A stretch of DNA of 64,000 bases, taken from positions 80,239 to 144,238 of the forward strand of contig JAIPEW010000001.1 of the NCBI GenBank assembly GCA_021736985.1, given 5' to 3'. Of the stretch, positions 1 through 64,000 are shown piece after piece. A program made the position numbers and the translations under genes. Within the stretch, counting starts at the first letter, position 1. The number at the start of each line of letters is the position of its first letter. A model generated the notes under the pieces. The model did no database searches and had not been told where the DNA came from. It saw only the letters and a list, made by a program, of their open reading frames with translations. The stretch comes from Clostridiales bacterium. GTDB lineage: Bacteria; Bacillota; Desulfotomaculia; Desulfotomaculales; VENG01.

Positions 1-113
1 GTCCCCGGGATGGGCAGTCCATTACAGAAGATAGCGGTGTCTTGTATGGTGGAATAAGCTATGGAACCCCGGTTTCTTCTTTTGTTGAAAGTCCCAGCTA
101 ATGTAGATGAATT

Positions 114-590
114 ATGATTATAAATAAAAAAGAAGGCTTTACCTTAATTGAATTGATGGTAGTTCTCCTTTTAGTGGGGCTCACAGTAACGGTGACAGTC
201 CCGCTTTTCCACGGGGCCCTGGGCCGCTGCAGGCTGCATTTAGCAGCACGCCAGATGATTACTGATATCAGGGAAGTAGAATACATGGCTTTAAGCCGGG
301 AAGATACATACAAAGTTAAATTTTACATTGATCCTGACAGGGTTAATCCCCGGGATAAGTATTATATCATGCAGGGCATATCAGTAATAAAATCTATAGA
401 ACTGCCTGCTGGTGTAAATTTATATGGAACAAATTTTTATAATGATAGGTTTTATATAAATGCTTCCGGGTACCCAATGGGCGGTTTTGGAGGAACGATT
501 CACTTGGAAAATGATTCGGATAAGCACCTGTATATAATTATAGCTAAAACCGGCAGGGTTCGCATGGATGACCACCCACCTCCGGATTAA
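114..590 (+). CDS. type IV pilin-like protein with prepilin-type N-terminal cleavage/methylation domain (GspH/FimT-like minor pilin)
   Basis: 158-aa ORF; N-terminus KKEGFTLIELMVVLLLVGL matches the G/FTLIE class III signal motif plus hydrophobic helix; first of four pilin-like genes upstream of pilMNO. Confidence 0.7.
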   Translation: MIINKKEGFTLIELMVVLLLVGLTVTVTVPLFHGALGRCRLHLAARQMITDIREVEYMALSREDTYKVKFYIDPDRVNPRDKYYIMQGISVIKSIELPAGVNLYGTNFYNDRFYINASGYPMGGFGGTIHLENDSDKHLYIIIAKTGRVRMDDHPPPD

Positions 591-609
591 ACCAGAAAGG
601 AATGCAGGT

Positions 610-951
610 ATGTTAAACCAGAAAGGCTATTTGTTACTAGAAGTGCTGGTAGCCTGTTTGCTGCTGTCGTTATTTTTGGTTCCTGCAGCAGATATTTTTT
701 TCTACAATCATAAAGCAGTACAAGAAGCCCGCTGCTCGGATATTGCCTTAAATTTAGCCCGGGCCAGGTTGGAAATGAGTAAAGAGGGATTGAACAAGTC
801 TTTATTTGAGAGATACCCTGGCTACCAGTGCAGCGTTGATACGGAAGAGATAAATGAGTGCTTGAAAAGTATTACTGTTACCGTGTCTTATGAAGTAAGC
901 GATAAAGAGCACGAAATATCCTTGTCTGCGCTTGAAGCAATTAGTGATTAA
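610..951 (+). CDS. pilin-like hypothetical protein (PilV-like)
   Basis: ATG at 610 inside track ORF 568..951; N-terminus MLNQKGYLLLEVLVACLLLSLFLV looks like a degenerate prepilin helix with Glu at +5; operon context. Confidence 0.45.
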   Translation: MLNQKGYLLLEVLVACLLLSLFLVPAADIFFYNHKAVQEARCSDIALNLARARLEMSKEGLNKSLFERYPGYQCSVDTEEINECLKSITVTVSYEVSDKEHEISLSALEAISD

Positions 952-962
952 ATAGAAAACTC

Positions 963-1202
963 CCTGAAAACTACGGCCAGGGCCGGGGGATTTCCGGAAG
1001 GTAGCGGAGTCTGGGTGCGCTGCATAGCCCGTCAAATCTCGAAACCCCGGCTGCTAAGGGCGTGAAAAACTTGATATGTACTATCATTGAGCGGGTATCT
1101 AAAACATACTTTATGCTCCCAGTAAAAATACGAAGTCTCCTGGAGGAAACCACCGGACCTCCACCCAGCCGTCAGAAGAGTTTTCATGCTCCGTTGTGAG
1201 CC
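963..1202 (+). repeat. family A composite intergenic repeat, copy A1 (L module 963-1034, unique core, R module 1164-1202)
   Basis: L module CCTGAAAACTACGGCCAGGGCCGGGGGATTTCCGGAAGGTAGCGGAGTCTGGGTGCGCTGCATAGCCCGTCA recurs at 1234, 14048 and 41760; R module CCCAGCCGTCAGAAGAGTTTTCATGCTCCGTTGTGAGC recurs at 4400, 7943, 14205, 24311 and 41935. Confidence 0.9.
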
Positions 1203-1233
1203 CCAGGCTCGTGGGGGGGTAATCAGAAAACGT

Positions 1234-1295
1234 CCTGAAAATTATGGCCAGGACCGGGGGATTTCCGGAAGGTAGCGGATTCTGGACCCGCAGCG
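1234..1295 (+). repeat. family A solo L module (copy A2)
   Basis: CCTGAAAATTATGGCCAGGACCGGGGGATTTCCGGAAGGTAGCGGATTCTGG is a near-identical direct repeat of 963-1014, 270 bp downstream; it ends 8 nt before the ATG at 1303. Confidence 0.9.
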
Positions 1296-1302
1296 TTTTA
1301 GC

Positions 1303-1794
1303 ATGAGGACAATGAGGGTGAATAGTTTGTGTCTAAAGAATCAACGTGGTTTTACATTAATAGAAGTACTGGCTTCTTTAACCATTCTTGTTTTATTGAC
1401 AGCTGCTGCGCTGCAAGTATACCAGCACGGCCTGCTGAGCTGGAAAGAAGAAGAAAAAGTTTTAAATGTACAGGATAACCTGCGCATCAGCATGGACCGC
1501 ATGGCACGGGAAATTCGCCAGGCCAGGTCACTGGATTCTTCCAGCAGTACGAGCAGGGTTATTATTTATGATACGGGAAATCAAAAAATAGTGTATTCCA
1601 TAGAAGATAATACCCTGTACCGCAAGGCAGGTAGCAGCGTAAAACAGCCCGTTGCAGGAAGTATAAGCTGCTTGAGTTTTGAATACGGTCCAGGAAATCT
1701 TGTAACTATAACTGCTGCCGGAAAAACAAAAGAATTAGAAGAAATCACTTATACCACGGCAGTATGCATAAGAACGGGCAGCGAGGATATATAA
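1303..1794 (+). CDS. prepilin-type N-terminal cleavage/methylation domain protein (PilW-like minor pilin)
   Basis: 163-aa ORF; KNQRGFTLIEVLASLTILVLL prepilin motif. Confidence 0.65.
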   Translation: MRTMRVNSLCLKNQRGFTLIEVLASLTILVLLTAAALQVYQHGLLSWKEEEKVLNVQDNLRISMDRMAREIRQARSLDSSSSTSRVIIYDTGNQKIVYSIEDNTLYRKAGSSVKQPVAGSISCLSFEYGPGNLVTITAAGKTKELEEITYTTAVCIRTGSEDI

Positions 1795-2205
1795 ATGTGC
1801 GTAGAAAAAAATAACAGGGGACAGGCGATTATACTGGTAATGGTAATCATTGTGCTGCTTTTAACAGTAAGTATAACTTGTTTATCCCTCTGTAAAAGCC
1901 AGGAAAAGACTGTTATTTACCAGAGAGAAAAAGTACAGGCTTACTATAATGCTGACTCGGGGATAGAAAGGGTTGTGTCCCGGCTGAAAAAAGACCCCGG
2001 GTGGGCAGAAGAAGTGCCGGGTTATCTTGTTACCTTTTACAAAGATGACAAAATGATTGTAAAAGTAAGAAAAGAAGAAACAGAACTTTTTATTCGCTCT
2101 ACGGGGCGCTGCAGCCGCTGCAAAAAAAACCTGGAAGCTTGTATGAAACTGGATCCTCTAAAAGTATTATCCTGGAAAGAAAAATATCCTGTACTGCCCG
2201 ATTAG
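1795..2205 (+). CDS. hypothetical pilus-associated protein (PilX-like N-terminal anchor)
   Basis: 136-aa ORF abutting the previous stop; N-terminal NNRGQAIILVMVIIVLLLTV hydrophobic helix; pilin operon context. Confidence 0.4.
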   Translation: MCVEKNNRGQAIILVMVIIVLLLTVSITCLSLCKSQEKTVIYQREKVQAYYNADSGIERVVSRLKKDPGWAEEVPGYLVTFYKDDKMIVKVRKEETELFIRSTGRCSRCKKNLEACMKLDPLKVLSWKEKYPVLPD

Positions 2206-2232
2206 TGAGTATAGTAATGGGAGAGGTCTGGT

Positions 2233-3207
2233 TTGCTGAATTTTAATTTGAAATTGCTATTGAATGGTTATACACGTACTGCAATTGATGTAGGTAGCAG
2301 TCAGCTCAAAGTTGCACAGGTAAAACTGATAAAAGGAGTTCCCCGGGTATCATATCTCTATAAAATACCTGTTCCAGGTGAAATGTTCGAAGCTGGATTT
2401 AACCCGGAAATATTAACTTCTCTGCTGCTGCAGGTGAAAGAAAATAGCAATATTAAAATGCAAAATGTAATCAGCTGTATTCGGGACAGCAGGGTTGTAA
2501 CCCGCTGTATCAAGATACCTGTAATGCCTTATAAAGAATTAAAAAAAGCTGTGTTCTGGGAAGCAAAAAAAGTTATCCCTCTTCCATTAGATAATATGGT
2601 GATAGATTTTGCACAGCTCAATTATGACTCCAGGGAAAGTAAGCAAAACATATTACTGGGTGCAGCTCCTGCCAGCATCGTATATGATTTTCACGGGGCA
2701 TTTAAACAGGTAAATTTTAAACTGGATGCTCTGGACCTGCAGGCTCTGGCATTGTGGCGCGTGTTTACTTTGATACTAAATAACATGCCGGAAGTTTTTG
2801 CAGTTGCTGATATAGGGGTTTCGGCCACTCATATGATATTTATAAAAAAAGGTAATTTAAAGTATACGCGCAGTTTTAATAATGGTAGTACAAAATTATA
2901 TATGCATCCAAAAAGTGAAACCAGTGAGAACGCATTTTCACCAGGAACAAAAGAAATAGTAAAAGAACTGCACCGCTCGCTGGAATTTTATACAGAGCGG
3001 GAGAAGGAACCAGTGCAAAAATTGATTATTACTGGCAGTTGCAGCAATATTAACGGGTTTGCTTCTTATTTGTCGTGTGAACTGGGTTTTGAAGTAGAAA
3101 CAGGAAGCCTTGAGCAGTTAAGCAGAAATGGAGAATATATTGATCCTGTATTTATAACTGCAATAGGGCTTGCCGTGCGGGAGATGATAACCAGTGCCCA
3201 GAATTAA
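2233..3207 (+). CDS. pilM: type IV pilus assembly protein PilM
   Basis: 324-aa actin/FtsA-like fold protein (IDVGSSQLKVAQV, ADIGVSATHM); TTG start after GGGAGAGG; followed by pilN/pilO-like genes. Confidence 0.8.
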   Translation: MLNFNLKLLLNGYTRTAIDVGSSQLKVAQVKLIKGVPRVSYLYKIPVPGEMFEAGFNPEILTSLLLQVKENSNIKMQNVISCIRDSRVVTRCIKIPVMPYKELKKAVFWEAKKVIPLPLDNMVIDFAQLNYDSRESKQNILLGAAPASIVYDFHGAFKQVNFKLDALDLQALALWRVFTLILNNMPEVFAVADIGVSATHMIFIKKGNLKYTRSFNNGSTKLYMHPKSETSENAFSPGTKEIVKELHRSLEFYTEREKEPVQKLIITGSCSNINGFASYLSCELGFEVETGSLEQLSRNGEYIDPVFITAIGLAVREMITSAQN

Positions 3208-3793
3208 TATGCTGCCCCGGGATTTGAAGTCCGGTCTGGCCGGCCGGCGTACACTCCGGTTTTTTTTTATTTCTTTATTAATTTTACTTTTTCTTATATA
3301 CTGCAGTTTTGCATATCATTATTTCTATATGCAGAGAGAACTGAATAAAGTTAACAAAGAATTAAAAATAATGACACCTCGTTTCCAGGAATTCAAAAAA
3401 TTACAGCAGCAGGGAAATGAAATAGATGCGAGATTAACCGGTTTAAATAATTTAATTAGACAAAGAAAAAAATGGTCCCCTGTTTTAGCTGGTATAAAAA
3501 GTGTGATACCAGGAGATATTCAGTTAACCCGGTTGAAGATACACAGTAGAAATAATATTGAAAAGGACAGGGAAAATACAGCAGCGCAAGCTAAAAGTAA
3601 TTATCCAAATGCGGTGACATTGGAAGGCGGCTCGCAAAGTGTGCCTTCTATAGGTGTTCTGCTGAAAAGATTAAATGCACTTGAATATTTTAACAGGGTA
3701 GAGCTGAATAAACTTCAGGGTGAAAAAAATATAGAATTTAGCATTACTGCTCATGTTGAGAAGATTAAGGAAGTGCCGGAAAATGAAAATTAA
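3194..3793 (+). CDS. pilN: type IV pilus assembly protein PilN
   Basis: 199 aa; N-terminal INMLP motif, single TM, then coiled-coil region, as in PilN; overlaps the pilM stop. Confidence 0.7.
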   Translation: MPRINMLPRDLKSGLAGRRTLRFFFISLLILLFLIYCSFAYHYFYMQRELNKVNKELKIMTPRFQEFKKLQQQGNEIDARLTGLNNLIRQRKKWSPVLAGIKSVIPGDIQLTRLKIHSRNNIEKDRENTAAQAKSNYPNAVTLEGGSQSVPSIGVLLKRLNALEYFNRVELNKLQGEKNIEFSITAHVEKIKEVPENEN

Positions 3794-4331
3794 CCTGGCT
3801 AAAAGAGAAAAGTACTTGATTATTGCAGCAGCTTTAGCGTTAATACTTTATATAGTAAGCAATATTATTTTTTTTCCTCATTGCAGGGCATATTCTGCGA
3901 TGAAAAGCAAGTTAGAAAATGCCCGCACAAAAAAGGAGTTATATACTAAAGTGTGCTTGTCCGTGGAAGAAGAAAAAAACAGGGTAAGAAATGCTAGTAA
4001 GAAGTTTAATACAATAAAAACAAATTATTTTCCCGTTATACAAAAAGGCAGCATGCTTGTTGATGTAGCCCTGCTGGCTGATAAAAAGGAAGTATCTATA
4101 ACATATTTGCAGCCCGGGGAACTGGTGAAAAATAAATATTGTTTTGAGCTGCCGGTAGAGATAAAAGTAAGAGGTGCAAATGAAAAAGTGCTGGGTTATA
4201 TTAATAGCCTGGAAGAACTTGTGCCTTTATCAAACTTATGCGAGATAGATTCCCTGGTGATAGAGCCCGGGCAAAATAAATACGAGAATGTAACAGCACA
4301 ATTTATTATAATTTATTATAGTTTAACTTAA
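3783..4331 (+). CDS. pilO: type IV pilus assembly protein PilO-like
   Basis: ATG at 3783 (MKINLAKREKYLIIAAALALILYI) inside track ORF 3753..4331; single TM plus coiled coil; position after pilN. Confidence 0.55.
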   Translation: MKINLAKREKYLIIAAALALILYIVSNIIFFPHCRAYSAMKSKLENARTKKELYTKVCLSVEEEKNRVRNASKKFNTIKTNYFPVIQKGSMLVDVALLADKKEVSITYLQPGELVKNKYCFELPVEIKVRGANEKVLGYINSLEELVPLSNLCEIDSLVIEPGQNKYENVTAQFIIIYYSLT

Positions 4332-4360
4332 GAATTTGTAGTTTAAAAGCCTTAACATTG

Positions 4361-4447
4361 GCCGGTGGATTTCCGGACGGAGTTTCCTGGAGTAAACCAC
4401 CGGTTTCCCAATCAGCTGTCAGAAGCCTTTTATACTTTGTTGTGAGC
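4361..4447 (+). repeat. family A short copy (A5: truncated L module fused to R module)
   Basis: GCCGGTGGATTTCCGGACGG...AAACCACCGGTTTCCCAATCAGCTGTCAGAAGCCTTTTATACTTTGTTGTGAGC; CCGGTGG/CCACCGG can pair; 104 nt upstream of tldD. Confidence 0.85.
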
Positions 4448-4550
4448 AATATTTAGCAATGAAATATTCAAAAGAATTAATTTTTTTTTGTATAGTTAAT
4501 ATAATTAAAGCAGAAATTATTGGTATAAAAGAAATAAAAATGATATTATT

Positions 4551-5975
4551 GTGGATGGAAATTTGCAGACTTGGAGGCGAGAATACTTGATAGATAAACA
4601 AGTTCTTGAAGAAGTTCTTGATACTGTTTATACCGGGGGAGTCCATTTTGCAGATGTTTTCGTAGAAAATAGGAAAGCTACGGGAATAAGTTGTGAAAAA
4701 GGTAAAATAGAGCGTGTACATACCGGTGTTGACACAGGTGCTGGAATAAGGGTTGTTTCCGGGGATTCTACTTCGTATGCATATACCAATGATTTAACCC
4801 GGGAAGGATTAATGGAAGCAGCTAAAATTGCCGCTTCAGAAAAAAATGATAAAAAGAATCTTTCTGTTAACCTTACGAAAGTAGAACCGTCAGTTAGTCT
4901 TGATATTGAAAAAATGCCTGAACAAATAAATACAGGGGATAAAGTTTCTGTAGTGCAGGCCGGAGATAGTGCAGCGCGGGAAGCAGGAGGAGACGTTATA
5001 AGGCAGGTTATGGTAGTTTTCGGTGATGTAGTACAGGGTATTGTAATTGCAAACAGCAAAGGGGACTATATTGAAGATGAGAGGGTTCGCACCCGCTACA
5101 TGGTTCAGGCTGTTGCAGCAGAAGGAGAAATAATACAAACCGGGTATGAGCCAGTAGGCGGTTACTGTGGTTTTGAATTATTGAACATGTTTTCTCCGGA
5201 AGAAGTTGGTAGAAAAGCAGCCCGCAGGGCCCGGGCAATGCTCGAAGCACGCCCTGCCCCCGCAGGTAAAATGCCCGTGGTTTTATCCTCCGAGGCAGGT
5301 GGTACTATGATTCATGAAGCTTGCGGACACGGTCTTGAGGCAGACCTGGTCCAGAAGGGGATATCAGTATATGCCGGTAAAATAGGCCAGAAGGTAGCGT
5401 CAGAAAAAGTTACCGTGGTTGATGATCCGACTTTAAAAGGCAAGTATGGTTCTTACCGTTTTGACGATGAAGGTGTGAAGGCTCGCCCGGTTACCTTAAT
5501 AGAGAACGGAATATTAAAAGATTACATGTATGACCGTTTAACTGCCCGCAAGGAAGACAGGGAAAGCAACGGTCACGGAAGGCGCGAATCTTACCAGGAT
5601 AAGCCTATTCCGCGCATGGGAAATACTTATATAGTACCGGGCAGGGATGATCCGGAAAAAATGATAGAAGAAGTAAATAAGGGGTTATTAGTTAAAAAAA
5701 TGGGCGGGGGACAAGTAGATACTACAACGGGAGATTTTGTATTTGATGTGGCAGAAGGTTATCTAATCGAGAACGGGACAGTGGGGCCCATGGTACGTGG
5801 TGCTACACTAACCGGTAACGGTCCCGAGGTATTGCAAAAAGTTTCCATGGTAGGAAAAGATCTTGGTTTTACTATTGGAACATGCGGTAAGGACGGCCAG
5901 GGAGTACCTGTAAGCGATGCTCAACCCACCATGGCTGTAGAAGAATTGGTTGTAGGTGGCACCGGGCATGACTAA
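4551..5975 (+). CDS. tldD: metalloprotease TldD
   Basis: 474 aa; HEACGHGLEAD zinc-binding motif and overall TldD/PmbA family architecture. Confidence 0.85.
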   Translation: MDGNLQTWRREYLIDKQVLEEVLDTVYTGGVHFADVFVENRKATGISCEKGKIERVHTGVDTGAGIRVVSGDSTSYAYTNDLTREGLMEAAKIAASEKNDKKNLSVNLTKVEPSVSLDIEKMPEQINTGDKVSVVQAGDSAAREAGGDVIRQVMVVFGDVVQGIVIANSKGDYIEDERVRTRYMVQAVAAEGEIIQTGYEPVGGYCGFELLNMFSPEEVGRKAARRARAMLEARPAPAGKMPVVLSSEAGGTMIHEACGHGLEADLVQKGISVYAGKIGQKVASEKVTVVDDPTLKGKYGSYRFDDEGVKARPVTLIENGILKDYMYDRLTARKEDRESNGHGRRESYQDKPIPRMGNTYIVPGRDDPEKMIEEVNKGLLVKKMGGGQVDTTTGDFVFDVAEGYLIENGTVGPMVRGATLTGNGPEVLQKVSMVGKDLGFTIGTCGKDGQGVPVSDAQPTMAVEELVVGGTGHD

Positions 5976-7363
5976 TGCAAGTTGGGCTCGTATACTATGT
6001 ATTTATTCTTGCTGTTCTTTTTAGCTTTATAAAGTGCCTGGTCAGAGTTGTTCAGCAGTTCTTTAGCTGAACCTGCATCTTCAGGAAATGTAGCTACGCC
6101 CAGGCTAACAGTTAGATTTCCGCTGGGCTGGTATTCTTGAAAGGGAAAGGGGTGATATTCAACATTGCGCTGTATTTTATGTGCTGCATGTATTGCCCCG
6201 TCTTTATTAGTTTCAGGTAGTAATACAGTAAATTCCTCACCGCCGTACCTGGATACTATGTCAGATTCCCGGGTGGTGGAAACCAATATGCCGGCCAGCT
6301 CCCTTAAAACATTGTCTCCAGCAGGATGACCGTTAGAATCATTGTAAGGCTTGAAATTATCTATATCCAGGAATAAAAGTGAAAATTGTTTATTATATCT
6401 TGTAGCGTTATCTACTTCTGATTTAAGGCGTTCAATGAAATACCCGTGGTTGTAAAGTCCTGTAAGCCTGTCTCGTATGGATTCCTCATAGGCTTTATTA
6501 TAATTATGTACCATTTTATCATGCAGCTGCTTTTTTCTAAGTAGTGAATTAACCCTCAGGTTGAGCTCTTTTTTGTTAATAGGTTTTATTAAGTAATCAT
6601 CTGCCCCGTGTTCCAGGCCTTTTAACTTGTCAGACATGCTTTCAAGACTTGTAATCATTAAAACTGGTATATTAGCAGTCCCGGTATCTGATTTCAATTG
6701 TTTACATACTTTAAAGCCATTTATATCCGGTAAAACAATATCCAGTATAATCAAGTCAAAGTTATTAGTACTGGCCAGGTTAAGTGCTTCACTGCCGCTG
6801 TAGATAGGTATAAATTCCATGGTTTCTTCACCAAGGTTTTTGCGAATAATTAAATTCTGCAGTTTGCTGTCTTCTATTATCAGGACGCGGGGTTTGGGTG
6901 TTTGAAATATAATATTGGAATCCATTGTTTCGCTGTGCTCTTCGGTCTTGTTTTCCTGTGTATTGTCGTAATCCTTAAGCTGCAGCTGCATGTGTCGTAT
7001 TTCTAGAATCGATTTTGTTCTTGATAATATTTCTAGATAATTTACGGGCTTATCCAGAATTTCATCCACGATATTAATATTTTCATCTTGTGCTAAATTA
7101 TTGGCAGAACCCATGAAGATGACGGGAATGTCACTTGATTTGTGTTCTCTTAACACTTGAAGAATAAGTTCAAGTTCATCAAAGGCATCATCTAAAACAA
7201 GTAAATCCAGCATGTTATAAAATAATAATTCTTTAATACAATTTATATTGCTGGAAATCATTACACGGTATCCTGTTTTATTCAGAGTTTCGTGCAGTGA
7301 ATTATTATCGGCAACTTTATTGCCAATAATAACTATTGTGCTTTTATTCAAAAAAGCTCGCAC
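5972..7363 (-). CDS. response regulator with two receiver domains and a GGDEF diguanylate cyclase domain (PleD-like)
   Basis: 463 aa; second REC has RVLIIEDS...DLIILDIVLPDINGF; C-terminal RYGGEEF active-site motif; exact start uncertain (GTG 7363 or TTG 7351). Confidence 0.85.
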   Translation of the reverse strand: MRAFLNKSTIVIIGNKVADNNSLHETLNKTGYRVMISSNINCIKELLFYNMLDLLVLDDAFDELELILQVLREHKSSDIPVIFMGSANNLAQDENINIVDEILDKPVNYLEILSRTKSILEIRHMQLQLKDYDNTQENKTEEHSETMDSNIIFQTPKPRVLIIEDSKLQNLIIRKNLGEETMEFIPIYSGSEALNLASTNNFDLIILDIVLPDINGFKVCKQLKSDTGTANIPVLMITSLESMSDKLKGLEHGADDYLIKPINKKELNLRVNSLLRKKQLHDKMVHNYNKAYEESIRDRLTGLYNHGYFIERLKSEVDNATRYNKQFSLLFLDIDNFKPYNDSNGHPAGDNVLRELAGILVSTTRESDIVSRYGGEEFTVLLPETNKDGAIHAAHKIQRNVEYHPFPFQEYQPSGNLTVSLGVATFPEDAGSAKELLNNSDQALYKAKKNSKNKYIVYEPNLH

Positions 7364-7451
7364 CTTCCAGTTACATGATTAATTACATTTTATATTATTC
7401 TAGTATGATTATGTAAAAATTACAACTAAATTTAGTTATAAATTATAATAA

Positions 7452-7480
7452 AATAAAAAAGACCGGTTTAAAAACCGGTT
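7452..7480 (-). terminator. rho-independent terminator of the DUF3243 gene
   Basis: ACCGGTTT-AA-AAACCGGT hairpin (7462-7479), followed on the minus strand by a T-run. Confidence 0.65.
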
Positions 7481-7487
7481 TAAAAAT

Positions 7488-7751
7488 TTATTTGGATACC
7501 AACTTGGTCATTAAACTTGCAATTACCTTTTTTTCTGAATCGTCAGCTACCTCCCAGAGTTCTTTTACAGCTTTTTGTTCATTGTTAGCCGGGGGAACAT
7601 TTTCAGCTAGAACATAACCTGCTTGCTCTGCCAGAGCTTGTATTTTATCTTTGGGTACTCCCAACTCGGTTGCAAATTCTACGGCGTGTTTTAAATAATT
7701 TTTCCAGTTGTCCCAGTCCATGTTAGCCTTGTTTAAGTCAAGATTTAACAT
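7488..7751 (-). CDS. DUF3243-family protein (YmfJ-like)
   Basis: 87 aa; WDNWKNYL...LAEQAGYVLAENV...NEQKAVKELW pattern resembles B. subtilis YmfJ-type proteins (from memory). Confidence 0.55.
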   Translation of the reverse strand: MLNLDLNKANMDWDNWKNYLKHAVEFATELGVPKDKIQALAEQAGYVLAENVPPANNEQKAVKELWEVADDSEKKVIASLMTKLVSK

Positions 7752-7942
7752 TATATCACCTCTTTTTTACAACCATGCTTTGCATTTTAATATATTTTTG
7801 CCGTGTTTTTGGATATTATACTAATTTTTTTTAACGTATAAATTGTTTATTATGGTTTTTACTTCTTATAAAGGAATACTTTTATTTTAAAAGAATCATA
7901 CTAATATGACGTCATGATTAAATTCAAAGTTTTGTTGATCTC

Positions 7943-7983
7943 ACCCAGCTATTAGAAGAAGTTTTCATGTTTTATAGTGAGCA
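7943..7983 (+). repeat. family A solo R module (copy R6)
   Basis: CACCCAGCTATTAGAAGAAGTTTTCATGTTTTATAGTGAGC, 39 nt upstream of the pmbA start. Confidence 0.8.
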
Positions 7984-8021
7984 AAAAACTTGCGGGGATT
8001 TAATCGAAAGGAGGAATAATA

Positions 8022-9368
8022 TTGAGAAAACAAGGTTTTTTAAGAAGAGCAGAAGATGCAGTAGATATAGCAAAAAAGCTTGGTGCTCCGGTTGCAGAAT
8101 CATATTTAAGCAGTGCCAGGGAATTTACTGTTGAAGTTCGTGATAAACAGGTAGAAACTCTTAAGCTCGCAGACGAAACGGGCCTGGGGTTAAGAGTATT
8201 AGTAGACGGGAAAATCGGTTTTTCTTATACTACAGACCTGGGGAAAGACGGTGTGGAAGCAGCAGTAAAAGAAGCTGTTGCTAATGCAGGAAATACTGCT
8301 CCAGATGAAAACCGGGGTTTTCCCCGGCCATTTTCAGAATATCCCATGTTGAATATTCATGATCCCCAGCTTAGTAATGTAACCAAGGAAGAAAAAATTA
8401 ATTTGGCCAAATCTATGGAAGAAGATGCTCTTGCCTATGATCCCAGGATAAAAATTATTGAAACTTCTGCTTACCAGGATGGTGAAATAGAAATAGCAGT
8501 ATGCAACAGTACCGGTGTTTCACTTACTTACCGGGGAACATATTGTGGAGTACATCTTTCACTGGTTGCAAATGAAAATGAGGATAACCAGACTGGTTTT
8601 GCGCTGGATTTTGCTTTAAAGTATAAAGACCTGGACCCGTCATTTGTAGGAAATAAAGCTGCCCGGCGTGCTGTCCGCATGTTAGGTGCCTGTCCTGTTA
8701 AAACACAAAAAGTCCCTGTTGTTTTTGAGCCTCATGTTGCTTCAGGAATACTGGGTGTTTTAGGACCATCTTTTTCCGGTGAGGCTGTACAAAAGGGTCG
8801 CTCTCTTTTTGCCGGGAAAAAAGGACAAAGAATTGCCTCGGACAAAGTGAATATAATTGATGACGGTACAATGGCCGGTGGAATAGCATCTTCACCTTTT
8901 GACGGGGAAGGTTATCCTACATCGCGAAGTACGCTGGTACAAGGAGGAACATTACAGGGGTATTTACATAATACTTATACAGCATCATTAGAAGGAACTG
9001 CATCGACTGGAAATGGTACGAGAAATTCTTTTAAATCTACACCCGAGGTAGGCACTACTAACTTTTTTATAGAACCTGGTGATATAGGGCCTGATGATCT
9101 GCTGAAAAATGTAGGTAGTGGTTTTTACGTGACCGAGGTCATGGGTTTGCATACTGCAAATCCAATTTCCGGTGATTTTTCCCTCGGGGCTAACGGGCTT
9201 TGGATTGAAAATGGTTCACTGGCAAAACCTGTTAAAGGTGTTGCCCTGGCAGGAAACCTGGTACACCTGTTAAAAGGTGTAGAAGAAGTAGGAAATGATT
9301 TGCAGTTTTTTGGTGGAAAAGGTTCCCCTACGATAGTAGTATCAGAGATGAGCGTTAGCGGAGATTGA
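8022..9368 (+). CDS. pmbA: metalloprotease PmbA/TldE
   Basis: 448 aa TldD/PmbA family without the HExxxH motif; TTG start 8 nt after AGGAGG. Confidence 0.85.
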   Translation: MRKQGFLRRAEDAVDIAKKLGAPVAESYLSSAREFTVEVRDKQVETLKLADETGLGLRVLVDGKIGFSYTTDLGKDGVEAAVKEAVANAGNTAPDENRGFPRPFSEYPMLNIHDPQLSNVTKEEKINLAKSMEEDALAYDPRIKIIETSAYQDGEIEIAVCNSTGVSLTYRGTYCGVHLSLVANENEDNQTGFALDFALKYKDLDPSFVGNKAARRAVRMLGACPVKTQKVPVVFEPHVASGILGVLGPSFSGEAVQKGRSLFAGKKGQRIASDKVNIIDDGTMAGGIASSPFDGEGYPTSRSTLVQGGTLQGYLHNTYTASLEGTASTGNGTRNSFKSTPEVGTTNFFIEPGDIGPDDLLKNVGSGFYVTEVMGLHTANPISGDFSLGANGLWIENGSLAKPVKGVALAGNLVHLLKGVEEVGNDLQFFGGKGSPTIVVSEMSVSGD

Positions 9369-9441
9369 TTTATTAAAGCCCTTTTTCCAGGGCTTTACCT
9401 GTGGTAAAATTATCAAGGAAATTAACTGGTGGTAATAAATA

Positions 9442-9888
9442 ATGAAAATACTTATTTTAAACGGTCCAAATTTAAACCTCCTGGGGAAAAGAGAACCCGG
9501 TATTTATGGTAGTCGTGGATTGAAGCAGGTAGATGATGAAATAACATCCCTCGGGAATGAACTGGGTGTGCGGGCAGACTTTTTTCAATCCAACCATGAA
9601 GGAGAACTGGTTGACCGGCTTCACCAGGCAGGAGAAAATGAAGATGCAATAATTTTTAACCCGGGGGCTTTTACCCATTACAGTTATGCTCTCCGGGATG
9701 CGGTTGCTGCTATCAGTATTCCTTGCATAGAAATTCATCTCAGTAATATTTATGCACGTGAAGAATTTAGACATCATTCCGTGATTGCCCCGGTAGCTGC
9801 CGGGCAGATTAGCGGCCTGGGCCCGAAAGGGTATTTACTGGCTCTGAGGGCTGCAGTTTCCTTAGTAGAAAAAAGTAAAGAGGGGTAA
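9442..9888 (+). CDS. aroQ: type II 3-dehydroquinate dehydratase
   Basis: 148 aa; MKILILNGPNLNLLGKREPGIYG and IEIHLSNI signatures. Confidence 0.9.
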   Translation: MKILILNGPNLNLLGKREPGIYGSRGLKQVDDEITSLGNELGVRADFFQSNHEGELVDRLHQAGENEDAIIFNPGAFTHYSYALRDAVAAISIPCIEIHLSNIYAREEFRHHSVIAPVAAGQISGLGPKGYLLALRAAVSLVEKSKEG

Positions 9889-9890
9889 AA

Positions 9891-10967
9891 ATGAAAGACC
9901 GTATTGAAAGTTTAAAAAAAGCATTTTCCAGGATGGAAATTGATGCCCTGTTAATAAATGAGCCTAAAAACTGCATGTATCTCAGTGGATTTACGGGGTC
10001 TTTTGCTATTTTGCTGATTACACTCCAAAATGCTTATTTATTGACTGATTTTCGTTATACAGAACAGGCCGGGCAGGAGTGCCCGCATCTTGATATAGTA
10101 GAAATTGCAGGTGGTTTTTATCCCGTACTTGGTGATTTACTTGCCAGGGACGGAGCTTGCAAGTTTGGGGCAGAATCTGACTACCTTACATACCAGGAAT
10201 TTTATCACTTGAAAGAAAAAATAGGTGAATATGATTGTAAAGTTGTTCCGGTAGCTGATATTGTGAAAAAGCTCAGGGCAGTAAAAGATACTGGTGAAGT
10301 TAATGCTGTACAAAATTCTATGCAAATTTTAGATAGAGCTTTAGAATACATATCAGATAAATTATATCCCGGCAGAACTGAAAGAGATGTTTCACTTGAC
10401 CTGGAGTTTTTTACGCGGAAAAATGGTGCAGAAGAAAATGCCTTCCCATTTATAGTCGCTTCGGGTACGAGGTCATCGCTGCCCCATGGTATTGCATCTG
10501 ACAAGGTTTTAGAGAATGGTGAGCTGGTTACTATTGATTTTGGAGTGCATTGTAAAGATTATGCTTCGGACATGACTCGCACTGTAGTACTGGGAAAACC
10601 GGGCCCGAAACAGGAGGAAATATATAATATTGTACTTGAAGCCCAACAGACAGGTCTTGATGCAGTTAAAGACGGTGTCAGGGCATCTGACGTGGACCGC
10701 GCGGCAAGAGCAGTAATAGAAAAACATGGTTACGGCCAGTATTTTGGACACAGCACCGGGCATGGTGTAGGTCTAGACGTACATGAAAGTCCAAGACTTT
10801 CACAAAACAGCAGCGAAGTTTTAGAAGAAAATATGATAGTTACCGTGGAACCCGGGATATATATTCCGGGCTGGGGCGGTGTACGTATAGAAGATACTCT
10901 GGTAGTTCAAAAAGATGGCTGCAGAATATTATGCAGTTCACCCAAGGATAAACTGATTAAACTTTAA
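9891..10967 (+). CDS. Xaa-Pro aminopeptidase/dipeptidase (M24B)
   Basis: 358 aa; creatinase-like N-domain plus HSTGHGVGLDVHE and VEPGIY metal-ligand motifs; conserved aroQ-pepP-efp order. Confidence 0.85.
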   Translation: MKDRIESLKKAFSRMEIDALLINEPKNCMYLSGFTGSFAILLITLQNAYLLTDFRYTEQAGQECPHLDIVEIAGGFYPVLGDLLARDGACKFGAESDYLTYQEFYHLKEKIGEYDCKVVPVADIVKKLRAVKDTGEVNAVQNSMQILDRALEYISDKLYPGRTERDVSLDLEFFTRKNGAEENAFPFIVASGTRSSLPHGIASDKVLENGELVTIDFGVHCKDYASDMTRTVVLGKPGPKQEEIYNIVLEAQQTGLDAVKDGVRASDVDRAARAVIEKHGYGQYFGHSTGHGVGLDVHESPRLSQNSSEVLEENMIVTVEPGIYIPGWGGVRIEDTLVVQKDGCRILCSSPKDKLIKL

Positions 10968-10999
10968 GTAGATTGAAGAATGACAGGGGGGCATAATAA

Positions 11000-11557
11000 A
11001 TGATCTCTACAAATGATTTAAAAACGGGCCTGACAATCGAAATAGATGGTCAACCTTGCCAGGTACTTGATTTTCAGCATGTAAAGCCTGGTAAAGGCGC
11101 TGCTTTTGTAAGGTCTAAATTGAAAAATCTTCAGACCGGTGCAGTTATTGAAAAAACTTTTAATTCAGCAGAAAAAATACCCAAGGCTCATATAGAAAAA
11201 AAAGAAGTGCAGTATCTTTATAGTGACGGCCAAAATTATAATTTTATGGACATGGAAACCTATGACCAGTTTGATATGGATACCGGTCAACTGGGGAATG
11301 CTGTTAATTTTCTCAAGGAAAATATGAATATAAGCATATTGCTGTATAAAGAGATTACTATAGGAATTGATTTGCCTAACTTTGTGGAACTGGCTGTTAA
11401 CGAAACTTCTCCCGGGGTAAAGGGTGACACTGTTTCCGGCGGAACTAAACCTGCTACAACGGAAACGGGTTATGTTGTGCAAGTCCCTTTTTTCGTGGAA
11501 GAAGGGGATATATTGCAGATAGATACTCGTACAGGGCATTACATAAAGAGAGTTTAG
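11000..11557 (+). CDS. efp: elongation factor P
   Basis: 185 aa; [16 protein letters not shown] loop and full-length EF-P similarity. Confidence 0.95.
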
Positions 11558-11654
11558 AATACAATAATGAGATAAGTGTTTAAAAATCCCCCTAAAGAGA
11601 AATAATACAAAAGCACATGTAATACGGCAATATTCTAACAAGGGGGTTATGTTA

Positions 11655-12092
11655 ATGCAGGATTTATCAAGTAAAGCTGCCTATCTCCAGGGATTATGTA
11701 AAGGGATGAATATAGATCCCAACACCAACGAAGGTAAGCTCTTAACAAACGTAGTTGACGTTTTAGGAGATTTTGCCAGTGCAATAGATGAGATGGAGAA
11801 GGCATACCTGCATATAGAAGATTACATGGAAAGCATGGATGACGATCTTTACCAGCTAGAGGACAATATTTGCGAAGAAAACGGGGAATTGGCAGAAGGC
11901 AATTACCTGGAGGTGAATTGCCCGGGTTGTGGTGAAACTGTATGTTTTAATGCCGTGGATTTAGATGATGAAGATACCGTGGAAGTGACCTGCCCCAATT
12001 GTAATACAATAGTTTTTACAAACGAAGGTAATTATATAACAGAAGCGTCAGAACAATTTGAGCCGGCTACCAGGGCAGGCGCGGAAAGCTAG
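11655..12092 (+). CDS. hypothetical zinc-ribbon protein
   Basis: ATG 11655 lies 8 nt after AAGGGGG; C-terminal CPGCG...CPNCN double CxxC; acidic. Confidence 0.5.
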   Translation: MQDLSSKAAYLQGLCKGMNIDPNTNEGKLLTNVVDVLGDFASAIDEMEKAYLHIEDYMESMDDDLYQLEDNICEENGELAEGNYLEVNCPGCGETVCFNAVDLDDEDTVEVTCPNCNTIVFTNEGNYITEASEQFEPATRAGAES

Positions 12093-12241
12093 TAAGAGCG
12101 GCTCCTATACAGGAGTCGTTTTTTTAGTATCAACTTGACTTTACTAAATATTACAATGTAAACTATGAATGGATTTCCTTTAATTTGTAGAATAATTAAT
12201 TAAATACTTATAATAAGCAAGAAAAGAAAGGCGGGGAAGAT

Positions 12242-13924
12242 ATGAGCAAAAAAATAGTGATAATTGGTGGCGTAGCAGCGGGCCCCAAAGCTGCTGCCCG
12301 GGCTCGCAGGGTTGATCCGAATGCTGAAATTACTATAGTAGAGCGCGACAGCTATGTATCTTATGCAGGTTGCGGCATGCCTTATTACTTGTCTGGAGAA
12401 GTGTCTGAATTCAAAAAATTATTTGAAACAACTTACGGTGTGATCAGGGATCATGATTTTTTTAAGAAGGAAAAAGGCTGTGATTTATATACCAGGACAG
12501 AAGCAAAATCTATAGATCGTGAAAAAAAAGAAGTAGTATTGGAAAACCTGGATACCGGTGAACAATTTACCCTACCTTATGATAAGTTAATTATTGCAAC
12601 CGGGGCGTCTCCTGTAATGCCTCAAATTGAAGGAACTAATTTTAAAGGTGTGCATATCTTAAATAATCCCGGTGATGTACAAGCTATAAAACAGTCCCTG
12701 GAAGAAGTGGACGGTGAAGAAGCTGTAGTTATAGGAGGAGGGAGTGTCGGGCTGGAAGTTGTGGATGCCCTTTCCAAAAACTATATGTTTACAACCATGG
12801 TAACAAGGTCCCGTATATTAGGTGGTATGTTGGATATAGATATGGCTGAGCGGATGCAAAAGAAACTGGAAGATGCTGATGTAGAAATGAAAACAGGGCA
12901 AAAAGTTTTACGTATTGAAGGTGACGATGAAGGTAAAATTAGCCGTGTAGTAACCGAACAGGAGGAATTGGACTGTGATATTGCAGTAATTGCTGTTGGA
13001 AAAGAACCCAATACCGCATTAGCCGTGGAAGCCGGGCTGGAAATTGGTGAAACCGGTGCTGTAGCAGTGAATGAATACCTGCAAACCAGCGACCCGGATA
13101 TCTATGCCCTGGGTGACTGCAGTGAAACTACACATATTATGACCGGGGAAAAAATATATTTCCCGACAGCTTCAGTTGCCAACCGCCAGGGGCGGGCAGC
13201 AGGTACCAATGCTGCAGGCGGAAGTGAAGCTTTTAAAGGTGTTTTAGGAACTGAGCTTATGTATACCATGGAATATAACGTTGGAAGTACAGGGTTAAGT
13301 GAAGAAAAAGCACTCCAGCAAGGATATTCTGTGGGAACAGCTACAATTAACACTCATGACCGCCCGCATTTTTATCCAGTGCACGGTATGGTTGTTATGA
13401 AGTATATATATGACCAGAATACGGGAAGGTTGCTCGGGGCCCAGGCTTTTGGAGACGGTGATGCAGCTAAAAGAATTAGTCTTCTGGCAGCAGCTATTAC
13501 CTTTGGTGCTACCGTGGAACAGATGGCTGAACTGGACCTGGGATACGCTCCACCATACTCTAATCCACTCGATGTAGCCCAACACACGGCTAATATCTGT
13601 CGCAACAAGATGTCCGGTGTTGCTCGTACCATGACTGTACAACAATTAAAAGAAAAAATGGATGCAGGTGAAGACTTTGTTATACTAGATGTTCGGCTGG
13701 AAGAGCAGTATAACATGAGACATCTTAAAGACAGCAGAGTTAAGTTAATTGATTTGAGTACCCTGCAAGAAAGGATAAATGAAATTCCTACCGGTAAAGA
13801 AATAGTTGTTGTTTGTGCTCTGGGTACCCGGAGCTATGAAGCTTACCGCATGCTGGTTGGTGCTGGTTTTGAGAATATAACTTTCTTAGAAACAGGTCTG
13901 CAAGGATGGCCGTACGAACTTTAA
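12242..13924 (+). CDS. CoA-disulfide reductase/NADH oxidase-family flavoprotein with C-terminal rhodanese domain
   Basis: 560 aa; GGVAAGPKAA FAD fold, redox Cys in SYAGCGMPYY, second GGGSVGLE NAD fold, rhodanese CALGTRS loop. Confidence 0.8.
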   Translation: MSKKIVIIGGVAAGPKAAARARRVDPNAEITIVERDSYVSYAGCGMPYYLSGEVSEFKKLFETTYGVIRDHDFFKKEKGCDLYTRTEAKSIDREKKEVVLENLDTGEQFTLPYDKLIIATGASPVMPQIEGTNFKGVHILNNPGDVQAIKQSLEEVDGEEAVVIGGGSVGLEVVDALSKNYMFTTMVTRSRILGGMLDIDMAERMQKKLEDADVEMKTGQKVLRIEGDDEGKISRVVTEQEELDCDIAVIAVGKEPNTALAVEAGLEIGETGAVAVNEYLQTSDPDIYALGDCSETTHIMTGEKIYFPTASVANRQGRAAGTNAAGGSEAFKGVLGTELMYTMEYNVGSTGLSEEKALQQGYSVGTATINTHDRPHFYPVHGMVVMKYIYDQNTGRLLGAQAFGDGDAAKRISLLAAAITFGATVEQMAELDLGYAPPYSNPLDVAQHTANICRNKMSGVARTMTVQQLKEKMDAGEDFVILDVRLEEQYNMRHLKDSRVKLIDLSTLQERINEIPTGKEIVVVCALGTRSYEAYRMLVGAGFENITFLETGLQGWPYEL

Positions 13925-14047
13925 TCGGTTCAAATCGCTCTCTCCGGGTCAACGGCAAGTTTAATAGTTTTCATTTTAACCGGAGGATCGTGTGCATTTA
14001 ATCAGGAGTCTCTGGTTTAAACTGTAGTTATAACCTGCAAACTCAAA

Positions 14048-14246
14048 GGGCCGGGAGATTTCCGGAAGGCAGCGGAGTCTGGGTGCGCTGCATAGCCCGT
14101 CATTTGCGAAGTGTGATGTGGGAGGTGGGAAGTGTGACAATTTGGCGTAGACTTTTTCTTTTTCCCATCTTTAATTTCCCACTTCTTTGCCCGTTGCCCG
14201 GTCCTTCACTAAACTGTTAGAAGAGTTTTCATACTTTTTTGTAAGC
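14048..14246 (+). repeat. family A full-length copy A3 (L module, long imperfect hairpin core, R module)
   Basis: 14048-14103 differs from 981-1034 at only a couple of positions; the core CATTTGCGAAGTGTGATGTGGGAGGTGGGAAGTGTGAC...TTTCCCATCTTTAATTTCCCACTTC is shared with 41812-41910; R module ACTGTTAGAAGAGTTTTCATACTTTTTTGTAAGC. Confidence 0.9.
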
Positions 14247-14268
14247 AGATTTCCTGGTTTTAAATTTG

Positions 14269-14301
14269 CCTACCTTAAAAATTTTTAAGGTAGGTTTTTT
14301 T
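14269..14301 (+). terminator. rho-independent terminator
   Basis: CCTACCTTA / TAAGGTAGG stem followed by TTTTTTT. Confidence 0.7.
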
Positions 14302-14313
14302 ATGTGTTTTAAA

Positions 14314-14342
14314 GCATATTTTACCAGTTAGTGCCATAAATA
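14314..14342 (+). promoter_or_regulatory. candidate sigma-E-type promoter of the spoIIIA operon
   Basis: GCATATT-14 nt-CATAAATA matches the mother-cell sigma-E consensus (kmATATT-14-CATAcAmT); ~75 nt upstream of spoIIIAA. Confidence 0.45.
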
Positions 14343-14416
14343 TTTTATCAGAAAAGCTATCTTTTACCCCTGTTAATACACAGGATAAAGAAGTGGTAAA
14401 AGTAGGAGGGAAACAT

Positions 14417-15427
14417 ATGCAGGTTGACTCTTATTCCCAGGATATACCCGGTTTTGCTTTTAAGCAGGTTCTATCTATATTGCCTGTGAACCTGGGAGAT
14501 ATCATAAAAAGGTTGCCTGAAAAATACATAAGTAATCTAGAAGAAATACGACTTCGCCAGGGGCGCCCCTTGCTGCTGGGTTTCAATAATGGTGATAAAT
14601 ATTTGACTGCTAACGGGGAACTGGTTAGCGAGCCCAACATTTCTTATATTATAACTGTAGAAGATATACAAAGAGTAACTAGATTGGTTAGCAAATCATC
14701 CTTGTATGCACTGGAAGAAGAATTAAAAAATGGCTATATTACCCTGCCGGGAGGCTGCAGGGTAGGGCTTACAGGCAAAGTAGTCATGGACGGTGAAAAG
14801 GTCAAAACCATTAAATATATTTCCGGGCTAAATATAAGAATATCCCGTGAAGTAAAAGGGATAGCTGAAAAGCTGCTGCCTTACCTGTTGGACAAAAATA
14901 AAAATGTAAGGCATACATTATTGTTATCACCCCCGAGGTGCGGTAAGACAACATTGCTCAGGGACTTAGTCCGTTTGTTGAGCACCGGTATGCCTGCTAT
15001 TAAGTATTCAGGGACTACTGTAGGCCTGGTAGACGAGCGTTCGGAAATAGCCGGGTGCTACTGCGGTGTTCCCCAGAAAGATGTGGGAACTCGGACTGAT
15101 GTGCTTGACGGGTGCCCGAAGGCACAGGGAATGATGATGTTATTGAGGGCAATGGGGCCCAACGTACTGGCTGCAGACGAAATTGGTAAGCAAGAAGATG
15201 TAAAAGTTATAGAGGAAGTAATAAATGCAGGAGTGTCCCTTTTATTTACAGTACATGGTTCTACCCTGGAAGAAATAACTCAACGGCCTGCTCTTGAATA
15301 TCTTTTCAACTTAAAAGTAATAGAAAGATTTGTTATACTCGGTCGTTCACGCGGAGTAGGAACTATAGAAGATATAAAGTGTGGAAGTACTGGTAAAACC
15401 CTGGGAGGGAGAATATGTTCAAGCTGA
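14417..15427 (+). CDS. spoIIIAA: stage III sporulation protein AA (ATPase)
   Basis: ATG 14417 after AGGAGGG; Walker A SPPRCGKTTLLRD; first gene of an eight-gene spoIIIA array. Confidence 0.9.
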   Translation: MQVDSYSQDIPGFAFKQVLSILPVNLGDIIKRLPEKYISNLEEIRLRQGRPLLLGFNNGDKYLTANGELVSEPNISYIITVEDIQRVTRLVSKSSLYALEEELKNGYITLPGGCRVGLTGKVVMDGEKVKTIKYISGLNIRISREVKGIAEKLLPYLLDKNKNVRHTLLLSPPRCGKTTLLRDLVRLLSTGMPAIKYSGTTVGLVDERSEIAGCYCGVPQKDVGTRTDVLDGCPKAQGMMMLLRAMGPNVLAADEIGKQEDVKVIEEVINAGVSLLFTVHGSTLEEITQRPALEYLFNLKVIERFVILGRSRGVGTIEDIKCGSTGKTLGGRICSS

Positions 15428-15930
15428 TCGGTGCTCTAATGATTGTCAGCTGTACAGGTATTATGGGCATGATCAAGGCCAGGGAATATGCGATGCGCCC
15501 GCGGGAACTCCGCAGTATGCAGTCTGCTCTTCAGATGTTGGAAACCGAGATAATTTACGGTGCTACGCCTCTACCTGAAGCACTGGAATATGTTGCGGAG
15601 CGCTGTGAAAAAAATATTTCCCGGCTTTTTAGACAGGTTGAACAAGAACTAATTGTTTCCCATGGATGTACAGTTAAGGAAGCATGGGACCGGGCTTTAT
15701 ATTTATATGCTCCACCGTTTTTTCAAAAAGGAGATACAAGTATTTTAAGTCAACTGGGTAACTGTTTAGGAATGTCAGACCGGGAAGATCAATCAAAACA
15801 CCTGCACCTGGCCATGGAGCAATTAAAATTAGAAACTACCAGCGCAAAAGAAAAGGCAAAATCTCAAGTTAAGTTGTGGAATTACATGGGATTTTTAGCT
15901 GGTTTGATGATAGTAACAATCCTTTATTAA
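15415..15930 (+). CDS. spoIIIAB: stage III sporulation protein AB
   Basis: 171 aa with N- and C-terminal TM; overlaps the spoIIIAA stop; operon position. Confidence 0.85.
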   Translation: MFKLIGALMIVSCTGIMGMIKAREYAMRPRELRSMQSALQMLETEIIYGATPLPEALEYVAERCEKNISRLFRQVEQELIVSHGCTVKEAWDRALYLYAPPFFQKGDTSILSQLGNCLGMSDREDQSKHLHLAMEQLKLETTSAKEKAKSQVKLWNYMGFLAGLMIVTILY

Positions 15931-15943
15931 GGAGGTTGGACTT

Positions 15944-16141
15944 GTGGATGTAGATATAATTTTCAAAATTGTTGGCATAGGAATACTTCTAGCTGTTTCC
16001 CATACAATTTTAAAATCGGCGGGTAAAGAAGAAATAGGCTTTTGGACTACTACGGTTGGCATAGCTGTAGCACTTCTCCTGGTAGTGGAGATGCTTGGGG
16101 AACTATTCAACCAGGTGAGGTCGGTGTTTAAACTTTTCTAA
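15944..16141 (+). CDS. spoIIIAC: stage III sporulation protein AC
   Basis: 65-aa two-TM protein; GTG start 8 nt after GGAGG; operon position. Confidence 0.85.
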   Translation: MDVDIIFKIVGIGILLAVSHTILKSAGKEEIGFWTTTVGIAVALLLVVEMLGELFNQVRSVFKLF

Positions 16142-16154
16142 ACGGGGTGGCAGC

Positions 16155-16541
16155 ATGGAGATCATATCTATTGTAGGACTTGCTATGGTTGCTGCAGTTA
16201 TGGGAGTCATGTTAAGGCAGAGTAAGCCTGAAATGGCAGTTATATTAAGTATAGTTGTAGGAATAGTTATTTTTACAGTTATACTGGGTAAAATCGGCTC
16301 AGTTTTTGATATTTTAAGGCAGCTTGCGGCAAAAGCAGAAATAAGCAATATATACCTGGGAACTATACTCAAAATAGTTGGCATTGCTTATATAGCTGAT
16401 TTCGGGGCCCAGATATGCAGGGATGCAGGGGAAGGGGCAGTAGCTACCAAGATTGAGCTTGCCGCTAAAATAATAGTGCTTGTTTTAGCAGTCCCTATTG
16501 TTGTTACTGTGCTTCAATCCCTGTTAAAGCTGGTGCCTTAA
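16155..16541 (+). CDS. spoIIIAD: stage III sporulation protein AD
   Basis: 128-aa polytopic membrane protein; operon position. Confidence 0.85.
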   Translation: MEIISIVGLAMVAAVMGVMLRQSKPEMAVILSIVVGIVIFTVILGKIGSVFDILRQLAAKAEISNIYLGTILKIVGIAYIADFGAQICRDAGEGAVATKIELAAKIIVLVLAVPIVVTVLQSLLKLVP

Positions 16542-16548
16542 AGGGGGG

Positions 16549-17721
16549 ATGCCCGTGTACAAAAGATGCTGCCGGCTGCTCTTATTTTTAACTATATTAC
16601 TACACTTATTTCCTCTTACGGCGTATGCAGCTGATAAAGCAGTGGACGAGCAGCTTTCGGAATTAGATATGTCTAAAGTCCAAAAGTTTGTTAATCAATT
16701 GGATTCCGAAATTACCGGTGCAGTACCTGAACTTAATTTTAAAGATTTAGTTACTAAAATTGCTTCCCGGGATATAGAGTTAAAGCCTGTAGAATTATTT
16801 AAAAAATGTATTAAATATATTTTCCGGGAAGTGGTGGCTAATTTTTCGCTGCTTGGAAAACTGGTTATATTGGCTGTAATATGTGCGGTGCTGCAAAACC
16901 TTAGTTCCGCTTTTGAAAAAGGAACCACCGGCCAGCTGACTTACATGGTAACCTTTTTAGTCCTAATAACAATCGCTTTAGGCTCATTCGGACTAGCAGT
17001 GCAGTGCGGGCGGGAAGTTGTAGACAAAATGGTTACTTTTATGCAGGCACTCCTTCCTGTCATGTTGACCCTTTTAGTGGCAGTAGGAGGAGTTACTTCT
17101 GCGGCAATTATCCATCCTGTGATTTTTGTAACCATAACCGCTATAGGCACAATTATCAAGAATGTAATACTTCCACTTATTTTCTTTTCTGCTGTACTGG
17201 ATATTGTAAGCAGTCTTTCCTCGCAATTTAAGGTATCACAGTTGGGAGGGTTAATGAAAACTGCAGCAATGAGTATTATGGGACTCATGACCACTATTTT
17301 CCTTGGCATTCTTTCTATACAGGGAGCTGCCGGGGCAATAGGAGACAGTGTTGCCCTGAGAACTGCAAAATTTGCTGCCGGTACGTTTATTCCGGTAGTA
17401 GGTGGGATGTTTAGTAATGCACTGGAAGCAGTGATTGGTTCTTCGCTGCTGCTCAAAAATGCCGTGGGTATCGGTGGACTTATCGTTATAAGCCTGTTGA
17501 TGGTTATTCCCCTTTTAAAAATTATTTCCCTGGCCTTTATTTACAAACTTGCAGGTGCATTAATCCAACCGGTAGGAGATAGCCAGACGGGAAATTGCCT
17601 CAACAGCCTGGGAAATAGCCTCATTACAATTTTTGCTGCCGTGGCAACAGTAGGATTGATGTTTTTCTTTGCTGTCACTATTGTGTTGGGGCTGGGCAAT
17701 CTAACGGTAATGATGAGATAA
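16549..17721 (+). CDS. spoIIIAE: stage III sporulation protein AE
   Basis: 390 aa; signal peptide plus ~7 TM; operon position. Confidence 0.85.
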   Translation: MPVYKRCCRLLLFLTILLHLFPLTAYAADKAVDEQLSELDMSKVQKFVNQLDSEITGAVPELNFKDLVTKIASRDIELKPVELFKKCIKYIFREVVANFSLLGKLVILAVICAVLQNLSSAFEKGTTGQLTYMVTFLVLITIALGSFGLAVQCGREVVDKMVTFMQALLPVMLTLLVAVGGVTSAAIIHPVIFVTITAIGTIIKNVILPLIFFSAVLDIVSSLSSQFKVSQLGGLMKTAAMSIMGLMTTIFLGILSIQGAAGAIGDSVALRTAKFAAGTFIPVVGGMFSNALEAVIGSSLLLKNAVGIGGLIVISLLMVIPLLKIISLAFIYKLAGALIQPVGDSQTGNCLNSLGNSLITIFAAVATVGLMFFFAVTIVLGLGNLTVMMR

Positions 17722-17723
17722 GG

Positions 17724-18380
17724 GTGAGAATAATGGATATTATAAAAGACCTGGTGCAGACACTGATTATTATTGTAGTACTAGCTGTATTTCTGGAGAT
17801 GCTGCTACCCCAGGGAAATATGAATCCTTACGTAAAAATGGTCATGGGGCTTTTAATAATAATTGCAGTCCTTCATGCCATAAGTGGTTTGCTGCAGCAA
17901 AATTGGCTCAGCAGTGTTCCTGATGTAACTGCTGGCAGTAAAGCTAACAGTCCGCCGGTAGAAGAAATAATTGATAATGGGAAAAAAATACAGTCAAAAA
18001 ATAAAGATCTGGCACTGGAAAAGTACCGCAGCGGCATTGCCTGCCAGGTAAAGTCCATGGCCGGGTTAAATCCCCAAATAGACGTGGTGGACGTTAAAGT
18101 CTTACTTGACGATAGTGGTGGAAAAGCAAGGAAAATAAATATAAAAAGCATTATAATGGTCGTTGCTTCCAAGAAACATGATCACGAGGATGAAGCTGGT
18201 TCAATTCCACCCGTGGAAATAAATGTGGGTGAACCAGAACGGGCCTGCGATACATCTCCGAAAATTACTTCTGAAACAAAAAAGGCAGCTAAAAAAACTG
18301 CTGCTTCAATAGCTGATTTTTATAATCTTTCAACCGATAAAGTATTAATAGAATACCAGGTTATGGAGGGAGGGCGGTAG
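17724..18380 (+). CDS. spoIIIAF: stage III sporulation protein AF
   Basis: 218 aa; two N-terminal TM; operon position. Confidence 0.75.
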   Translation: MRIMDIIKDLVQTLIIIVVLAVFLEMLLPQGNMNPYVKMVMGLLIIIAVLHAISGLLQQNWLSSVPDVTAGSKANSPPVEEIIDNGKKIQSKNKDLALEKYRSGIACQVKSMAGLNPQIDVVDVKVLLDDSGGKARKINIKSIIMVVASKKHDHEDEAGSIPPVEINVGEPERACDTSPKITSETKKAAKKTAASIADFYNLSTDKVLIEYQVMEGGR

Positions 18381-18381
18381 G

Positions 18382-18975
18382 TTGAACTTTAACTGGGATA
18401 ATTTGAAGAAAATAAATAAAAAGCACTGGGGATTGATTGCACTGGGGCTATTAGGTGTAGCAATGCTAGTATTTAGTCCTTCTGACGACAGCGGCGTAGA
18501 TAAAACAAAAAAAAATGTAGAACCTAAAAAAGCTAATACTACAGGTGAAATAAATACTCAAATAGCAAAAAAAGAAAAAGCATTAGCATATAAGTTAGAA
18601 AATATGATTAGTACAATAAAAGGGGCCGGAGAGGTGAAGGTTTCAGTAAGAATTGCTAAATCCAAGTGTTCGCAGTATGCCCTGGACAAGGATAGCAATA
18701 AGAAAGTTACCCGGGAAGAAGACCAGTCCGGGGGGACAAGGACTACTACGGAAACACGTAAAAATGAAAAGATAGTGGTGGTACAGGGCAACGAAGGAGG
18801 CGAAAAGCCTCTTATTGAGAAAGAAACAACACCTGAAATAGATGGTGTGCTGGTGATTGCAGATGGGGCATCCAGGCCGGAAATTAAATCTCGCATATTC
18901 AATGCTGTAAAAGTAGCCCTGGGAGTCGAACCTCATAAAGTAATGGTATTTGCCATGGAAAGGAATGAGGGGTGA
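18382..18975 (+). CDS. spoIIIAG: stage III sporulation protein AG
   Basis: 197 aa; N-terminal TM and conserved IDGVLVIADGA ring-building motif region. Confidence 0.8.
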   Translation: MNFNWDNLKKINKKHWGLIALGLLGVAMLVFSPSDDSGVDKTKKNVEPKKANTTGEINTQIAKKEKALAYKLENMISTIKGAGEVKVSVRIAKSKCSQYALDKDSNKKVTREEDQSGGTRTTTETRKNEKIVVVQGNEGGEKPLIEKETTPEIDGVLVIADGASRPEIKSRIFNAVKVALGVEPHKVMVFAMERNEG

Positions 18976-19580
18976 TGTTAAAGATTATAAGGATTCATAA
19001 ATCAACCATAGTTCTTAGTTTTCTCACTCTACTAGGTATAATTTTTTTGGTGTTAGGCTGGAGTAAAATACCTCAAAAATTAATGAAAGGCGGTGAAAAG
19101 GTAGCTCCAGCTGCAATAGTAGCAGAAAATAACTGGGAGGATACTAACCGTGAAAATAAGGGAAGTGAGAGCAAGCGAGATGCCAGTATGATTAATATGC
19201 AAGAAGCAAATGCTGAAAGCACGGACAGTTATTTTATTAATTACCGCCTCAAGCGGCAGCGCATGCGAAGTGAAAGGCTGGAACTGTTGCGAGAAATTAT
19301 TAACAATCCATCTGCTGAAAAGGATTCCAGTAAAAAAGCAAGGGAATCTGTGCTTTCTATTAGTAAAAATATGGCCAGAGAAACGGAATTAGAAAACTTA
19401 ATACGTGCCAAGGGGTTTGATGATGCAGTGGTATTTTTACAGCCGGATAGCCTTCATGTTGTAGTAAAAGCTGAAAAATTAAGTCCTGAAGAGGCTGAGC
19501 GCATTTGTGATATGGCATCTAGGACTACCGGTACTTCAAAACAGGATATTGTAATCATACCCAGAGTACCGGGAAATTGA
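18972..19580 (+). CDS. spoIIIAH: stage III sporulation protein AH
   Basis: 202 aa; N-terminal TM, YFINYRLKRQRMRSE motif, last gene of the array. Confidence 0.75.
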   Translation: MMLKIIRIHKSTIVLSFLTLLGIIFLVLGWSKIPQKLMKGGEKVAPAAIVAENNWEDTNRENKGSESKRDASMINMQEANAESTDSYFINYRLKRQRMRSERLELLREIINNPSAEKDSSKKARESVLSISKNMARETELENLIRAKGFDDAVVFLQPDSLHVVVKAEKLSPEEAERICDMASRTTGTSKQDIVIIPRVPGN

Positions 19581-19646
19581 TATGATTGCAATGATTTCCG
19601 AAACTTGGTACAATAAAATTATATTTATTCTGGGGAGGGTCTTTTT

Positions 19647-20048
19647 ATGGACCAAAATGACATTTTATTAAACGATGAAAAGACGGGGCTTGGATCTATA
19701 CGAATCGCTGATGAAGTCGTTCGTGTATGTGCAGGCCTGGCTGCTACCGAAGTACAGGGAGTTGCCGGCATGAGTGGTGGAGTAGTTGGTGGTATAACTG
19801 AGATGCTTGGGCGAAAAAATATGTCCAAGGGAGTCAAAGTTGAAGTCGGGGAAAAAGAAGCTGCTGTAGATTTGTTTTTAGTCGTTAATTATGGTGTGCG
19901 TATCCCTGAAGTTGCCGCCAATATTCAAGAAGCAGTAAAAAAATCTATCGAAGAAATGACTGGTCTTAACGTGGTAGAAGTAAATATTAATGTGCAGGGG
20001 GTAGCTTTTCAAGAAGAGGAAAGAGAAGATGAAAATCGTTTAAAATAA
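19647..20048 (+). CDS. Asp23/Gls24 family envelope stress protein
   Basis: 133 aa; GSIRIADEVVRVCAGLAATEVQGVAGM typical of Asp23; conserved position before nusB. Confidence 0.85.
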   Translation: MDQNDILLNDEKTGLGSIRIADEVVRVCAGLAATEVQGVAGMSGGVVGGITEMLGRKNMSKGVKVEVGEKEAAVDLFLVVNYGVRIPEVAANIQEAVKKSIEEMTGLNVVEVNINVQGVAFQEEEREDENRLK

Positions 20049-20098
20049 ATGTATCAAGTACCGTAGTTCCGAGACATGAGTATTCGGGAGTGTAAAAC

Positions 20099-20449
20099 TT
20101 GAGTCTAAGATTTATAAAATCTCTTGTAAGTGGCAATAAGAGAAAATATTTTGTTATAAATGATAATTCTCTGGGTAGGCTTTGCATTTCACTGTATGCA
20201 TTGGAGTCTCTTGCAGAACATGGTATTATGTTTATACCAGGGATTTGTGCAGCAGATACAGAAGTTTACGTGACAGGTGCAGGTATTTATGCCAGTGTTA
20301 ATATAATTGCTTGTCCGGGTAGTGATATTTACTATCTAAACCAGGTCATAAAAGATGCAGTAAAAGAAGAGATATATAATAATGCAGGTGTAAAAGTTGA
20401 AAGGGACAAAATAATAGTACAAAAAATAAGTGTTAAAGAAACAGAATAA
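20099..20449 (+). CDS. hypothetical protein (weakly Asp23-like)
   Basis: 116-aa ORF with TTG start; no motif recognised with confidence. Confidence 0.4.
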   Translation: MSLRFIKSLVSGNKRKYFVINDNSLGRLCISLYALESLAEHGIMFIPGICAADTEVYVTGAGIYASVNIIACPGSDIYYLNQVIKDAVKEEIYNNAGVKVERDKIIVQKISVKETE

Positions 20450-20466
20450 AACCAGAGGGATAATCA

Positions 20467-20871
20467 ATGGCCAGACATCAATTACGTGAATATGCGTTGC
20501 AAATACTGTATGAGGTTGAAATAGGGAAAAACGATACTGATAAAGTGATTAGCAGAAATATAAATTCAAACAGCTTTAAACAGGATGAGACCGGATTTTT
20601 AAAGCAGCTTGTATATGGAACCCTGAAAAATATTGCTGCTATCGATGATATTATCTCACTTTACAGTCGTGATTGGAGTATAAATAGGCTGGCTTATGTG
20701 GATAAAAATATACTGCGCCTTGCCGTTTATGAAATCTTGTATGAAAAGGAAATACCGCGTAGTGTTTCTATAAACGAGGCCGTGGAATTGGCCAAGACGT
20801 TTGGAGGCAATGAATCCCCTAAATTTATCAATGGAATACTGGACGTTGTTGGTAAAAATAGTCAGGAATAA
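20467..20871 (+). CDS. nusB: transcription antitermination factor NusB
   Basis: 134 aa; ARHQLREYALQILYEVEIG and EAVELAKTFGG motifs. Confidence 0.9.
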   Translation: MARHQLREYALQILYEVEIGKNDTDKVISRNINSNSFKQDETGFLKQLVYGTLKNIAAIDDIISLYSRDWSINRLAYVDKNILRLAVYEILYEKEIPRSVSINEAVELAKTFGGNESPKFINGILDVVGKNSQE

Positions 20872-20894
20872 AGTTTTAATAAACATTATAACAA

Positions 20895-20926
20895 TGACCC
20901 GGTCTCCCGGGTCAATATTTTTTAAA
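20895..20926 (+). terminator. rho-independent terminator after nusB
   Basis: TGACCCGG-TCTC-CCGGGTCA hairpin followed by a T-rich run. Confidence 0.7.
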
Positions 20927-21039
20927 AATTTTTTCAATAATCTAAATAGTTGGCAGGAATCAATACTGTGAGCCTAGAAAACAACTTAGTGACATATGCT
21001 TGCTAAAATAATTAAATGAGGAAGGGGAAATGGTTGCTT

Positions 21040-21891
21040 ATGTTCAAGATACTGGAAAAAAGGGAATTCTCCCCTGTTATGAAAGAACTAGTGATTAAAG
21101 CTCCCCGCGTAGCCATGAAGTGCCAGGCCGGACAATTTATTATTCTGCGTATACATGAAGAAGGAGAACGTATTCCCCTTACTATAGCTGATTTTAACCG
21201 GGAAAAAGGCACTATAACCATTGTATTCCAGGAAGTTGGTAAAACAACAATGGAACTGGGAACTCTAAACGTGGGTGATTATGTAAGAGACTTTGTAGGG
21301 CCCCTGGGTGAGCCTACGCATATCGAAAACTTCGGAACAGTTGTATGTATTGGCGGGGGTGTAGGTATTGCTCCTGTTCATCCCATTGCACGGGCTTTAA
21401 AAGAAGCTGGCAACCATGTAATAGGCATAATCGGTTCACGTAACAAAGATCTGTTGTTCTGGGAAGATGAAATGCGGGAAGTATGCAGTGAATTGCATGT
21501 AACTACAGATGACGGTTCTTATGTCAGAAAAGGCTTTGTTACTGACGTACTCAAAGAAATCGTTAACGAAAGGGGTACAGAGAGCGTTGCCCGGGTTATT
21601 GCTATTGGTCCCCAGCCCATGATGAAAGTTACCTGCGGCGTGACAAAAGAATACGGTCTCAAAACTATTGTAAGCCTTAACGCTGTTATGGTAGATGGAA
21701 CAGGCATGTGCGGGTGCTGCCGGGTTTCCGTCGGCGGAGAAACCAAGTTTGTCTGTGTAGACGGCCCTGAATTCGACGGGCACCAGGTAGACTGGACACA
21801 GCTTGGCCGGAGAGCTGCAATATTTAAGTCCGAAGAACAGCAGGCAGTTGAAAAATACAAAAGCCAGTGCAGTTGTGGAGGTGACAAATAA
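21040..21891 (+). CDS. nfnA: ferredoxin-NADP+ reductase-like FAD/NAD-binding subunit (NfnA / sulfide dehydrogenase small-subunit family)
   Basis: MFKILEKREFSP start inside track ORF 21016..21891; C-terminal 2Fe-2S motif GTGMCGCCRV...CVDGPEF; paired with a gltD-like gene. Confidence 0.75.
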   Translation: MFKILEKREFSPVMKELVIKAPRVAMKCQAGQFIILRIHEEGERIPLTIADFNREKGTITIVFQEVGKTTMELGTLNVGDYVRDFVGPLGEPTHIENFGTVVCIGGGVGIAPVHPIARALKEAGNHVIGIIGSRNKDLLFWEDEMREVCSELHVTTDDGSYVRKGFVTDVLKEIVNERGTESVARVIAIGPQPMMKVTCGVTKEYGLKTIVSLNAVMVDGTGMCGCCRVSVGGETKFVCVDGPEFDGHQVDWTQLGRRAAIFKSEEQQAVEKYKSQCSCGGDK

Positions 21892-23300
21892 TGAGCGAAG
21901 AGAAGAAAAAGAAAGAAATAATACCTGATAAAAATCCCATGCCGGCCCAGGATCCCATGGAACGTGCACGCAACTTTAACGAAGTTGCCCTGGGTTATGA
22001 TGAAGAAGCAGCAGTTGCCGAAGCTCAGCGCTGCCTGCAGTGTAAAAAAGAACCCTGCCGCCAGGGATGCCCGGTGGAAGTGAATATTCCCCAGTTTTTG
22101 CGGCAGGTTGCTGAAAGAGATTTTGAAGGTGCTATAAAAACAATAAAAGACAAAAACGCACTTCCTGCTATTTGCGGCCGTGTATGTCCACAGGAAAGCC
22201 AGTGTGAAAGCTACTGTACCCTGGGTAAAAAACACCAGCCAGTATCTATTGGACGGGTAGAACGTTTTTGCGCTGACTGGGAATTAAACAAGGGAGTTAC
22301 TCCACCGGAAATACAGGCTTCTACTACTAAAAAAGTTGCTGTGATAGGTTCTGGCCCTTCCGGTCTTACATGTGCTGCTGACCTGGCTAAAAAAGGACAT
22401 AAAGTTGTCGTATATGAAGCACTGCACGTAGCAGGCGGTGTTTTAATGTATGGTATACCTGAATTTCGCTTGCCTAAAGATGTAGTGCAGGCAGAAATAC
22501 AAAACCTTAAAAAAATGGGTGTTGATATAGAAGTTGATTCAGTAATAGGAAAAGCTGCTACAGTTGACGAATTAATTGAAGAAGAAGGATATGACGCAGT
22601 ATTTATAGGTACGGGCGCAGGACTGCCTTACTTCCTGCGGATACCAGGCGAGAATGCCTGCGGGGTTTATTCGGCCAATGAATTTTTAACCCGTACCAAT
22701 CTGATGAAAGCTTATAAATTCCCTAATTGGGATACTCCTATCAAAGTAGGCGATAAAGTTGCCGTACTTGGTGGCGGCAATGTGGCTATGGACTCTGCAC
22801 GCACGGCCCTGCGCCTGGGTGCAAAAGAATCCTGGATAGTTTACCGTCGTTCCAAGGAAGAGCTGCCTGCCCGTGCAGAAGAAGTAGAGCATGCAGTAGA
22901 AGAGGGAGTTAAGTTTGCACTTTTAACATCACCGGTTGAGATTTACCAGGATGATAACGGGTGGGTTACCGGAATGAAATGCATTCGTTTTGAACTGGGA
23001 GAGCCCGATGCTTCCGGTCGCCGCCGCCCTGTAGCTGTAGAAGGTTCTGAATATGACATGGAAATAAGCAATGTGGTTGTAGCTATCGGCCAGGGACCTA
23101 ACCCGCTGGTTCCGCGTACTACCAGGGGATTAGATCTTACTAAGAAGGGTAATATAGCTGCAGATGAAAGTGCAGCAACTTCTAAACCAGGTGTTTACGC
23201 CGGCGGCGATATTGTAACCGGTGCTGCAACTGTTATTATGGCTATGGGCGCAGGTCGTACTGCTGCCAATTCCATTCATGAATATCTTGTTAATAAGTAA
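21891..23300 (+). CDS. nfnB: NADPH-dependent glutamate synthase small-chain-like oxidoreductase (NfnB)
   Basis: 469 aa; CLQCKKEPCRQGCP Fe-S cluster motifs, VAVIGSGPSGL and VLGGGNVAMD dinucleotide folds. Confidence 0.8.
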   Translation: MSEEKKKKEIIPDKNPMPAQDPMERARNFNEVALGYDEEAAVAEAQRCLQCKKEPCRQGCPVEVNIPQFLRQVAERDFEGAIKTIKDKNALPAICGRVCPQESQCESYCTLGKKHQPVSIGRVERFCADWELNKGVTPPEIQASTTKKVAVIGSGPSGLTCAADLAKKGHKVVVYEALHVAGGVLMYGIPEFRLPKDVVQAEIQNLKKMGVDIEVDSVIGKAATVDELIEEEGYDAVFIGTGAGLPYFLRIPGENACGVYSANEFLTRTNLMKAYKFPNWDTPIKVGDKVAVLGGGNVAMDSARTALRLGAKESWIVYRRSKEELPARAEEVEHAVEEGVKFALLTSPVEIYQDDNGWVTGMKCIRFELGEPDASGRRRPVAVEGSEYDMEISNVVVAIGQGPNPLVPRTTRGLDLTKKGNIAADESAATSKPGVYAGGDIVTGAATVIMAMGAGRTAANSIHEYLVNK

Positions 23301-23326
23301 AGTTAAATAAAAAAGGGGGTTTCAGG

Positions 23327-24211
23327 TTGTCTGCAAAAGTAATTTCAGGCAAGGAAGTTGCACAACAAATAAGATCAGAAATTAAAGTAGAAGTGGACCA
23401 GTTAAAAGAAAAGCATAATGCAGTTCCCGGGTTGGTAACTATTTTGGTGGGAGAAAACCCTGCTTCAGTAAGTTATGTCACGGGAAAAACGAATACGGCA
23501 AAAGAGTTGGGGTATAATTCTATCCAGGATACTCAGTCGGAGGATATTACTGAAGAGCAGTTATTAGCACTGGTAGACAAGTATAACAAAGATGACAGTA
23601 TTCATGGTGTCTTAGTACAGTTGCCTTTACCCAAGCATATAGATTCTAGCAAAGTATTAAATGCAATCGATCCTGATAAGGATGTAGACGGTTTCCACCC
23701 GGTCAACGTAGGCAGGCTGGTAGTAGGAGAAGCTTTGTTCAAGCCTTGTACTCCTGCTGGTATTCAAGAACTGCTGGTTAGAGGCGGGGCCCAGGTATCA
23801 GGGGCAGAAGTGGTAGTTGTTGGTAGAAGTAACATTGTGGGTAAACCTATTACCAATATGCTCTTTCAAAAAGGAGAAGGCGCTAACGCTACAGTTACTG
23901 TAGTGCATACTGGAACCAAAGACATGAGCGCTCATACTAAGCGTGCTGATATTCTGATTGTTGCTGCTGGTAAACCTAAAGCTATAACTGCTGACATGGT
24001 TAAAGAAGGCGCAGCTGTTATTGATGTTGGTGTAAACAGAGTTGGTACTACCCCAGAAGGTAAAGCTAAACTCAACGGGGATGTTGATTACGAAAATGTT
24101 AAAGAAAAAGCCAGTTTGATTACACCAGTACCTGGTGGTGTAGGACCTATGACAATAACCATGCTGATGAAGAACACCCTGGTATCTTACAAAAACAGCT
24201 TGGGATTATAA
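23327..24211 (+). CDS. folD: bifunctional methylenetetrahydrofolate dehydrogenase/cyclohydrolase
   Basis: 294 aa; LVTILVGENPASVSYV, VQLPLP, GRSNIVGKP, TPVPGGVGPMT motifs. Confidence 0.9.
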   Translation: MSAKVISGKEVAQQIRSEIKVEVDQLKEKHNAVPGLVTILVGENPASVSYVTGKTNTAKELGYNSIQDTQSEDITEEQLLALVDKYNKDDSIHGVLVQLPLPKHIDSSKVLNAIDPDKDVDGFHPVNVGRLVVGEALFKPCTPAGIQELLVRGGAQVSGAEVVVVGRSNIVGKPITNMLFQKGEGANATVTVVHTGTKDMSAHTKRADILIVAAGKPKAITADMVKEGAAVIDVGVNRVGTTPEGKAKLNGDVDYENVKEKASLITPVPGGVGPMTITMLMKNTLVSYKNSLGL

Positions 24212-24240
24212 TTTAAAGTAATGTAATGTGTATAAAAAGA

Positions 24241-24285
24241 AACTCCCAGGTTACCGAAACTTCGGTTACTTGGGAGTTTTTATCT
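24241..24285 (+). terminator. rho-independent terminator after folD
   Basis: 18-nt arms AACTCCCAGGTTACCGAA / TTCGGTTACTTGGGAGTT (two mismatches), then TTTTAT. Confidence 0.7.
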
Positions 24286-24310
24286 TTAAGTAAAATACTT
24301 TGAGCAAAAC

Positions 24311-24360
24311 TACCGGCCCCGACCTGGCTGTCAGAAGAATTTTAATTCTTAGTTGTGAGA
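24311..24360 (+). repeat. family A solo R module (copy R7)
   Basis: TACCGGCCCCGACCTGGCTGTCAGAAGAATTTTAATTCTTAGTTGTGAGA; 104 nt upstream of xseA. Confidence 0.8.
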
Positions 24361-24463
24361 AAATAGCTAATGGCGGTTAATTCGAAAAGTTGTAACAGCT
24401 CACTGTTTATCCTGTATAAGCGAATTGTGAGCATCAATACGTGGGAGTTTAATTTATTTAAGG

Positions 24464-25678
24464 ATGGTTTTAATGAAAACAATGACAGTGCGTGAAGTAA
24501 CCACGCACATTAAAGATCTCCTGGAAAACGATTATAAACTGGCCAACTTGTGGGTTAAAGGGGAGATATCTAACTTTAAACGGGCTGCATCGGGGCATAT
24601 ATATTTAACTTTAAAGGATGAGTATTCCAGCGTCAGGGTAGTTATGTTTCGTTCAAGGGCCAGCAGGCTTGTTTTTGAGCCTGAAAACGGTATGGATGTA
24701 AGAGTAAGAGGTTATATATCAATATATGAGCGCAGCGGCCAGTACCAGCTTTATGCACAGGAGATCGAGCCCAGTGGGTACGGGGCGTTGTATGCAGCAT
24801 TTGAGCAGTTAAAAGAAAAATTAAGGCAGGAAGGCCTCTTTGATGATGCTCTTAAAAAAGAAATACCCGGGTACCCCTCGCGCGTTGGGTTAATAACTTC
24901 GCCTTACGGGGCGGCAGTTCGGGATATGATTAATATACTTCGCCGCCGGTGGCCTGGTATAGAAATAATATTAGCCCCGGTAAAGGTCCAGGGAGATAAA
25001 GCAGGCGGCGAAATCTGTAGTGCACTCAAGTTTATGAACTTACTCCGGGATGTAGATTTAATAATTGTAGGACGGGGTGGCGGTGCTTTAGAAGAACTCT
25101 GGGCATTCAATACTGAAGAAGTTTCCCGGGGTATAGCAGTATCTGAAATTCCCGTTATTTCGGCCGTAGGGCATGAAACTGATTTTACAATTGCAGATAT
25201 GGTTGCAGATTTAAGAGCACCTACACCTTCGGCTGCGGCAGAATTTGCTGTTCCAGACAAAATTGAAATGTACAGGTATATTCAAAGCTTGCATTCCCGG
25301 ATGAACCGAAATATTGCAGAAAAGTTTCGCGAGCTGCGCATAAGGCTGCAAAATTGCCAGAGAAGCCGTGTATTTAAGCACCCTGCAGATGTAATATGCG
25401 GCCAGCGCAGGCAAACTGTTGATTGGCTGCAAAAACATATGTTGACTCATATTTCTCAAAAAACAGCAGCCGATAGAAGGCGGTTGGAGGGATCAGCCGG
25501 GCGATTGGAAGCACTTAGCCCGCTGTCTACTCTTGCACGAGGTTACAGCATTTGTATGACGGGAGACGGTAGTGTAATAAGAAAAAGTAGTAGCGTTAAA
25601 GAAGGCGAATATGTTAATATACGTCTTCACAAGGGTTTTTTGCGCTGCCAGGTATATGAAAATGATAGAAAAGACTGA
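24464..25678 (+). CDS. xseA: exodeoxyribonuclease VII large subunit
   Basis: 404 aa; N-terminal OB fold (VKGEISNFKRAASGHIYLTLKD) and catalytic region RGGGALEELWAFN. Confidence 0.9.
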   Translation: MVLMKTMTVREVTTHIKDLLENDYKLANLWVKGEISNFKRAASGHIYLTLKDEYSSVRVVMFRSRASRLVFEPENGMDVRVRGYISIYERSGQYQLYAQEIEPSGYGALYAAFEQLKEKLRQEGLFDDALKKEIPGYPSRVGLITSPYGAAVRDMINILRRRWPGIEIILAPVKVQGDKAGGEICSALKFMNLLRDVDLIIVGRGGGALEELWAFNTEEVSRGIAVSEIPVISAVGHETDFTIADMVADLRAPTPSAAAEFAVPDKIEMYRYIQSLHSRMNRNIAEKFRELRIRLQNCQRSRVFKHPADVICGQRRQTVDWLQKHMLTHISQKTAADRRRLEGSAGRLEALSPLSTLARGYSICMTGDGSVIRKSSSVKEGEYVNIRLHKGFLRCQVYENDRKD

Positions 25679-25764
25679 TTTTTAGAAGTATATTTCTTTT
25701 ATTGTATTTGCTATAATAGAATATGCTAGATAGGGATTTATATGGGAGTTTTAGGAGGTTTTTC

Positions 25765-26007
25765 ATGAGTAAGAAAGAAGAGAACTTCGAGGCGGCACTT
25801 GCTCAATTGGAAGAAACAGTACGCCGGCTGGAAGACGGGCAAATTCCCCTGGAGGAAGCCCTGGATCTATTTACCGAGGGAGTACGTCTCTCTAAAATTT
25901 GCAGCAGTCAACTTGATGCTGCAGAGAAAAAAATAAAATTACTTCTAAATGAAGAAGGACAGCCTATAATAAAAGAAACAGATGATACGTTAAATGGAGG
26001 CACATAG
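25765..26007 (+). CDS. xseB: exodeoxyribonuclease VII small subunit
   Basis: ATG 25765 after AGGAGG; FEAALAQLEETVRRLEDGQIPLEEALDLFTEG is typical XseB. Confidence 0.85.
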   Translation: MSKKEENFEAALAQLEETVRRLEDGQIPLEEALDLFTEGVRLSKICSSQLDAAEKKIKLLLNEEGQPIIKETDDTLNGGT

Positions 26008-26008
26008 A

Positions 26009-26899
26009 ATGGATTTTAAAAAGCAACTGGAAGAAAAAGCTGCTGAGATAGACAAAGCTTTAAATGAATATATGCCTTCTGCAGAAGATTACCCGCCGGT
26101 GATACATGAAGCAATGCGCTACAGTATAATGGCAGGTGGTAAAAGGCTCCGCCCGGTATTAACAATTGCTGCTGCAGAAACAGTGGGTGCTGATCCTGTA
26201 CCGCTAATGCCGGCAGCATGTGCAATGGAATTAATACATACTTATTCGCTGGTACATGATGATTTACCGGCAATGGATAATGATGATCTTCGCCGCGGGC
26301 AGCCTACAAATCATAAAAAGTACGGTGAAGCAGTTGCTGTGCTGGTTGGTGATGCTCTTTTAACCAGGGCTTTTGGAATGGTTGCCCGTGCAGGTAAAGA
26401 AGGTAATTTACCTTCAGAAAATATAGTGCAGGTTATATTGGAAATGTCGGAAGCGTGTGGTAGTTACGGTTTAATTGGTGGCCAGGTAGTTGACACAATA
26501 TATGAGAACAGGGTTGCACAGTCCGAAGATTTAGAGTATATTCATACCCGCAAGACAGGTGCTCTTTATAAGATGGCTGTACGTACCGGCGTTATATTAA
26601 GTGGTGCCGAGGAATGGGAGATAAATGCCCTGACAAATTATGCCGGCAAATTAGGGCTGGTTTTCCAAATTATTGATGACATACTTGATGTAGAAGGCGA
26701 CTCGTATAAACTGGGTAAGCCTACGGGAAGCGATAAGAAGAATAAGAAAGCTACATATCCATCTCTATTTGGTATGGCTGCAGCAAGAGAAAAGGCTGAA
26801 ACAATAGCCCGTGATGCTGCAGAATCTTTACGCCCTTTCGGGGATAGAGCACAGTTTTTAATAGGGCTTCTGGATTTTATATTATTACGAGATTTCTAG
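26009..26899 (+). CDS. ispA: (2E,6E)-farnesyl diphosphate synthase
   Basis: ATG 26009, 8 nt after GGAGG; LVHDDLPAMDNDDLRRG (first Asp-rich motif) and FQIIDDILD (second). Confidence 0.9.
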   Translation: MDFKKQLEEKAAEIDKALNEYMPSAEDYPPVIHEAMRYSIMAGGKRLRPVLTIAAAETVGADPVPLMPAACAMELIHTYSLVHDDLPAMDNDDLRRGQPTNHKKYGEAVAVLVGDALLTRAFGMVARAGKEGNLPSENIVQVILEMSEACGSYGLIGGQVVDTIYENRVAQSEDLEYIHTRKTGALYKMAVRTGVILSGAEEWEINALTNYAGKLGLVFQIIDDILDVEGDSYKLGKPTGSDKKNKKATYPSLFGMAAAREKAETIARDAAESLRPFGDRAQFLIGLLDFILLRDF

Positions 26900-26935
26900 T
26901 ATTACTGTATATAAAATGGATTACAGTTTATAAAT

Positions 26936-26965
26936 TTGCTAGATCGTTAAATAACATGCTATAAT
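26936..26965 (+). promoter_or_regulatory. candidate sigma-A promoter of the OLE RNA gene
   Basis: TTGCTA (-35), 18-nt spacer, extended -10 TGcTATAAT (26957-26965), directly upstream of the structured region. Confidence 0.5.
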
Positions 26966-26974
26966 ATACTGATA

Positions 26975-27570
26975 ATATCTTGCATAGGCAAGGACACTGT
27001 ATTCTAGTCAAGACAACCATTCTTGAAGACGGGCCTAAAAATCCGTCAAGGGCACATCGATGAAGTTCCTGGTGCTGGCTGCTGACGCCCAGTTGGGGGT
27101 TGGTACTGGGAGTTAAGAGGGTAGGGCGATCCACAATGGCATGTGGGCGTTGACCCTGCCTTCGCGGAGACCCAAGTGCGTGGAAGCATGTTATCTATGG
27201 CTTGGGATATAAACCTGCACGTGGTCAAAGCTGCGTGTAGCGTAGCCTGCCTTGAGTGGTAGCGGTGGATCCAATGCTATACATTAACAATTACTACCGG
27301 GCCCTGTGTAATTGTTAATGTGCGGTGAAACCGTTATTGCAAAAGAGGCTAGGGAATGGTTTGTTTTGCCGGGGAAAACCCCTAGACAGTATGTGTTTTA
27401 CATGGTAATACGGGAGTTGCAGTACGGACTAAGTGGCAATCTGGCTCCGAGAAATCGGGAATCTTCTTAAAGGGAAACCGCCGCTCTGGCAACAGGCGGT
27501 GAAGGTTTGGGAAAACCTGCCGGACCTTAAGCCGTAATATTTACCCGTATTACGTCCTTGCCTATCATAT
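26975..27570 (+). ncRNA. ole: OLE (ornate, large, extremophilic) RNA
   Basis: ~700-nt gap with no credible ORF; 12-bp closing helix ATAGGCAAGGAC (26984-26995) / GTCCTTGCCTAT (27554-27565); long-range GTAATACGGG (27405-27414) / CCCGTATTAC (27544-27553); several local GC hairpins; canonical ispA-ole-oapA-dxs context. Confidence 0.75.
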
Positions 27571-27602
27571 ACATATATTAACCTCTAGTATGAGGTGATT
27601 TC

Positions 27603-28181
27603 GTGGCAAATAATAAATCAACTGTTTCTGGTTGTTATATATTAATCGTTGGCATTATTTCTTTTTTTCTGGCAGCCTTTTTTTACGTTGTTTCACATTT
27701 AATATCACAGTATATTAACAATATACTGCTTTCTCTTATTTTTTTATTAATTGTTATCATACTGGGGATAATATCTGATCTTATAGGAACATCTGCTGCT
27801 GCTGGATCTGAAACCATGTTTCATTCCAGGGCATCTAAAAGAATACCAGGAGCCAGGGAAGGCGTATATCTTGTTCGAAACGCGGATAGAGTAGCTAATA
27901 TAGCTAACGACGTTATAGGGGATATAGCAGGTACTGTAAGCGGCGCTATTGGCATTTCCCTGGTTTTTCAGATTGTCTCTAGCTATCCTCAAGTAAACGA
28001 GATTTTTGTTACCATGATTACTACTGCTTTAATAGCATCTCTTACTGTGGGTGGAAAGGCCTTTGGTAAAAAACTGGCCTTGAGCAGGGGAAATGATATT
28101 ATATTTGTTGTTGGGCAAATAATAGCATATTTGAGGAATTTTAAATTTATTAACGTTTTTTTAAACCGGCAGGGTAAGTAA
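27603..28181 (+). CDS. oapA: OLE-associated protein A (small polytopic membrane protein)
   Basis: 192-aa ORF with GTG start after GAGGTGA; about four hydrophobic segments; lies between the OLE RNA and dxs, as described for oapA. Confidence 0.7.
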   Translation: MANNKSTVSGCYILIVGIISFFLAAFFYVVSHLISQYINNILLSLIFLLIVIILGIISDLIGTSAAAGSETMFHSRASKRIPGAREGVYLVRNADRVANIANDVIGDIAGTVSGAIGISLVFQIVSSYPQVNEIFVTMITTALIASLTVGGKAFGKKLALSRGNDIIFVVGQIIAYLRNFKFINVFLNRQGK

Positions 28182-28208
28182 AATAAGTCTCTGATAGAAG
28201 GTGAAATT

Positions 28209-30137
28209 TTGCCTAAAATATTACAAAAAATTAATACTCCTGAAGAATTATCCGGTCTTACTCTTGCAGAAATGGAAACACTGGCCCAGGAGTTGAGAGA
28301 TGATATTATTTATACCGTATCTAAAAATGGAGGTCATCTTGCTCCAAACCTCGGGGTTGTTGAATTGACTATAGCTATGCACCGGGTTTTTTCATCGCCA
28401 AAGGATAAAATAATCTGGGATGTGGGGCACCAGAGTTATACTCATAAGCTTTTAACTTCACGCAGGGACAAGTTTCATACCCTGAGGCAGCTAGGTGGAA
28501 TAAGCGGTTTTCCGAGACCGGAGGAAAGTGACTATGACGCCTTTGCTACGGGACACAGCAGTACAAGCATTTCTGCTGGCCTGGGTATGGCCATTTCCAG
28601 GGACTTAAAAGGTGAAAACAACGAGGTTATTTCTGTTATTGGAGACGGTGCAATGACTGCCGGAATGTCCTTCGAGGCATTGAATCACGCAGGGCATTTA
28701 AAAAATAAACTAATAGTTGTATTAAATGATAATGAGATGAGCATTTCACCAAACGTAGGTGGATTGGCCAGTTATTTTAGCCGCTTAAGATCTGATCCCA
28801 TGTATTACAGGAGTAAAGATGAAATTGAACAGCTGTTGCGTAAAATACCTTCTATAGGGTCTACGGTATTAAAAGTAGTTGAAAGGTTAAAGGACAGCCT
28901 GAAGTACCTGGTAGTTCCAGGAATGTTTTTTGAAGAGCTGGGATACGTTTATTTTGGGCCGGTTGACGGTCACGACATAAAAAGCATGATAAGTGTTATG
29001 GAGCAGGCCCGGTCAGTAAAGGGCCCGGTACTCATACATGTTATTACCAGGAAAGGAAAAGGGTACCAGCCGGCTGAAGAAAATGCAGATAAATTTCACG
29101 GGACCGGACCGTTTGAAATTGATAACGGCAAGCCTTTAAAAGACAAAAGCGTACCGTCTTATACCGAGGTTTTTGGTAATTTCATGGTGAAAGAAGCAGC
29201 AAGTAATGAAAAAATTATCGCAATAACTGCAGCAATGGGCAGTGGAACTGGTTTAAACAAGTTTGCTGAAAACTATCCTGGTAAATTTTTTGATGTAGGT
29301 ATAGCCGAACAGCATGCAGTTACCATGTCAGCCGGTATGGCAAAATCCGGGTACAGGCCTGTTGTAGCAATTTATTCTACTTTTCTGCAGAGAGCTTATG
29401 ACCAGGTGCTGCACGATGTTTGCCTTCAAAAACTTCCTGTTGTGTTTTCCATAGACCGGGGTGGACTGGTAGGTGATGATGGGCCTACTCACCATGGTCT
29501 GTTTGATCTTTCTTACCTGCGCATATTACCTAATATTATTTTAATGAGTCCGAAAGATGAAAATGAACTCCAGAGTATGCTTAAAACTGCTTTGTGCCAG
29601 CCCGGGCCCTGTGCAGTCCGTTATCCCCGGGGAGCAGGTGTTGGAGTTGCATTGGAAGAAGACCCGCCGCTGATTCCGGTTGGCAGGGCAGAAGTTTTAT
29701 CCGAGGGTGAAGATGTCACGCTTATAGCAATTGGCAATTGTACTGAAATGGCAAAGAATGCAGCAGAAACATTATTTACACGCGGAATAAAAGCTGCTGT
29801 CATAAATGCCCGCTTTATTAAGCCGCTGGATGAGGAGTGTATTTTGCATTATTCAAGGCGGACAGGTAAGGTAATAACCATTGAAGAGCATGCGCTGTCT
29901 GGAGGTTTTGGCAGTGCCGTGCTGGAATTGTTAAATAGTTATAATCAATTTAATATACGGACAGAACGTATAGGAATACCTGATTGCTTTGTAGAACATG
30001 GAAATCCCGACATGCTCAGGACCAGGTATGGATTGACAGTAGAGTATATCGTTGACAAAGCGTTAAATATGCATGGTGGCAAGTACTCAGGTGAGAAACC
30101 AAGTTATAAAAGAATGGAAGAAGCTGAGGGTTCGTGA
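28209..30137 (+). CDS. dxs: 1-deoxy-D-xylulose-5-phosphate synthase
   Basis: 642 aa; [14 protein letters not shown] and GDGAMTAGM ThDP motifs; full-length Dxs similarity. Confidence 0.95.
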
Positions 30138-30140
30138 CTT

Positions 30141-30956
30141 ATGGGGTCTAAGCAAAAAAAAGAAAGATTGGATCTTCTCCTGGTAAGCAGAGGGTTTGCC
30201 CTTACCAGGGAAAAGGCCAGGGCTTTTATTATGGCCGGTCAGGTGAAAGTAGATGACCAAAAAATTGACAAGCCCGGCAAAACAGTACCGTGCAGTGCAA
30301 AACTAGAAATGCTGGAAAGGCAAAGGTATGTAAGCAGGGGAGGAAAAAAATTAGAAAAGGCTTTAATATCTTTTAACATTGATCTAACAAATAGCGTCGT
30401 GCTCGATGTAGGTGCTTCTACAGGTGGATTCACAGATTGTATTTTGCAAAATGGAGCACGTAAAGTTTATGCTGTAGATGTAGGATATGGCCAGCTGGAC
30501 TGGTCGCTGCGTAATGATCCCAGGGTAAAAGTAATGGAAAGAACAAATATCAGGCGCATGGAAAGGTCAATGCTTAATGAGATCCCTGATTTTGCTGTTA
30601 TCGACGTATCTTTTATATCCTTAACTATTATATTACCAACTATTAAGATGCTTACTGCGGAAGATGCATCTGTAGTTGCATTAATTAAGCCCCAGTTTGA
30701 GGCAGGACAGTCAAACGTTGGTAATAAAGGAGTAGTTCGAGATTCTTCTGTACATGTAGATGTGCTAAACAAAATTATAAATGCAGTAGAAAGTGAGCGG
30801 GAGTGGGGAATAATTGGACTGGATTATTCGCCTATTAAGGGCCCGGAAGGAAACATAGAATATATAATATATTTTACTAAAAACAAGACTGCTGCAATTA
30901 ACGTGGAAAAAAACGCAAATAAAGTTGTTGAATTAGCGCATATGCAATTAAATTGA
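30141..30956 (+). CDS. tlyA: TlyA-family rRNA 2'-O-methyltransferase
   Basis: 271 aa; S4 domain (RLDLLLVSRGFALTREKARAFIMAG) plus FtsJ-like fold DVGASTGGFTD. Confidence 0.85.
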   Translation: MGSKQKKERLDLLLVSRGFALTREKARAFIMAGQVKVDDQKIDKPGKTVPCSAKLEMLERQRYVSRGGKKLEKALISFNIDLTNSVVLDVGASTGGFTDCILQNGARKVYAVDVGYGQLDWSLRNDPRVKVMERTNIRRMERSMLNEIPDFAVIDVSFISLTIILPTIKMLTAEDASVVALIKPQFEAGQSNVGNKGVVRDSSVHVDVLNKIINAVESEREWGIIGLDYSPIKGPEGNIEYIIYFTKNKTAAINVEKNANKVVELAHMQLN

Positions 30957-31074
30957 TGCGCTTTTTTATTTTAATATACAAAAAATTAATAAATAACAGG
31001 AAAAAGTAGAAGTATTATAGTAATATTGATATTATGTAAGTTAATGCCTCAAGGTGATAACGGGGGGTAATATT

Positions 31075-31944
31075 TTGAAAACCGTGGGGATATGGGCTAA
31101 TATAGAAAAAAAAGAAGTCGCGCAGTTGCTGTTGGATATAATATACTGGCTTGAATCCCGTGATTGTGACGTACTGTTAAACAACGAAGCAGCACTCTGT
31201 TTGAATATGAAATCATCCGGTGACAATTTTCAAGAATTAAGTGAAAAAGTAGATTGTTTAATGGTTTTAGGCGGGGATGGGACACTTTTAAATTGTGCCC
31301 GTAAAACTGCACAGTTTGGTACTCCCCTGTTTGGTGTTAACCTGGGTAGACTCGGGTTTTTGACAGAAACAGATCTCCCGGATTTATACCAGGCTCTGGA
31401 TAATTTATTGAGAGGAAAGTATAAAATAGAAGAAAGAATGATGCTGCAAGCTAGTATCGTAAGAAATGAAAGTATAGTTAAAGAAACTTATGCACTAAAC
31501 GATGTTGTTATAACTAAGGGCGGTTTTGCACGCATAATTTTTTTAGAAACCCTGGTTGATGGTGAACTCTTTACTACATATCCTGCTGACGGGATTATCA
31601 TAGCCAGCCCTACTGGATCTACTGCATATTCTTTGTCTGCAGGGGGCCCGCTGGTAGTTCCCGGTTTAAATTTAATGATTGTTACTCCTATTTGCCCCCA
31701 CGTATTGTGGGCACGGCCGCTTGTTGTTTCGATGGAAAATGAATTAAAAGTTACCTTATTATCTTCCCAGCCAGAGGTTATGCTTACCCTGGACGGCCAG
31801 CAGGGTATTAAGTTAAATCAGGGGGATTCAGTTATTGTTAAGGCGGCACCTTACCGGGCTAAATTCTTAAAACTCACTGAACGAAGTTTTTTAAATATTG
31901 TAAGGCAGAAATTACAGCAGGGGGAAAACGGTGAATACATTTAA
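31075..31944 (+). CDS. nadK: NAD kinase
   Basis: TTG 31075, 7 nt after ACGGGGGG (track ORF begins at GTG 31054); GGDGTLL and NLGRLGFL motifs. Confidence 0.9.
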   Translation: MKTVGIWANIEKKEVAQLLLDIIYWLESRDCDVLLNNEAALCLNMKSSGDNFQELSEKVDCLMVLGGDGTLLNCARKTAQFGTPLFGVNLGRLGFLTETDLPDLYQALDNLLRGKYKIEERMMLQASIVRNESIVKETYALNDVVITKGGFARIIFLETLVDGELFTTYPADGIIIASPTGSTAYSLSAGGPLVVPGLNLMIVTPICPHVLWARPLVVSMENELKVTLLSSQPEVMLTLDGQQGIKLNQGDSVIVKAAPYRAKFLKLTERSFLNIVRQKLQQGENGEYI

Positions 31945-32539
31945 ATTTTGGAAGGGAAAATCACCCCGGGCCGTAAACATTGCACAGGATTTTCTAGGGG
32001 AAATAATTGAACATAAAGATGCTGCAATAGATGCAACAGCCGGCAATGGCAATGATACCTTGTACCTGGCAGAACACGTTGGGCCGGGAGGAACAGTTTA
32101 TGCTTTTGATATCCAGGAATATTCTATCAACCAAACTGCATCCTGCCTGGAAAAGGCAGGTTTGGACCAGCGTGCAGTACTAATATCTTGCGGTCATGAA
32201 AATATGGAAAGCATTCTAATAAATGAATATTCTTGCCGTTCTTGCAAAGCAGCAATTTTTAATCTAGGCTATTTACCGGGGAGCGACAAGTGTGTAAAAA
32301 CAAATTCTGAAACAACTATCAGTGCAGTTAACCAGGCACTTTCCCTGCTCGTTCCAGGGGGAAGGTTAAGCGTAGTAGTTTACAGGGGACACGATGGTGC
32401 AGAAGAAGAATCCCGGGAAGTAAATGATTTAATATTAAATCTTGACCCAAAAAAATACTGGGCTGCAAGTATAAATTTTCCTAACCGTGATTTACAATCA
32501 CCTTATGTGATATTAGTGCAGAAAACGGTAGGTGTCTAA
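31931..32539 (+). CDS. class I SAM-dependent methyltransferase (YtqB-like)
   Basis: 202 aa; DATAGNGNDTLYLA SAM-binding motif; overlaps the nadK stop. Confidence 0.6.
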   Translation: MNTFKFWKGKSPRAVNIAQDFLGEIIEHKDAAIDATAGNGNDTLYLAEHVGPGGTVYAFDIQEYSINQTASCLEKAGLDQRAVLISCGHENMESILINEYSCRSCKAAIFNLGYLPGSDKCVKTNSETTISAVNQALSLLVPGGRLSVVVYRGHDGAEEESREVNDLILNLDPKKYWAASINFPNRDLQSPYVILVQKTVGV

Positions 32540-32996
32540 AGTGAAAGCAGGGCGCCAAAAAAAGATATTAGACATAATTGACAATAAAACAATTGAAACG
32601 CAGCAGCAGTTAGCCAGTGAACTGTACTTTGCCGGGTTTGATGTTACACAGGCGACTCTTTCCAGAGACATAAGAGAACTGGGTTTAGTAAAAGTAGCTG
32701 GCGCCAGCAGTTCTTCTTATTATGCTCTACCCGGTCACTCAATTTCTATCCAGAATGATGAAAGGCTGCGCTGGCGTTTAACAAATGCAGTGATATCCAT
32801 TGATTTTAGTGAAAATTTAATTGTTATTAAAACATATCCAGGTGAAGCGCAGGGTGTAGCACACTCGTTGGATAATATTGATTGGAAAGAAATAATTGGC
32901 ACTGTAGGAGGAGATGATACCGTGTTATTAATAATTAAGCCCAAACGTGCAGTGCCAGGTATTATAGAAAAAATTACTGCCCTTTCCGGGAGGTGA
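32532..32996 (+). CDS. argR: arginine repressor
   Basis: 154 aa; winged-helix QATLSRDIRELGLVK and C-terminal GTVGGDDTVLLI motif. Confidence 0.9.
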   Translation: MSKVKAGRQKKILDIIDNKTIETQQQLASELYFAGFDVTQATLSRDIRELGLVKVAGASSSSYYALPGHSISIQNDERLRWRLTNAVISIDFSENLIVIKTYPGEAQGVAHSLDNIDWKEIIGTVGGDDTVLLIIKPKRAVPGIIEKITALSGR

Positions 32997-33003
32997 TGAT
33001 AGT

Positions 33004-34674
33004 ATGATCAAAAAGTTGGAAATTAAAGATTTTGGAATTATTGAGTACATGGAAGAAAATTTTGAGAGCGGGTTTACTGTTTTAACCGGAGAAACCGGGG
33101 CAGGAAAATCAATAATTATGGATGCACTGCATATGGTGCTCGGAGGAAAAGCTTATGCTGATTATGTAAAGAGTGGTAAAGAAAAGGCTTTAATACAAGC
33201 TGAATTTGAACCCGGAGAACTGCCTGAATTGGAAAAACAGCTTAAGGAATTGGACTTGGAGTTAGAAGACGGTATGTTGATTATGACCAGGCAGATATCC
33301 AGGACAGGCCGCAATGTTTGCAGGGTTAACGGACAAGTTTTGACTCTTCAGCTGTTTAAGCAGATAGGTAAGTATTTAATGGACATGCATGGTCAGCATG
33401 AGCAGCAGTCTCTTTTAAATTCTTCTAAGCACATGGAAATGTTAGATAGATACTCGGGAAAAGAATTATTAAAACATAAAAAAGATGTTTCCGATCTATA
33501 TTCCAGGTGGCTTGCTGTACGGCGGGAACTTGAAAAAATTAAATCGAATAAAAAAGAACGGGCCCGGCAGTCAGACATGTACCGCTTTCAAATACAAGAA
33601 TTAGATGATGCTAATTTATCTCCTGGTGAGGAAGATGAACTGCTGCATGAAAAAAAGCGCCTTGCAAACGCTGAAAAAATTGCCCAGTTAGTGCAGGACA
33701 GCTATACTGCTTTGTATACTGGGGATAATTGCCCTGCTGCTGTTGACCAGATGGGAAAAGTAATACAAAATCTGCAGGAGCTTAAAAACCTGGATGAAAA
33801 TTTTGCTTCAATGGAAGAAGCAATAACATCCGCCTTATACCAGGTAGAAGAGTCTTCCAGAGATTTAGCTTCGTACAGGGATAATATAGAATTCGAACCG
33901 GAAAGGTTGGAAGAAGTAGAAAATAGGCTCAGCCAGATATACCAGTTAAAAAACAAGTACGGTAATTCTGTAGAAGAAATCCTAAAATACAGGGATAGTG
34001 CAGCAGCAGAGCTGCAAAAATTAGATAACACCAGTTTTAAAGAAGATGAACTTGAAAGTAAAAACAATGAACTTGAAAAAGAATACATGGAAAATGCACA
34101 TAAACTAACTGATGCCAGAAAAAAAGCAGCTAAAAAATTAAAAAGTGCAATTGAGACAGAACTAAACGATTTAGAGATGAAAAAAGTGATACTGGAAATA
34201 AAAATAATACCTTCTGAGCCTGGTTCGCAAGGTCTAGAAGATATTGAATTTCTTATTTCTACAAACCCTGGAGAACCGCCGAAACCCCTAAACAAAATAG
34301 CTTCCGGCGGAGAATTATCCAGGATAATGCTTGCATTTAAAAGTGTATTATCGGCAGTAGATCATATACCATCCCTCGTGTTTGATGAAGTTGATACCGG
34401 GATTGGAGGTAAAACTCTCCAGGCAGTGGCAGGCAAGCTAAAACAGTTAAGCAAACACCGGCAAACAATTGTAGTGACTCACGCAGCACCCATTGCTGCA
34501 ATAGCAGATAATCATTTTCTTATTCATAAACAGCAGGCTAAAAATAAAGTTGATGCAAAAGCTTACATATTGGAAGGCGACAAGCGAATCACAGAATTAG
34601 CCAGGATGTTGAGCGGTAGCGATGATTCCTCGGCAGTCCTCGATCATGCCAGGCAGCTGTTAGAACAAAAATAA
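33004..34674 (+). CDS. recN: DNA repair protein RecN
   Basis: 556 aa; Walker A GETGAGKSII, long coiled coil, SGGELSRIMLA signature, FDEVDTGIGG Walker B. Confidence 0.95.
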   Translation: MIKKLEIKDFGIIEYMEENFESGFTVLTGETGAGKSIIMDALHMVLGGKAYADYVKSGKEKALIQAEFEPGELPELEKQLKELDLELEDGMLIMTRQISRTGRNVCRVNGQVLTLQLFKQIGKYLMDMHGQHEQQSLLNSSKHMEMLDRYSGKELLKHKKDVSDLYSRWLAVRRELEKIKSNKKERARQSDMYRFQIQELDDANLSPGEEDELLHEKKRLANAEKIAQLVQDSYTALYTGDNCPAAVDQMGKVIQNLQELKNLDENFASMEEAITSALYQVEESSRDLASYRDNIEFEPERLEEVENRLSQIYQLKNKYGNSVEEILKYRDSAAAELQKLDNTSFKEDELESKNNELEKEYMENAHKLTDARKKAAKKLKSAIETELNDLEMKKVILEIKIIPSEPGSQGLEDIEFLISTNPGEPPKPLNKIASGGELSRIMLAFKSVLSAVDHIPSLVFDEVDTGIGGKTLQAVAGKLKQLSKHRQTIVVTHAAPIAAIADNHFLIHKQQAKNKVDAKAYILEGDKRITELARMLSGSDDSSAVLDHARQLLEQK

Positions 34675-34689
34675 TTATAAATTTTTAGT

Positions 34690-34713
34690 ACCCGCATTCA
34701 GCGGGTTTTTTTA
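34690..34713 (+). terminator. rho-independent terminator after recN
   Basis: ACCCGC-ATTCA-GCGGGT followed by TTTTTTT. Confidence 0.8.
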
Positions 34714-34897
34714 TTTGTGGAAAACAAACAAGAAACTAACATATTAATGCAGCCCTGATTAGTGCCGAGTTTGGTAAACAACGGTTAATATGGATGTAAT
34801 ATTAGTTTAGTGCTCAGGTCAATTTAATAGTACGCTTTTATATTTTAAAAATTTTTAACTGCAGTCATAAAATTTAATTCTTCGAGGGGGGATTGGC

Positions 34898-36211
34898 CTG
34901 AGCACAAAGAAAAAATTAAGAAAAAAATGTTTATACCTGACATTATTTTTTCCCGTTTTTTTTCTTTTATCCGGACAAATAATAAGCTTTATAGCATTTC
35001 CGTCAAACCAAAACATGGTTGTAGGTGATACATTTGAGCCTAAATTTTATATACCCCATGCTGTAATGGAAAATATTAGTTATAAAATTAATTCAAATAA
35101 CGATAAGTTGTTAGAAGACTTTTCTTTTTCTCCTGGAGATGCTGTTGTTGCTGAAACTCCGGGAAAGCTGCACATGGAGATTAAACTCTTTGGGTTAATC
35201 CCCATACGTGAGATGGTAGTTAATGTTATACCCCGGCTGCGTGTTGTTCCATGCGGGCAATCTATAGGGGTACTTTTACACACTAACGGTGTTGTAGTCG
35301 TGGGGATGGCTGGTATAAGTATTAACAGGGAAAAAGTTAATCCTGCTGCTGAAGCTGGTATAAACGCAGGGGATGTAATTATAGAAGCTAACGGAAAAAA
35401 AATAAACAGTGATGTCCAGCTCAGGAAGATAGTAGACCAGGCAGGTGTTAATAAAAAGAAAATTAAAGTAAAAATAAAAAGAAATAATAAAATCTTACAA
35501 AAGAATATATCACCGGTTTATTGCAAAGATACCCGCAGCTACAGGATAGGACTTTTTATACGTGATACAGCTGCCGGGGTAGGCACGCTTACTTTTTATC
35601 ATCCTGAGAGTCAAACTTACGGCGCACTTGGTCACATGATTTCTGATATGAACACATCCAGCAGTACAGATTTAAAAGACGGGTGTATTGTTGGAGCTGA
35701 AATACAGGGAGTACATCCTGGTAAAAAAGGACAACCCGGAGAAAAAATAGGGCTTTTTAATAAAGAAACTTTGCAAGGAAGTATAGAAAAAAACACCAAG
35801 TTTGGTATTTTCGGAAAATTAGAAAAACCTGCTGCAAATTCTTATTATCCCGACCCGATTCCTGTTGCGCTAAATGATGAAATAAAAAAAGGACCTGCTG
35901 AAATTATGACTGTTATAGATGGAAATGATGTGGAAAAATATGATATTGAAATACAACAGGTAGTTCCACAATCTTTTTCAGACGGCAAGGGATTAATAAT
36001 AAAAATTACAGACAAAGATTTGCTGCGGCGAACTGGTGGAATAGTACAGGGAATGAGCGGAAGTCCTATAATTCAAAATAACAAGCTGATAGGTGCAGTT
36101 ACTCATGTTTTCATAAATGACCCCAAGAGAGGATACGGCGTAATGGCCCAATGGATGCTGCAGAAATATAATATTTTTACACAAAATAATAATTTAAACA
36201 AGGTATCTTGA
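34898..36211 (+). CDS. spoIVB: SpoIVB peptidase (S55), start codon uncertain
   Basis: PDZ region plus S55 motifs GTLTFYHPESQTYGALGH and GMSGSPIIQNNKLIGAVTH; the frame is open from 34871 and encodes a signal-anchor (KKKLRKKCLYLTLFFPVFFLLSG) upstream of the first ATG (35015); GAGGGGGG at 34884-34891. Confidence 0.85.
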   Translation: MSTKKKLRKKCLYLTLFFPVFFLLSGQIISFIAFPSNQNMVVGDTFEPKFYIPHAVMENISYKINSNNDKLLEDFSFSPGDAVVAETPGKLHMEIKLFGLIPIREMVVNVIPRLRVVPCGQSIGVLLHTNGVVVVGMAGISINREKVNPAAEAGINAGDVIIEANGKKINSDVQLRKIVDQAGVNKKKIKVKIKRNNKILQKNISPVYCKDTRSYRIGLFIRDTAAGVGTLTFYHPESQTYGALGHMISDMNTSSSTDLKDGCIVGAEIQGVHPGKKGQPGEKIGLFNKETLQGSIEKNTKFGIFGKLEKPAANSYYPDPIPVALNDEIKKGPAEIMTVIDGNDVEKYDIEIQQVVPQSFSDGKGLIIKITDKDLLRRTGGIVQGMSGSPIIQNNKLIGAVTHVFINDPKRGYGVMAQWMLQKYNIFTQNNNLNKVS

Positions 36212-36232
36212 GGCATTGCGCCTCAATTTTTC
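36208..36232 (+). terminator. rho-independent terminator after spoIVB
   Basis: TTGAGGC-ATTGC-GCCTCAA followed by TTTTT; overlaps the stop codon. Confidence 0.75.
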
Positions 36233-36368
36233 TGTTATATAAATATTAGATGATTTCCAAAAAATTACTAAAATATTAGGAGGAGATTTCCTGTCTCCGT
36301 CGAATGGTCAGAATAAAGATAATTGTAGATAAAAAAAAGAGAAAAATTATTTAGGAGGCGGAAATCTA

Positions 36369-37139
36369 ATGGTGGTAAAAGCTAATAAACTTATTATTGC
36401 TGATGATAATAAGGAATTTTGTGAACTTTTACAAGAATTTTTAAACCAGCAGGAAGACATTGAATTATGCGGCATTGCTTATAATGGTAATGAAGCATTG
36501 AAGCTCATTGAAGAACATAATCCTGAAATTGTCGTACTGGATATTATTATGCCCCACCTGGATGGAATTGGTGTGTTAGAAAAACTGGCCGGGGGAGATT
36601 ATAACCCGCGCCCCAAAGTAATAATGCTTACAGCTTTCGGACAAGAGAGCGTGACCCAGAGGGCGGTAGAATTAGGTGCTGATTATTATATCCTGAAGCC
36701 CTTTGATTTCAGTGTATTAGCTACCAGAATAAGGCAACTAACAGAAGGAGTTAAAGCTAATCACTATATTGCAGATGATAAACCTAAAAACATGGACGTA
36801 GCTGTTACCAATATAATACATGAAATGGGTGTACCGGCGCATATAAAAGGATATCATTATTTGCGCGATGCTATCATGATGGTTATTGAAGAAGTTAACT
36901 TATTAGGTGCGGTAACCAAAGAGCTATACCCGCTTATTGCTCAAAAGTATCATACAACTCCCAGCAGGGTGGAAAGAGCTATCAGGCATGCCATTGAACT
37001 AGCCTGGGATCGCGGTAACGTGGACTTAATGACAAAATTCTTTGGTTATACTATAAATCTCGACCGCGGGAAACCTACAAACAGCGAGTTTATCGCCATG
37101 GTTGCAGATAAATTGAGAATTGAAGTAAAAGCTGGATAA
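36369..37139 (+). CDS. spo0A: sporulation master regulator Spo0A
   Basis: 256 aa; REC domain (ADDNKEF...[12 protein letters not shown]) and the Spo0A-specific [15 protein letters not shown] helix. Confidence 0.95.
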
Positions 37140-37184
37140 AATAAACCGGATATCTTATGAAAATTTATGACACTATAATAAAAA

Positions 37185-37212
37185 ACCTGACTTTTAACAG
37201 TCAGGTTTTTTT
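37185..37212 (+). terminator. rho-independent terminator after spo0A
   Basis: ACCTGAC-TTTTAACA-GTCAGGT followed by TTTTTTT. Confidence 0.8.
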
Positions 37213-37304
37213 ATCTTGTTTTTCTTGACTACTATAGTTTAAAATGATAAAAGATTCTAAAGGTGTTATTAAGAATATATTAACAATTTAAAAGAGGTGT
37301 AAAC

Positions 37305-38426
37305 ATGCACCTTAAAGGCATTGCAAAATATGATGTTAAAACCAAGGATCTGGTAAAGAGATTAGAATCGGGAGATATTGCAATAATTAATCATTCTGCA
37401 CTGGATGAAGTAGCTGCCCTGTCTTTAATAGAGAAAAAAATAAAGGCAGTAATTAATGTTAGTGTTTCACTCAGTAGAAACTATCCTAATCCCGGGCCCC
37501 TCCAGTTAATACAAGCCGGTATACCTGTGCTTGATAATGCCGGTGAAGAGATCTTAGAAAAAATTAAAGAAAACCAGGTTATAGAGATCGTTGATGAAAA
37601 TGTTTTAGCTAGCGGAGAATTTATTGGCAGCGGCGATATTTTAAACGAAAAATATGTTAAATTAAAGATGCAAGAGGCCCGGTACGGCATGGATGACCTG
37701 TTGTCAGGTTTTGTTAGTAATACTTTGGATTACGCGCATACAGAAATCGGCCTTATATCGGGAGATTACCCGGTACCTGAAATCAAAACAAGTTTTAAAG
37801 GTAAACATGCCCTTATTGTAGTTAGAGGGAAAAATTATAAGGGCGATTTAATGGCAATAAAATCCTATGTAAAAGAAATGAAGCCCGTGTTGATAGGTGT
37901 AGACGGCGGGGCTGACGCTCTCATGGAATTCGGGTTTAAACCAGATATCATTGTCGGAGATATGGACAGTGTCAGTGATAAAACCCTGAGATGCGGTGCC
38001 GAAATAGTGGTTCATGCTTATGCCGACGGGAAAGCTCCTGGTTTAGAAAGAATTTACGATATGAAACTGTATGCAGTAACTTACCCGGCTCCCGGGACAA
38101 GTGAAGATATAGCCATGTTAATGGCTTATGACTATGCTGCAGAGCTCATTGTAGCGGTAGGAACTCATTCAAACATGATGGATTTTCTGGAAAAGGGCCG
38201 CAAGGGAATGGCAAGTACTTTTTTAGTGCGTATGAAGGTAGGTTCTAACCTTGTAGATGCCCGTGGAGTAAGCCAGTTATACCGGGATAAGCTGAAGTTT
38301 AAGTACCTGGCCCAGATATTTCTAGCTGCCCTTTTGCCGGTAGGTGTTATAGTAGTTGTCTCACCTTCCATACGTCAAACACTCAGGCTGCTTTTTATAC
38401 AGTTCCGGATGCTTGTAGGTATTTAA
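37305..38426 (+). CDS. steA: SteA-like putative cytokinetic-ring protein (thiamine pyrophosphokinase-like domain, C-terminal TM)
   Basis: 373 aa; GVDGGADAL...IIVGDMDS TPK-like motif; C-terminal hydrophobic segment; followed by a steB-like gene. Confidence 0.6.
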   Translation: MHLKGIAKYDVKTKDLVKRLESGDIAIINHSALDEVAALSLIEKKIKAVINVSVSLSRNYPNPGPLQLIQAGIPVLDNAGEEILEKIKENQVIEIVDENVLASGEFIGSGDILNEKYVKLKMQEARYGMDDLLSGFVSNTLDYAHTEIGLISGDYPVPEIKTSFKGKHALIVVRGKNYKGDLMAIKSYVKEMKPVLIGVDGGADALMEFGFKPDIIVGDMDSVSDKTLRCGAEIVVHAYADGKAPGLERIYDMKLYAVTYPAPGTSEDIAMLMAYDYAAELIVAVGTHSNMMDFLEKGRKGMASTFLVRMKVGSNLVDARGVSQLYRDKLKFKYLAQIFLAALLPVGVIVVVSPSIRQTLRLLFIQFRMLVGI

Positions 38427-38445
38427 CAGACTTGGAGGAATTGAC

Positions 38446-39330
38446 TTGATAGATCTAAAGTATCATATAGCTTCGCTGGTTGCTGTGTTTCTTGCCCTGG
38501 GCATTGGAATTCTTATTGGAAGTACAATGCTGGGCAATGATACCCTGGTGGAATACCAGAAACAGGTAACTGATAACCTGGAAAACCAGCTAAAAGAGCT
38601 GCGGCACAAAAATGACTCTATTCGGGCAGATGTAGCAGACTTAAAGATGAATTTGCAAATCCAAAAAGATTTTAATTCCGGTGTAATGCCGGCATTGATC
38701 AACAATGAATTAAAAGGCTTAAATTTAGCTGTAGTGGAAACCAGTGGGTATTATTTTCCCCATAAGCTTACAGATACCTTGAAAATGTCCGGTGCAAATG
38801 TAACTTCTATCAGCAGTTTTTTAAACTTTTCTCCTGGTAACATCAATAAGATTTTAAAGAAAATTAATTATGAGGAAAAAAACAAAGCAAAAGAAGATTT
38901 TTTAGCATTTGCTGCACGCAAAATTACCAGGGAGATAATCAGCGGAGATATGGATTTAGTTAACACGTTAACCGGGGCCAATGTTATTCAAGTGCAGGGA
39001 AAATATGGAAAACATTTAGACGGGGTAATACTTGTAGGCGGCAGCCAGGATAAAGATTCGTCGCGTTTTTCCCGGTTGGATAAAAACCTGATTGATGTGT
39101 TTCAATCCAACGAGATACCTGTATACGGAACTGAAGAAACATCTGCCGGGTATTCTTATATAAAAAAATACCAGGAGCATGGTTTAAAAGTTACTGTTGA
39201 TAATATTAATACTGTGCCGGGACGTACGGCCTTGATTTTTTCTATTAGCGGTGATGCCGGTTATTACGGAGTGAAGTCCAGTGCCCGGCGTTTAATGCCT
39301 GAATTAAATGCTTCTCCCGGGAGTGAATAA
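38446..39330 (+). CDS. copper-transporter (MctB/DUF3186)-family membrane-anchored protein, SteB-like
   Basis: 294 aa; N-terminal MIDLKYHIASLVAVFLALGIGILIG anchor then coiled coil, typical of this family (from memory). Confidence 0.5.
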   Translation: MIDLKYHIASLVAVFLALGIGILIGSTMLGNDTLVEYQKQVTDNLENQLKELRHKNDSIRADVADLKMNLQIQKDFNSGVMPALINNELKGLNLAVVETSGYYFPHKLTDTLKMSGANVTSISSFLNFSPGNINKILKKINYEEKNKAKEDFLAFAARKITREIISGDMDLVNTLTGANVIQVQGKYGKHLDGVILVGGSQDKDSSRFSRLDKNLIDVFQSNEIPVYGTEETSAGYSYIKKYQEHGLKVTVDNINTVPGRTALIFSISGDAGYYGVKSSARRLMPELNASPGSE

Positions 39331-39332
39331 AA

Positions 39333-40004
39333 ATGAAAAAAGTCTCTGTTATAATTCCAGCTTATAATGAGACATGCAGGATAGCAAGTACTGTTTCAGC
39401 AGTAAAATCAATACCAGAAGTTGGAGAAGTACTGGTAGTGGATGACGGGTCCAGTGACAATACTGCTGCTGAAGCAGAAAGAGCAGGGGCCAGTGTAATA
39501 TTGATGCCTGTAAACAGTGGTAAAGGTGCTGCATTAACCAGGGGTGCTTATAGTGTAAAATTTGATACGATAGCTCTATTAGATGGTGATCTCGGGCCTT
39601 CTGCAGAAGAGGGACGTTTATTAATGCTGCCGGTACTGGAAAATAGCGTGGATATGACTATTGCCGGATTTCCATCTCCGAAAAAGGGTGGATTCGGGTT
39701 GGTAAAGGGGTTTGCTGCAGCAGTAATCAAGATATTTACCGGGCTGAAAGTAAAGTCTCCCCTGTCCGGACAAAGAGTAATGACCGGGGAAGTATTAGAA
39801 AAAGTACTCCCTTTTGCCTCGGGATACGGGGTTGAATTGGATTTAACATTAAAAGCTGGCCGTATGGGTTATAAGATTAAAGAGGTCCCCGTAAAAATGC
39901 AGCATCATGAAACCGGCAGAGATATTAAAGGGTTTATTCACAGGGGAAAACAATTTGTTCATATATTAAGGGTCCTGGCCTGCACGAGCTGGCAGAGGGC
40001 TTAG
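39333..40004 (+). CDS. family 2 glycosyltransferase
   Basis: 223 aa; VSVIIPAYNE, VVDDGSSDNT, LDGDL (DxD) motifs. Confidence 0.75.
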   Translation: MKKVSVIIPAYNETCRIASTVSAVKSIPEVGEVLVVDDGSSDNTAAEAERAGASVILMPVNSGKGAALTRGAYSVKFDTIALLDGDLGPSAEEGRLLMLPVLENSVDMTIAGFPSPKKGGFGLVKGFAAAVIKIFTGLKVKSPLSGQRVMTGEVLEKVLPFASGYGVELDLTLKAGRMGYKIKEVPVKMQHHETGRDIKGFIHRGKQFVHILRVLACTSWQRA

Positions 40005-40020
40005 AGGGTAGTGAGGGCCG

Positions 40021-40866
40021 GTGTGGTATAATAATGATTATACATTAACAATATGCGGAAGCCTGCTGCTTGTTTTCTCTATTACAGTTGTTATTAGGAA
40101 AAGCATTTTAAACATGATATATGAATCAGGGTTTGTAAGGAAAAATTTTCAAAACAAAGAAATACCGCTCGCTGCTGGTATTATTTTTCCTATCGCTCTT
40201 TTTGCGGCTTATTTATTATTGTTAAAGATACTACCTTCTTTGCAGCAGTCTAAATCATACATTTTTCTCCTGTTAATTATTTTATCTTCTTTTTTGGGGT
40301 TGATCGATGATTTTTTAGGCTGCAGGGAGACGTCTGGATTAAAAGGTCACCTGGGAGAATTATTTAAAGGGCGCATGACTACCGGGGGATTTAAGGCAGT
40401 CTTTGGTATGCTGCTTGCTGTATTTGTAGTGGTTTTAACGGGCCCAATTGCTGCAGTGCCTGTTAATGCTCTTTTGATTGCCCTTTTTACTAACGCGGAA
40501 AATCTGCTGGACCTGCGTCCAGGCCGGGCCGGTAAAGTTTTCATTCTCATTGCTTTACTTATTGGCATTGTCGGGTGGGGTAGTTTCGAGTTAATACTGT
40601 TGAGCATGCTGCTGGGCAGTTTCCTGGCATATTTTCCCCTGGACTTGAAGGCAAAAGCCATGATGGGGGATACCGGTTCTAATGCGCTGGGGGCGGCACT
40701 GGGAGTTTCCTGTGTATGGATACTTTCTCCCCCGGCAAGGATCGTAATTCTACTATTATTAATTTCTTTTCATTTATTTACAGAGAGATATTCTTTAACC
40801 TGTTTTATTTCTAAAAACCGCTTTTTAAGTTACCTGGATTCACTGGGTAGAGAAAAAATGAAATAA
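40021..40866 (+). CDS. MraY/WecA-family (GT4) polyprenyl-phosphate sugar-phosphate transferase
   Basis: 281-aa polytopic protein; LIDDFLG, NAENLLDLRPG and MMGDTGSNALG motifs. Confidence 0.7.
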   Translation: MWYNNDYTLTICGSLLLVFSITVVIRKSILNMIYESGFVRKNFQNKEIPLAAGIIFPIALFAAYLLLLKILPSLQQSKSYIFLLLIILSSFLGLIDDFLGCRETSGLKGHLGELFKGRMTTGGFKAVFGMLLAVFVVVLTGPIAAVPVNALLIALFTNAENLLDLRPGRAGKVFILIALLIGIVGWGSFELILLSMLLGSFLAYFPLDLKAKAMMGDTGSNALGAALGVSCVWILSPPARIVILLLLISFHLFTERYSLTCFISKNRFLSYLDSLGREKMK

Positions 40867-40961
40867 TTTTTATTTTAAGACTAAAACAGGTTTTTATCAT
40901 AAAGTTGTAGAATCTTATATTTTATACTAAATATCTATCTTTTTAAGGCGGTAAGTTACAT

Positions 40962-41642
40962 ATGACAGAATTTGCACCGCGTATAAATATTTTTTGCGGT
41001 AATCTTGGAAGTGGAAAAACTGAAATAGCGATAAATTATGCTGTTTCCTTGTATGAAAAAGGTAAACAGGTAGGATTAGTAGATATAGATGTTGTAAACC
41101 CTTACTTTAGGTCAAGAATAGTTAGAGACAATATGAAGCAAAGGGGTATCGATGTAATTTGCCCTGCAGGTGAATTGGCTGCTGCAGATGTGCCTGCGCT
41201 CCCACCTTCTATTTTTAAAGTACTGCAAAACCCCGAAATTACCGGGGTTTTTGATGTGGGCGGGGATGATATAGGTGCTGTTGTCCTGGGAAGGTTTAAA
41301 CCTTATTTCCAGGAAGGATTGTATAACTTATATTTTGTAGTTAATACAAGCCGCCCTTTTACCGGAGATGTAAACGGTATAATTAATTACTTGAAATCAA
41401 TAGAGGAAGCTTCACGGTTAAAGGTTACGGCGTTTGTAAATAATTCAAACCTTGGTTTCCAGACTGATATAGATACTGTATTAGAAGGTCAGGAAAAGCT
41501 TAAAGAAGCAGCTGCTAAAACAGGTATTCCACTTGCTTTTACCGCATCATTAAAACACCTGGTTCCCAGTTTAGAAAGTAAATTGGATGTGCCGGTATTT
41601 CCGCTGGAGATTTACATGGTCCCGCCGTGGCAGGTAGTTTGA
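40962..41642 (+). CDS. P-loop NTPase of unknown function (MinD/ParA-like)
   Basis: 226 aa; Walker A GNLGSGKTE near the N-terminus, DVGGDD. Confidence 0.5.
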   Translation: MTEFAPRINIFCGNLGSGKTEIAINYAVSLYEKGKQVGLVDIDVVNPYFRSRIVRDNMKQRGIDVICPAGELAAADVPALPPSIFKVLQNPEITGVFDVGGDDIGAVVLGRFKPYFQEGLYNLYFVVNTSRPFTGDVNGIINYLKSIEEASRLKVTAFVNNSNLGFQTDIDTVLEGQEKLKEAAAKTGIPLAFTASLKHLVPSLESKLDVPVFPLEIYMVPPWQVV

Positions 41643-41646
41643 AGTA

Positions 41647-41690
41647 AAGGCCTATTGAGCGCGGACGATTTTGTGTGCCGGAGTAGGGAG
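41647..41690 (+). repeat. family B repeat, short copy B1
   Basis: AAGGCCTATTGAGCGCGGACGATTTTGTGTGCCGGAGTAGGGAG matches the two ends of 55402-55527 with the middle deleted. Confidence 0.8.
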
Positions 41691-41759
41691 TACAACTGGT
41701 TTGGCAGCCAATAGAGCAGATGTTCGTAGGTATGATCTTAAACGCAGAGCAATATGAAA

Positions 41760-41979
41760 GGGCGGGGGATTTCCGGAAGGTTAGCGGAGTCTGGGTGCGT
41801 TGGATAGCCTGTCATTTGCGAAGTGTGATGTGGAAGGTGGGAAGTGTGACAATTTGAGGAAGTCTGCTGCGTAGACTTTTTCTTTTTCCCACCTCTAATT
41901 TCCCACTTCTCCCCTCTGCCCTTTGCCCCGGCCCTCCGCCTAGCTCTGTCAAAAGAGTTGTCATTTTTCGTTGTGAGCC
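41760..41979 (+). repeat. family A full-length copy A4
   Basis: GGGCGGGGGATTTCCGGAAGGTTAGCGGAGTCTGGGTGCGTTGGATAGCCTGTCATTTGCGAAGTGTGATGTGG... is colinear with 14048-14246 and ends in R module CTCTGTCAAAAGAGTTGTCATTTTTCGTTGTGAGC; 56 nt upstream of korD. Confidence 0.9.
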
Positions 41980-42034
41980 AGGTGAGTGGGCGTTTAATTT
42001 AAAATAAGCTAGCTGGAATAGGAGGGAGAATAGC

Positions 42035-42256
42035 TTGGCACGAGTGACATTTAGAGAGGAACGCTGTAAAGGATGCGAGTTGTGTACTTTAGTTTGTCCG
42101 AAAGGATTAATTACGATGTCCGAGCATATTAATTCCATGGGTTTTCACCCGGCGACAATCACGGATATGGATAAATGCAACGGGTGTGCTTTATGTGCAC
42201 GCATGTGCCCTGATCTTGTAATCGAGGTAGAAAGGGATGAGAAAAAAGTTGTCTAA
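42035..42256 (+). CDS. korD: 2-oxoacid:ferredoxin oxidoreductase delta subunit (2x[4Fe-4S] ferredoxin)
   Basis: 73 aa; CKGCELCTLVCP and CNGCALCARMCP motifs; TTG start after AGGAGGGA. Confidence 0.8.
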   Translation: MARVTFREERCKGCELCTLVCPKGLITMSEHINSMGFHPATITDMDKCNGCALCARMCPDLVIEVERDEKKVV

Positions 42257-43313
42257 AGTTCTAATGAAAGGTAACGAGGCTATCGGAGAAGGAGCAGTAC
42301 GGGCAGGGTGCCGTTACTTTTTTGGTTATCCTATAACGCCCCAGAGTGAACTTCCTCATTACCTGGCCAAAAGATTGCCTGAAGAAAACGGGGTTTACCT
42401 GCAGTCAGAAAGTGAAACCTCGGCTATTAACATGGTTTACGGTGCAGCAGGAGCAGGATCAAGGGTGATGACATCTTCATCCGGGCCCGGTATCAGCCTC
42501 ATGCAGGAAGGTATTTCTTATATTGCCGGTGCAGAGCTGCCCTGTGTTATTGTAAACATGATGCGCGGGGGCCCGGGGTTGGGTAATATAGCGCCAGCTC
42601 AATCTGATTACCTGCAGGCTGTCAAAGGCGGTGGGCACGGCGATTATTTTGTAGTTTGTATTGCCCCTGCATCAGTGCAGGAAATAATAGATTTTATGTA
42701 CGATGCCTTTGATATTGCAGACAAATACTTTACCCCGGTTATGGTTCTGGCCGACGGTATACTGGGTCAAATGATGGAACCGGTAGAATTCAAAGAAAAT
42801 CAAGAAATGGAATTACCGGAAAAACCTTGGGCTGCGAACGGTAAAAGAGGAAGGGAAAGCAAAAATATAATAAATTCTCTTTATATAGTTCCCGAGGATC
42901 TAGAAGAGCATAATTTTAAACTTAAAGATAAGTATTCTATAATTGAAGAAAAAGAACAGCGCTGGGAAGAGTATTATACTGAAGATGCAGAGCTGGTATT
43001 AACTGCTTTTGGTACTTCTGCCAGGGTGTGCAAAGCCGTGGTAGATAAAGCCAGGCAAGAAGGTCTGGCAGTAGGTCTTATAAGGCCCATAATGGTTTGG
43101 CCGTTTCCACAAAAGGCCTTTGATAAGGTTATACATAGTGCAAAGCAGTTTTTAACTGTAGAGATGAACACTGGCCAGATGGTAGAAGATGTTAAACTGG
43201 CCGTTGCCGGGCGCAGGCCGGTGTATTTTACTGGACGTCCCGGTGGTATGCTTCCAATTGCCAATGATATCTTTGAAGAAGTTAAAAAACTAATGTCCGG
43301 GGGTGCAGAGTAA
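42237..43313 (+). CDS. korA: 2-oxoacid:ferredoxin oxidoreductase alpha subunit
   Basis: 358 aa; typical KorA/VorA N-terminus [29 protein letters not shown]. Confidence 0.9.
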
Positions 43314-44056
43314 TGAAAAAAGTATTTACCAGGCCGGAATCATTCAATGACATACCTATGCACTATTGTCCCGGATGTACGCACGGTATCATACACCGGT
43401 TGGTAGCAGAAACTATCGATGAGCTGAATATGGTGGACCGGGCTATTGGTGTTGCGCCGGTAGGGTGTTCCGTGTTTATTTATAATTATATTGATTGCGA
43501 CATGTACCAGGCTTCTCACGGCAGGGCCCCTGCGGTAGCTACAGGTGTGAAAAGGGTAGTTCCTGACGGGGTGGTCTTTACATACCAGGGAGATGGTGAC
43601 ATGGCTGCAATTGGTACAGCAGAGATTGTACATGCTGCTGCAAGAGGAGAGAATATAACCGTCATCTTTGTTAATAATGCTGTTTATGCTATGACAGGTG
43701 GTCAAATGGCGCCTACAACTCTTATGGGACAAAAAACAACTACTACTCCCCACGGCAGGGAAAGTGATGCTAACGGTTATCCGGTTAAGATGGCGGAAAT
43801 GCTGAGTACATTAGATGGTTCTTCTTATATAAGCAGGGTTTCAGTACACGATCCTAAAAATATAAATAAAGCCAAGAAATCCATTAAAAAGGCCTTTGAA
43901 GTACAAATGGAGAATAAAGGCTTTACCATGGTCGAAGTTTTGTCTATATGTCCCACTAACTGGGGATTATCTCCCAAGGAATCAGTAAAATGGCTGGATG
44001 AAAATATGATACCGTATTATCCCCTGGGAGAATACAAAGTACCTGCGGAGGTGTAA
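43313..44056 (+). CDS. korB: 2-oxoacid:ferredoxin oxidoreductase beta subunit (ThDP-binding)
   Basis: 247 aa; CPGCTHG Fe-S ligand region and GDGD...[11 protein letters not shown] ThDP motif. Confidence 0.9.
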
Positions 44057-44058
44057 GC

Positions 44059-44619
44059 ATGTTTCAAGGAATTCTAATAGCCGGGTTCGGAGGGCAGGGG
44101 GTTCTGTCAACTGGTCAGCTTCTGGCGTATGCGGGTATGCTGGAAGATAAACATGTAGCCTGGATTCCTTCCTACGGCCCGGAAATGCGTGGTGGAACGG
44201 CTAATTGTGGAGTCACTATTTCAGATATACCGATAAGTTCCCCGGTAGTTACTGAACCTACAGTGTTAATAGCTATGAACAGGCCTTCCCTGGAAAAATT
44301 TGAGCCTAAGATTGTACAAGATGGAATTGCATTGATTAACAGCTCGCTTGTTGATACTGAGGTGCAGCGGGATGATATAAAAAGCGTGTATATTAATGCC
44401 AACGAACTGGCAGAAGAAATAGGAAATAGCAAGATTGCCAATAATATTATACTGGGTGCCCTGGTAGAGATGACCGGTGTAGTATCAGGAGAATCTGTTG
44501 TAGAATCACTCAAAAAAGTACTGCCGCCCAAGCGGCATAACTTAATAGATATTAACCGGGAAGCACTTGAAAAAGGGAAAAAACTGGCTGAAGAAGCGCG
44601 GGTAAAAACTGCAATGTAA
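44059..44619 (+). CDS. korC: 2-oxoacid:ferredoxin oxidoreductase gamma subunit
   Basis: 186 aa; IAGFGGQGVLSTGQLLA and GPEMRGGTANC motifs. Confidence 0.9.
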   Translation: MFQGILIAGFGGQGVLSTGQLLAYAGMLEDKHVAWIPSYGPEMRGGTANCGVTISDIPISSPVVTEPTVLIAMNRPSLEKFEPKIVQDGIALINSSLVDTEVQRDDIKSVYINANELAEEIGNSKIANNIILGALVEMTGVVSGESVVESLKKVLPPKRHNLIDINREALEKGKKLAEEARVKTAM

Positions 44620-44681
44620 GATAATATAATATAATAGAATAGAATAATACTCGGGTACCACCAGCATAAAGTAACAGGCTG

Positions 44682-45836
44682 GTGGTTATTTCTCTGGGAG
44701 GGAAAATTATCATTAATCAAGAGAGGGTATTGGATAAATTTTTGCAGCTGGTACAGATAGACAGTACCAGTGGAAATGAAAGACAAATTGCCGATGTGCT
44801 GGCAGAAGAATTAAAACAGCTAGGATTAAGCGTATACGAAGATACTGCCGGAAAAAATGTAGGTACGAGTACGGGAAATTTAATAGCACACTTGCCCGGT
44901 AATGTTGCCGGGGCTCCGGTATTAATGTTCAGTTCGCACATGGATACAGTGGAACCGGGAGAGAATATACGCCCGCAAATAAAAGACGGAATTATATATT
45001 CAAGCGGGGATACTGTACTGGGCGGTGATGACAAGGCCGGCCTGGCTGCAATACTCGAAGCACTGTATACCATAAAAGAAAATAATCTACCCCACGGAGA
45101 TTTAAAAATAATATTTACTATCTGGGAAGAAGGCGGGCTTGTAGGTTCAACTAATATTGAGCAAGAGCATATTAAGGCCGACGCGGGGTTTGTGCTGGAT
45201 TCCAACGGTGATCCGGGAAGTATAGTGGTGCGGGGCCCCTCGCAGGATCAAATTGTCGCCACAATCAAAGGAAAAGCAGCCCATGCCGGGATAAACCCGC
45301 AAGACGGTATCAATGCCATACAAGTTGCTTCAAAAGCTGTTGCCAGTATGAAACTGGGGAAAATAGATAATGATACCACGGCAAACATAGGCGTTATTTC
45401 AGGGGGGAAAGCTACGAACATTGTCCCGGAAGAAGCAGTTGTTCACGGTGAAACCAGGAGTATGGACCGGGAAAAAAGGGCTGCCCAAACAGAATCTATC
45501 TGCTTTGCTTTTAAACAGGCGGCAAAGGATGAAGGTGCTTCCGTGGATATTCAGACCGAAACAATATATCCTGATATAGATTTGAAAGAAAATGAGCCTG
45601 TCGTAGAGCTGGCAACTTTAGCTGCACGGAATATAAGAGTTGAGCTGGATTTGACATCTACCGGCGGGGGAAGTGATGCCAACAATTTTAATTACTACGG
45701 TATTCCTACCGTTAACCTGGGAATAGGTATGAAGCAGGTGCATACTACATCAGAATATATCACGATAGAAAATTTAATTTTAAGTGCCAGGTATGTAACA
45801 GAGATTATACGTACGGGTGCTCAAAATCAGGGGTAA
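44682..45836 (+). CDS. M20/M42-family peptidase (PepT/YqjE-like tripeptidase), start uncertain
   Basis: 384 aa; FSSHMDTV, GGDDKAGLA, WEEGGLVG metal-ligand motifs; the GTG 44682 start lies inside a hairpin stem, and an alternative ATT 44712 follows GGGAGGG. Confidence 0.8.
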   Translation: MVISLGGKIIINQERVLDKFLQLVQIDSTSGNERQIADVLAEELKQLGLSVYEDTAGKNVGTSTGNLIAHLPGNVAGAPVLMFSSHMDTVEPGENIRPQIKDGIIYSSGDTVLGGDDKAGLAAILEALYTIKENNLPHGDLKIIFTIWEEGGLVGSTNIEQEHIKADAGFVLDSNGDPGSIVVRGPSQDQIVATIKGKAAHAGINPQDGINAIQVASKAVASMKLGKIDNDTTANIGVISGGKATNIVPEEAVVHGETRSMDREKRAAQTESICFAFKQAAKDEGASVDIQTETIYPDIDLKENEPVVELATLAARNIRVELDLTSTGGGSDANNFNYYGIPTVNLGIGMKQVHTTSEYITIENLILSARYVTEIIRTGAQNQG

Positions 45837-45838
45837 AT

Positions 45839-46915
45839 ATGATTCGTACCAGGACAGTAAAAGTTAATAAAATATTGGATTCCCGCCCGGGAATAACAGA
45901 ATTAGAAATTACAGTGGACGGGAAAGCTGCACGTGCTGTAAATTATGACCGGCTTACGGGCCCTGTGAAACCCGGGGATAAGGTGGTCTTGAATACGACG
46001 GCGGTTTATAAAAAACTGGGGACTGGCGGGATGCATTTTGTAATGGCTAATTATACCCGTACTGAAAAAGAAAGTACGGAAGAAGGACATATTATGAAGC
46101 TTCGTTACAGTCCTTCCCAGGTAAAGGTTCTGTCCGTGGAGGAGGAGCAAAGCCCTTATGCCGAGATAATGACAGAAGCGAACTCGCTGGACGGGGCCCC
46201 GGTAATTATCGCTGAGCTGCACAGCATGCTTGCTCCTGCTGCAGCTGCAGCGCAAATGGAATGTTCCCGGGATATAAATATAGCCTACGTTATGACTGAC
46301 GGGGCTGCTCTTCCACTTCCTTTAAGTAAGAGTGTTTGCGAGTTAAAGGAAAAAGGGCTTGTACAAACTACTATTACCTGCGGTCATGCTTTTGGAGGGG
46401 ATCTTGAAGCAGTTACTGTATATTCTGCTTTGGTGGCAGCAAAAGCAGTTGCCCGTGCTGATATTATTGTAGTTTCCATGGGGCCCGGTATAGCCGGGAC
46501 TGCCTCGCAGTACGGCTTTACAGGCGTAGAGCAGGGTGAAATAGTTAATGCTGTAAGTGTGCTCGGGGGAAACCCCGTTGCCGTGCCCAGAATTAGCTTT
46601 TCTGACTCCAGGCAGCGGCATTACGGCTTGAGCCATCACACCGGTACTGCCCTGGGTAAGGTCGCACTTGCCCCGTGCCTGGTTCCGCTTAGTAACATGA
46701 ATACGGAAAAACTTGAGCTAATAAAAAAGCAGCTCTGGGAATCAGGTATTATAAGCAAGCATAAAGTAGAGGAAATAGACTGTACGGGCAGCATTGATGC
46801 CTTAAAACAATCCGGCCTGAGCTTGAAAACGATGGGACGCGGTATTGATGATGATCCTGATTTTTTTCTAGCTGCATTTGCTGCTGGTAAAATGGCATGC
46901 GCATTATTAGATTAA
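45839..46915 (+). CDS. conserved hypothetical protein (possibly DUF3866 family)
   Basis: 358-aa ORF starting 3 nt after the peptidase stop; family assignment is from memory only. Confidence 0.45.
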   Translation: MIRTRTVKVNKILDSRPGITELEITVDGKAARAVNYDRLTGPVKPGDKVVLNTTAVYKKLGTGGMHFVMANYTRTEKESTEEGHIMKLRYSPSQVKVLSVEEEQSPYAEIMTEANSLDGAPVIIAELHSMLAPAAAAAQMECSRDINIAYVMTDGAALPLPLSKSVCELKEKGLVQTTITCGHAFGGDLEAVTVYSALVAAKAVARADIIVVSMGPGIAGTASQYGFTGVEQGEIVNAVSVLGGNPVAVPRISFSDSRQRHYGLSHHTGTALGKVALAPCLVPLSNMNTEKLELIKKQLWESGIISKHKVEEIDCTGSIDALKQSGLSLKTMGRGIDDDPDFFLAAFAAGKMACALLD

Positions 46916-47040
46916 TTCAATTTAGTATTGATTAAATCGCGAACCGTAGCGTGATAACGGGCATAATAGACTAACATATCTTTTAAGTCCCTGACCTTAC
47001 CCGTGAAATAAATGCTGTTTTTACAATACTTTACCTGCAT
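46912..47040 (-). CDS. small hypothetical protein (42 aa)
   Basis: Not in the ORF track (<60 aa); ATG 47040 lies 8 nt after AGGAG; MQVKYCKNSIYFTGKVRDLKDMLVYYARYHATVRDLINTKLN; convergent with the upstream gene, with a 4-nt overlap. Confidence 0.35.
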   Translation of the reverse strand: MQVKYCKNSIYFTGKVRDLKDMLVYYARYHATVRDLINTKLN

Positions 47041-47124
47041 TTCAGCAACTCCTAAGAAATATTTTAGGCAAATATATGCAGTTAAATTTTTAAATATACA
47101 TATGCTGAGAGGAGTAAATTACCG

Positions 47125-47790
47125 GTGAGCTTACCTGCTGTAATATCAACTTCTAATGCTAGTGGTGCCGTGGAAGGTGTAAAGTTAGGATACGTGATTA
47201 CAATTGTCGATGTTATTGACATGTCTACTACTTCGGAGGCTTTGATTGATGCAGGTGCTGCCGGTGTTTTTGGCGCGAGCCCGGACAGTGCATGCCCGCC
47301 TGTTCCTGTTAGCCCGGAAAAAATAGGTCAAGCTGCCGGTGAAAAAGCAGTGCAGTTAAAAACCGATGTGGTCCTGGTGACAGAACCAAGAACTGGTGAT
47401 GACAAAAAGCGTGAAGAAAATTCCAGAAAAGTTAAGAAAGGAATTAAAAGCACCGGGGCAAGAGTGGGTGCACTGCTTCCTAATCTCGGGGCTGAAACCC
47501 CGCTTCTTTGCAACGTTTTCGGAAGGATAGCTGTCATTACAAGCAGCACGGGTGGTGCTGCCTATGATGCTGCCTTTACAGCCGGGGCCCGGGGGATAGT
47601 AACGGGTACAGTAGCACGTACTCTTATAAAAAAAGGGAAAGCCCCTGCCGAGGCAGGGGCAAAAAGGGCACTGGAACTGGCTAAAGATTTGAATACGGGA
47701 ATTGCTGTTGTGGCAGCGAGCAGCAATTCTATGGAAGACATTCTTGCTACCCAGTATATATCAAGTATCATAACCGGGTACTTTTGCTGA
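47125..47790 (+). CDS. hypothetical protein
   Basis: 221-aa Ala/Gly-rich ORF with GTG start after GAGAGGAG; no motif recognised. Confidence 0.5.
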   Translation: MSLPAVISTSNASGAVEGVKLGYVITIVDVIDMSTTSEALIDAGAAGVFGASPDSACPPVPVSPEKIGQAAGEKAVQLKTDVVLVTEPRTGDDKKREENSRKVKKGIKSTGARVGALLPNLGAETPLLCNVFGRIAVITSSTGGAAYDAAFTAGARGIVTGTVARTLIKKGKAPAEAGAKRALELAKDLNTGIAVVAASSNSMEDILATQYISSIITGYFC

Positions 47791-47868
47791 ATAATTATTT
47801 TTAATATTATCATAAATAAGTTTTTCTCCTGCATAAAATAACTATGGACAGGTCTCCGGGGGGACATA

Positions 47869-48515
47869 TTATGCAGGAGCAAAGCATGTTAAAAAAATTT
47901 ATAAAACAATGCTGGCCGGTTATGGCACTTATTATTGCCGTTTTTGGCCTGGGAGCTTTTTTAGGCGCACTGGGAGTCGAGACCTTATCAAAAGAAAACG
48001 TAAACCAGTTAACCAGTGTTTTGGATAATTTTAATGCCAGTATATCTGATATAAGTACATATAGTACAGCCTCAATAAAAACAATTCTAATTAATAACAT
48101 AATAACGTGGTCAGTTATATACTTTCTAGGGTTAACTGTAATCGGCGTTCCCATGGTATTGATACTTGTTTTTATGCGCGGGTTCAATTTGGGTTTTACT
48201 ATTGCTTTTTTGTTAGCGCAGAAAGCAAAAACCGCTACTATCCTGGCCGTTACCTCTATTATTCCACATAATTTATTATTTTTGCCGGCAATTTTTATAT
48301 CTAGTATAGCGGCATTATCATTTTCAATCTTAATAATAAAAAGATTATTTAATAATTATATTCCTATATGGACAGGTCTTATAGGATATACGGGAATAAT
48401 GTTGGCTGCAGGGATTTTGTATTCGGCTGCGGCGCTGGTAGAAGCCTTTATTACTCCCTGGATTATCCAGTGGGCTTCGTCTGTAATTGATAAAAGTTGG
48501 TCAATACCTTTTTAA
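47869..48515 (+). CDS. spoIIM: stage II sporulation protein M
   Basis: ATG 47869 (MQEQSMLKKF) inside track ORF 47844..48515; polytopic DUF95-type membrane protein; conserved spoIIM-xerD neighbourhood. Confidence 0.7.
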
Positions 48516-48605
48516 AAAAATGCAGCAGTTGCAGGAAAAGCTTCCCTGGTGTGGAATGAAGTATAAAGAGTGCCAGTGGATATTAATTCCAGGGGAGGAA
48601 ATGAC

Positions 48606-49493
48606 TTGGATAAATACTTATCAATGTTTTTGGATTATCTTACAGTAGAAAGAGGACTGTCTATAAATACTATACAATCCTACAAGACAGATATTGAACA
48701 ATTTATATATTACTGCAAGCAGCAAGATAAAAACCGGGTTGACTCATTTAATCATTCTATATTAACTTTTTACTTGCTTTATTTGCGTAAAAACGGAAAA
48801 GCTCCAACAACTGTATCGCGTCACCTGGCGTCGCTGAAAGGTTTTTGTCGTTTTCTTCTTAACGAGGGAGTTATAGAACATGATCCTACTGTTAACTTTG
48901 ATTCACCGCGTTTAAAACAGCGCCTTCCAAGCATCTTATCACCCGGTGAGATAGATAAACTTTTAACCCAGCCTGATACCGGCAAGTACGCGGGAATAAG
49001 AGATAAGGCTATGCTGGAGCTGCTTTATGCCACGGGTTTGCGGGTATCGGAGATGATCTGGCTGAATAACGAACACGTTAACCTGGAACACGGCTATGTT
49101 CGGTGTTTAGGAAAGGGTTCCAAGGAAAGAATGATACCACTTGGTGATATTGCAGTCACAAGCATATCCAATTATATTACCAGGGCCAGGAATAAACTAA
49201 CCAGGGGAAAACCCGTTTTTGCTTTATTTGTAAACCAGCATGGAAAGCGGCTTACCAGACAGGGGTTTTGGAAAATTCTCAAAAAATATTCTTACCAGGC
49301 TGGTATAAAAAAAACTATTACTCCGCATACTTTTAGACATTCATTTGCTACTCATATGCTGGAAAACGGGGCCGACCTACGTTCTGTACAAGAAATGCTG
49401 GGACATGCTGATATAACAACTACGCAGATATATACGCATTTAACAAACACAAGGTTAAAAAAAATCTACAGTAAAACTCATCCCAGGGCTTAG
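48606..49493 (+). CDS. xerD: site-specific tyrosine recombinase XerD
   Basis: TTG 48606, 7 nt after AGGGGAGG (track ORF starts at GTG 48570); [12 protein letters not shown]; catalytic [10 protein letters not shown]...[14 protein letters not shown]. Confidence 0.9.
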
Positions 49494-49513
49494 ACAAAGG
49501 GGGATGTGCTTCA

Positions 49514-50698
49514 ATGCACTATAAAGTAAATCGTGTAACATTAATTGTTTTAGACAGCGTAGGAATAGGTGAAATGCCAGATGCATGTGATTTCGGGGAT
49601 ACCGGGTCCAATACTCTTTGCAATACTGCGCGGGCCGTGGGTGGTTTAAAAGTTCCTCACCTGGCTGAACTGGGCCTGGGGAATATAAGTGAAATTCTGG
49701 GTGTTGAAAGGGAAAGAAATCCCTCGGCAGCATATGGCAAAATGGCTGAAAAATCAACAGGTAAAGATACTACTTCGGGGCACTGGGAAATAAGCGGTTT
49801 TATTTTAGATTCCCCGTTCCCGGTATATCCTGGTGGTTTTCCCGAACAAATCATTAAGGGATTTCAGGATAAAACTGGCCTGCAGGTGCTCGGTAATAAG
49901 GCTGCTTCAGGAACAAAAATTATAGAAGAACTTGGGGAGGAACATCTAAAAACCGGTAGGCCTATTGTGTATACTTCTGCAGACAGTGTATTTCAAATTG
50001 CTGCCCATGAAGAAATAATATCTCCGGCAGAATTATATTCAATATGTAAAATAGCGCGAGAAATATTAAAAGGAGAACATGCTGTAGGAAGAGTTATCGC
50101 CAGGCCGTTTATAGGAGAACCAGGTTCATTTAAGCGGACATCCAACCGGCAGGATTTTTCTCTAAAGCCTCCTGTACCTACTGTGCTGGATAAGTTAATA
50201 ATGAAAGGGTACGAAGTAATGGCTGTAGGTAAAATAGAAGATATATTTGCCGGTCAGGGAATTTCACGTTCTGTACACACAAAAGATAATATGGACGGGG
50301 TAGATCAAACGCTTAAATATATGCAGGAACAGGATACCAGCGGATTAATATTTTGCAACCTTGTTGATTTTGACTCCAAGTTTGGGCATAGAAATGATCC
50401 TGGTGGTTACGCGAATGCCCTGCACGAGTTTGACAATAGACTTCCAGAAATATTAAAACACCTGAGGGATGATGAAATACTTATTATAACAGCTGATCAC
50501 GGTTGTGATCCCACCACTGAAAGTACGGACCACTCCAGGGAGTATGTTCCGCTGCTTGTTTGCGGGAATCCTGTGGTACCGGGGGTAGACCTGGGAATTC
50601 GTGAATCTTTTACTGATATTGCTGCTGCTGTCGCAGAATTCTTCGATCTGGAAGTAGAGTATGGTACCAGTTTTGTAAGTGAAATAATCAAGCCTTGA
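49514..50698 (+). CDS. deoB: phosphopentomutase
   Basis: 394 aa; [11 protein letters not shown]-type N-terminus, TADHGCDPT motif. Confidence 0.95.
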
Positions 50699-50709
50699 GG
50701 TTTTTATTT

Positions 50710-52020
50710 ATGCGTATGTACGATATTATTTTAAAAAAACGCCTGAACGGGGAACTTACTCTCGAAGAAATTAAATTTTGGATTGAAGGATGCACTTCTG
50801 GTGCTGTACCGGATTACCAGAGTTCTGCGCTTTTAATGGCTATCTGCATAAACGGGCTGAGCGAGCAGGAAACAACGAGTTTAACCACGGCAATGGCTGA
50901 ATCAGGCGAAATGGTGGATTTATCTTCTTTAGGACAGGTTATGGTGGATAAACACAGTACCGGAGGAGTTGGAGACAAAACGACACTGGTACTCGCGCCG
51001 CTGGCAGCTTCAGCAGGTGTACCGGTAGTTAAAATGAGTGGGCGAGGGCTCGGTCATACCGGGGGGACAATAGATAAGTTAGAATCAATACCGGGTTTTA
51101 AAGTTGACCTGGGCCCGGAAGAACTTTTTAACCAGGTTAAAAAAATAGGCGCGGCTGTTGCCTCGCAGACTGCTAATACAGCTCCTGCAGATAAGAAATT
51201 ATATTCTTTGAGGGATGTTACAGCCACTGTTGATAATATTTCTCTCATAGCTTCCAGCATAATGAGTAAAAAAATTGCTTCAGGTGCTGGTGCCATAGTG
51301 CTGGACGTTAAATACGGCAGCGGGGCATTTATGAAAAACCTGGAGGAGGCCCGTAAACTGGCATGTACAATGGTTCAGATTGGAAATAACGCAGGTCGTA
51401 AAACTTCGGCACTGATAACCGGTATGGACCAGCCCCTGGGGTATACTGTGGGTAATGTACTTGAAGTACGAGAATCAATAGAAACGCTGCAAAATAAAGG
51501 GCCCGCTGATCTTACAGAAGTATGCCTTGCCCTTGGAAGCCAGATGCTGGTTTTAGGCGGGGTATCAGAAAACACCGGAGAAGCAGAAAATAAATTAAAA
51601 AAAATGTTAAGCAGCGGGAAAGCTGCAGATAAATTTAAAGAAATGGTGCAAATGCAGGGGGGCAATGCAAACATAGCGGACAATCCCGGAGAAGAGTTAC
51701 CTTGTGCCGCAAATATGCAGCAAATATATTCACCGGCCAGTGGGTACATATTTAAAATTGACGCTTTGCTGATAGGAAAAACTGCTATGCTCCTGGGGGC
51801 TGGAAGGCAGGTAAAAGAAGACAGCATTGACCCGGGTGCGGGAGTCGTGCTTTATAAAAAAGCAGGGAGCAGAATACAGAAAGGAGAGCCGCTTGCAGAG
51901 CTGCATTTTAACGGGCCCGGAGAATCTCTAGAAGAGGCCCGCGAGAATATGACCCGTGCTGTAGAAATTAATGAGCATCCTCCTGAGCTTTCTCCCCTTA
52001 TAATGCATAAAATTTTATAA
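50710..52020 (+). CDS. pdp: pyrimidine-nucleoside phosphorylase
   Basis: ATG 50710 (MRMYDIILKKR); DKHSTGGVGDKT motif. Confidence 0.9.
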   Translation: MRMYDIILKKRLNGELTLEEIKFWIEGCTSGAVPDYQSSALLMAICINGLSEQETTSLTTAMAESGEMVDLSSLGQVMVDKHSTGGVGDKTTLVLAPLAASAGVPVVKMSGRGLGHTGGTIDKLESIPGFKVDLGPEELFNQVKKIGAAVASQTANTAPADKKLYSLRDVTATVDNISLIASSIMSKKIASGAGAIVLDVKYGSGAFMKNLEEARKLACTMVQIGNNAGRKTSALITGMDQPLGYTVGNVLEVRESIETLQNKGPADLTEVCLALGSQMLVLGGVSENTGEAENKLKKMLSSGKAADKFKEMVQMQGGNANIADNPGEELPCAANMQQIYSPASGYIFKIDALLIGKTAMLLGAGRQVKEDSIDPGAGVVLYKKAGSRIQKGEPLAELHFNGPGESLEEARENMTRAVEINEHPPELSPLIMHKIL

Positions 52021-52035
52021 AATAATATAAAAATT

Positions 52036-52064
52036 GCATAAACTTAATCCCTCGAAACATAATA
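52036..52064 (+). promoter_or_regulatory. candidate forespore sigma-F/sigma-G promoter of dacF
   Basis: GCATA-17 nt-CATAATA matches the sigma-G consensus (GhATr-17/18-CATxxTA); dacF is forespore-expressed in B. subtilis. Confidence 0.5.
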
Positions 52065-52097
52065 AGTTTAGCTCCTAATTTACAAGGGGGATTATGG

Positions 52098-53291
52098 ATG
52101 AAATACAACAGGTTGTTAATTTTATTGGTGCTTGTTTTATGTTTTATTTCTGTCATTCCGGCATATGCTGAGAATTCTTCACCAAGCCAGTCTAATACAG
52201 CTGATTCTCCTGCACTAGAAACTACCGCCGAATCAGCCGTTCTCATGGATTATACTTCAGGTCAAATTCTTTTTTCTAAACAGCCGGATAAAGAATTACC
52301 CATGGCAAGCGTGACCAAGTTAATGACTTTACTTCTGGCAGTAGAAGAAATTGAGAGCGGAAAAATGCCGCTGGAAGATACAATAATAACCAGTGAAACT
52401 GCAGCGGGTATGGGCGGTTCTCAAATTTATCTTGAGCCTGGTGAAGAGATGAGCGTAAAGGATATGCTGATATCTATTGCTACAGGTTCTGCTAATGATG
52501 CAAGCGTTGCAATGGCTGAAAAAATTGCCGGCTCAGAGGATTTATTTGTAGAAAAAATGAACCAGAAAGTAAAAGATCTTGGTCTCAAGCATACTCACTT
52601 TGTTAATGCTACCGGGTTACCTGCTGAGAATCATTATACCTCAGCACATGATATGGCCGTTATTTTGCGGGAATGTGTGAAACACCCGCAATTCAGGAAA
52701 GTTTCCAGCATTTATGAATATGACTTGCGCGGAGGAGAATTTAAACTTTGGAACACAAATAAACTATTGAAATGGTATAAAGGCGTTGACGCCGGAAAAA
52801 CAGGATGGACTTCAGATGCAGATTACTGTTTAGCTACCTCTGCAAAAAGAGATGATATGAGGCTTATTACTGTAGTACTGGGGACTTCCGAGCCGAGAAG
52901 TCATTTTAGAGAGTCAATAAAGATTTATGATTTTGGTTTTGCACGTTACCAGAAAGTAAAATTAGTGGATTCAGGTTCTCCAGTAAAAAACGTCAGGGTT
53001 AACAGGGGAAAATCTAAAACATTAAGACTGCTTACCGGCCAGCAGGCAGGATTAGTAACGGAAAAAGACAAAAGCCAGGGATTTTACGGTGAAGTAAATG
53101 CTCCGGAAGAAATTAATGCTCCGGTCAAAAAAGGTGAAGTGTTGGGAACTTACCATGTTTTGAAAGACAAAAAAGAGATAATGACAGTACCTTTAATTGC
53201 AGAAAATGCTGTACCCAGGGCTTCAGTATTTGGACAGATGTATAAAGTTTTAAACGAAATGTACAAAGTTGACTTTTTAAAGACGGGTTAA
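52098..53291 (+). CDS. dacF: D-alanyl-D-alanine carboxypeptidase (sporulation PBP)
   Basis: 397 aa; signal peptide, SVTKLMT (SxxK), SANDA (SxN), KTGWT (KTG); position upstream of the spoIIA operon. Confidence 0.85.
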   Translation: MKYNRLLILLVLVLCFISVIPAYAENSSPSQSNTADSPALETTAESAVLMDYTSGQILFSKQPDKELPMASVTKLMTLLLAVEEIESGKMPLEDTIITSETAAGMGGSQIYLEPGEEMSVKDMLISIATGSANDASVAMAEKIAGSEDLFVEKMNQKVKDLGLKHTHFVNATGLPAENHYTSAHDMAVILRECVKHPQFRKVSSIYEYDLRGGEFKLWNTNKLLKWYKGVDAGKTGWTSDADYCLATSAKRDDMRLITVVLGTSEPRSHFRESIKIYDFGFARYQKVKLVDSGSPVKNVRVNRGKSKTLRLLTGQQAGLVTEKDKSQGFYGEVNAPEEINAPVKKGEVLGTYHVLKDKKEIMTVPLIAENAVPRASVFGQMYKVLNEMYKVDFLKTG

Positions 53292-53304
53292 CCGTCTTTT
53301 TTTA
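53281..53304 (+). terminator. rho-independent terminator after dacF
   Basis: AGACGG-GTTAA-CCGTCT followed by TTTTTTT; the stop codon lies in the loop. Confidence 0.8.
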
Positions 53305-53375
53305 TTAGGACTTGCTATTAGAAACAAAATCTGGTAATATTTAACAGAGTAATTTTTAGCTGGTTAAGTTCGGAG

Positions 53376-53723
53376 GTGAAGTTATTGCAGTTACATACAA
53401 GTATTGAAAACCATACGCTTGTTATTAACCTGTACGGTGATATAGATATGAGCGTTACGGAAAATTTACGCAGTACATTGGAAGAAAAACTCGATAATGA
53501 ACCGGTATCAAACTTGTTAATAGATTTATCAAATGTTGAGTTTATTGACAGTTCAGGTTTGGGTGTAATCCTGGGTCGGTACAACAGGATTACCAGGTCA
53601 GGTGGAAAAGTAATTTTAACTGGCTTAAAACCACAGGTTAGAAATGTTATGGAACTTTCTGGGCTTTTGAGAATCATGGAAGAGTATAGCTCTACCGGGG
53701 AAGCCCTTTCAAATATAAGTTAG
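53376..53723 (+). CDS. spoIIAA: anti-sigma-F factor antagonist SpoIIAA (STAS)
   Basis: 115 aa; phosphorylatable Ser motif DSSGLGVILG; start GTG 53376 or TTG 53385. Confidence 0.9.
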   Translation: MKLLQLHTSIENHTLVINLYGDIDMSVTENLRSTLEEKLDNEPVSNLLIDLSNVEFIDSSGLGVILGRYNRITRSGGKVILTGLKPQVRNVMELSGLLRIMEEYSSTGEALSNIS

Positions 53724-53734
53724 GAGGGGTATAA

Positions 53735-54184
53735 TTGGCAACTTCAAACCAGTTAACCATTGAGTTTTCCAGTTTATCGGAGAATCTGTCTTTTGCACGG
53801 GTTGCTGTAGCAGCTTTTGCCTCACAAATTAATTTTACAATGCATGAACTGGAGGAAATCAAGGTAATGGTTTCCGAGGCAGTAAGTAATTCTATAACTC
53901 ATGGTTATAATAATTCTCCAGATGAAAAGGTGAAAATAAATGCTGTTATACAGGGACAGAATTTTCATCTAGAAATAGAGGATTATGGATGCGGCATCGA
54001 GGATATAGAACAAGCCATGGAACCGGCTTATTCTACATCCGAAGAAAGAATGGGGCTGGGATTTGTATTTATGCAATCTTTTAGCGAATATATGAATATT
54101 GATTCTGTTCCTGAAAAAGGCACTAAAGTTACACTTTCTAAAAGTGCTGCTTCCAATACCGAAAAAAATTATGTAACTAATTAA
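53735..54184 (+). CDS. spoIIAB: anti-sigma-F factor SpoIIAB (Ser kinase, GHKL)
   Basis: 149 aa; VSEAVSNSITHGY N-box, DYGCGIED, GLGFVFM G-boxes. Confidence 0.9.
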   Translation: MATSNQLTIEFSSLSENLSFARVAVAAFASQINFTMHELEEIKVMVSEAVSNSITHGYNNSPDEKVKINAVIQGQNFHLEIEDYGCGIEDIEQAMEPAYSTSEERMGLGFVFMQSFSEYMNIDSVPEKGTKVTLSKSAASNTEKNYVTN

Positions 54185-54195
54185 GAGGGGATATC

Positions 54196-54975
54196 ATGAG
54201 CACAAAACTTTTAGAAATGAATCTGCCGCGTTTTCCCCTGTTAAGAGACGGGGAGATGCGCGATTTGCTGGCCAGGGCCAAAGATGGTGATGAACAGGCC
54301 CGTGAAAAATTAATCAATTGTAATTTAAAATTAGTATTTAACCTGGTCAAAAGATTTCAAAACAGAGGGTATGACTTAGAAGACTTGTTTCAAATAGGTT
54401 GTATTGGCTTAATGAAAGCGATAGACAAGTTTGACCTATCTTATAATGTTAAGTTTTCTACATATGCCGTACCTATGATAGTGGGGGAGATAAGGCGTTT
54501 CTTGCGTGATGATAATCCTGTAAAAGTAAGCCGTTCTGTAAAGGAATTTGCTTATAAAGTGCAAAAGTCCCGTGAAAGTTTGTCCGGAAAGCTGGGGCGT
54601 GAGCCAACTGTTCAAGAAATAGCAGATGACCTGGGAATCAGTAAGGAAGAAGTAGTTAATGTTATGGAAGCGTCGCAGATACCTACTTCTATTTATGAAA
54701 CCCTTCACCAAGATGACGGCGACCCCATTTATCTTTTAGATCAACTCCAGGACGGAGAAGAGGGAGATACTCCCTGGTTGGATAAAATATCTGTTAAACA
54801 ATTGCTTGGCTCTTTGCCCATACGTGATCGTAAAATTTTACTCTGGCGCTTCTTTGAAGATAAAACCCAGGGTGATATTGCCGAACGCCTTGGTCTTTCA
54901 CAAGTACAGGTTTCCCGCCTGGAGAGGCAGGCACTGAAAAAACTAAAAGAATTAATGAATGAAAATAAACAATAG
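54196..54975 (+). CDS. sigF: RNA polymerase sporulation sigma factor SigF
   Basis: 259 aa; regions 2-4 (DLFQIGCIGLMKAIDKFD, STYAVPMIVGEIRRFLRD, QGDIAERLGLSQVQVSRLE). Confidence 0.95.
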   Translation: MSTKLLEMNLPRFPLLRDGEMRDLLARAKDGDEQAREKLINCNLKLVFNLVKRFQNRGYDLEDLFQIGCIGLMKAIDKFDLSYNVKFSTYAVPMIVGEIRRFLRDDNPVKVSRSVKEFAYKVQKSRESLSGKLGREPTVQEIADDLGISKEEVVNVMEASQIPTSIYETLHQDDGDPIYLLDQLQDGEEGDTPWLDKISVKQLLGSLPIRDRKILLWRFFEDKTQGDIAERLGLSQVQVSRLERQALKKLKELMNENKQ

Positions 54976-55035
54976 TGACAAGGGGACGGGGTTGGTGTCA
55001 CCCCCCAGGTGACACCAACCCCGTCCCCTTGTCAC
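54975..55035. repeat. family C perfect palindrome C1
   Basis: GTGACAAGGGGACGGGGTTGGTGTCAC (54975-55001) and its exact reverse complement (55009-55035); starts at the last base of the sigF stop codon. Confidence 0.95.
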
Positions 55036-55200
55036 TGTCCAAAATTAATTTTTTTAACCTTCCACTTATTGTCCTGCTTTTAAATTGGAGTGAACCGCTC
55101 ATCCTGCCAGGTTTTCAAATCCATATAAGACTTAACATAAATATTTTCTTTTTTTAGCTGTTTTACTTTGCCAATCTACATGCCTTGAGCATAATCGTAT

Positions 55201-55226
55201 GAGGCAGAATGCCTGTCCCCTTGTCA
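55201..55226. repeat. family C-related half site C2
   Basis: GAGGCAGAATGCCTGTCCCCTTGTCAT: small AGGCA/TGCCT hairpin fused to a CCTGTCCCCTTGTCA arm resembling the right arm of C1/C4. Confidence 0.6.
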
Positions 55227-55401
55227 TTTAGCTAAATGCGTCTTTATAATCTCCCCGGGTAAGATTGTTTAAAAAACCTTTTGCAGAACTGTCTGCCTGG
55301 ATGGCAGGTAAACGAAATAACAAAGCTGGCAAAGATAACGTAAAAAAACAACAATAAAAATAAATGTACGCAATTCAATATATATCTCTCCTAACCGTGT
55401 A

Positions 55402-55527
55402 AAGGCCGTGGTACTCGGAGTGGACGTACAGGAGGCGCATTTAAAGAGCGATTGGCCGTAGGGAGTGAGTATCTCCAGCGTTCGAGGCCGATTGATCTCG
55501 GACAATTTTATGTGCCGGAGTAGGGAG
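55402..55527 (+). repeat. family B repeat, long copy B2
   Basis: AAGGCCGTGGTACTCGGAGTGGACGTACAGGAGGCGCATTTAAAGAGCG...GAGGCCGATTGATCTCGGACAATTTTATGTGCCGGAGTAGGGAG; inverted partner at 59642-59737. Confidence 0.9.
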
Positions 55528-55768
55528 CAAAGAGTTCCACCGGCCAGCACAAACAAACTTTTTTTCTAATAAAATACTACTTAGCCTGTTTAAATATTAA
55601 ATTGTGCAAGGATTGCTTTATATTTTAGCGAATAATACATATAAAAAAAGACCAGGGACTAAACTTGCCTCCGAACAGCAGGGGAGTTTGTAAATTTATA
55701 GAAGAATGAAAAATAAATAATAAAGAAATTAAACTGCCTGTTTCTATTTAGGCAGCTTGTTGCTATAG

Positions 55769-56034
55769 TTAATTGTAGGAAAAACAATTATAAACGCTCA
55801 AGCCTGCTGCAAATATAACGCCCCAAATATATTTTGCTGCCAACGCAGCTATAAAACCCGTAATAACCTCAACAGTCTCCCAGTTTTGTTTGTTTTTCTC
55901 TTTCCGATAGGCTATGTAAACAAAATATCCCAGTAAACCAGCTGTATAACTGAACCTGTAAGAATCAAGAACTCCTATTGCAAAAAAATGAGAAAGGCAA
56001 CCAGGAAACCGCCAATGGGTAGCTTTTATTTTTT
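55769..56034 (-). pseudogene. decayed small membrane-protein gene (no start codon, apparent frameshift at an A7/T7 run)
   Basis: Minus-strand stop-to-stop frame ...AIGVLDSYRFSYTAGLLGYFVYIAYRKEKNKQNWETVEVITGFIAALAAKYIWGVIFAAGLSVYN; a hydrophobic N-terminal piece is in another frame across 55982-55988; CTGCCT/AGGCAG terminator-like hairpin at 55734-55756. Confidence 0.25.
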
Positions 56035-56165
56035 TTACTAAATTTTATAATACTAGAAATATGTTTTTTGTAACAGGTGTAATTCAGGGCAAAAAAAGGG
56101 CGTGATAGGGTGCGGTACAAGGATATTGTTATTAAATAAATAATTTTGAAAGGAAGAGTTAAACA

Positions 56166-56627
56166 ATGGATAAGATGCCGCTAATCAGCATATTGTTATA
56201 TTCCGTACCGGAAGCCTTCTTGATTTTTACCTTTGGAATGGTGATTCTGGGTCGAAAATTACCGCTCGTCAGGATTTTAACGGTTGCACTTGTAGCGGCT
56301 TTTTCTTCTTATTTCATAAGGCTTTTGCCATTTCCTTTTGGGATTCATGCTTTGTTAGGTACTATTTTAGTATTTTTATTATTTATAAAAATACTGGGAT
56401 TAAAAGTTAAGCAGGCCTTGCTGGCAACATTGATAAGCATGGGTTTCTTGCTTATCCTGGAAAATACGGTGGTTTATCTTTTAGAAATAGTATTGGATTT
56501 GACTATTAAGGAGATCTGGCAGAGACCTTTATTAAGGACTTTTATCGGCTGGCCGGATTTACTTATTTGGGCTTTTATAACACTTATATTGTACAAGAAG
56601 AAAATCCACTTGCCGTTTAGGGGTTAA
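56166..56627 (+). CDS. polytopic membrane protein, equivalent to the N-terminal sensor half of an AgrC-type kinase
   Basis: 153 aa, ~5 hydrophobic helices; same reading frame as the next ORF, separated by a TAA (56625-56627) and two sense codons. Confidence 0.6.
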   Translation: MDKMPLISILLYSVPEAFLIFTFGMVILGRKLPLVRILTVALVAAFSSYFIRLLPFPFGIHALLGTILVFLLFIKILGLKVKQALLATLISMGFLLILENTVVYLLEIVLDLTIKEIWQRPLLRTFIGWPDLLIWAFITLILYKKKIHLPFRG

Positions 56628-56633
56628 AATTTT

Positions 56634-57506
56634 ATGCTAACTTTTTTTAAGGGCCCGGTAGAAAAGTTAATTTTCTTTCTTTTAGCGGAATCTTTTTTGG
56701 TTTTGCTGGCAGTGAGGGTGATAAACTTTTATCACTTTCAATTATCTGTCTCCGACATATTAATAACAATTTTTGCAGTATGCAATTTCATAATAGGTAT
56801 TTTTATAATTGGCTGGCTTTTAAAAGTAGACTATTCAAAAAAGGAAGACAGCCTGCAAAAAAGAAACCTGGAATCAGCCGAGGAGGCGCTAAAACTAATG
56901 CGCGGTGAAAGGCACGAATTTGTCAATCACCTGAACTCTATTTACGGGTTGATAAATAGTGGAGAGCATAAAGAGGCTGCAAAGTATATTGAAGATATGG
57001 GGAACGAGTGCCGGTTTAACAGCCGGGTACTTGATATACCTAATGTATCACTGAGGTCGTTATTGCAAAACAAAAAAGATGCTGCACTGGCTGTTAATGC
57101 TGATTTTGATCTTCAAGTGCAGAGTAAGTTGGAGTATTTTCATATGAAGCCTGCCGACATAACTAAAGTGTTCGGTAATATCCTGGACAATGCAGTAGAT
57201 GCAGTTGTGAACCTGGGAAAGGAGTATCCCAAATTAATAGTCTTTTCTATAACCGAGTCGGAAACTTCCTATATTTTCAGTATAGGTAATTCTGGTCCGG
57301 CTATCAGTGATGATATTGCTGAAAACATGTTTGAAGAAGGTTTTTCAACCAGGGGGGCTTATAGGGGGTATGGCCTGGCGCTGGTGAAAAAAACTGCTGC
57401 TGCGTACGGGGGAAATGTATTTTACCAGCGTGAAGAGAATAGTTTTTTTGTTGTTATTCCTAAGTCCGGGGAGCTAGTGGAAAACACTGCAGGGGAAGAA
57501 GGATAA
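56634..57506 (+). CDS. AgrC/LytS-class (HPK10, SpoOB-type helix + GHKL) sensor histidine kinase, C-terminal part
   Basis: 290 aa; two TM, H-box GERHEFVNHLNSIYGLI, N-box FGNILDNAVDA, G-box GYGLALVKK; AGGGG lies 10 nt upstream of the ATG. Confidence 0.8.
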   Translation: MLTFFKGPVEKLIFFLLAESFLVLLAVRVINFYHFQLSVSDILITIFAVCNFIIGIFIIGWLLKVDYSKKEDSLQKRNLESAEEALKLMRGERHEFVNHLNSIYGLINSGEHKEAAKYIEDMGNECRFNSRVLDIPNVSLRSLLQNKKDAALAVNADFDLQVQSKLEYFHMKPADITKVFGNILDNAVDAVVNLGKEYPKLIVFSITESETSYIFSIGNSGPAISDDIAENMFEEGFSTRGAYRGYGLALVKKTAAAYGGNVFYQREENSFFVVIPKSGELVENTAGEEG

Positions 57507-57508
57507 GC

Positions 57509-58207
57509 ATGAGAATAGTTATTGCAGAAGATAATCCTGCTGAAATGGATTACCTGAAAAAGTTATTGCTGCAGCATGAGAACGTGAAGATATTGGGAGA
57601 AGCTGCTGATGGTGAAAAAGCCCTGGATATGATATACAGGTTAAAGCCAGAAGCAGCGTTTCTGGATATCTCTATGCCGGGAACCAGCGGTATGGCCCTG
57701 GCCCAAAAAGTCCCGGAAGACGTTTTGGTTATTTTTGTAACTGCACACAACCAGTACGCACTGGAAGCATTTGATGCGGGGTCCGTAGATTACTTGTTAA
57801 AACCGGTTACCGGGGAAAGATTAAAACAGTCTTTAGATCGTGTAAACAGGCTGCTTAACCGGAAACGGGGTTCCGAAAAAATATTTGTTAAAATAAATGG
57901 AACAGTTGTTGGTATTGATACAGATAAGATTATTTTTTTAGAGAAAGTTCCGTTTAGAAAAAAATTAACTATTTATACAATAGATAAACAATATACTCTT
58001 TCTGGAAATTTAAACGATTTTGAAGAAAAGCTAAAAGATTACGGGTTTGCCCGCTCGCACAGGAGTTTTGTGGTAAATATACATAAGATAAGTAAACTGG
58101 TTCCATGGGAGAACAAGACGTACCTCGCTGTCATGGAAGACACACAAAAAGAAGTACTGGTAAGCAGAAAGTATGCACCGGTAATAAAAAATTTATTATT
58201 TGATTAG
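57509..58207 (+). CDS. LytR/AlgR-family response regulator (REC + LytTR DNA-binding domain)
   Basis: 232 aa; MRIVIAEDN...AFLDISMPGTSG receiver; FARSHRSFVVNIHKI LytTR motif. Confidence 0.9.
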   Translation: MRIVIAEDNPAEMDYLKKLLLQHENVKILGEAADGEKALDMIYRLKPEAAFLDISMPGTSGMALAQKVPEDVLVIFVTAHNQYALEAFDAGSVDYLLKPVTGERLKQSLDRVNRLLNRKRGSEKIFVKINGTVVGIDTDKIIFLEKVPFRKKLTIYTIDKQYTLSGNLNDFEEKLKDYGFARSHRSFVVNIHKISKLVPWENKTYLAVMEDTQKEVLVSRKYAPVIKNLLFD

Positions 58208-58252
58208 AAAAGCTGATTTTTTCACTTCTTTTAAGAAGTGGGAGGTGGTAGT

Positions 58253-58711
58253 GTGTCCAGGTTGAACCGGCGAATTGATAATGTTAATACTATTGAAGAT
58301 ATAATTGACCTGGTTTATGCTGCTGCCTTGAGGTTAACCGGTGACAGCCCAAAAGGGGAAGTTCTTGCCCGAAAAGCGTTGAAGGCAGCTGTAAAACAGG
58401 ATAATACACCTAATGTTAGAACTGCATTGCAATGTTTATGTGCAGTTTTTAAAAAAGAAAGTGCAGGAAAACCTGTTTTAAAGCATTCAGGGCAAAACTG
58501 CAGTTCCTGTAATAATTATACTTTTGATGTTCAGGGGATACAAAAGGCGCTTCTTTGCCTGGGGCCCGGGGAAAGGCTTGTTCTTATCTTGCGGGAAATG
58601 TGGGGGCTTTCCTATGCTGAAATTTCATTTATAACTGGGATGAATGAAAAAGAGGTTTCTAAAACCCTGGCTTCCGGCAGGTGGTCGCTCCGCAATTGTT
58701 TTGATTTATAA
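58253..58711 (+). CDS. sigma-70-family-like protein with recognisable region 4 only
   Basis: GTG 58253 after GGGAGGTGG (track ORF from 58238); C-terminal ERLVLILREMWGLSYAEISFITGMNEKEVSKTLASGRWSLR resembles ECF sigma region 4.2; region 2 not recognisable. Confidence 0.5.
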   Translation: MSRLNRRIDNVNTIEDIIDLVYAAALRLTGDSPKGEVLARKALKAAVKQDNTPNVRTALQCLCAVFKKESAGKPVLKHSGQNCSSCNNYTFDVQGIQKALLCLGPGERLVLILREMWGLSYAEISFITGMNEKEVSKTLASGRWSLRNCFDL

Positions 58712-58736
58712 TTGTTTTAATGAAAGCAGGTATAAA

Positions 58737-59591
58737 ATGAATAGAAAACTAGTATTATCAATAATTTCTATTATTTTTATTGGAGTTATGGGCCTTTCCG
58801 TAATATTAAATGAAATAAACTTCTTCAGCAAAATAAACATAAATTTTTTATTATTCAAAAGAACGTTGGATCTATTTGAATTTATTATTTACATATTCAG
58901 TACTATTTTAGCCTGGCAATTATACAAAAAGGAAAGAACTAACTTTTTTAAATGGCTTACTATAGCTTTATCTATTGGATTAGTTATTTCTATTAAAAAT
59001 TATTTATGGATATTTATAGTTTCTTCCTGGGTGCTTACTCAAAAAGTAGAATTTGTTCAAACGGCAAATATAATTAGTACTGGCTCTCACTACCTGCTCA
59101 TTACGTGTCTTTTTGCATTTATAGTTTATGCCGTTTCAAATTATAAAGAAAGCAATCAGAAAAGATTTAACTCTGTTTTTAAGTGGTACTGGATTGCACT
59201 GTTTGCTTTTGTGTATATTTTTTTATTGATTGCAATGCTTCCCCAGGTTTCTGCCTTGTTCGGAGAGCATAAAGTTCCTACCTATGCTGCATTATTCTCT
59301 ATAGATATATTCAGGATTTTAATAGTATCGTACGGCATGTACGTCATTTTGAAAAAACAAAAAATTTTTGAAGACAACTTGCTGAAATGGCTAACTACTT
59401 ATTTGAGATTAGAAATAGTTTATTCTGTAATTGTAGCAATAAATAATGTACTGCAGTTCTCCAGGCTAGTATTTAATATTAATATAAACTTCAATTTTAT
59501 ATTTTATATTACTCATATACTCTCTAGTTTAATTCCTATTTTTATCGTTATTGCACTAATTACGTACAGGAGAAACAAAGAGTATAATTAA
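58737..59591 (+). CDS. polytopic membrane protein, unknown function
   Basis: ATG 58737 (MNRKLVLSIISIIFIGVMG) inside track ORF 58644..59591; ~8 hydrophobic segments; very AT-rich. Confidence 0.55.
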   Translation: MNRKLVLSIISIIFIGVMGLSVILNEINFFSKININFLLFKRTLDLFEFIIYIFSTILAWQLYKKERTNFFKWLTIALSIGLVISIKNYLWIFIVSSWVLTQKVEFVQTANIISTGSHYLLITCLFAFIVYAVSNYKESNQKRFNSVFKWYWIALFAFVYIFLLIAMLPQVSALFGEHKVPTYAALFSIDIFRILIVSYGMYVILKKQKIFEDNLLKWLTTYLRLEIVYSVIVAINNVLQFSRLVFNININFNFIFYITHILSSLIPIFIVIALITYRRNKEYN

Positions 59592-59641
59592 TATTTTTAA
59601 TAAGAAGACTCTAGTTTTTGCTAGGCCTGTAGTACTTTCCT

Positions 59642-59737
59642 CTCCCTACTCCGGCACATAAAATTGTCTGAGCTCAATCAGCCTCTTTCGCTCTCTGAAT
59701 GTGCCTCCGTAGGTCCGCTCCGAGTACCACCGGCCTT
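59642..59737 (-). repeat. family B repeat, copy B3 (inverted relative to B2)
   Basis: The reverse complement AAGGCCGGTGGTACTCGGAGCGGACCTACGGAGGCACATTCAGAGAGCGAAAGAGGCTGATTGAGCTCAGACAATTTTATGTGCCGGAGTAGGGAG aligns with 55402-55527 apart from a ~30-nt internal deletion. Confidence 0.9.
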
Positions 59738-59809
59738 AATACGACTTATCAAATTATAATTTTAGAATATAAAGTTTTCTGTTTTTTTTTAACGGGAGGA
59801 ACTTTTATT

Positions 59810-60109
59810 ATGCTTGCTTTTTTAGCCGGAATATTAATAGGATGGCCTGCTATCCTGTCATCATTATTTATATCATTAACTGGTATAATAAAAAAACAGC
59901 CTGTCTTTTTGATTTTAGGTGGAATAATTATTACAGGCTTTGCCTGGTATTTAACTGGCTCTCCTGCTCTTATATATAAAAAAGTAGGGTATTCTTTGCC
60001 CTTTTTTCATTTTGCTGCTGCGTTTTTAGTAAGATCAGGATACAGGTGGGCAGCATTCCTTTTTCTAATGCCGCATGCATTTGTCGCAGCATATCTGGGT
60101 ATTAAGTAG
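59810..60109 (+). CDS. small membrane protein, unknown function
   Basis: ATG 59810, 9 nt after GGGAGGA; 99 aa, three hydrophobic helices; the track ORF 59699.. extends spuriously into repeat B3. Confidence 0.55.
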   Translation: MLAFLAGILIGWPAILSSLFISLTGIIKKQPVFLILGGIIITGFAWYLTGSPALIYKKVGYSLPFFHFAAAFLVRSGYRWAAFLFLMPHAFVAAYLGIK

Positions 60110-60302
60110 GTTTTTATTTCTGGCCCGAAGAAGGTATAACACGCATACTTCAATGGTATGGTGAAGAGATAGTTTACAAGAAGCAGCATAGGACAAAAGT
60201 AACTATCGCTAAAACTAACGGAAAAGAGAAATCGGTACTGGCAGAGTTGTCCGCAGAACAGCAGCAGTAGAGTAATAATTATTCGAGGAGTGCCCGATCA
60301 AT

Positions 60303-60893
60303 ATGAATAACACTTTTAAACTGGGTTTGTTGGGCGGTATATTATATGTGTTGATATACACTCTTATAGACTTATTTACACCAGTAGGTGTTTTTTTAGA
60401 ATGTATATATATTTTTATAAAATATATTATGAACGATGAATTATGTTTTGGAGCAACACTAATTTCCTCTGGGATGTATTTTATATCCCCAGTTGTTATT
60501 GCTGTAATGGTTGGTTTGCTGCTGCATAAATGGGGGAAAAGCAGTTTAGAACCATTAATACCAGCATTTTCAATTCAAGCAGGGGTGTTGGGGTTGCTTA
60601 TTGTAAGTTCCGTATTGGGTATCTTTGAGTTGCGAAGTAATATTATTTATACTGCTAAAGTGGTAGAATATATAATTTTATATACTGGTCTAGTTGTTTT
60701 ATATATATATCCAGGAAGGTTTCTTTTATATTCATTGTGTGTTTATCATTTACTAGGAGTTTTATTCTTAATGAATGCTTTATTTGCTGCTTGGTACAGT
60801 TTTTCTTCGGCTCTTGTACCAAGTATTAGTATTAGAGCAACAGCAATACCTTTATTATTGTTAGGCTGGCAGGTGACAAGGGGACGGGGTTAG
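60303..60893 (+). CDS. polytopic membrane protein, unknown function
   Basis: 196 aa, ~6 hydrophobic segments; the last seven codons and the stop (VTRGRG*) are encoded by repeat C3. Confidence 0.55.
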   Translation: MNNTFKLGLLGGILYVLIYTLIDLFTPVGVFLECIYIFIKYIMNDELCFGATLISSGMYFISPVVIAVMVGLLLHKWGKSSLEPLIPAFSIQAGVLGLLIVSSVLGIFELRSNIIYTAKVVEYIILYTGLVVLYIYPGRFLLYSLCVYHLLGVLFLMNALFAAWYSFSSALVPSISIRATAIPLLLLGWQVTRGRG

Positions 60894-60907
60894 TGTCACC
60901 TTGTCAC
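60873..60907. repeat. family C copy C3 (full left arm, truncated right arm)
   Basis: GTGACAAGGGGACGGGGTTAGTGTCAC followed directly by CTTGTCAC, i.e. only the outer 8 nt of the right arm remain. Confidence 0.9.
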
Positions 60908-60938
60908 CTGCACTAGCATCAATTATGGGAGGGAAATC

Positions 60939-61130
60939 ATGAGCAGTAGTTGGATTGGAATCTTATATGTAGGCGGTATGTTGTTTTTTTGGGGTTTAGT
61001 TATTGTTTTAATAATTACAGTGATCAGGTTTATAAGACAAAAAAATATACGTGACAAAGAAATATTGTATAAACTTGATGAACTTATTAGTTTACATAAA
61101 GAAAAGGATTTACCACCTAAAGGAAATTAG
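60939..61130 (+). CDS. small single-pass membrane protein
   Basis: 63 aa; N-terminal hydrophobic stretch WIGILYVGGMLFFWGLVIVLIITVI followed by a charged tail; GGGAGGG upstream. Confidence 0.5.
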   Translation: MSSSWIGILYVGGMLFFWGLVIVLIITVIRFIRQKNIRDKEILYKLDELISLHKEKDLPPKGN

Positions 61131-61175
61131 GAGTCCTTAACTTATATAATAATTGTTTAAGGAGCTAGATGGTTT

Positions 61176-61562
61176 ATGAAAGTAAAGTTCATAATTATTA
61201 TGTTAGTTATATTATTTTTAACTGGCTGTACGCAAGTTAGAGAAATGAGCCAATATAAAAATTCTGAAAATCAAGGACGATTACTCAATCCTGATACAGT
61301 AATCACGGAAGATAACGTAGATGATGTTCTTAATTACTTTGAAAAAAAATACAACAAAGACTTCAAACACGTGGAAGCATTTAATATTGATGAAAAAGTT
61401 ACCGTGCAAGAGTTAGAAAAAAATCTTAAAATGCTCGAAAAGTTACCTGATAAAATTACTAATACTCATTATGTAGCTCCTTCTATAGGAACAGAGGCTG
61501 CAGTGCATTTAAGTAAGAGGATGAATTATAGTCATTCAGATGATGATATAGATATTAATTGA
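61176..61562 (+). CDS. putative lipoprotein (possibly truncated by an in-frame TGA)
   Basis: 128 aa; signal peptide with lipobox LTGC; the frame continues open after the TGA at 61560-61562. Confidence 0.55.
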   Translation: MKVKFIIIMLVILFLTGCTQVREMSQYKNSENQGRLLNPDTVITEDNVDDVLNYFEKKYNKDFKHVEAFNIDEKVTVQELEKNLKMLEKLPDKITNTHYVAPSIGTEAAVHLSKRMNYSHSDDDIDIN

Positions 61563-61877
61563 ATTACAAGATATGAAGTTACTGGAAAGGCTTATATTAC
61601 AAATACAGACCATTGGCCTTCTGTCTGGTTAAAAGCACGTAAAGGGGACATTGAGGTTGTTGGTAGTTGGATAGATAATACGCAAAAAGTGTCAAATAAA
61701 AAATTAACAATTTATGCGACAAGCAAACAATTAATGACTACAGTAGAGAATCCTGGAATGAAAGAATCATATTTAAAATTGAAAGCTGATTATACAATAA
61801 AATATGAAATTGCAGGTGCATTAGCAGGTGAAACTAATGTACAAGAAATTATTAAGTTTGATAATTCATACCTGTAA
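61563..61877 (+). pseudogene. in-frame continuation of the lipoprotein ORF downstream of a single TGA
   Basis: Hand translation of 61563-61688 (ITRYEVTGKAYITNTDHWPSVWLKARKGDIEVVGSWIDNTQK) shows no stop and joins track ORF 61689..61877 in the same frame as 61176. Confidence 0.4.
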
Positions 61878-61948
61878 CTCTTTACTCTAAAAGTCGTTTT
61901 AGTGTTGTTGTATTTGACTGCTTATTTTATCATTTTCTTGATATAGAG

Positions 61949-62863
61949 GTGAAAATGATGAGAAAACTATTAATTCTTGTAGTTATTATTATACTTGCAA
62001 TCTTATGGTTTGTACAAAAACCCCTACCTGCCGGAATTTACCCGCAAAAGCAGGCAGGTATGGTTAGGCTGAATAAGAATAAGTTAATTGAGTTTAATCT
62101 CCCGGTGTTCTGGGTTAAACCCTATCCCTGGGTTGATAAGCCTTCAAAGTTAAAAGAAGTCAAGCTGCTCAACCAGAAAGGTGAAGAATTGGCAGTAATA
62201 GACGGTGAATATTATCCTTCAATTAATAAAAATAAAAATCACTGGTACAAACGGGTTGCCGAGGGAGAAATTAGGTTAATATTAAAATCTCAAATGCATA
62301 TTACAGGGGAAAGGGTTATCTTACGAGACCTTGATAAAAAGCCTTCCAGCTATATAGCAGGTAAGCTAATTATAAAAACGTCAAATGATAAACAAAGCTT
62401 TTCCATGCAGGATACATATAAATTTGTCAACTTGGATGAAAATAAATCTCTTGATAAAAAATGGGGAATAACTATAACTACTCCACTTATTAATGAGCAA
62501 ACTTCAAAAGAAAAAGGGTGGATCGTGGGGCTTTCAGGTTCATCCAGGGCAGCATTGGAGAAGATACACTTTTGGCTTCCTGGTATTCCTGAAAATTATT
62601 TCAGGGATAATGTCCAGTATTGTGATGAGCAAAATGCACGTAAATATATTAACAAAGAAAGTTTTAACGGGGTATCGCTGGATTTGCCTTTAAAACTCCG
62701 GCCCGGATACCCGGTGTTAATTTATTTTCCATTTACAGAAAAAATGGAAAAACGTATAAATAATTCACTCGTGCGATTTTGCCCGGTATTCAAGATAAAA
62801 AAACAAACAGGGGAAGAATACTTGATAACTGATAATCATTCAGTAGGTCCTCTAAAAAGATAG
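61949..62863 (+). CDS. hypothetical membrane-anchored protein
   Basis: 304 aa; N-terminal anchor KLLILVVIIILAILWFV; Lys/Asn-rich; no motif recognised. Confidence 0.55.
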   Translation: MKMMRKLLILVVIIILAILWFVQKPLPAGIYPQKQAGMVRLNKNKLIEFNLPVFWVKPYPWVDKPSKLKEVKLLNQKGEELAVIDGEYYPSINKNKNHWYKRVAEGEIRLILKSQMHITGERVILRDLDKKPSSYIAGKLIIKTSNDKQSFSMQDTYKFVNLDENKSLDKKWGITITTPLINEQTSKEKGWIVGLSGSSRAALEKIHFWLPGIPENYFRDNVQYCDEQNARKYINKESFNGVSLDLPLKLRPGYPVLIYFPFTEKMEKRINNSLVRFCPVFKIKKQTGEEYLITDNHSVGPLKR

Positions 62864-62926
62864 GTGACAAGGGGACGGGGGTAGTGTCACTTCAAAGAAG
62901 TGACACTACCCCCGTCCCCTTGTCAC
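62864..62926. repeat. family C perfect palindrome C4
   Basis: GTGACAAGGGGACGGGGGTAGTGTCAC (62864-62890), TTC-AAA-GAA, then the exact reverse complement (62900-62926); begins immediately after the TAG stop of the upstream ORF. Confidence 0.95.
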
Positions 62927-62962
62927 GATATAAAAATACAAATCCAATAGGGAGAGTTAAAG

Positions 62963-64000
62963 TTGGCAAAATTATGGGATAATCAAATAGTTTGGATACT
63001 TGTTATCCTTATTGTTAGTGTGGGTATTTTTCACGGTACCGATCCAGGTCTGCGTGAGCTTCTTATATTTACTGTTCTTTCTGTATTGCTGGTGTTATCA
63101 CTTTATTCAACAAACCGGTTTTATTCAACTGGCAGGGGTACACTTAAATATAGATTAATTAGAACCTGTATTTTATTTATGTTGTTTAGCTTGTACTTCA
63201 TAGCAGTGAGAGAATTGACCGGGTTTTCCCTGGATTATGGATTACTGGTATTATTTTTTATTGCACTTGCAATTTTTGCATTATGGGAACACTTGGATTT
63301 GACCCGCATGGAGAAAGTGATTCTGGTTTTAACATTGCTGGTGATTATTCTTGTAAAAACCTATACTACAAGTGTTATACCTAAAACTAGTGCTCAACTT
63401 TACTTCTCGAAAATCCGGGAGGTGAACAACTTCGAAGAATTTCAAGAAACCCTTACGAAGGATGCCGGGGAAAGTTTTACCAGGGAGGACTTTCTTGAAA
63501 TAAAATCTCATCTCCAGGAATGGCCTTTGAATATGACTCACCCCCTTATAATGGAATACGAGGGAGGGGATATGATTCTGTTGGAAACAGCTCGCGAACA
63601 CGAGGATAGACCTCTAAAGGTAAGCAATATTGAGCTGCTGCCGGAAGAAGTAGCTTCATATTTCAGATATTACCCCCTGGAAATTGAGCGTGAGGCAGAT
63701 ATACCCCAAAACATGGAAGATGATGAAGAGATAACAGAATCAAAAATTATAGAATGCAGGGGAGCATTTGTCAGCCATGGCACTCGACAGCAAAAAAGGG
63801 ATTGGTATGAGCAGCTAATAAGTGTTTTTGGGGACAAGGAAACCTGGGACAATATATGGTTTGAATTAGGCGGCATTCAACCGCCGGAGGGCCCGGTAAT
63901 TGGATACGGTACTGAAAGTGATGGTTACCTGGAAATTTCGTTTGATGAAGAGTGGGAAGTAGATGAAAAACTGCTGGATAAGATATATAAACTTTTTCAT
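62963..64000 (+). CDS. hypothetical membrane protein, 3'-partial (runs off the window)
   Basis: Not in the ORF track (no stop inside the window); TTG 62963 lies 6 nt after GGGAGAG; 346 codons open to position 64000; ~5 N-terminal hydrophobic helices then an acidic soluble domain. Confidence 0.6.
   Translation, partial: MAKLWDNQIVWILVILIVSVGIFHGTDPGLRELLIFTVLSVLLVLSLYSTNRFYSTGRGTLKYRLIRTCILFMLFSLYFIAVRELTGFSLDYGLLVLFFIALAIFALWEHLDLTRMEKVILVLTLLVIILVKTYTTSVIPKTSAQLYFSKIREVNNFEEFQETLTKDAGESFTREDFLEIKSHLQEWPLNMTHPLIMEYEGGDMILLETAREHEDRPLKVSNIELLPEEVASYFRYYPLEIEREADIPQNMEDDEEITESKIIECRGAFVSHGTRQQKRDWYEQLISVFGDKETWDNIWFELGGIQPPEGPVIGYGTESDGYLEISFDEEWEVDEKLLDKIYKLFH

Follow-up and report, generated by a model that had tools for sequence, protein, structure and literature searches.

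Family A modules in the window

The window, a 64-kb stretch of DNA from an uncultured "Clostridiales bacterium" MAG, carries seven copies of an intergenic repeat, here called family A, among genes for pilin-like and PilO-like proteins, tldD, pmbA, spoIIIAA, xseA, and a korD-like gene (Table 1). Profiles of the two repeat modules, L and R, were made from the window copies and searched with nhmmer. Five L modules (979 to 1034, 1250 to 1296, 4358 to 4380, 14046 to 14102, and 41757 to 41814; E values of 1e-4 to 1e-19) and six R modules (1140 to 1201, 4387 to 4448, 7939 to 7983, 14197 to 14247, 24300 to 24360, and 41926 to 41978; 2e-10 to 3e-18) were detected, all on the plus strand. The next best match had an E value of >0.1, and the profile searches returned no further L or R module in the window. 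Exact and near-exact patterns matched at the annotated sites (0 matches in 100 shuffles), and a repeat search of the window recovered the L core five times (981, 1252, 4360, 14049, and 41760) and the R core four times. The initial annotation of seven copies belonging to one family, divided into composites, a short fusion, a solo L, and solo Rs, was thereby confirmed, and its view that these are one repeat family and not independently evolved riboswitches was supported. Its statement that L copies differ at only a few positions applies to three of them but not to the whole set, which is 72 to 95% identical. The copies are richer in G+C (48 to 53%) than their surroundings (40%).

Table 1. Family A copies and B-type elements in the window
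Feature	Position	Strand	Remarks
Composite copy 1	949-1202	+	Begins at stop codon of upstream pilin-like gene; leader-like stretch 949-977, L 978-1034, core 1035-1139, R 1140-1202
Solo 3'-truncated copy	1220-1296	+	Leader-like stretch and first ~45 nt of L
Short L/R fusion	4358-4448	+	P1 arms GGCCGGTGGATTTCC / AAACCACCGG around small internal hairpin, then R tail
Solo R tail	7939-7983	+	In inferred 5' UTR of pmbA
Composite copy 2	14046-14247	+	L 14046-14102, core 14103-14196, R 14197-14247
Solo R with P1 3' arm remnant CTACCGGCCCC	24300-24361	+	~110 nt before xseA
B-type fragment	41645-41707	+	Directly 5' of composite copy 3
Composite copy 3	41757-41979	+	L 41757-41814, R 41926-41979
Complete B-type element	55398-55562	+	P1 AAGGCCGTGGTACTC / GAGTTCCACCGGCC; CGGAGTGGAC motif; 3' tail AGCACAAACAAAC
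Complete B-type element	59602-59745	-	P1 GGCCGGTGGTACT / AGTACTACAGGCC

Copy 1 and the truncated copy in tandem directly after it are flanked by two pilin-like genes that belong to one cluster, with the second pilin gene starting ~30 nt downstream; the two share the leader-like stretch of ~30 nt upstream of L (949 to 977 and 1220 to 1248). The fusion separates the PilO-like gene from tldD, genes that overlap in the relative L082. At pmbA, the solo R sits 3' of a -10-like box (7893 to 7910; conserved in three relatives) and 24 nt 5' of the ribosome-binding site (RBS), and it is absent from the same site in the relatives. Copy 2 follows the stop codon (13924) of an upstream oxidoreductase gene and precedes a terminator-like hairpin (14268 to 14295), in a spacer of 493 nt whose orthologs measure 138 to 207 nt. 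Likewise, the spacer holding the solo R at 24300 is ~260 nt long, compared to 105 to 112 nt in relatives; a hairpin 5' of this R (~24240 to 24282), read by eye and unflagged by the terminator scan, may be the folD terminator. Copy 3 ends ~55 nt 5' of the korD-like gene. Overall, the window's spoIIIAA, xseA, and tldD spacers exceed those of relatives by 150 to 350 nt. Copies thus occupy intraoperonic spacers, 5' UTRs, and 3' UTRs alike, and the earlier description of each as lying upstream of an operon does not hold.

A second hairpin type (B type; Table 1) shares the P1 ends of family A and occurs three times in the window; one of its members, the element at 59602 to 59745, was weakly detected by the B-core profile of a relative (E = 0.004). 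Since this element is on the minus strand, the uniform orientation first reported is true of the L/R copies but not of the superfamily that joins both types. Co-orientation with genes is itself uninformative here, because nearly all window genes are on the plus strand.

Paired ends, exchangeable cores, and RNA folding

Terminal inverted repeats had been thought absent. Instead, the start of L, GGCCGG(G/T)GGATTTCC, and the inner part of R, GGAAACCACCGG(A/T)CC, form an inverted repeat of 13 to 19 bp that pairs into a long hairpin stem (P1) in all four complete copies. In copy 1, for example, the 5' part of L is the P1 5' arm, and R consists of the 3' arm GGAAACCACCGGACC followed by the tail (...GTCAGAAGAGTTTTCATGCTCCGTTGTGAGC). 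The conserved R tail runs ~45 nt past the P1 3' arm, and in two copies the leader-like stretch precedes the 5' arm. The ends enclose interchangeable interiors: the copy 1 core is homologous to the "A core" of a relative, whereas copy 2 has an unrelated, G.U-rich hairpin core, copy 3 has a core of the copy 2 type that includes a terminator-like hairpin (41856 to 41882), and the fusion has none. Two unrelated cores and a coreless form within a single window, all with the same ends, argue that the elements are recognized at their ends and are not ligand-binding or catalytic RNAs. B-type elements include at least six subfamilies in which the 16-bp P1 arms are perfectly complementary; between subfamilies, four positions of the arms vary, with compensatory changes. 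As read by eye, every reading frame of the units is broken by stop codons on either strand, and neither the ATG in R (minus strand) nor that in the leader hairpin opens a conserved frame.

No named RNA family had been recognized in the first reading, and Rfam searches agreed, returning nothing credible at gathering level or at E ≤ 10 for positions 900 to 1350, the loci of four relatives, or the array of the relative L086. The only gathering-level Rfam match in the window was OLE, at 26975 to 27575. Likeness to a hammerhead or other ribozyme (CUGAGUAG, GUC) was rejected, since the cores mismatch and Rfam is silent. We also considered that each unit is an independent small-RNA gene, an IS110-like guide or bridge RNA, or an orphan TnpB/IscB omega-RNA. 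The size (~200 nt), structure, conserved ends, and internal loops of the units would suit such an RNA, as would orientation-specific insertion with neither outer inverted terminal repeats nor target-site duplication. However, the units lack a bracketing promoter or terminator consensus, none of >130 copies adjoins a gene for a recombinase, TnpB, or IscB, core loops and junction sequences show no convincing complementarity by eye, and Rfam gave no match even though it includes the HEARO and IS605-orfB families. We therefore regard this explanation as highly improbable.

For the cores of the copies at 14048 and 41760, predicted folds were more stable on the plus than on the minus strand (-57 versus -42 and -77 versus -59 kcal/mol, respectively), which hints at selection on the transcript. 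One alternative is that the modules are selected cis-acting RNA elements, located in the leaders and trailers of mRNAs and spread and kept for expression tuning as stabilizing or processing hairpins, attenuators, or translation modulators. In keeping with this idea, consensus folding favors the plus strand (-41.4 versus -32.9). Also in keeping with it are the sense placement of copies inside transcription units and next to RBSs, the strand asymmetry of the G.U-rich cores, the terminator-like hairpin within copy 3, and the persistence of the family over deep divergence. Common polymorphisms in predicted stems are wobble compatible on the plus strand, but this argument is biased because the structure was itself predicted on the plus strand. 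Copies of the A-type core are closely alike (90% mean identity), with only 7 double-change cells in 3,398 for the A-type structure, most from the single window sequence, and a conserved RNA fold beyond P1 is only weakly indicated. In addition, the genes downstream (pilins, tldD/pmbA, spoIIIA, xseA, and kor) are unrelated in function, cores are interchangeable or absent, solo fragments resemble decay products, and array length varies freely between strains. On balance, we consider a selected regulatory RNA unlikely.

Arrays, junctions, and orientation in relatives

At least 102 distinct homologous A-type copies were present in ~1 Mb of DNA sampled from the metagenomes of a relative whose SpoIIIAA is 66% identical. 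Together with the 61 to 77% identity among the R copies in the window, these homologs indicate that family A is old, so that the recent spread originally proposed is only part of its history. Exact internal blocks (AGCCCGTCAAATC and AGGGCGTGAA) are kept across family-level divergence, a persistence that could also mean selected function. In the relative, copies form head-to-tail mosaic arrays of up to 1.2 kb, whose length and content vary between strains with 97 to 100% identical flanks. Comparison of close strains revealed arrays of differing length but no pair of empty and filled sites. At the spoIIIAE-spoIIIAF junction, the window, L082, and L083 have 8 to 13 nt, whereas L086 has a 700-nt array. 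This junction, the longer window spacers, and the solo R at pmbA show that insertions are lineage specific.

Units of the relative carry a left hairpin (Ld; GCCGCC-GAAG-GGCGGC), which is absent from the window lineage, and a right hairpin (T2; CTAAAAG-TAA-CTTTTAG). By eye, the window R tail can tentatively be aligned with the T2/T1 tail, AGAGTTTT(TT)CA...GT(G)AG(A)C, a homology that a profile search did not detect. Of 41 array-first units, 31 have TA directly 5' of the left junction (as GGTA, AGTA, GATA, or TATA), and 51 of 54 internal units follow ...CAAGGTA; this TA may belong to the module itself rather than to a target.

Orientation was biased toward sense. Between co-directional genes, 43 of 49 copies in the relative were in sense and 6 were antisense, and 42 of 119 arrays ended within 60 nt of a Shine-Dalgarno (SD) sequence and start codon on the same strand. 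Many arrays end 10 to 60 nt 5' of an RBS or just 5' of a terminator. This bias, as well as the pmbA 5' UTR site, fits the original proposal of transcribed leader modules or a nonautonomous element with orientation-specific insertion. Sense bias and RBS proximity could reflect function, not insertion mechanism or purifying selection. No case was informative as to whether orientation follows transcription or replication, and GC skew is confounded with coding strand. At one locus (L096), a pair of copies separated by 1.2 kb point in opposite directions: one lies between same-strand genes, and the other is in sense to its single called neighbor.

These junctions and orientations bear on a more specific version of the explanation we prefer (below), in which the units are nonautonomous derivatives of an HUH/Y1 IS200/IS605-type single-stranded DNA (ssDNA) transposon, comparable to PATEs and REP/RAYT. 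Such an element would enter, in ssDNA form, on the 3' side of a short target (approximately RRTA), in one orientation to the replication fork and with neither terminal inverted repeats nor duplication, and would form head-to-tail arrays because its right end recreates the target. Consistent with this, ends are asymmetric with hairpins near both in the relative, target-site duplications are lacking, and TA or ...CAAGGTA precedes most units as described above. A precise event is one reading of the spoIIIAE-spoIIIAF insertion: if the array is taken out of GAGATA/array/GGAGGG, what remains is GAGATAGGAGGG, which is similar to the uninterrupted junctions seen in relatives, most of all that of L083 (GAGATAGGGGAGG). 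The 88% sense orientation is the gene-strand bias expected if orientation tracked replication; the opposed copies at L096, however, hint at a link to transcription rather than to replication. Hairpins at the two ends of IS200/IS605 elements are similar, but those here are unlike each other, and Ld is wholly missing from the window lineage. The junction sequence AAGGTAGAC is conserved on both sides and so may be part of the module rather than a target, and ~1 Mb of flanking DNA contained no Y1 transposase or multicopy open reading frame (ORF). We therefore judge an IS200/IS605 origin improbable.

Further searches were likewise negative. In keeping with the initial report of no target duplication and no nearby transposase, no direct repeat flanks any window copy, and the 54- to 63-kb portion of the window contains sigma factors and a LytTR two-component system but no transposase. 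The 64-kb window, its 17.6 kb of flanks, and ~1 Mb of relative loci yielded no cognate IS whose ends match those of the repeat, and no ORF was multicopy within those ~1 Mb. Autonomous copies, sought as leader-to-tail or P1-to-P1 spacings of 0.5 to 4 kb, gave none that was consistent. Across GTDB species genomes, the L 19-mer GATTTCCGGAAGGNAGCGG produced 79 matches, all attributable to chance (at most 33 of 54 positions of the full L), with a pattern specific to the window lineage that diverged relatives may escape. Six matches in IMG/VR viral contigs were also due to chance, and BLAST searches of plasmid and phage collections yielded no match.

Nature of the family and its relation to known repeats

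Family A recalls the BOX elements (boxA-boxB(n)-boxC) found in Streptococcus pneumoniae and S. suis, which are likewise composite modular repeats with conserved 5' and 3' modules pairing around a variable interior (Croucher et al. 2011, PMC3049150). Both are noncoding, intergenic, dispersed in many copies, and variable in length between strains, and both have alternative terminal and internal modules in related species; BOX elements are co-transcribed with neighbors, as family A copies probably are. The likeness is one of functional analogy only, as no sequence resemblance was noticed by eye. Whereas the BOX interior consists of tandem boxB units, that of family A is an unrelated hairpin core. 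Family A further differs in its ~45-nt tail outside the paired ends and its strong sense bias, and the units of the relative differ in their extra leader hairpin and head-to-tail arrays of whole units.

MITEs and hairpin repeats such as ERIC/IRU, Correia/NEMIS, RUP, and bcr1 are small (45 to 250 nt), noncoding, multicopy, and located in transcribed intergenic regions. Family A is likewise small, noncoding, and multicopy, and shares with them an elevated G+C content and a near-end inverted repeat that forms a long hairpin. It differs from MITEs, classic ones being defined by target-site duplication, in the absence of direct repeats around the window copies, an inverted repeat that is nonterminal on the 3' side, the lack of a cognate IS in the DNA searched, the orientation bias, and the mosaic modules. 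PATEs and REP-BIME-RAYT systems are similar in lacking outer terminal inverted repeats and duplications and in having subterminal hairpins, strand-specific insertion, and possibly a short target 5' of the left end; BIMEs also share the mosaic module arrangement. In contrast to PATEs, whose left and right hairpins are similar, the hairpins of the relative differ and the window lineage has no Ld, and no Y1 transposase or RAYT gene was seen in the DNA sampled, ~82 kb of the source genome and scattered loci of relatives. REP/BIME elements are alternating palindromes of 20 to 40 nt, whereas these units are 90 to 250 nt long and arranged head to tail. No riboswitch, ribozyme, small RNA, omega-RNA, or group I/II intron family in Rfam gave a credible covariance model match.

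We therefore favor, with a probability of roughly 0.6, the explanation that family A belongs, as one branch, to a superfamily of noncoding, nonautonomous, mosaic dispersed repeats that is restricted to this lineage, BOX/MITE-like, and situated mostly inside transcription units. A full unit would be a long imperfect hairpin in which the beginning of L pairs with the inner portion of R to form P1 around a replaceable core, followed by an unpaired to weakly paired tail formed by the rest of R. Units would have entered many intergenic sites in a strand-specific manner, without target duplication and mostly within transcription units (intraoperonic spacers, RBS-adjacent 5' UTRs, and preterminator 3' UTRs). 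Recombination between shared modules would later have reshuffled, truncated, and amplified them, which would account for the L/R fusion, the solo fragments of either module, and the composites whose cores differ. Copies are probably co-transcribed with host genes and may affect these neighbors only incidentally, through hairpins and one terminator-like stem. Spread would depend on an enzyme that is supplied in trans from another genomic locus and recognizes the conserved ends. Because no mobilizing enzyme, autonomous copy, or empty/filled polymorphism was found, it is the non-orthologous positions between species that suggest mobility.

A more far-reaching proposal is that the superfamily is an undescribed strand-specific mobile element that uses SD-proximal, AARRTA-like targets in transcription units, is added head to tail by an unrecognized ssDNA- or RNA-mediated trans-acting mover with no IS-like partner, and has long been kept in an uncultured Desulfotomaculia-like clade for host-useful transcribed hairpins. 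We offer this as speculation and think it distinctly unlikely.

As dispersed nonautonomous repeats, the reading we prefer, the copies make up a previously undescribed family in an uncultured spore-forming bacterium that is neither a riboswitch nor a catalogued RNA. The finding is descriptive in kind and adds a well-delimited mosaic repeat family from poorly sampled, uncultured, spore-forming anaerobes. The family lengthens intergenic spacers by 100 to 1,200 nt and parts genes that overlap in relatives. In one relative, its occurrence coincides with the absence of a GGDEF regulator gene and with altered gene order. Through these effects the family contributes to genome plasticity, and in MAGs of this sort it probably also breaks assemblies and prompts spurious "novel ncRNA" calls. 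Finally, its strong sense bias and RBS adjacency mark it as a candidate for studies of whether the placement of bacterial dispersed repeats is set by mechanism or by selection.

Modular anatomy of the repeats

The copies of the repeat family (family A) described in the initial annotation were real: the consensus strings of their two modules, L and R, matched at the places reported and had zero matches in shuffled sequence, and a repeat search of the window recovered five instances of the L core and four of the R core. Using profiles made from the copies, we found exactly 5 L and 6 R modules on searching both strands of the window (E values of 1e-4 to 1e-19; all on the + strand), with nothing further below an E value of 0.1. 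The source-contig flanks (10 kb upstream and 7.6 kb downstream of the window) held no additional copy. Pairwise identity among copies was 72 to 95% for L and just 61 to 77% for R; the G+C content of the elements was 48 to 53%, versus 40% for the window.

The description of these copies as having no terminal inverted repeats missed a key feature. The start of L and the inner part of R are inverted repeats, closing a long hairpin stem (P1) in 4/4 complete copies. The 5′ arm comprises ~15 nt at the beginning of L, GGCCGG(G/T)GGATTTCC, and the 3′ arm is inner R, GGAAACCACCGG(A/T)CC; the ~45 nt of R outside P1 read ..CAGCTGTCAGAAGAGTTTTCAT..GTTGTGAGC. The core inside P1 is unconserved: copy 963 (copies are named by start position) has its own type, 14048 and 41760 have a common G.U-rich hairpin type, and 4361 is almost coreless. 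The core of copy 41760 includes a terminator-like hairpin with a T-run (41856 to 41882, + strand), ~150 nt upstream of a kor-like operon; the corresponding hairpin in sister copy 14048 no longer has a 5′ arm.

A second, B-type repeat has the P1 ends of family A (GGCCGGTGG../..CCACCGGCC) around another core, which makes family A a branch of a superfamily. Accordingly, the uniform orientation first reported holds for the L and R modules but not for the superfamily, which has a minus-strand member in the window. This member and the plus-strand B-type element are mutually inverted and flank a 4-kb block encoding a SpoOB-like histidine kinase, a LytTR response regulator, and a sigma-70 region-4 protein. 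The window also contains a full-length OLE (ornate large extremophilic) RNA, which has no relation to family A; the open reading frame downstream of it may encode an OLE-associated membrane protein.

Table. Repeat elements and the OLE RNA locus in the window
Feature	Position	Strand	Context or comment
Copy 963			Between two pilin-like genes, with copy 1234
Solo L (copy 1234)	1220-1296	+	Fragment; between the same pilin-like genes
Copy 4361			Between two genes that overlap in L082, a metagenome locus of a relative
Solo R (copy 7943)	7939-7983	+	Fragment; in putative 5′ UTR
Copy 14048			Upstream of terminator 14268-14295
Solo R (copy 24311)	24300-24361	+	Fragment, retains part of P1 3′ arm; 3′ of a hairpin read in sequence as the folD terminator, not flagged by terminator scan
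B-type repeat, fragment	41645-41707
B-type repeat	55398-55562	+	P1 ends as family A, different core
B-type repeat	59602-59745	-	P1 ends as family A, different core
OLE RNA, full-length	26975-27575	+	479.5 bits against RF01071
192-aa ORF	27603-28181		After OLE RNA

Homologous units in a relative and their placement

Contig JAIPEY010000001.1 (MAG GCA_021736925.1, "Clostridiales bacterium") is 99.995% identical to the window over 21 kb. By SpoIIIAA, the nearest relatives are just 66 to 69% identical and metagenomic, followed by named Desulfotomaculia at ~60%. We fetched syntenic loci from three relatives. Blocks common to copy 963 and the elements of one of them (locus L086; SpoIIIAA 66% identical; here called the relative) were made into a gapped pattern, which picked up >120 loci, totaling about 1 Mb, in a small number of metagenomes of that relative. 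These contained at least 102 distinct units with the core type of copy 963 (A type), ~197 nt each with ~90% mean pairwise identity. Copy 963 was just ~60% identical overall to their consensus; it has exact blocks in common with it in the same order (GATTTCCGGA, AGCGGAG, AGCCCGTCAAATC, AGGGCGTGAA, and GAGGAAACCACCGG), so the two families share an ancestor and are old.

Units in the relative are strung head to tail in arrays, the longest reaching 1.2 kb. Each unit runs from a junction module, TTTTTTCAAGGTAGAC, through a GC-rich leader hairpin (absent in the window lineage), an optional linker, and a long A- or B-type hairpin to an AU-rich tail hairpin, closing with the junction module again or with an alternative tail, AGCACAAAAGAAC.., also present behind the B element of the window. 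A ~45-nt palindromic repeat, AATAATTCAAGG...CCTTGAATTATT, often adjoins the arrays (left flanks, e.g., in loci L105, L124, L130, L138, and L155); its arms have TTCAAGG in common with the junction module, a likeness suggesting that related small repeats form a network in the genome of the relative. Perfect 29- to 30-bp palindromes of the GTGACAAGGGGACGGGGTTGGTGTCAC type occur in the window at 54974 to 55036, 60871 to 60901 (a single arm, then a short partial repeat), and 62864 to 62926, each immediately 3′ of the stop codon of a + strand gene and lacking a T-run. Their arm is similar to GTGCACATGGGGACGG, the alternative-tail motif present behind many of the relative's elements, and they may be a REP-like 3′-end hairpin family tied to the same repeat system.

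Placement in front of operons, as originally proposed, was not borne out, since contexts in the window vary (a spacer between pilin-like genes, a putative 5′ UTR, sites before a terminator or after a hairpin read as one). Within the window, where almost every gene is on the + strand, orientation is uninformative. Between co-directional genes of the relative, where transcription and replication direction were not separable, 43 copies were sense and 6 antisense. Among 119 non-redundant arrays, 42 had a Shine-Dalgarno sequence plus start codon on the same strand no more than 60 nt from their end; some of the others adjoin terminators or promoters. The common denominator is a sense position within or at the border of transcription units.

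Predicted folding and possible RNA roles

As noted at the outset, the repeats match no recognized RNA family (Rfam search), and a small RNA or guide RNA role appears highly improbable. In the A-type alignment, P1 was essentially invariant, and double changes occupied 7/3398 cells of the predicted inner helices, mostly from the single window sequence; consensus folding mildly preferred the + strand. For the 14048/41760 core, the + strand RNA was clearly more stable in predicted folding. Compensatory change was genuine in the B-type P1 (six subfamilies, four covarying positions, all pairing perfectly); however, wobble and mismatch intermediates were seen on both strands, so this covariation points to hairpin formation in general, not RNA specifically. 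A selected cis-acting RNA role is an unlikely explanation. Riboswitch-like or catalytic RNA is argued against by conserved ends with replaceable cores, unrelated neighbor genes, and many truncated fragments.

Turnover of sites and mode of dispersal

The window and the loci L082 and L083 (from two other relatives) have a spoIIIAE-spoIIIAF junction of 8 to 13 nt, compared to a 700-nt two-unit array in L086; without the array, the L086 junction reads GAGATAGGAGGG, similar to the uninterrupted junctions. Spacers are longer in the window than in relatives before spoIIIAA (493 versus 138 to 207 nt), xseA (~260 versus 105 to 112 nt), and tldD. In the region preceding pmbA, 4/4 lineages keep a −10-like box (GAATYATACTAAT) and ribosome-binding site; only in the window does a 45-nt solo R separate the two, in the putative 5′ UTR. 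Between strains with flanks 97 to 100% identical, array length differed (1238 versus 319 nt; 749 versus 367 nt, the latter by an entire B unit with a CAAGGTAGAC junction on either side), and in one case different internal modules occupied the same site.

Between tldD and DUF3243, a GGDEF response-regulator gene retained in the window (5972 to 7363), L082, and L083 is missing in one relative, where a 1.2-kb repeat array stands instead (L086, 1532 to 2770); other strains compared (L208 and L156) have a 289- to 319-nt array there. This suggests that the gene loss is linked to the repeats. Two assemblies (L087, 5376 to 6168; L086, 13376 to 14089) carry the same array near spoIIIAE but differ in the gene behind it, argS in one and spoIIIAF in the other; either the region has been rearranged or sequences were joined at the repeats during assembly.

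The best-supported account, to which we assign a probability of about 0.6, is a non-autonomous mosaic repeat. It would enter intergenic DNA in a strand-specific manner without target duplication, would be co-transcribed with host genes, and would later be reshuffled through recombination between modules. A more specific version, insertion through single-stranded DNA as in IS200/IS605, is consistent with the lack of duplication at insertions, TA before 31/41 array-first units (as GGTA, AGTA, or GATA), the head-to-tail arrays, and an element orientation bias equal to the gene-strand bias; however, the end hairpins are unlike each other and no Y1 gene occurs in any sampled DNA, and we regard this version as improbable. 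In the window, its flanks, and the sampled relative loci, searches for true empty sites, autonomous copies, transposases, and multicopy ORFs were all negative. MITE-like hairpin repeats are also close to family A, but of two features that define MITEs, target duplication is lacking and a cognate IS was not found in the DNA sampled. The closest known systems are the BOX elements of pneumococcus, which are modular, co-transcribed, and variable between strains, with terminal modules that pair (PMC3049150). We noticed no sequence likeness, BOX being compared by description; the likeness to family A is functional and architectural.

Follow-up and report, generated by a model that had tools for sequence, protein, structure and literature searches.

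The window (the whole 64-kb stretch of DNA that was analyzed) contains, between ispA and dxs, a standard and intact copy of the known OLE RNA, with oapA in the canonical slot. Very likely, the region is a module of ole and oapA that belongs to the OLE ribonucleoprotein system already known. OLE is reportedly the "ornate, large, extremophilic" RNA of Puerta-Fernandez 2006, and the family has been characterized since 2006.

OLE RNA and its gene neighborhood

When all 64 kb were scanned against Rfam 15, the OLE covariance model (RF01071) matched positions 26975-27575 of the + strand over its entire length (model positions 1-616 of 616) with a score of 479.5 bits and an E-value of 1.3e-137. The initial annotation had named the region as OLE RNA, and this significant full-length match, at 479.5 bits versus a gathering cut-off of 50 bits, bears out that assignment. 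No other Rfam family reached its gathering threshold in the 64-kb window, and no tRNAs were found in it. The element was 601 nt long, whereas the family is defined by a length of ~600 nt with about a quarter of the positions highly conserved, and 225 of the 249 strongly conserved (uppercase) consensus positions were identical in the window (90%). Among the 24 conserved positions that differed, the biggest single group (6/24) lay in helix P1, which still formed 12 Watson-Crick pairs, and the remaining differences were scattered, including two positions deleted in P13. The minimum free energy (MFE) of the element was -244.3 kcal/mol, versus -194.6 ± 4.5 for shuffled sequences (z = -11.2), and none of 20 shuffles folded equally well. 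The helices annotated by Rfam, P4-P15, were present, as were P1-P3. The features of the locus are listed below by position in the window.

26936-26941, + strand: -35 box TTGCTA; TTG-type -35 boxes recur upstream of OLE in relatives
26957-26965, + strand: extended -10 box TGcTATAAT; a -10 box recurs in 63 loci, preceded by TG in 60
26975-27575, + strand: OLE RNA (RF01071), full-length type, from the covariance model, consensus identity, and fold z-score
26984-26995, + strand: P1, 5' arm, pairing with 27554-27565
26996-27007, + strand: P2, 5' strand; ACUGU (26996-27000) pairs with 27386-27390, and CUAG (27004-27007) pairs with 27382-27385
27013-27023, + strand: P3/P3.1, 5' strand, pairing with 27353-27364, with U27360 bulged
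27028-27047, + strand: P4 hairpin with A-rich loop CCUAAAAA, from the Rfam match
27297-27305, + strand: P9 terminal loop with the palindrome GGGCCC, fitting the consensus GGCC loop
27349-27364, + strand: second invariant CUAG palindrome (27349-27352), then the 3' strand of P3.1/P3, from the 63-sequence set
27382-27390, + strand: P2, 3' strand (CUAG and ACAGU), from pairing in the 63-sequence set
27405-27414, + strand: long-range helix, 5' arm, from the Rfam consensus structure and covariation
27446-27459, + strand: P13, shortened to 5 bp with a GAAA tetraloop and no single-nucleotide bulge; 9 model positions deleted
27477-27500, + strand: P14.1-type hairpin with the GNRA loop GCAA, from the Rfam match and the 63-sequence set
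27544-27553, + strand: long-range helix, 3' arm, from the Rfam consensus structure and covariation
27554-27565, + strand: P1, 3' arm, pairing with 26984-26995
27570-27575, + strand: UACAUA motif just 3' of P1, from the recurrence of TACAT in relatives
27592-27597, + strand: Shine-Dalgarno sequence GAGGTG of oapA; ATGAGGTGA occurs at the same position in many relatives
27603-28181, + strand: oapA, 192 aa, GTG start, from homology, motif, helices, and fold

The RNA belongs to the full-length type of RF01071 (Fernando and Breaker 2024, PMC11332333), because P7, P8, and a long P9 are all present, and not to variant 1 or 2. It shares with this type the length of ~600 nt, the 90% agreement at conserved nucleotides, the A-rich loop of P4, the palindromic GGGCCC loop of P9, and other consensus hairpin loops that fit the model and that should include the P5.1/P6.1 kissing loops. 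It also shares the slot directly 5' of oapA between ispA and dxs, a proximal promoter of its own, and a host lineage of anaerobic Bacillota. It differs from the type in its P13, which has 5 bp and GAAA without the conserved single-nucleotide bulge, and in its P1, which at 12 bp is longer than the GUGGU/ACCAC core of the Rfam consensus. P13 is likewise shortened in variant 1 (TANB77 clade; PMC11332333); however, P7, P8, and P9 are shortened in variant 1 as well, whereas those of the window are full size, which separates the two.

The ispA gene encodes a farnesyl-diphosphate synthase (NCBIfam, 357.9 bits) and ends at 26899, and the next credible coding sequence starts with GTG at 27603, 28 nt after the end of the Rfam match. 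The initial annotation had described the ~700-nt gap between them as containing only two short antisense ORFs; these exist (68 and 60 aa), but a 52-aa sense ORF had gone unmentioned. The gap was also richer in GC than its flanks, as had been remarked (0.48-0.50 inside versus 0.32-0.46 in the flanks). The genes found around the RNA are xseA-xseB-ispA-OLE-oapA-dxs-tlyA-nadK-mnmM-argR-recN, so that the gene order previously given on the 3' side of OLE stands for every gene it listed but omitted mnmM (31931-32539) between nadK and argR. Further upstream of xseA lie spoIIIAE-AH, an Asp23-family gene, nusB, two oxidoreductase genes, and folD, and further downstream of recN lie spoIVB and spo0A. In published ole loci, the neighboring genes serve isoprenoid synthesis, translation, DNA repair, and sporulation, and the gene order of the window matches this association (PMC12265935).

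For comparison, we used a sample of 80 genome loci encoding homologs of the 192-aa downstream protein, mostly from Desulfotomaculia-like, Peptococcaceae-labeled, and Syntrophomonadaceae genomes and metagenome-assembled genomes (MAGs). An OLE match lay directly upstream of the OapA homolog in 66 of the 80 loci and was full length in 62. Helices were tested on a set of 63 OLE sequences that included the window, the identity to the window being 59-79%.

Promoter and transcription of the OLE gene

The promoter proposed earlier for OLE itself, TTGCTA-18-TGcTATAAT at 26936-26965, was the best promoter-like site in 26500-28400, with 10/12 matches and the additional TG. The same architecture recurred in the relatives: the best promoter-like site upstream of OLE had a -10 box that departed from TATAAT at no more than one position in 63/63 loci, this box was preceded by TG in 60/63, and the spacing to the -35 box was 16-19 nt, mostly 17-18. 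The distance from the end of the -10 box to the start of P2 was also similar, with a median of 34 nt and a value of 30 nt in the window. A promoter score of at least 10 was obtained in 62/63 loci, compared with 0.6% of 310 control windows from coding DNA. In B. halodurans, OLE is transcribed at a high level from its own proximal promoter, and the ends mapped by 5'-RACE fall close to where P1 begins (Wallace et al. 2012, PMC3413148), and this promoter increases OLE expression more than 100-fold (PMC3413148). The conserved promoter of the window agrees with this proximal promoter (PMC3413148), and by analogy we infer a transcription start at about 26971-26975.

On the + strand, neither the stretch from ispA to the promoter nor the one from OLE to oapA contained a terminator-like site; therefore, upstream read-through and co-transcription with oapA are both likely, and each of them has been reported from B. 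halodurans. The absence of such a site after ispA, together with the report that part of the OLE RNA of B. halodurans is co-transcribed with the neighboring genes (PMC3413148, PMC12265935), might favor the explanation that OLE has no promoter of its own and is an internal, processed segment of an xseA-xseB-ispA-dxs read-through transcript, with TTGCTA-18-TGcTATAAT as a chance match in AT-rich DNA. This explanation is very unlikely, however, given a site scoring at least 10 at a constant distance in nearly every OLE locus against so few of the controls, the TG in 60 of them, and the more than 100-fold effect of the equivalent promoter in B. halodurans (PMC3413148).

Secondary structure of the OLE RNA

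A 12-bp helix that closes the element, ATAGGCAAGGAC (26984-26995) with GTCCTTGCCTAT (27554-27565), had been noticed in the sequence; it is exact and was recovered in the MFE fold. Rfam leaves both ends of OLE unpaired and does not annotate P1-P3. A count by columns of a MAFFT alignment gave only 29-50% pairing for this helix, which is a register artifact at misaligned ends, and we therefore anchored the count at two fixed points, the base at which P2 begins and the base at which the long-range helix ends. Counted in this way, 58 of the 63 sequences had 7-14 contiguous pairs at the same junction, mostly 10-11 bp (12 in the window), and the mean number of contiguous pairs was 9.9 at the best register versus 0.5 at other registers. 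The helix covaried, with several pair types at positions 7-10, and its arms took forms such as GUGAC/GUCAC, AAGGUU/AACCUU, and GGUGGC/GCCACC, the window having GGAC/GUCC. It abuts both P2 and the long-range helix. Because the anchored count revealed a contiguous, covarying helix, the 12-bp closing helix corresponds to stem P1 of OLE; its length is typical of this Desulfotomaculia-like clade. As a separate observation on the 3' end, TACAT occurred 11-30 nt past the long-range helix in 30/63 relatives (shuffle mean 5, maximum 14).

P2 was paired in 98% of the cells for its ACUGU/ACAGU part (P2a) and in 100% for its CUAG part across the 63 sequences; the CUAG palindromes are invariant, so they provide no evidence from covariation. 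By analogy with the published complex (PMC12265935), the 5' strand of P2 is a candidate contact site for OapA. In P3.1, 96% of the cells were paired and a column had as many as 7 pair types; the alignment was gapped across P3 proper, and the P3/P3.1 stem extended to about 16 bp in the MFE fold. A CTAGGG/CCCTAG hairpin had been listed earlier among the local helices, but it clashes with the covarying P3.1 and with P2, and we rejected it as a conserved helix, two of its six pairs forming in only 20/63 and 47/63 sequences.

The GACGG/CCGTC hairpin reported previously is P4, with 99% of cells paired in the 63 sequences and an A-rich loop. In cryo-EM structures, the A-rich loop of P4 is a dimer contact (PMC12265935), and the palindromic loop of P9 is a kissing-loop dimer contact in the published structures (PMC12265935). 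The sequences CCUAAAAAU, GCCCA, and AAUGGCAUG and the palindrome GGGCCC in the window agree with the family consensus of the dimer-contact loops, to which the stem names P4, P5.1/P6.1, and P9 were given by our own reading of PMC12265935. Likewise, the ACCGCC/GGCGGT hairpin of the initial annotation proved to be a helix of the Rfam model with GCAA, a GNRA loop, at its tip; we assigned it to P14.1, following the name used in PMC7936274.

The long-range helix GTAATACGGG/CCCGTATTAC was among the best supported pairings, with 619/626 cells paired (99%) and up to 6 pair types per column, and the helix 27423-27/27532-36 was 98% paired in the 63 sequences. The pairing of CGTAATA with TATTACG (27533-39/27548-54), which had been put forward as a mutually exclusive alternative to the long-range helix, was formed in 42% of the cells in relatives, which is the chance level. 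We rejected an alternative-pairing switch, since the pairing stayed at chance level in 63 homologs and was missing from both the MFE and the centroid folds. Its 5' arm lies within the conserved 27423-27/27532-36 helix, and the comparison gives no support for a conserved switch.

These results bear directly on whether OLE acts mainly as a cis-acting 5' leader of oapA-dxs, regulating these genes in a riboswitch-like manner in which 27544-27553 would pair either with 27405-27414 or with 27533-27539 but not with both. Both complementarities do exist in the window sequence, and the gap between OLE and oapA is just 28 nt with no terminator; however, the alternative pairing at 42% is no match for a long-range helix paired at 99% with strong covariation in 63 relatives, bases 27532-27536 belong to the other conserved helix (98% paired), and neither the MFE fold nor the centroid fold uses the alternative. 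The published genetics, moreover, describe a trans-acting ribonucleoprotein (PMC3413148). In several relatives (for example, loci L052, L061, L054, and L071), OLE and oapA are separated by a terminator-like hairpin, which the window lacks, and OLE is thus a separate RNA in those genomes, which also argues against a leader. Taken with these points, a mainly cis-regulatory role is highly improbable, and an OLE RNA that functions in a ribonucleoprotein remains the preferred reading.

Shortened P13 and the composition of the particle

P13 is the primary binding site of OapB; in H. halodurans it has a GNRA tetraloop and a bulge of one nucleotide that is critical for the binding (PMC7936274). Of this canonical docking module, the window has the GNRA loop (GAAA) and lacks the precisely placed bulge. 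Most relatives had a longer P13 stem with a GNRA loop, a few others lacked the GNRA loop, and in the closest relative (L001) P13 contained a long insertion and no GNRA loop. OapB occurs in about 60% of OLE hosts and is lacking in about 40% (PMC11332333), and in variant 1 RNAs the nucleotides that OapB binds at the P13 terminus are often missing (PMC11332333). Because about 40% of OLE hosts have no OapB, the short P13 is within the known diversity (PMC11332333), and the missing docking module concerns the make-up of the particle and not membership in the OLE family. With a P13 that lacks the bulge, the particle may contain a different set of proteins than in the H. halodurans model, and the sequence suggests that the particle of the window lineage may not use OapB. 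It is conceivable, and we state it tentatively, that in the lineage of the window and L001 a full-length OLE has lost the canonical OapB docking module, with assembly proceeding either without OapB or via the secondary P14.1 GNRA site alone. A tblastn search with C. acetobutylicum OapC as the query found no oapC in the window.

That the copy is a decaying or non-functional remnant, as the truncated P13, a distal P7 that is 8 nt shorter, and several non-canonical pairs in the model alignment might suggest, is scarcely credible beside a full-length 479.5-bit match with 225/249 conserved positions identical, 12 Watson-Crick pairs kept in P1 despite 6/24 of the differences falling there, an intact promoter and oapA, and the known variation of P13 and P7-P8 within the family (PMC11332333).

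OapA protein

The 192-aa product of the downstream gene aligned with C. acetobutylicum OapA at 35% identity (E-value 9e-27; residues 12-188), the reference sequence being taken from Supplementary Table 4 of Kretsch et al. 2025 (PMC12286853), in agreement with the earlier proposal that it is OapA. It contains a DxxxD motif, D103-V-I-G-D107, that was invariant in 21 homologs; this motif sets OapA apart from CNNM domains (PMC11332333). A cluster of basic residues (R76, K79, R80, R85, R92, and R96) occupies the loop between helices 2 and 3, and K79 and R92 were invariant. The description of the protein as a polytopic membrane protein is supported by four long hydrophobic helices, at about 10-38, 41-67, 94-127, and 133-161, seen in an AlphaFold2 model (pLDDT 78.7) and in the hydropathy. 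In a fold search against the PDB, ranks 1-6 were CorB/CorC CNNM structures (MtCorB 7M1T/7M1U and CorC 7CFF/7CFG); the matches were weak, with E-values of 0.065 or worse and TM-scores of 0.38-0.54. The structure 7M1U is also the top match published for H. halodurans OapA (PMC11332333).

No Pfam or NCBIfam model matched the 192-aa protein, even at E-values up to 10, and no CBS or CorC domains were found in it; for this reason, its identity was drawn from the literature sequence, the motifs, and the fold. The lack of a match also accounts for the automatic annotation as "hypothetical protein" or the mislabeling of relatives as "CorB": the exact 192-aa sequence is on file from a "Clostridiales bacterium" MAG under the name hypothetical protein, and some homologs are labeled "CNNM transmembrane domain-containing protein" or "CorB". 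Judged by its sequence, the protein is OapA. It shares with OapA of H. halodurans and C. acetobutylicum a length of about 190 aa, four transmembrane helices, the DxxxD motif, basic residues in the loop joining helices 2 and 3, the absence of CBS and CorC domains, and a gene located directly 3' of ole, and its predicted fold may be CNNM-like as well; it differs from the C. acetobutylicum protein in being just 35% identical to it.

OapA loci without OLE

OLE and OapA have been described as almost completely mutually inclusive (PMC11332333). In 11 loci of the sample, oapA and dxs directly followed ispA, the gaps measured just 10-420 nt, and there was no OLE in the slot. Searches of these 11 slots with single-sequence nhmmer, profile nhmmer at E-values up to 10, five conserved-motif patterns, and Rfam at the gathering threshold found no traces of OLE. 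The OapA proteins of the 11 loci formed a single clade in a neighbor-joining tree and kept the RNADRVAN motif, and 9 of the 11 had the pattern ND[IV][IV]GD[IV].

Proposed working of the ole-oapA module

If the region works like the OLE systems that have been studied, a sigma-A-type extended -10 promoter directly 5' of the full-length, P1-closed OLE gene would drive transcription from a start near 26971-26975 and yield an abundant, stable RNA of ~590-600 nt, as known from OLE of H. halodurans and Clostridium; the half-life of OLE is reported to be about 3 h, and stress phenotypes have been described (PMC3413148). OLE would either be co-transcribed with oapA and then processed, or its transcript would run on into oapA-dxs. 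OLE forms a homodimer via the loops of P4, P5.1/P6.1, and P9 (PMC12286853, PMC12265935), and the RNA of the window, which has the sequence elements of the dimerization seen by cryo-EM, would be expected to dimerize in the same way. OapA binds near the CUAG palindromes by P3, and the complex localizes to the membrane (PMC12265935). Following the model of an OLE dimer at the membrane (PMC12265935, PMC12286853), dimers of OapA would bind the window RNA close to the invariant CUAG palindromes on either side of P3 and would place it at or in the membrane. The particle may then help the cell to withstand stress from, for example, cold, short-chain alcohols, an excess of Mg2+, or poor carbon sources. 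By analogy, OapA is probably a CNNM-like divalent-cation transporter; a role of OLE in stress adaptation has been linked to Mg2+ through the relation of OapA to MpfA/CorB (PMC11332333).

Significance

The OLE of the window is an ordinary member of an already known class and brings no new biology, and this copy raises no question that other OLE loci have not already posed. OLE is among the largest bacterial non-coding RNAs of unknown biochemical function, and a correct annotation is of some value for that reason; here, the gain concerns oapA, which is currently annotated as a "hypothetical protein". Several of the comparative results may be of modest use to OLE specialists, namely, the clade-wide extended -10 promoter, the P1 of 10-11 bp, the UACAU after P1, the variation of P13 among lineages, and the clade that has ispA-oapA-dxs with an OLE-less slot. 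If assembly without OapB were true of the window lineage, it would be a natural experiment on the contribution of OapB to the folding of domain 2.

A clade of oapA loci without OLE between ispA and oapA

Among the 80 relative loci encoding homologues of the window's OapA, the membrane-protein partner of the non-coding RNA OLE (Rfam RF01071), 11 had ispA directly before oapA, and their OapA proteins formed a single clade. These loci, with a further entry for the same observation, are as follows.

L013, L014, L015, L022, L029, L035, L037, L039, L055, L063 and L074: oapA at position ~4001 in each
L082, 4827-8533: further entry for the observation of oapA without OLE

The ispA-oapA-dxs-tlyA-nadK synteny was retained in this clade, and the gap between ispA and oapA spanned only 10-420 nt, in which neither nhmmer nor conserved-motif patterns nor Rfam, run at its gathering threshold, detected OLE. 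The OapA proteins of the clade retained RNADRVAN, and 9 of the 11 matched the pattern ND[IV][IV]GD[IV]. The presence of OLE and OapA has been reported to be nearly completely mutually inclusive (PMC11332333), so this clade has either lost ole or relocated it.

Two loci with Bacillota-type oapA synteny came from metagenome-assembled genomes labelled Armatimonadota (L012, with OLE upstream of oapA) and Actinomycetota (L014, a member of the OLE-less clade). An error in binning or taxonomy probably explains both labels. For non-Bacillota OLE matches, horizontal transfer or assembly errors were suspected by Fernando and Breaker (PMC11332333).

Variation within and downstream of OLE

In the window, P13, the OLE hairpin that is the primary OapB-binding site (27446-27459), was shortened to 5 bp with a GAAA loop, and its bulge was absent. 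At this position, the closest relative (L001, ~3215-3260) held a longer stem with a 12-nt, non-GNRA loop, and the canonical bulged GNRA hairpin was retained in most other relatives.

A few nucleotides 3' of the 3' arm of P1, the helix closing OLE, UACAU(A) occurred in 30 of the 63 OLE loci, against a mean of 5 and a maximum of 14 in shuffled sequences, and might signal the 3' end or a processing site.

27570-27575 in the window, with counterparts at the matching position of 29 related loci: UACAU(A) motif

A G+C-rich terminator-like hairpin lay between OLE and oapA in some relatives (L052, L061, L054, L071 and L033), whereas in the window and many others only ~30-40 nt separated the two, with a Shine-Dalgarno context conserved as ATGAGGTGA. 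The transcriptional coupling of ole and oapA therefore seems, from these sequences, to vary by lineage.

Genomic surroundings and annotation of OapA

The OLE locus lies in a sporulation-rich stretch (window ~17600-37400, mapped from L081), in which spoIIIAE-AH precede it and spoIVB and spo0A follow it.

~19647-20048 in the window: Asp23-family gene

We suspect that this gene is a yqhY candidate; yqhY is among the genes most frequently found near ole (PMC12265935).

The window's OapA (192 aa, 27603-28181) had no Pfam-A or NCBIfam match at E-values up to 10. It is annotated as "hypothetical protein," and the name "Mg2+/Co2+ transporter CorB" is attached to some of its homologues, which leaves a well-studied protein with an annotation gap.
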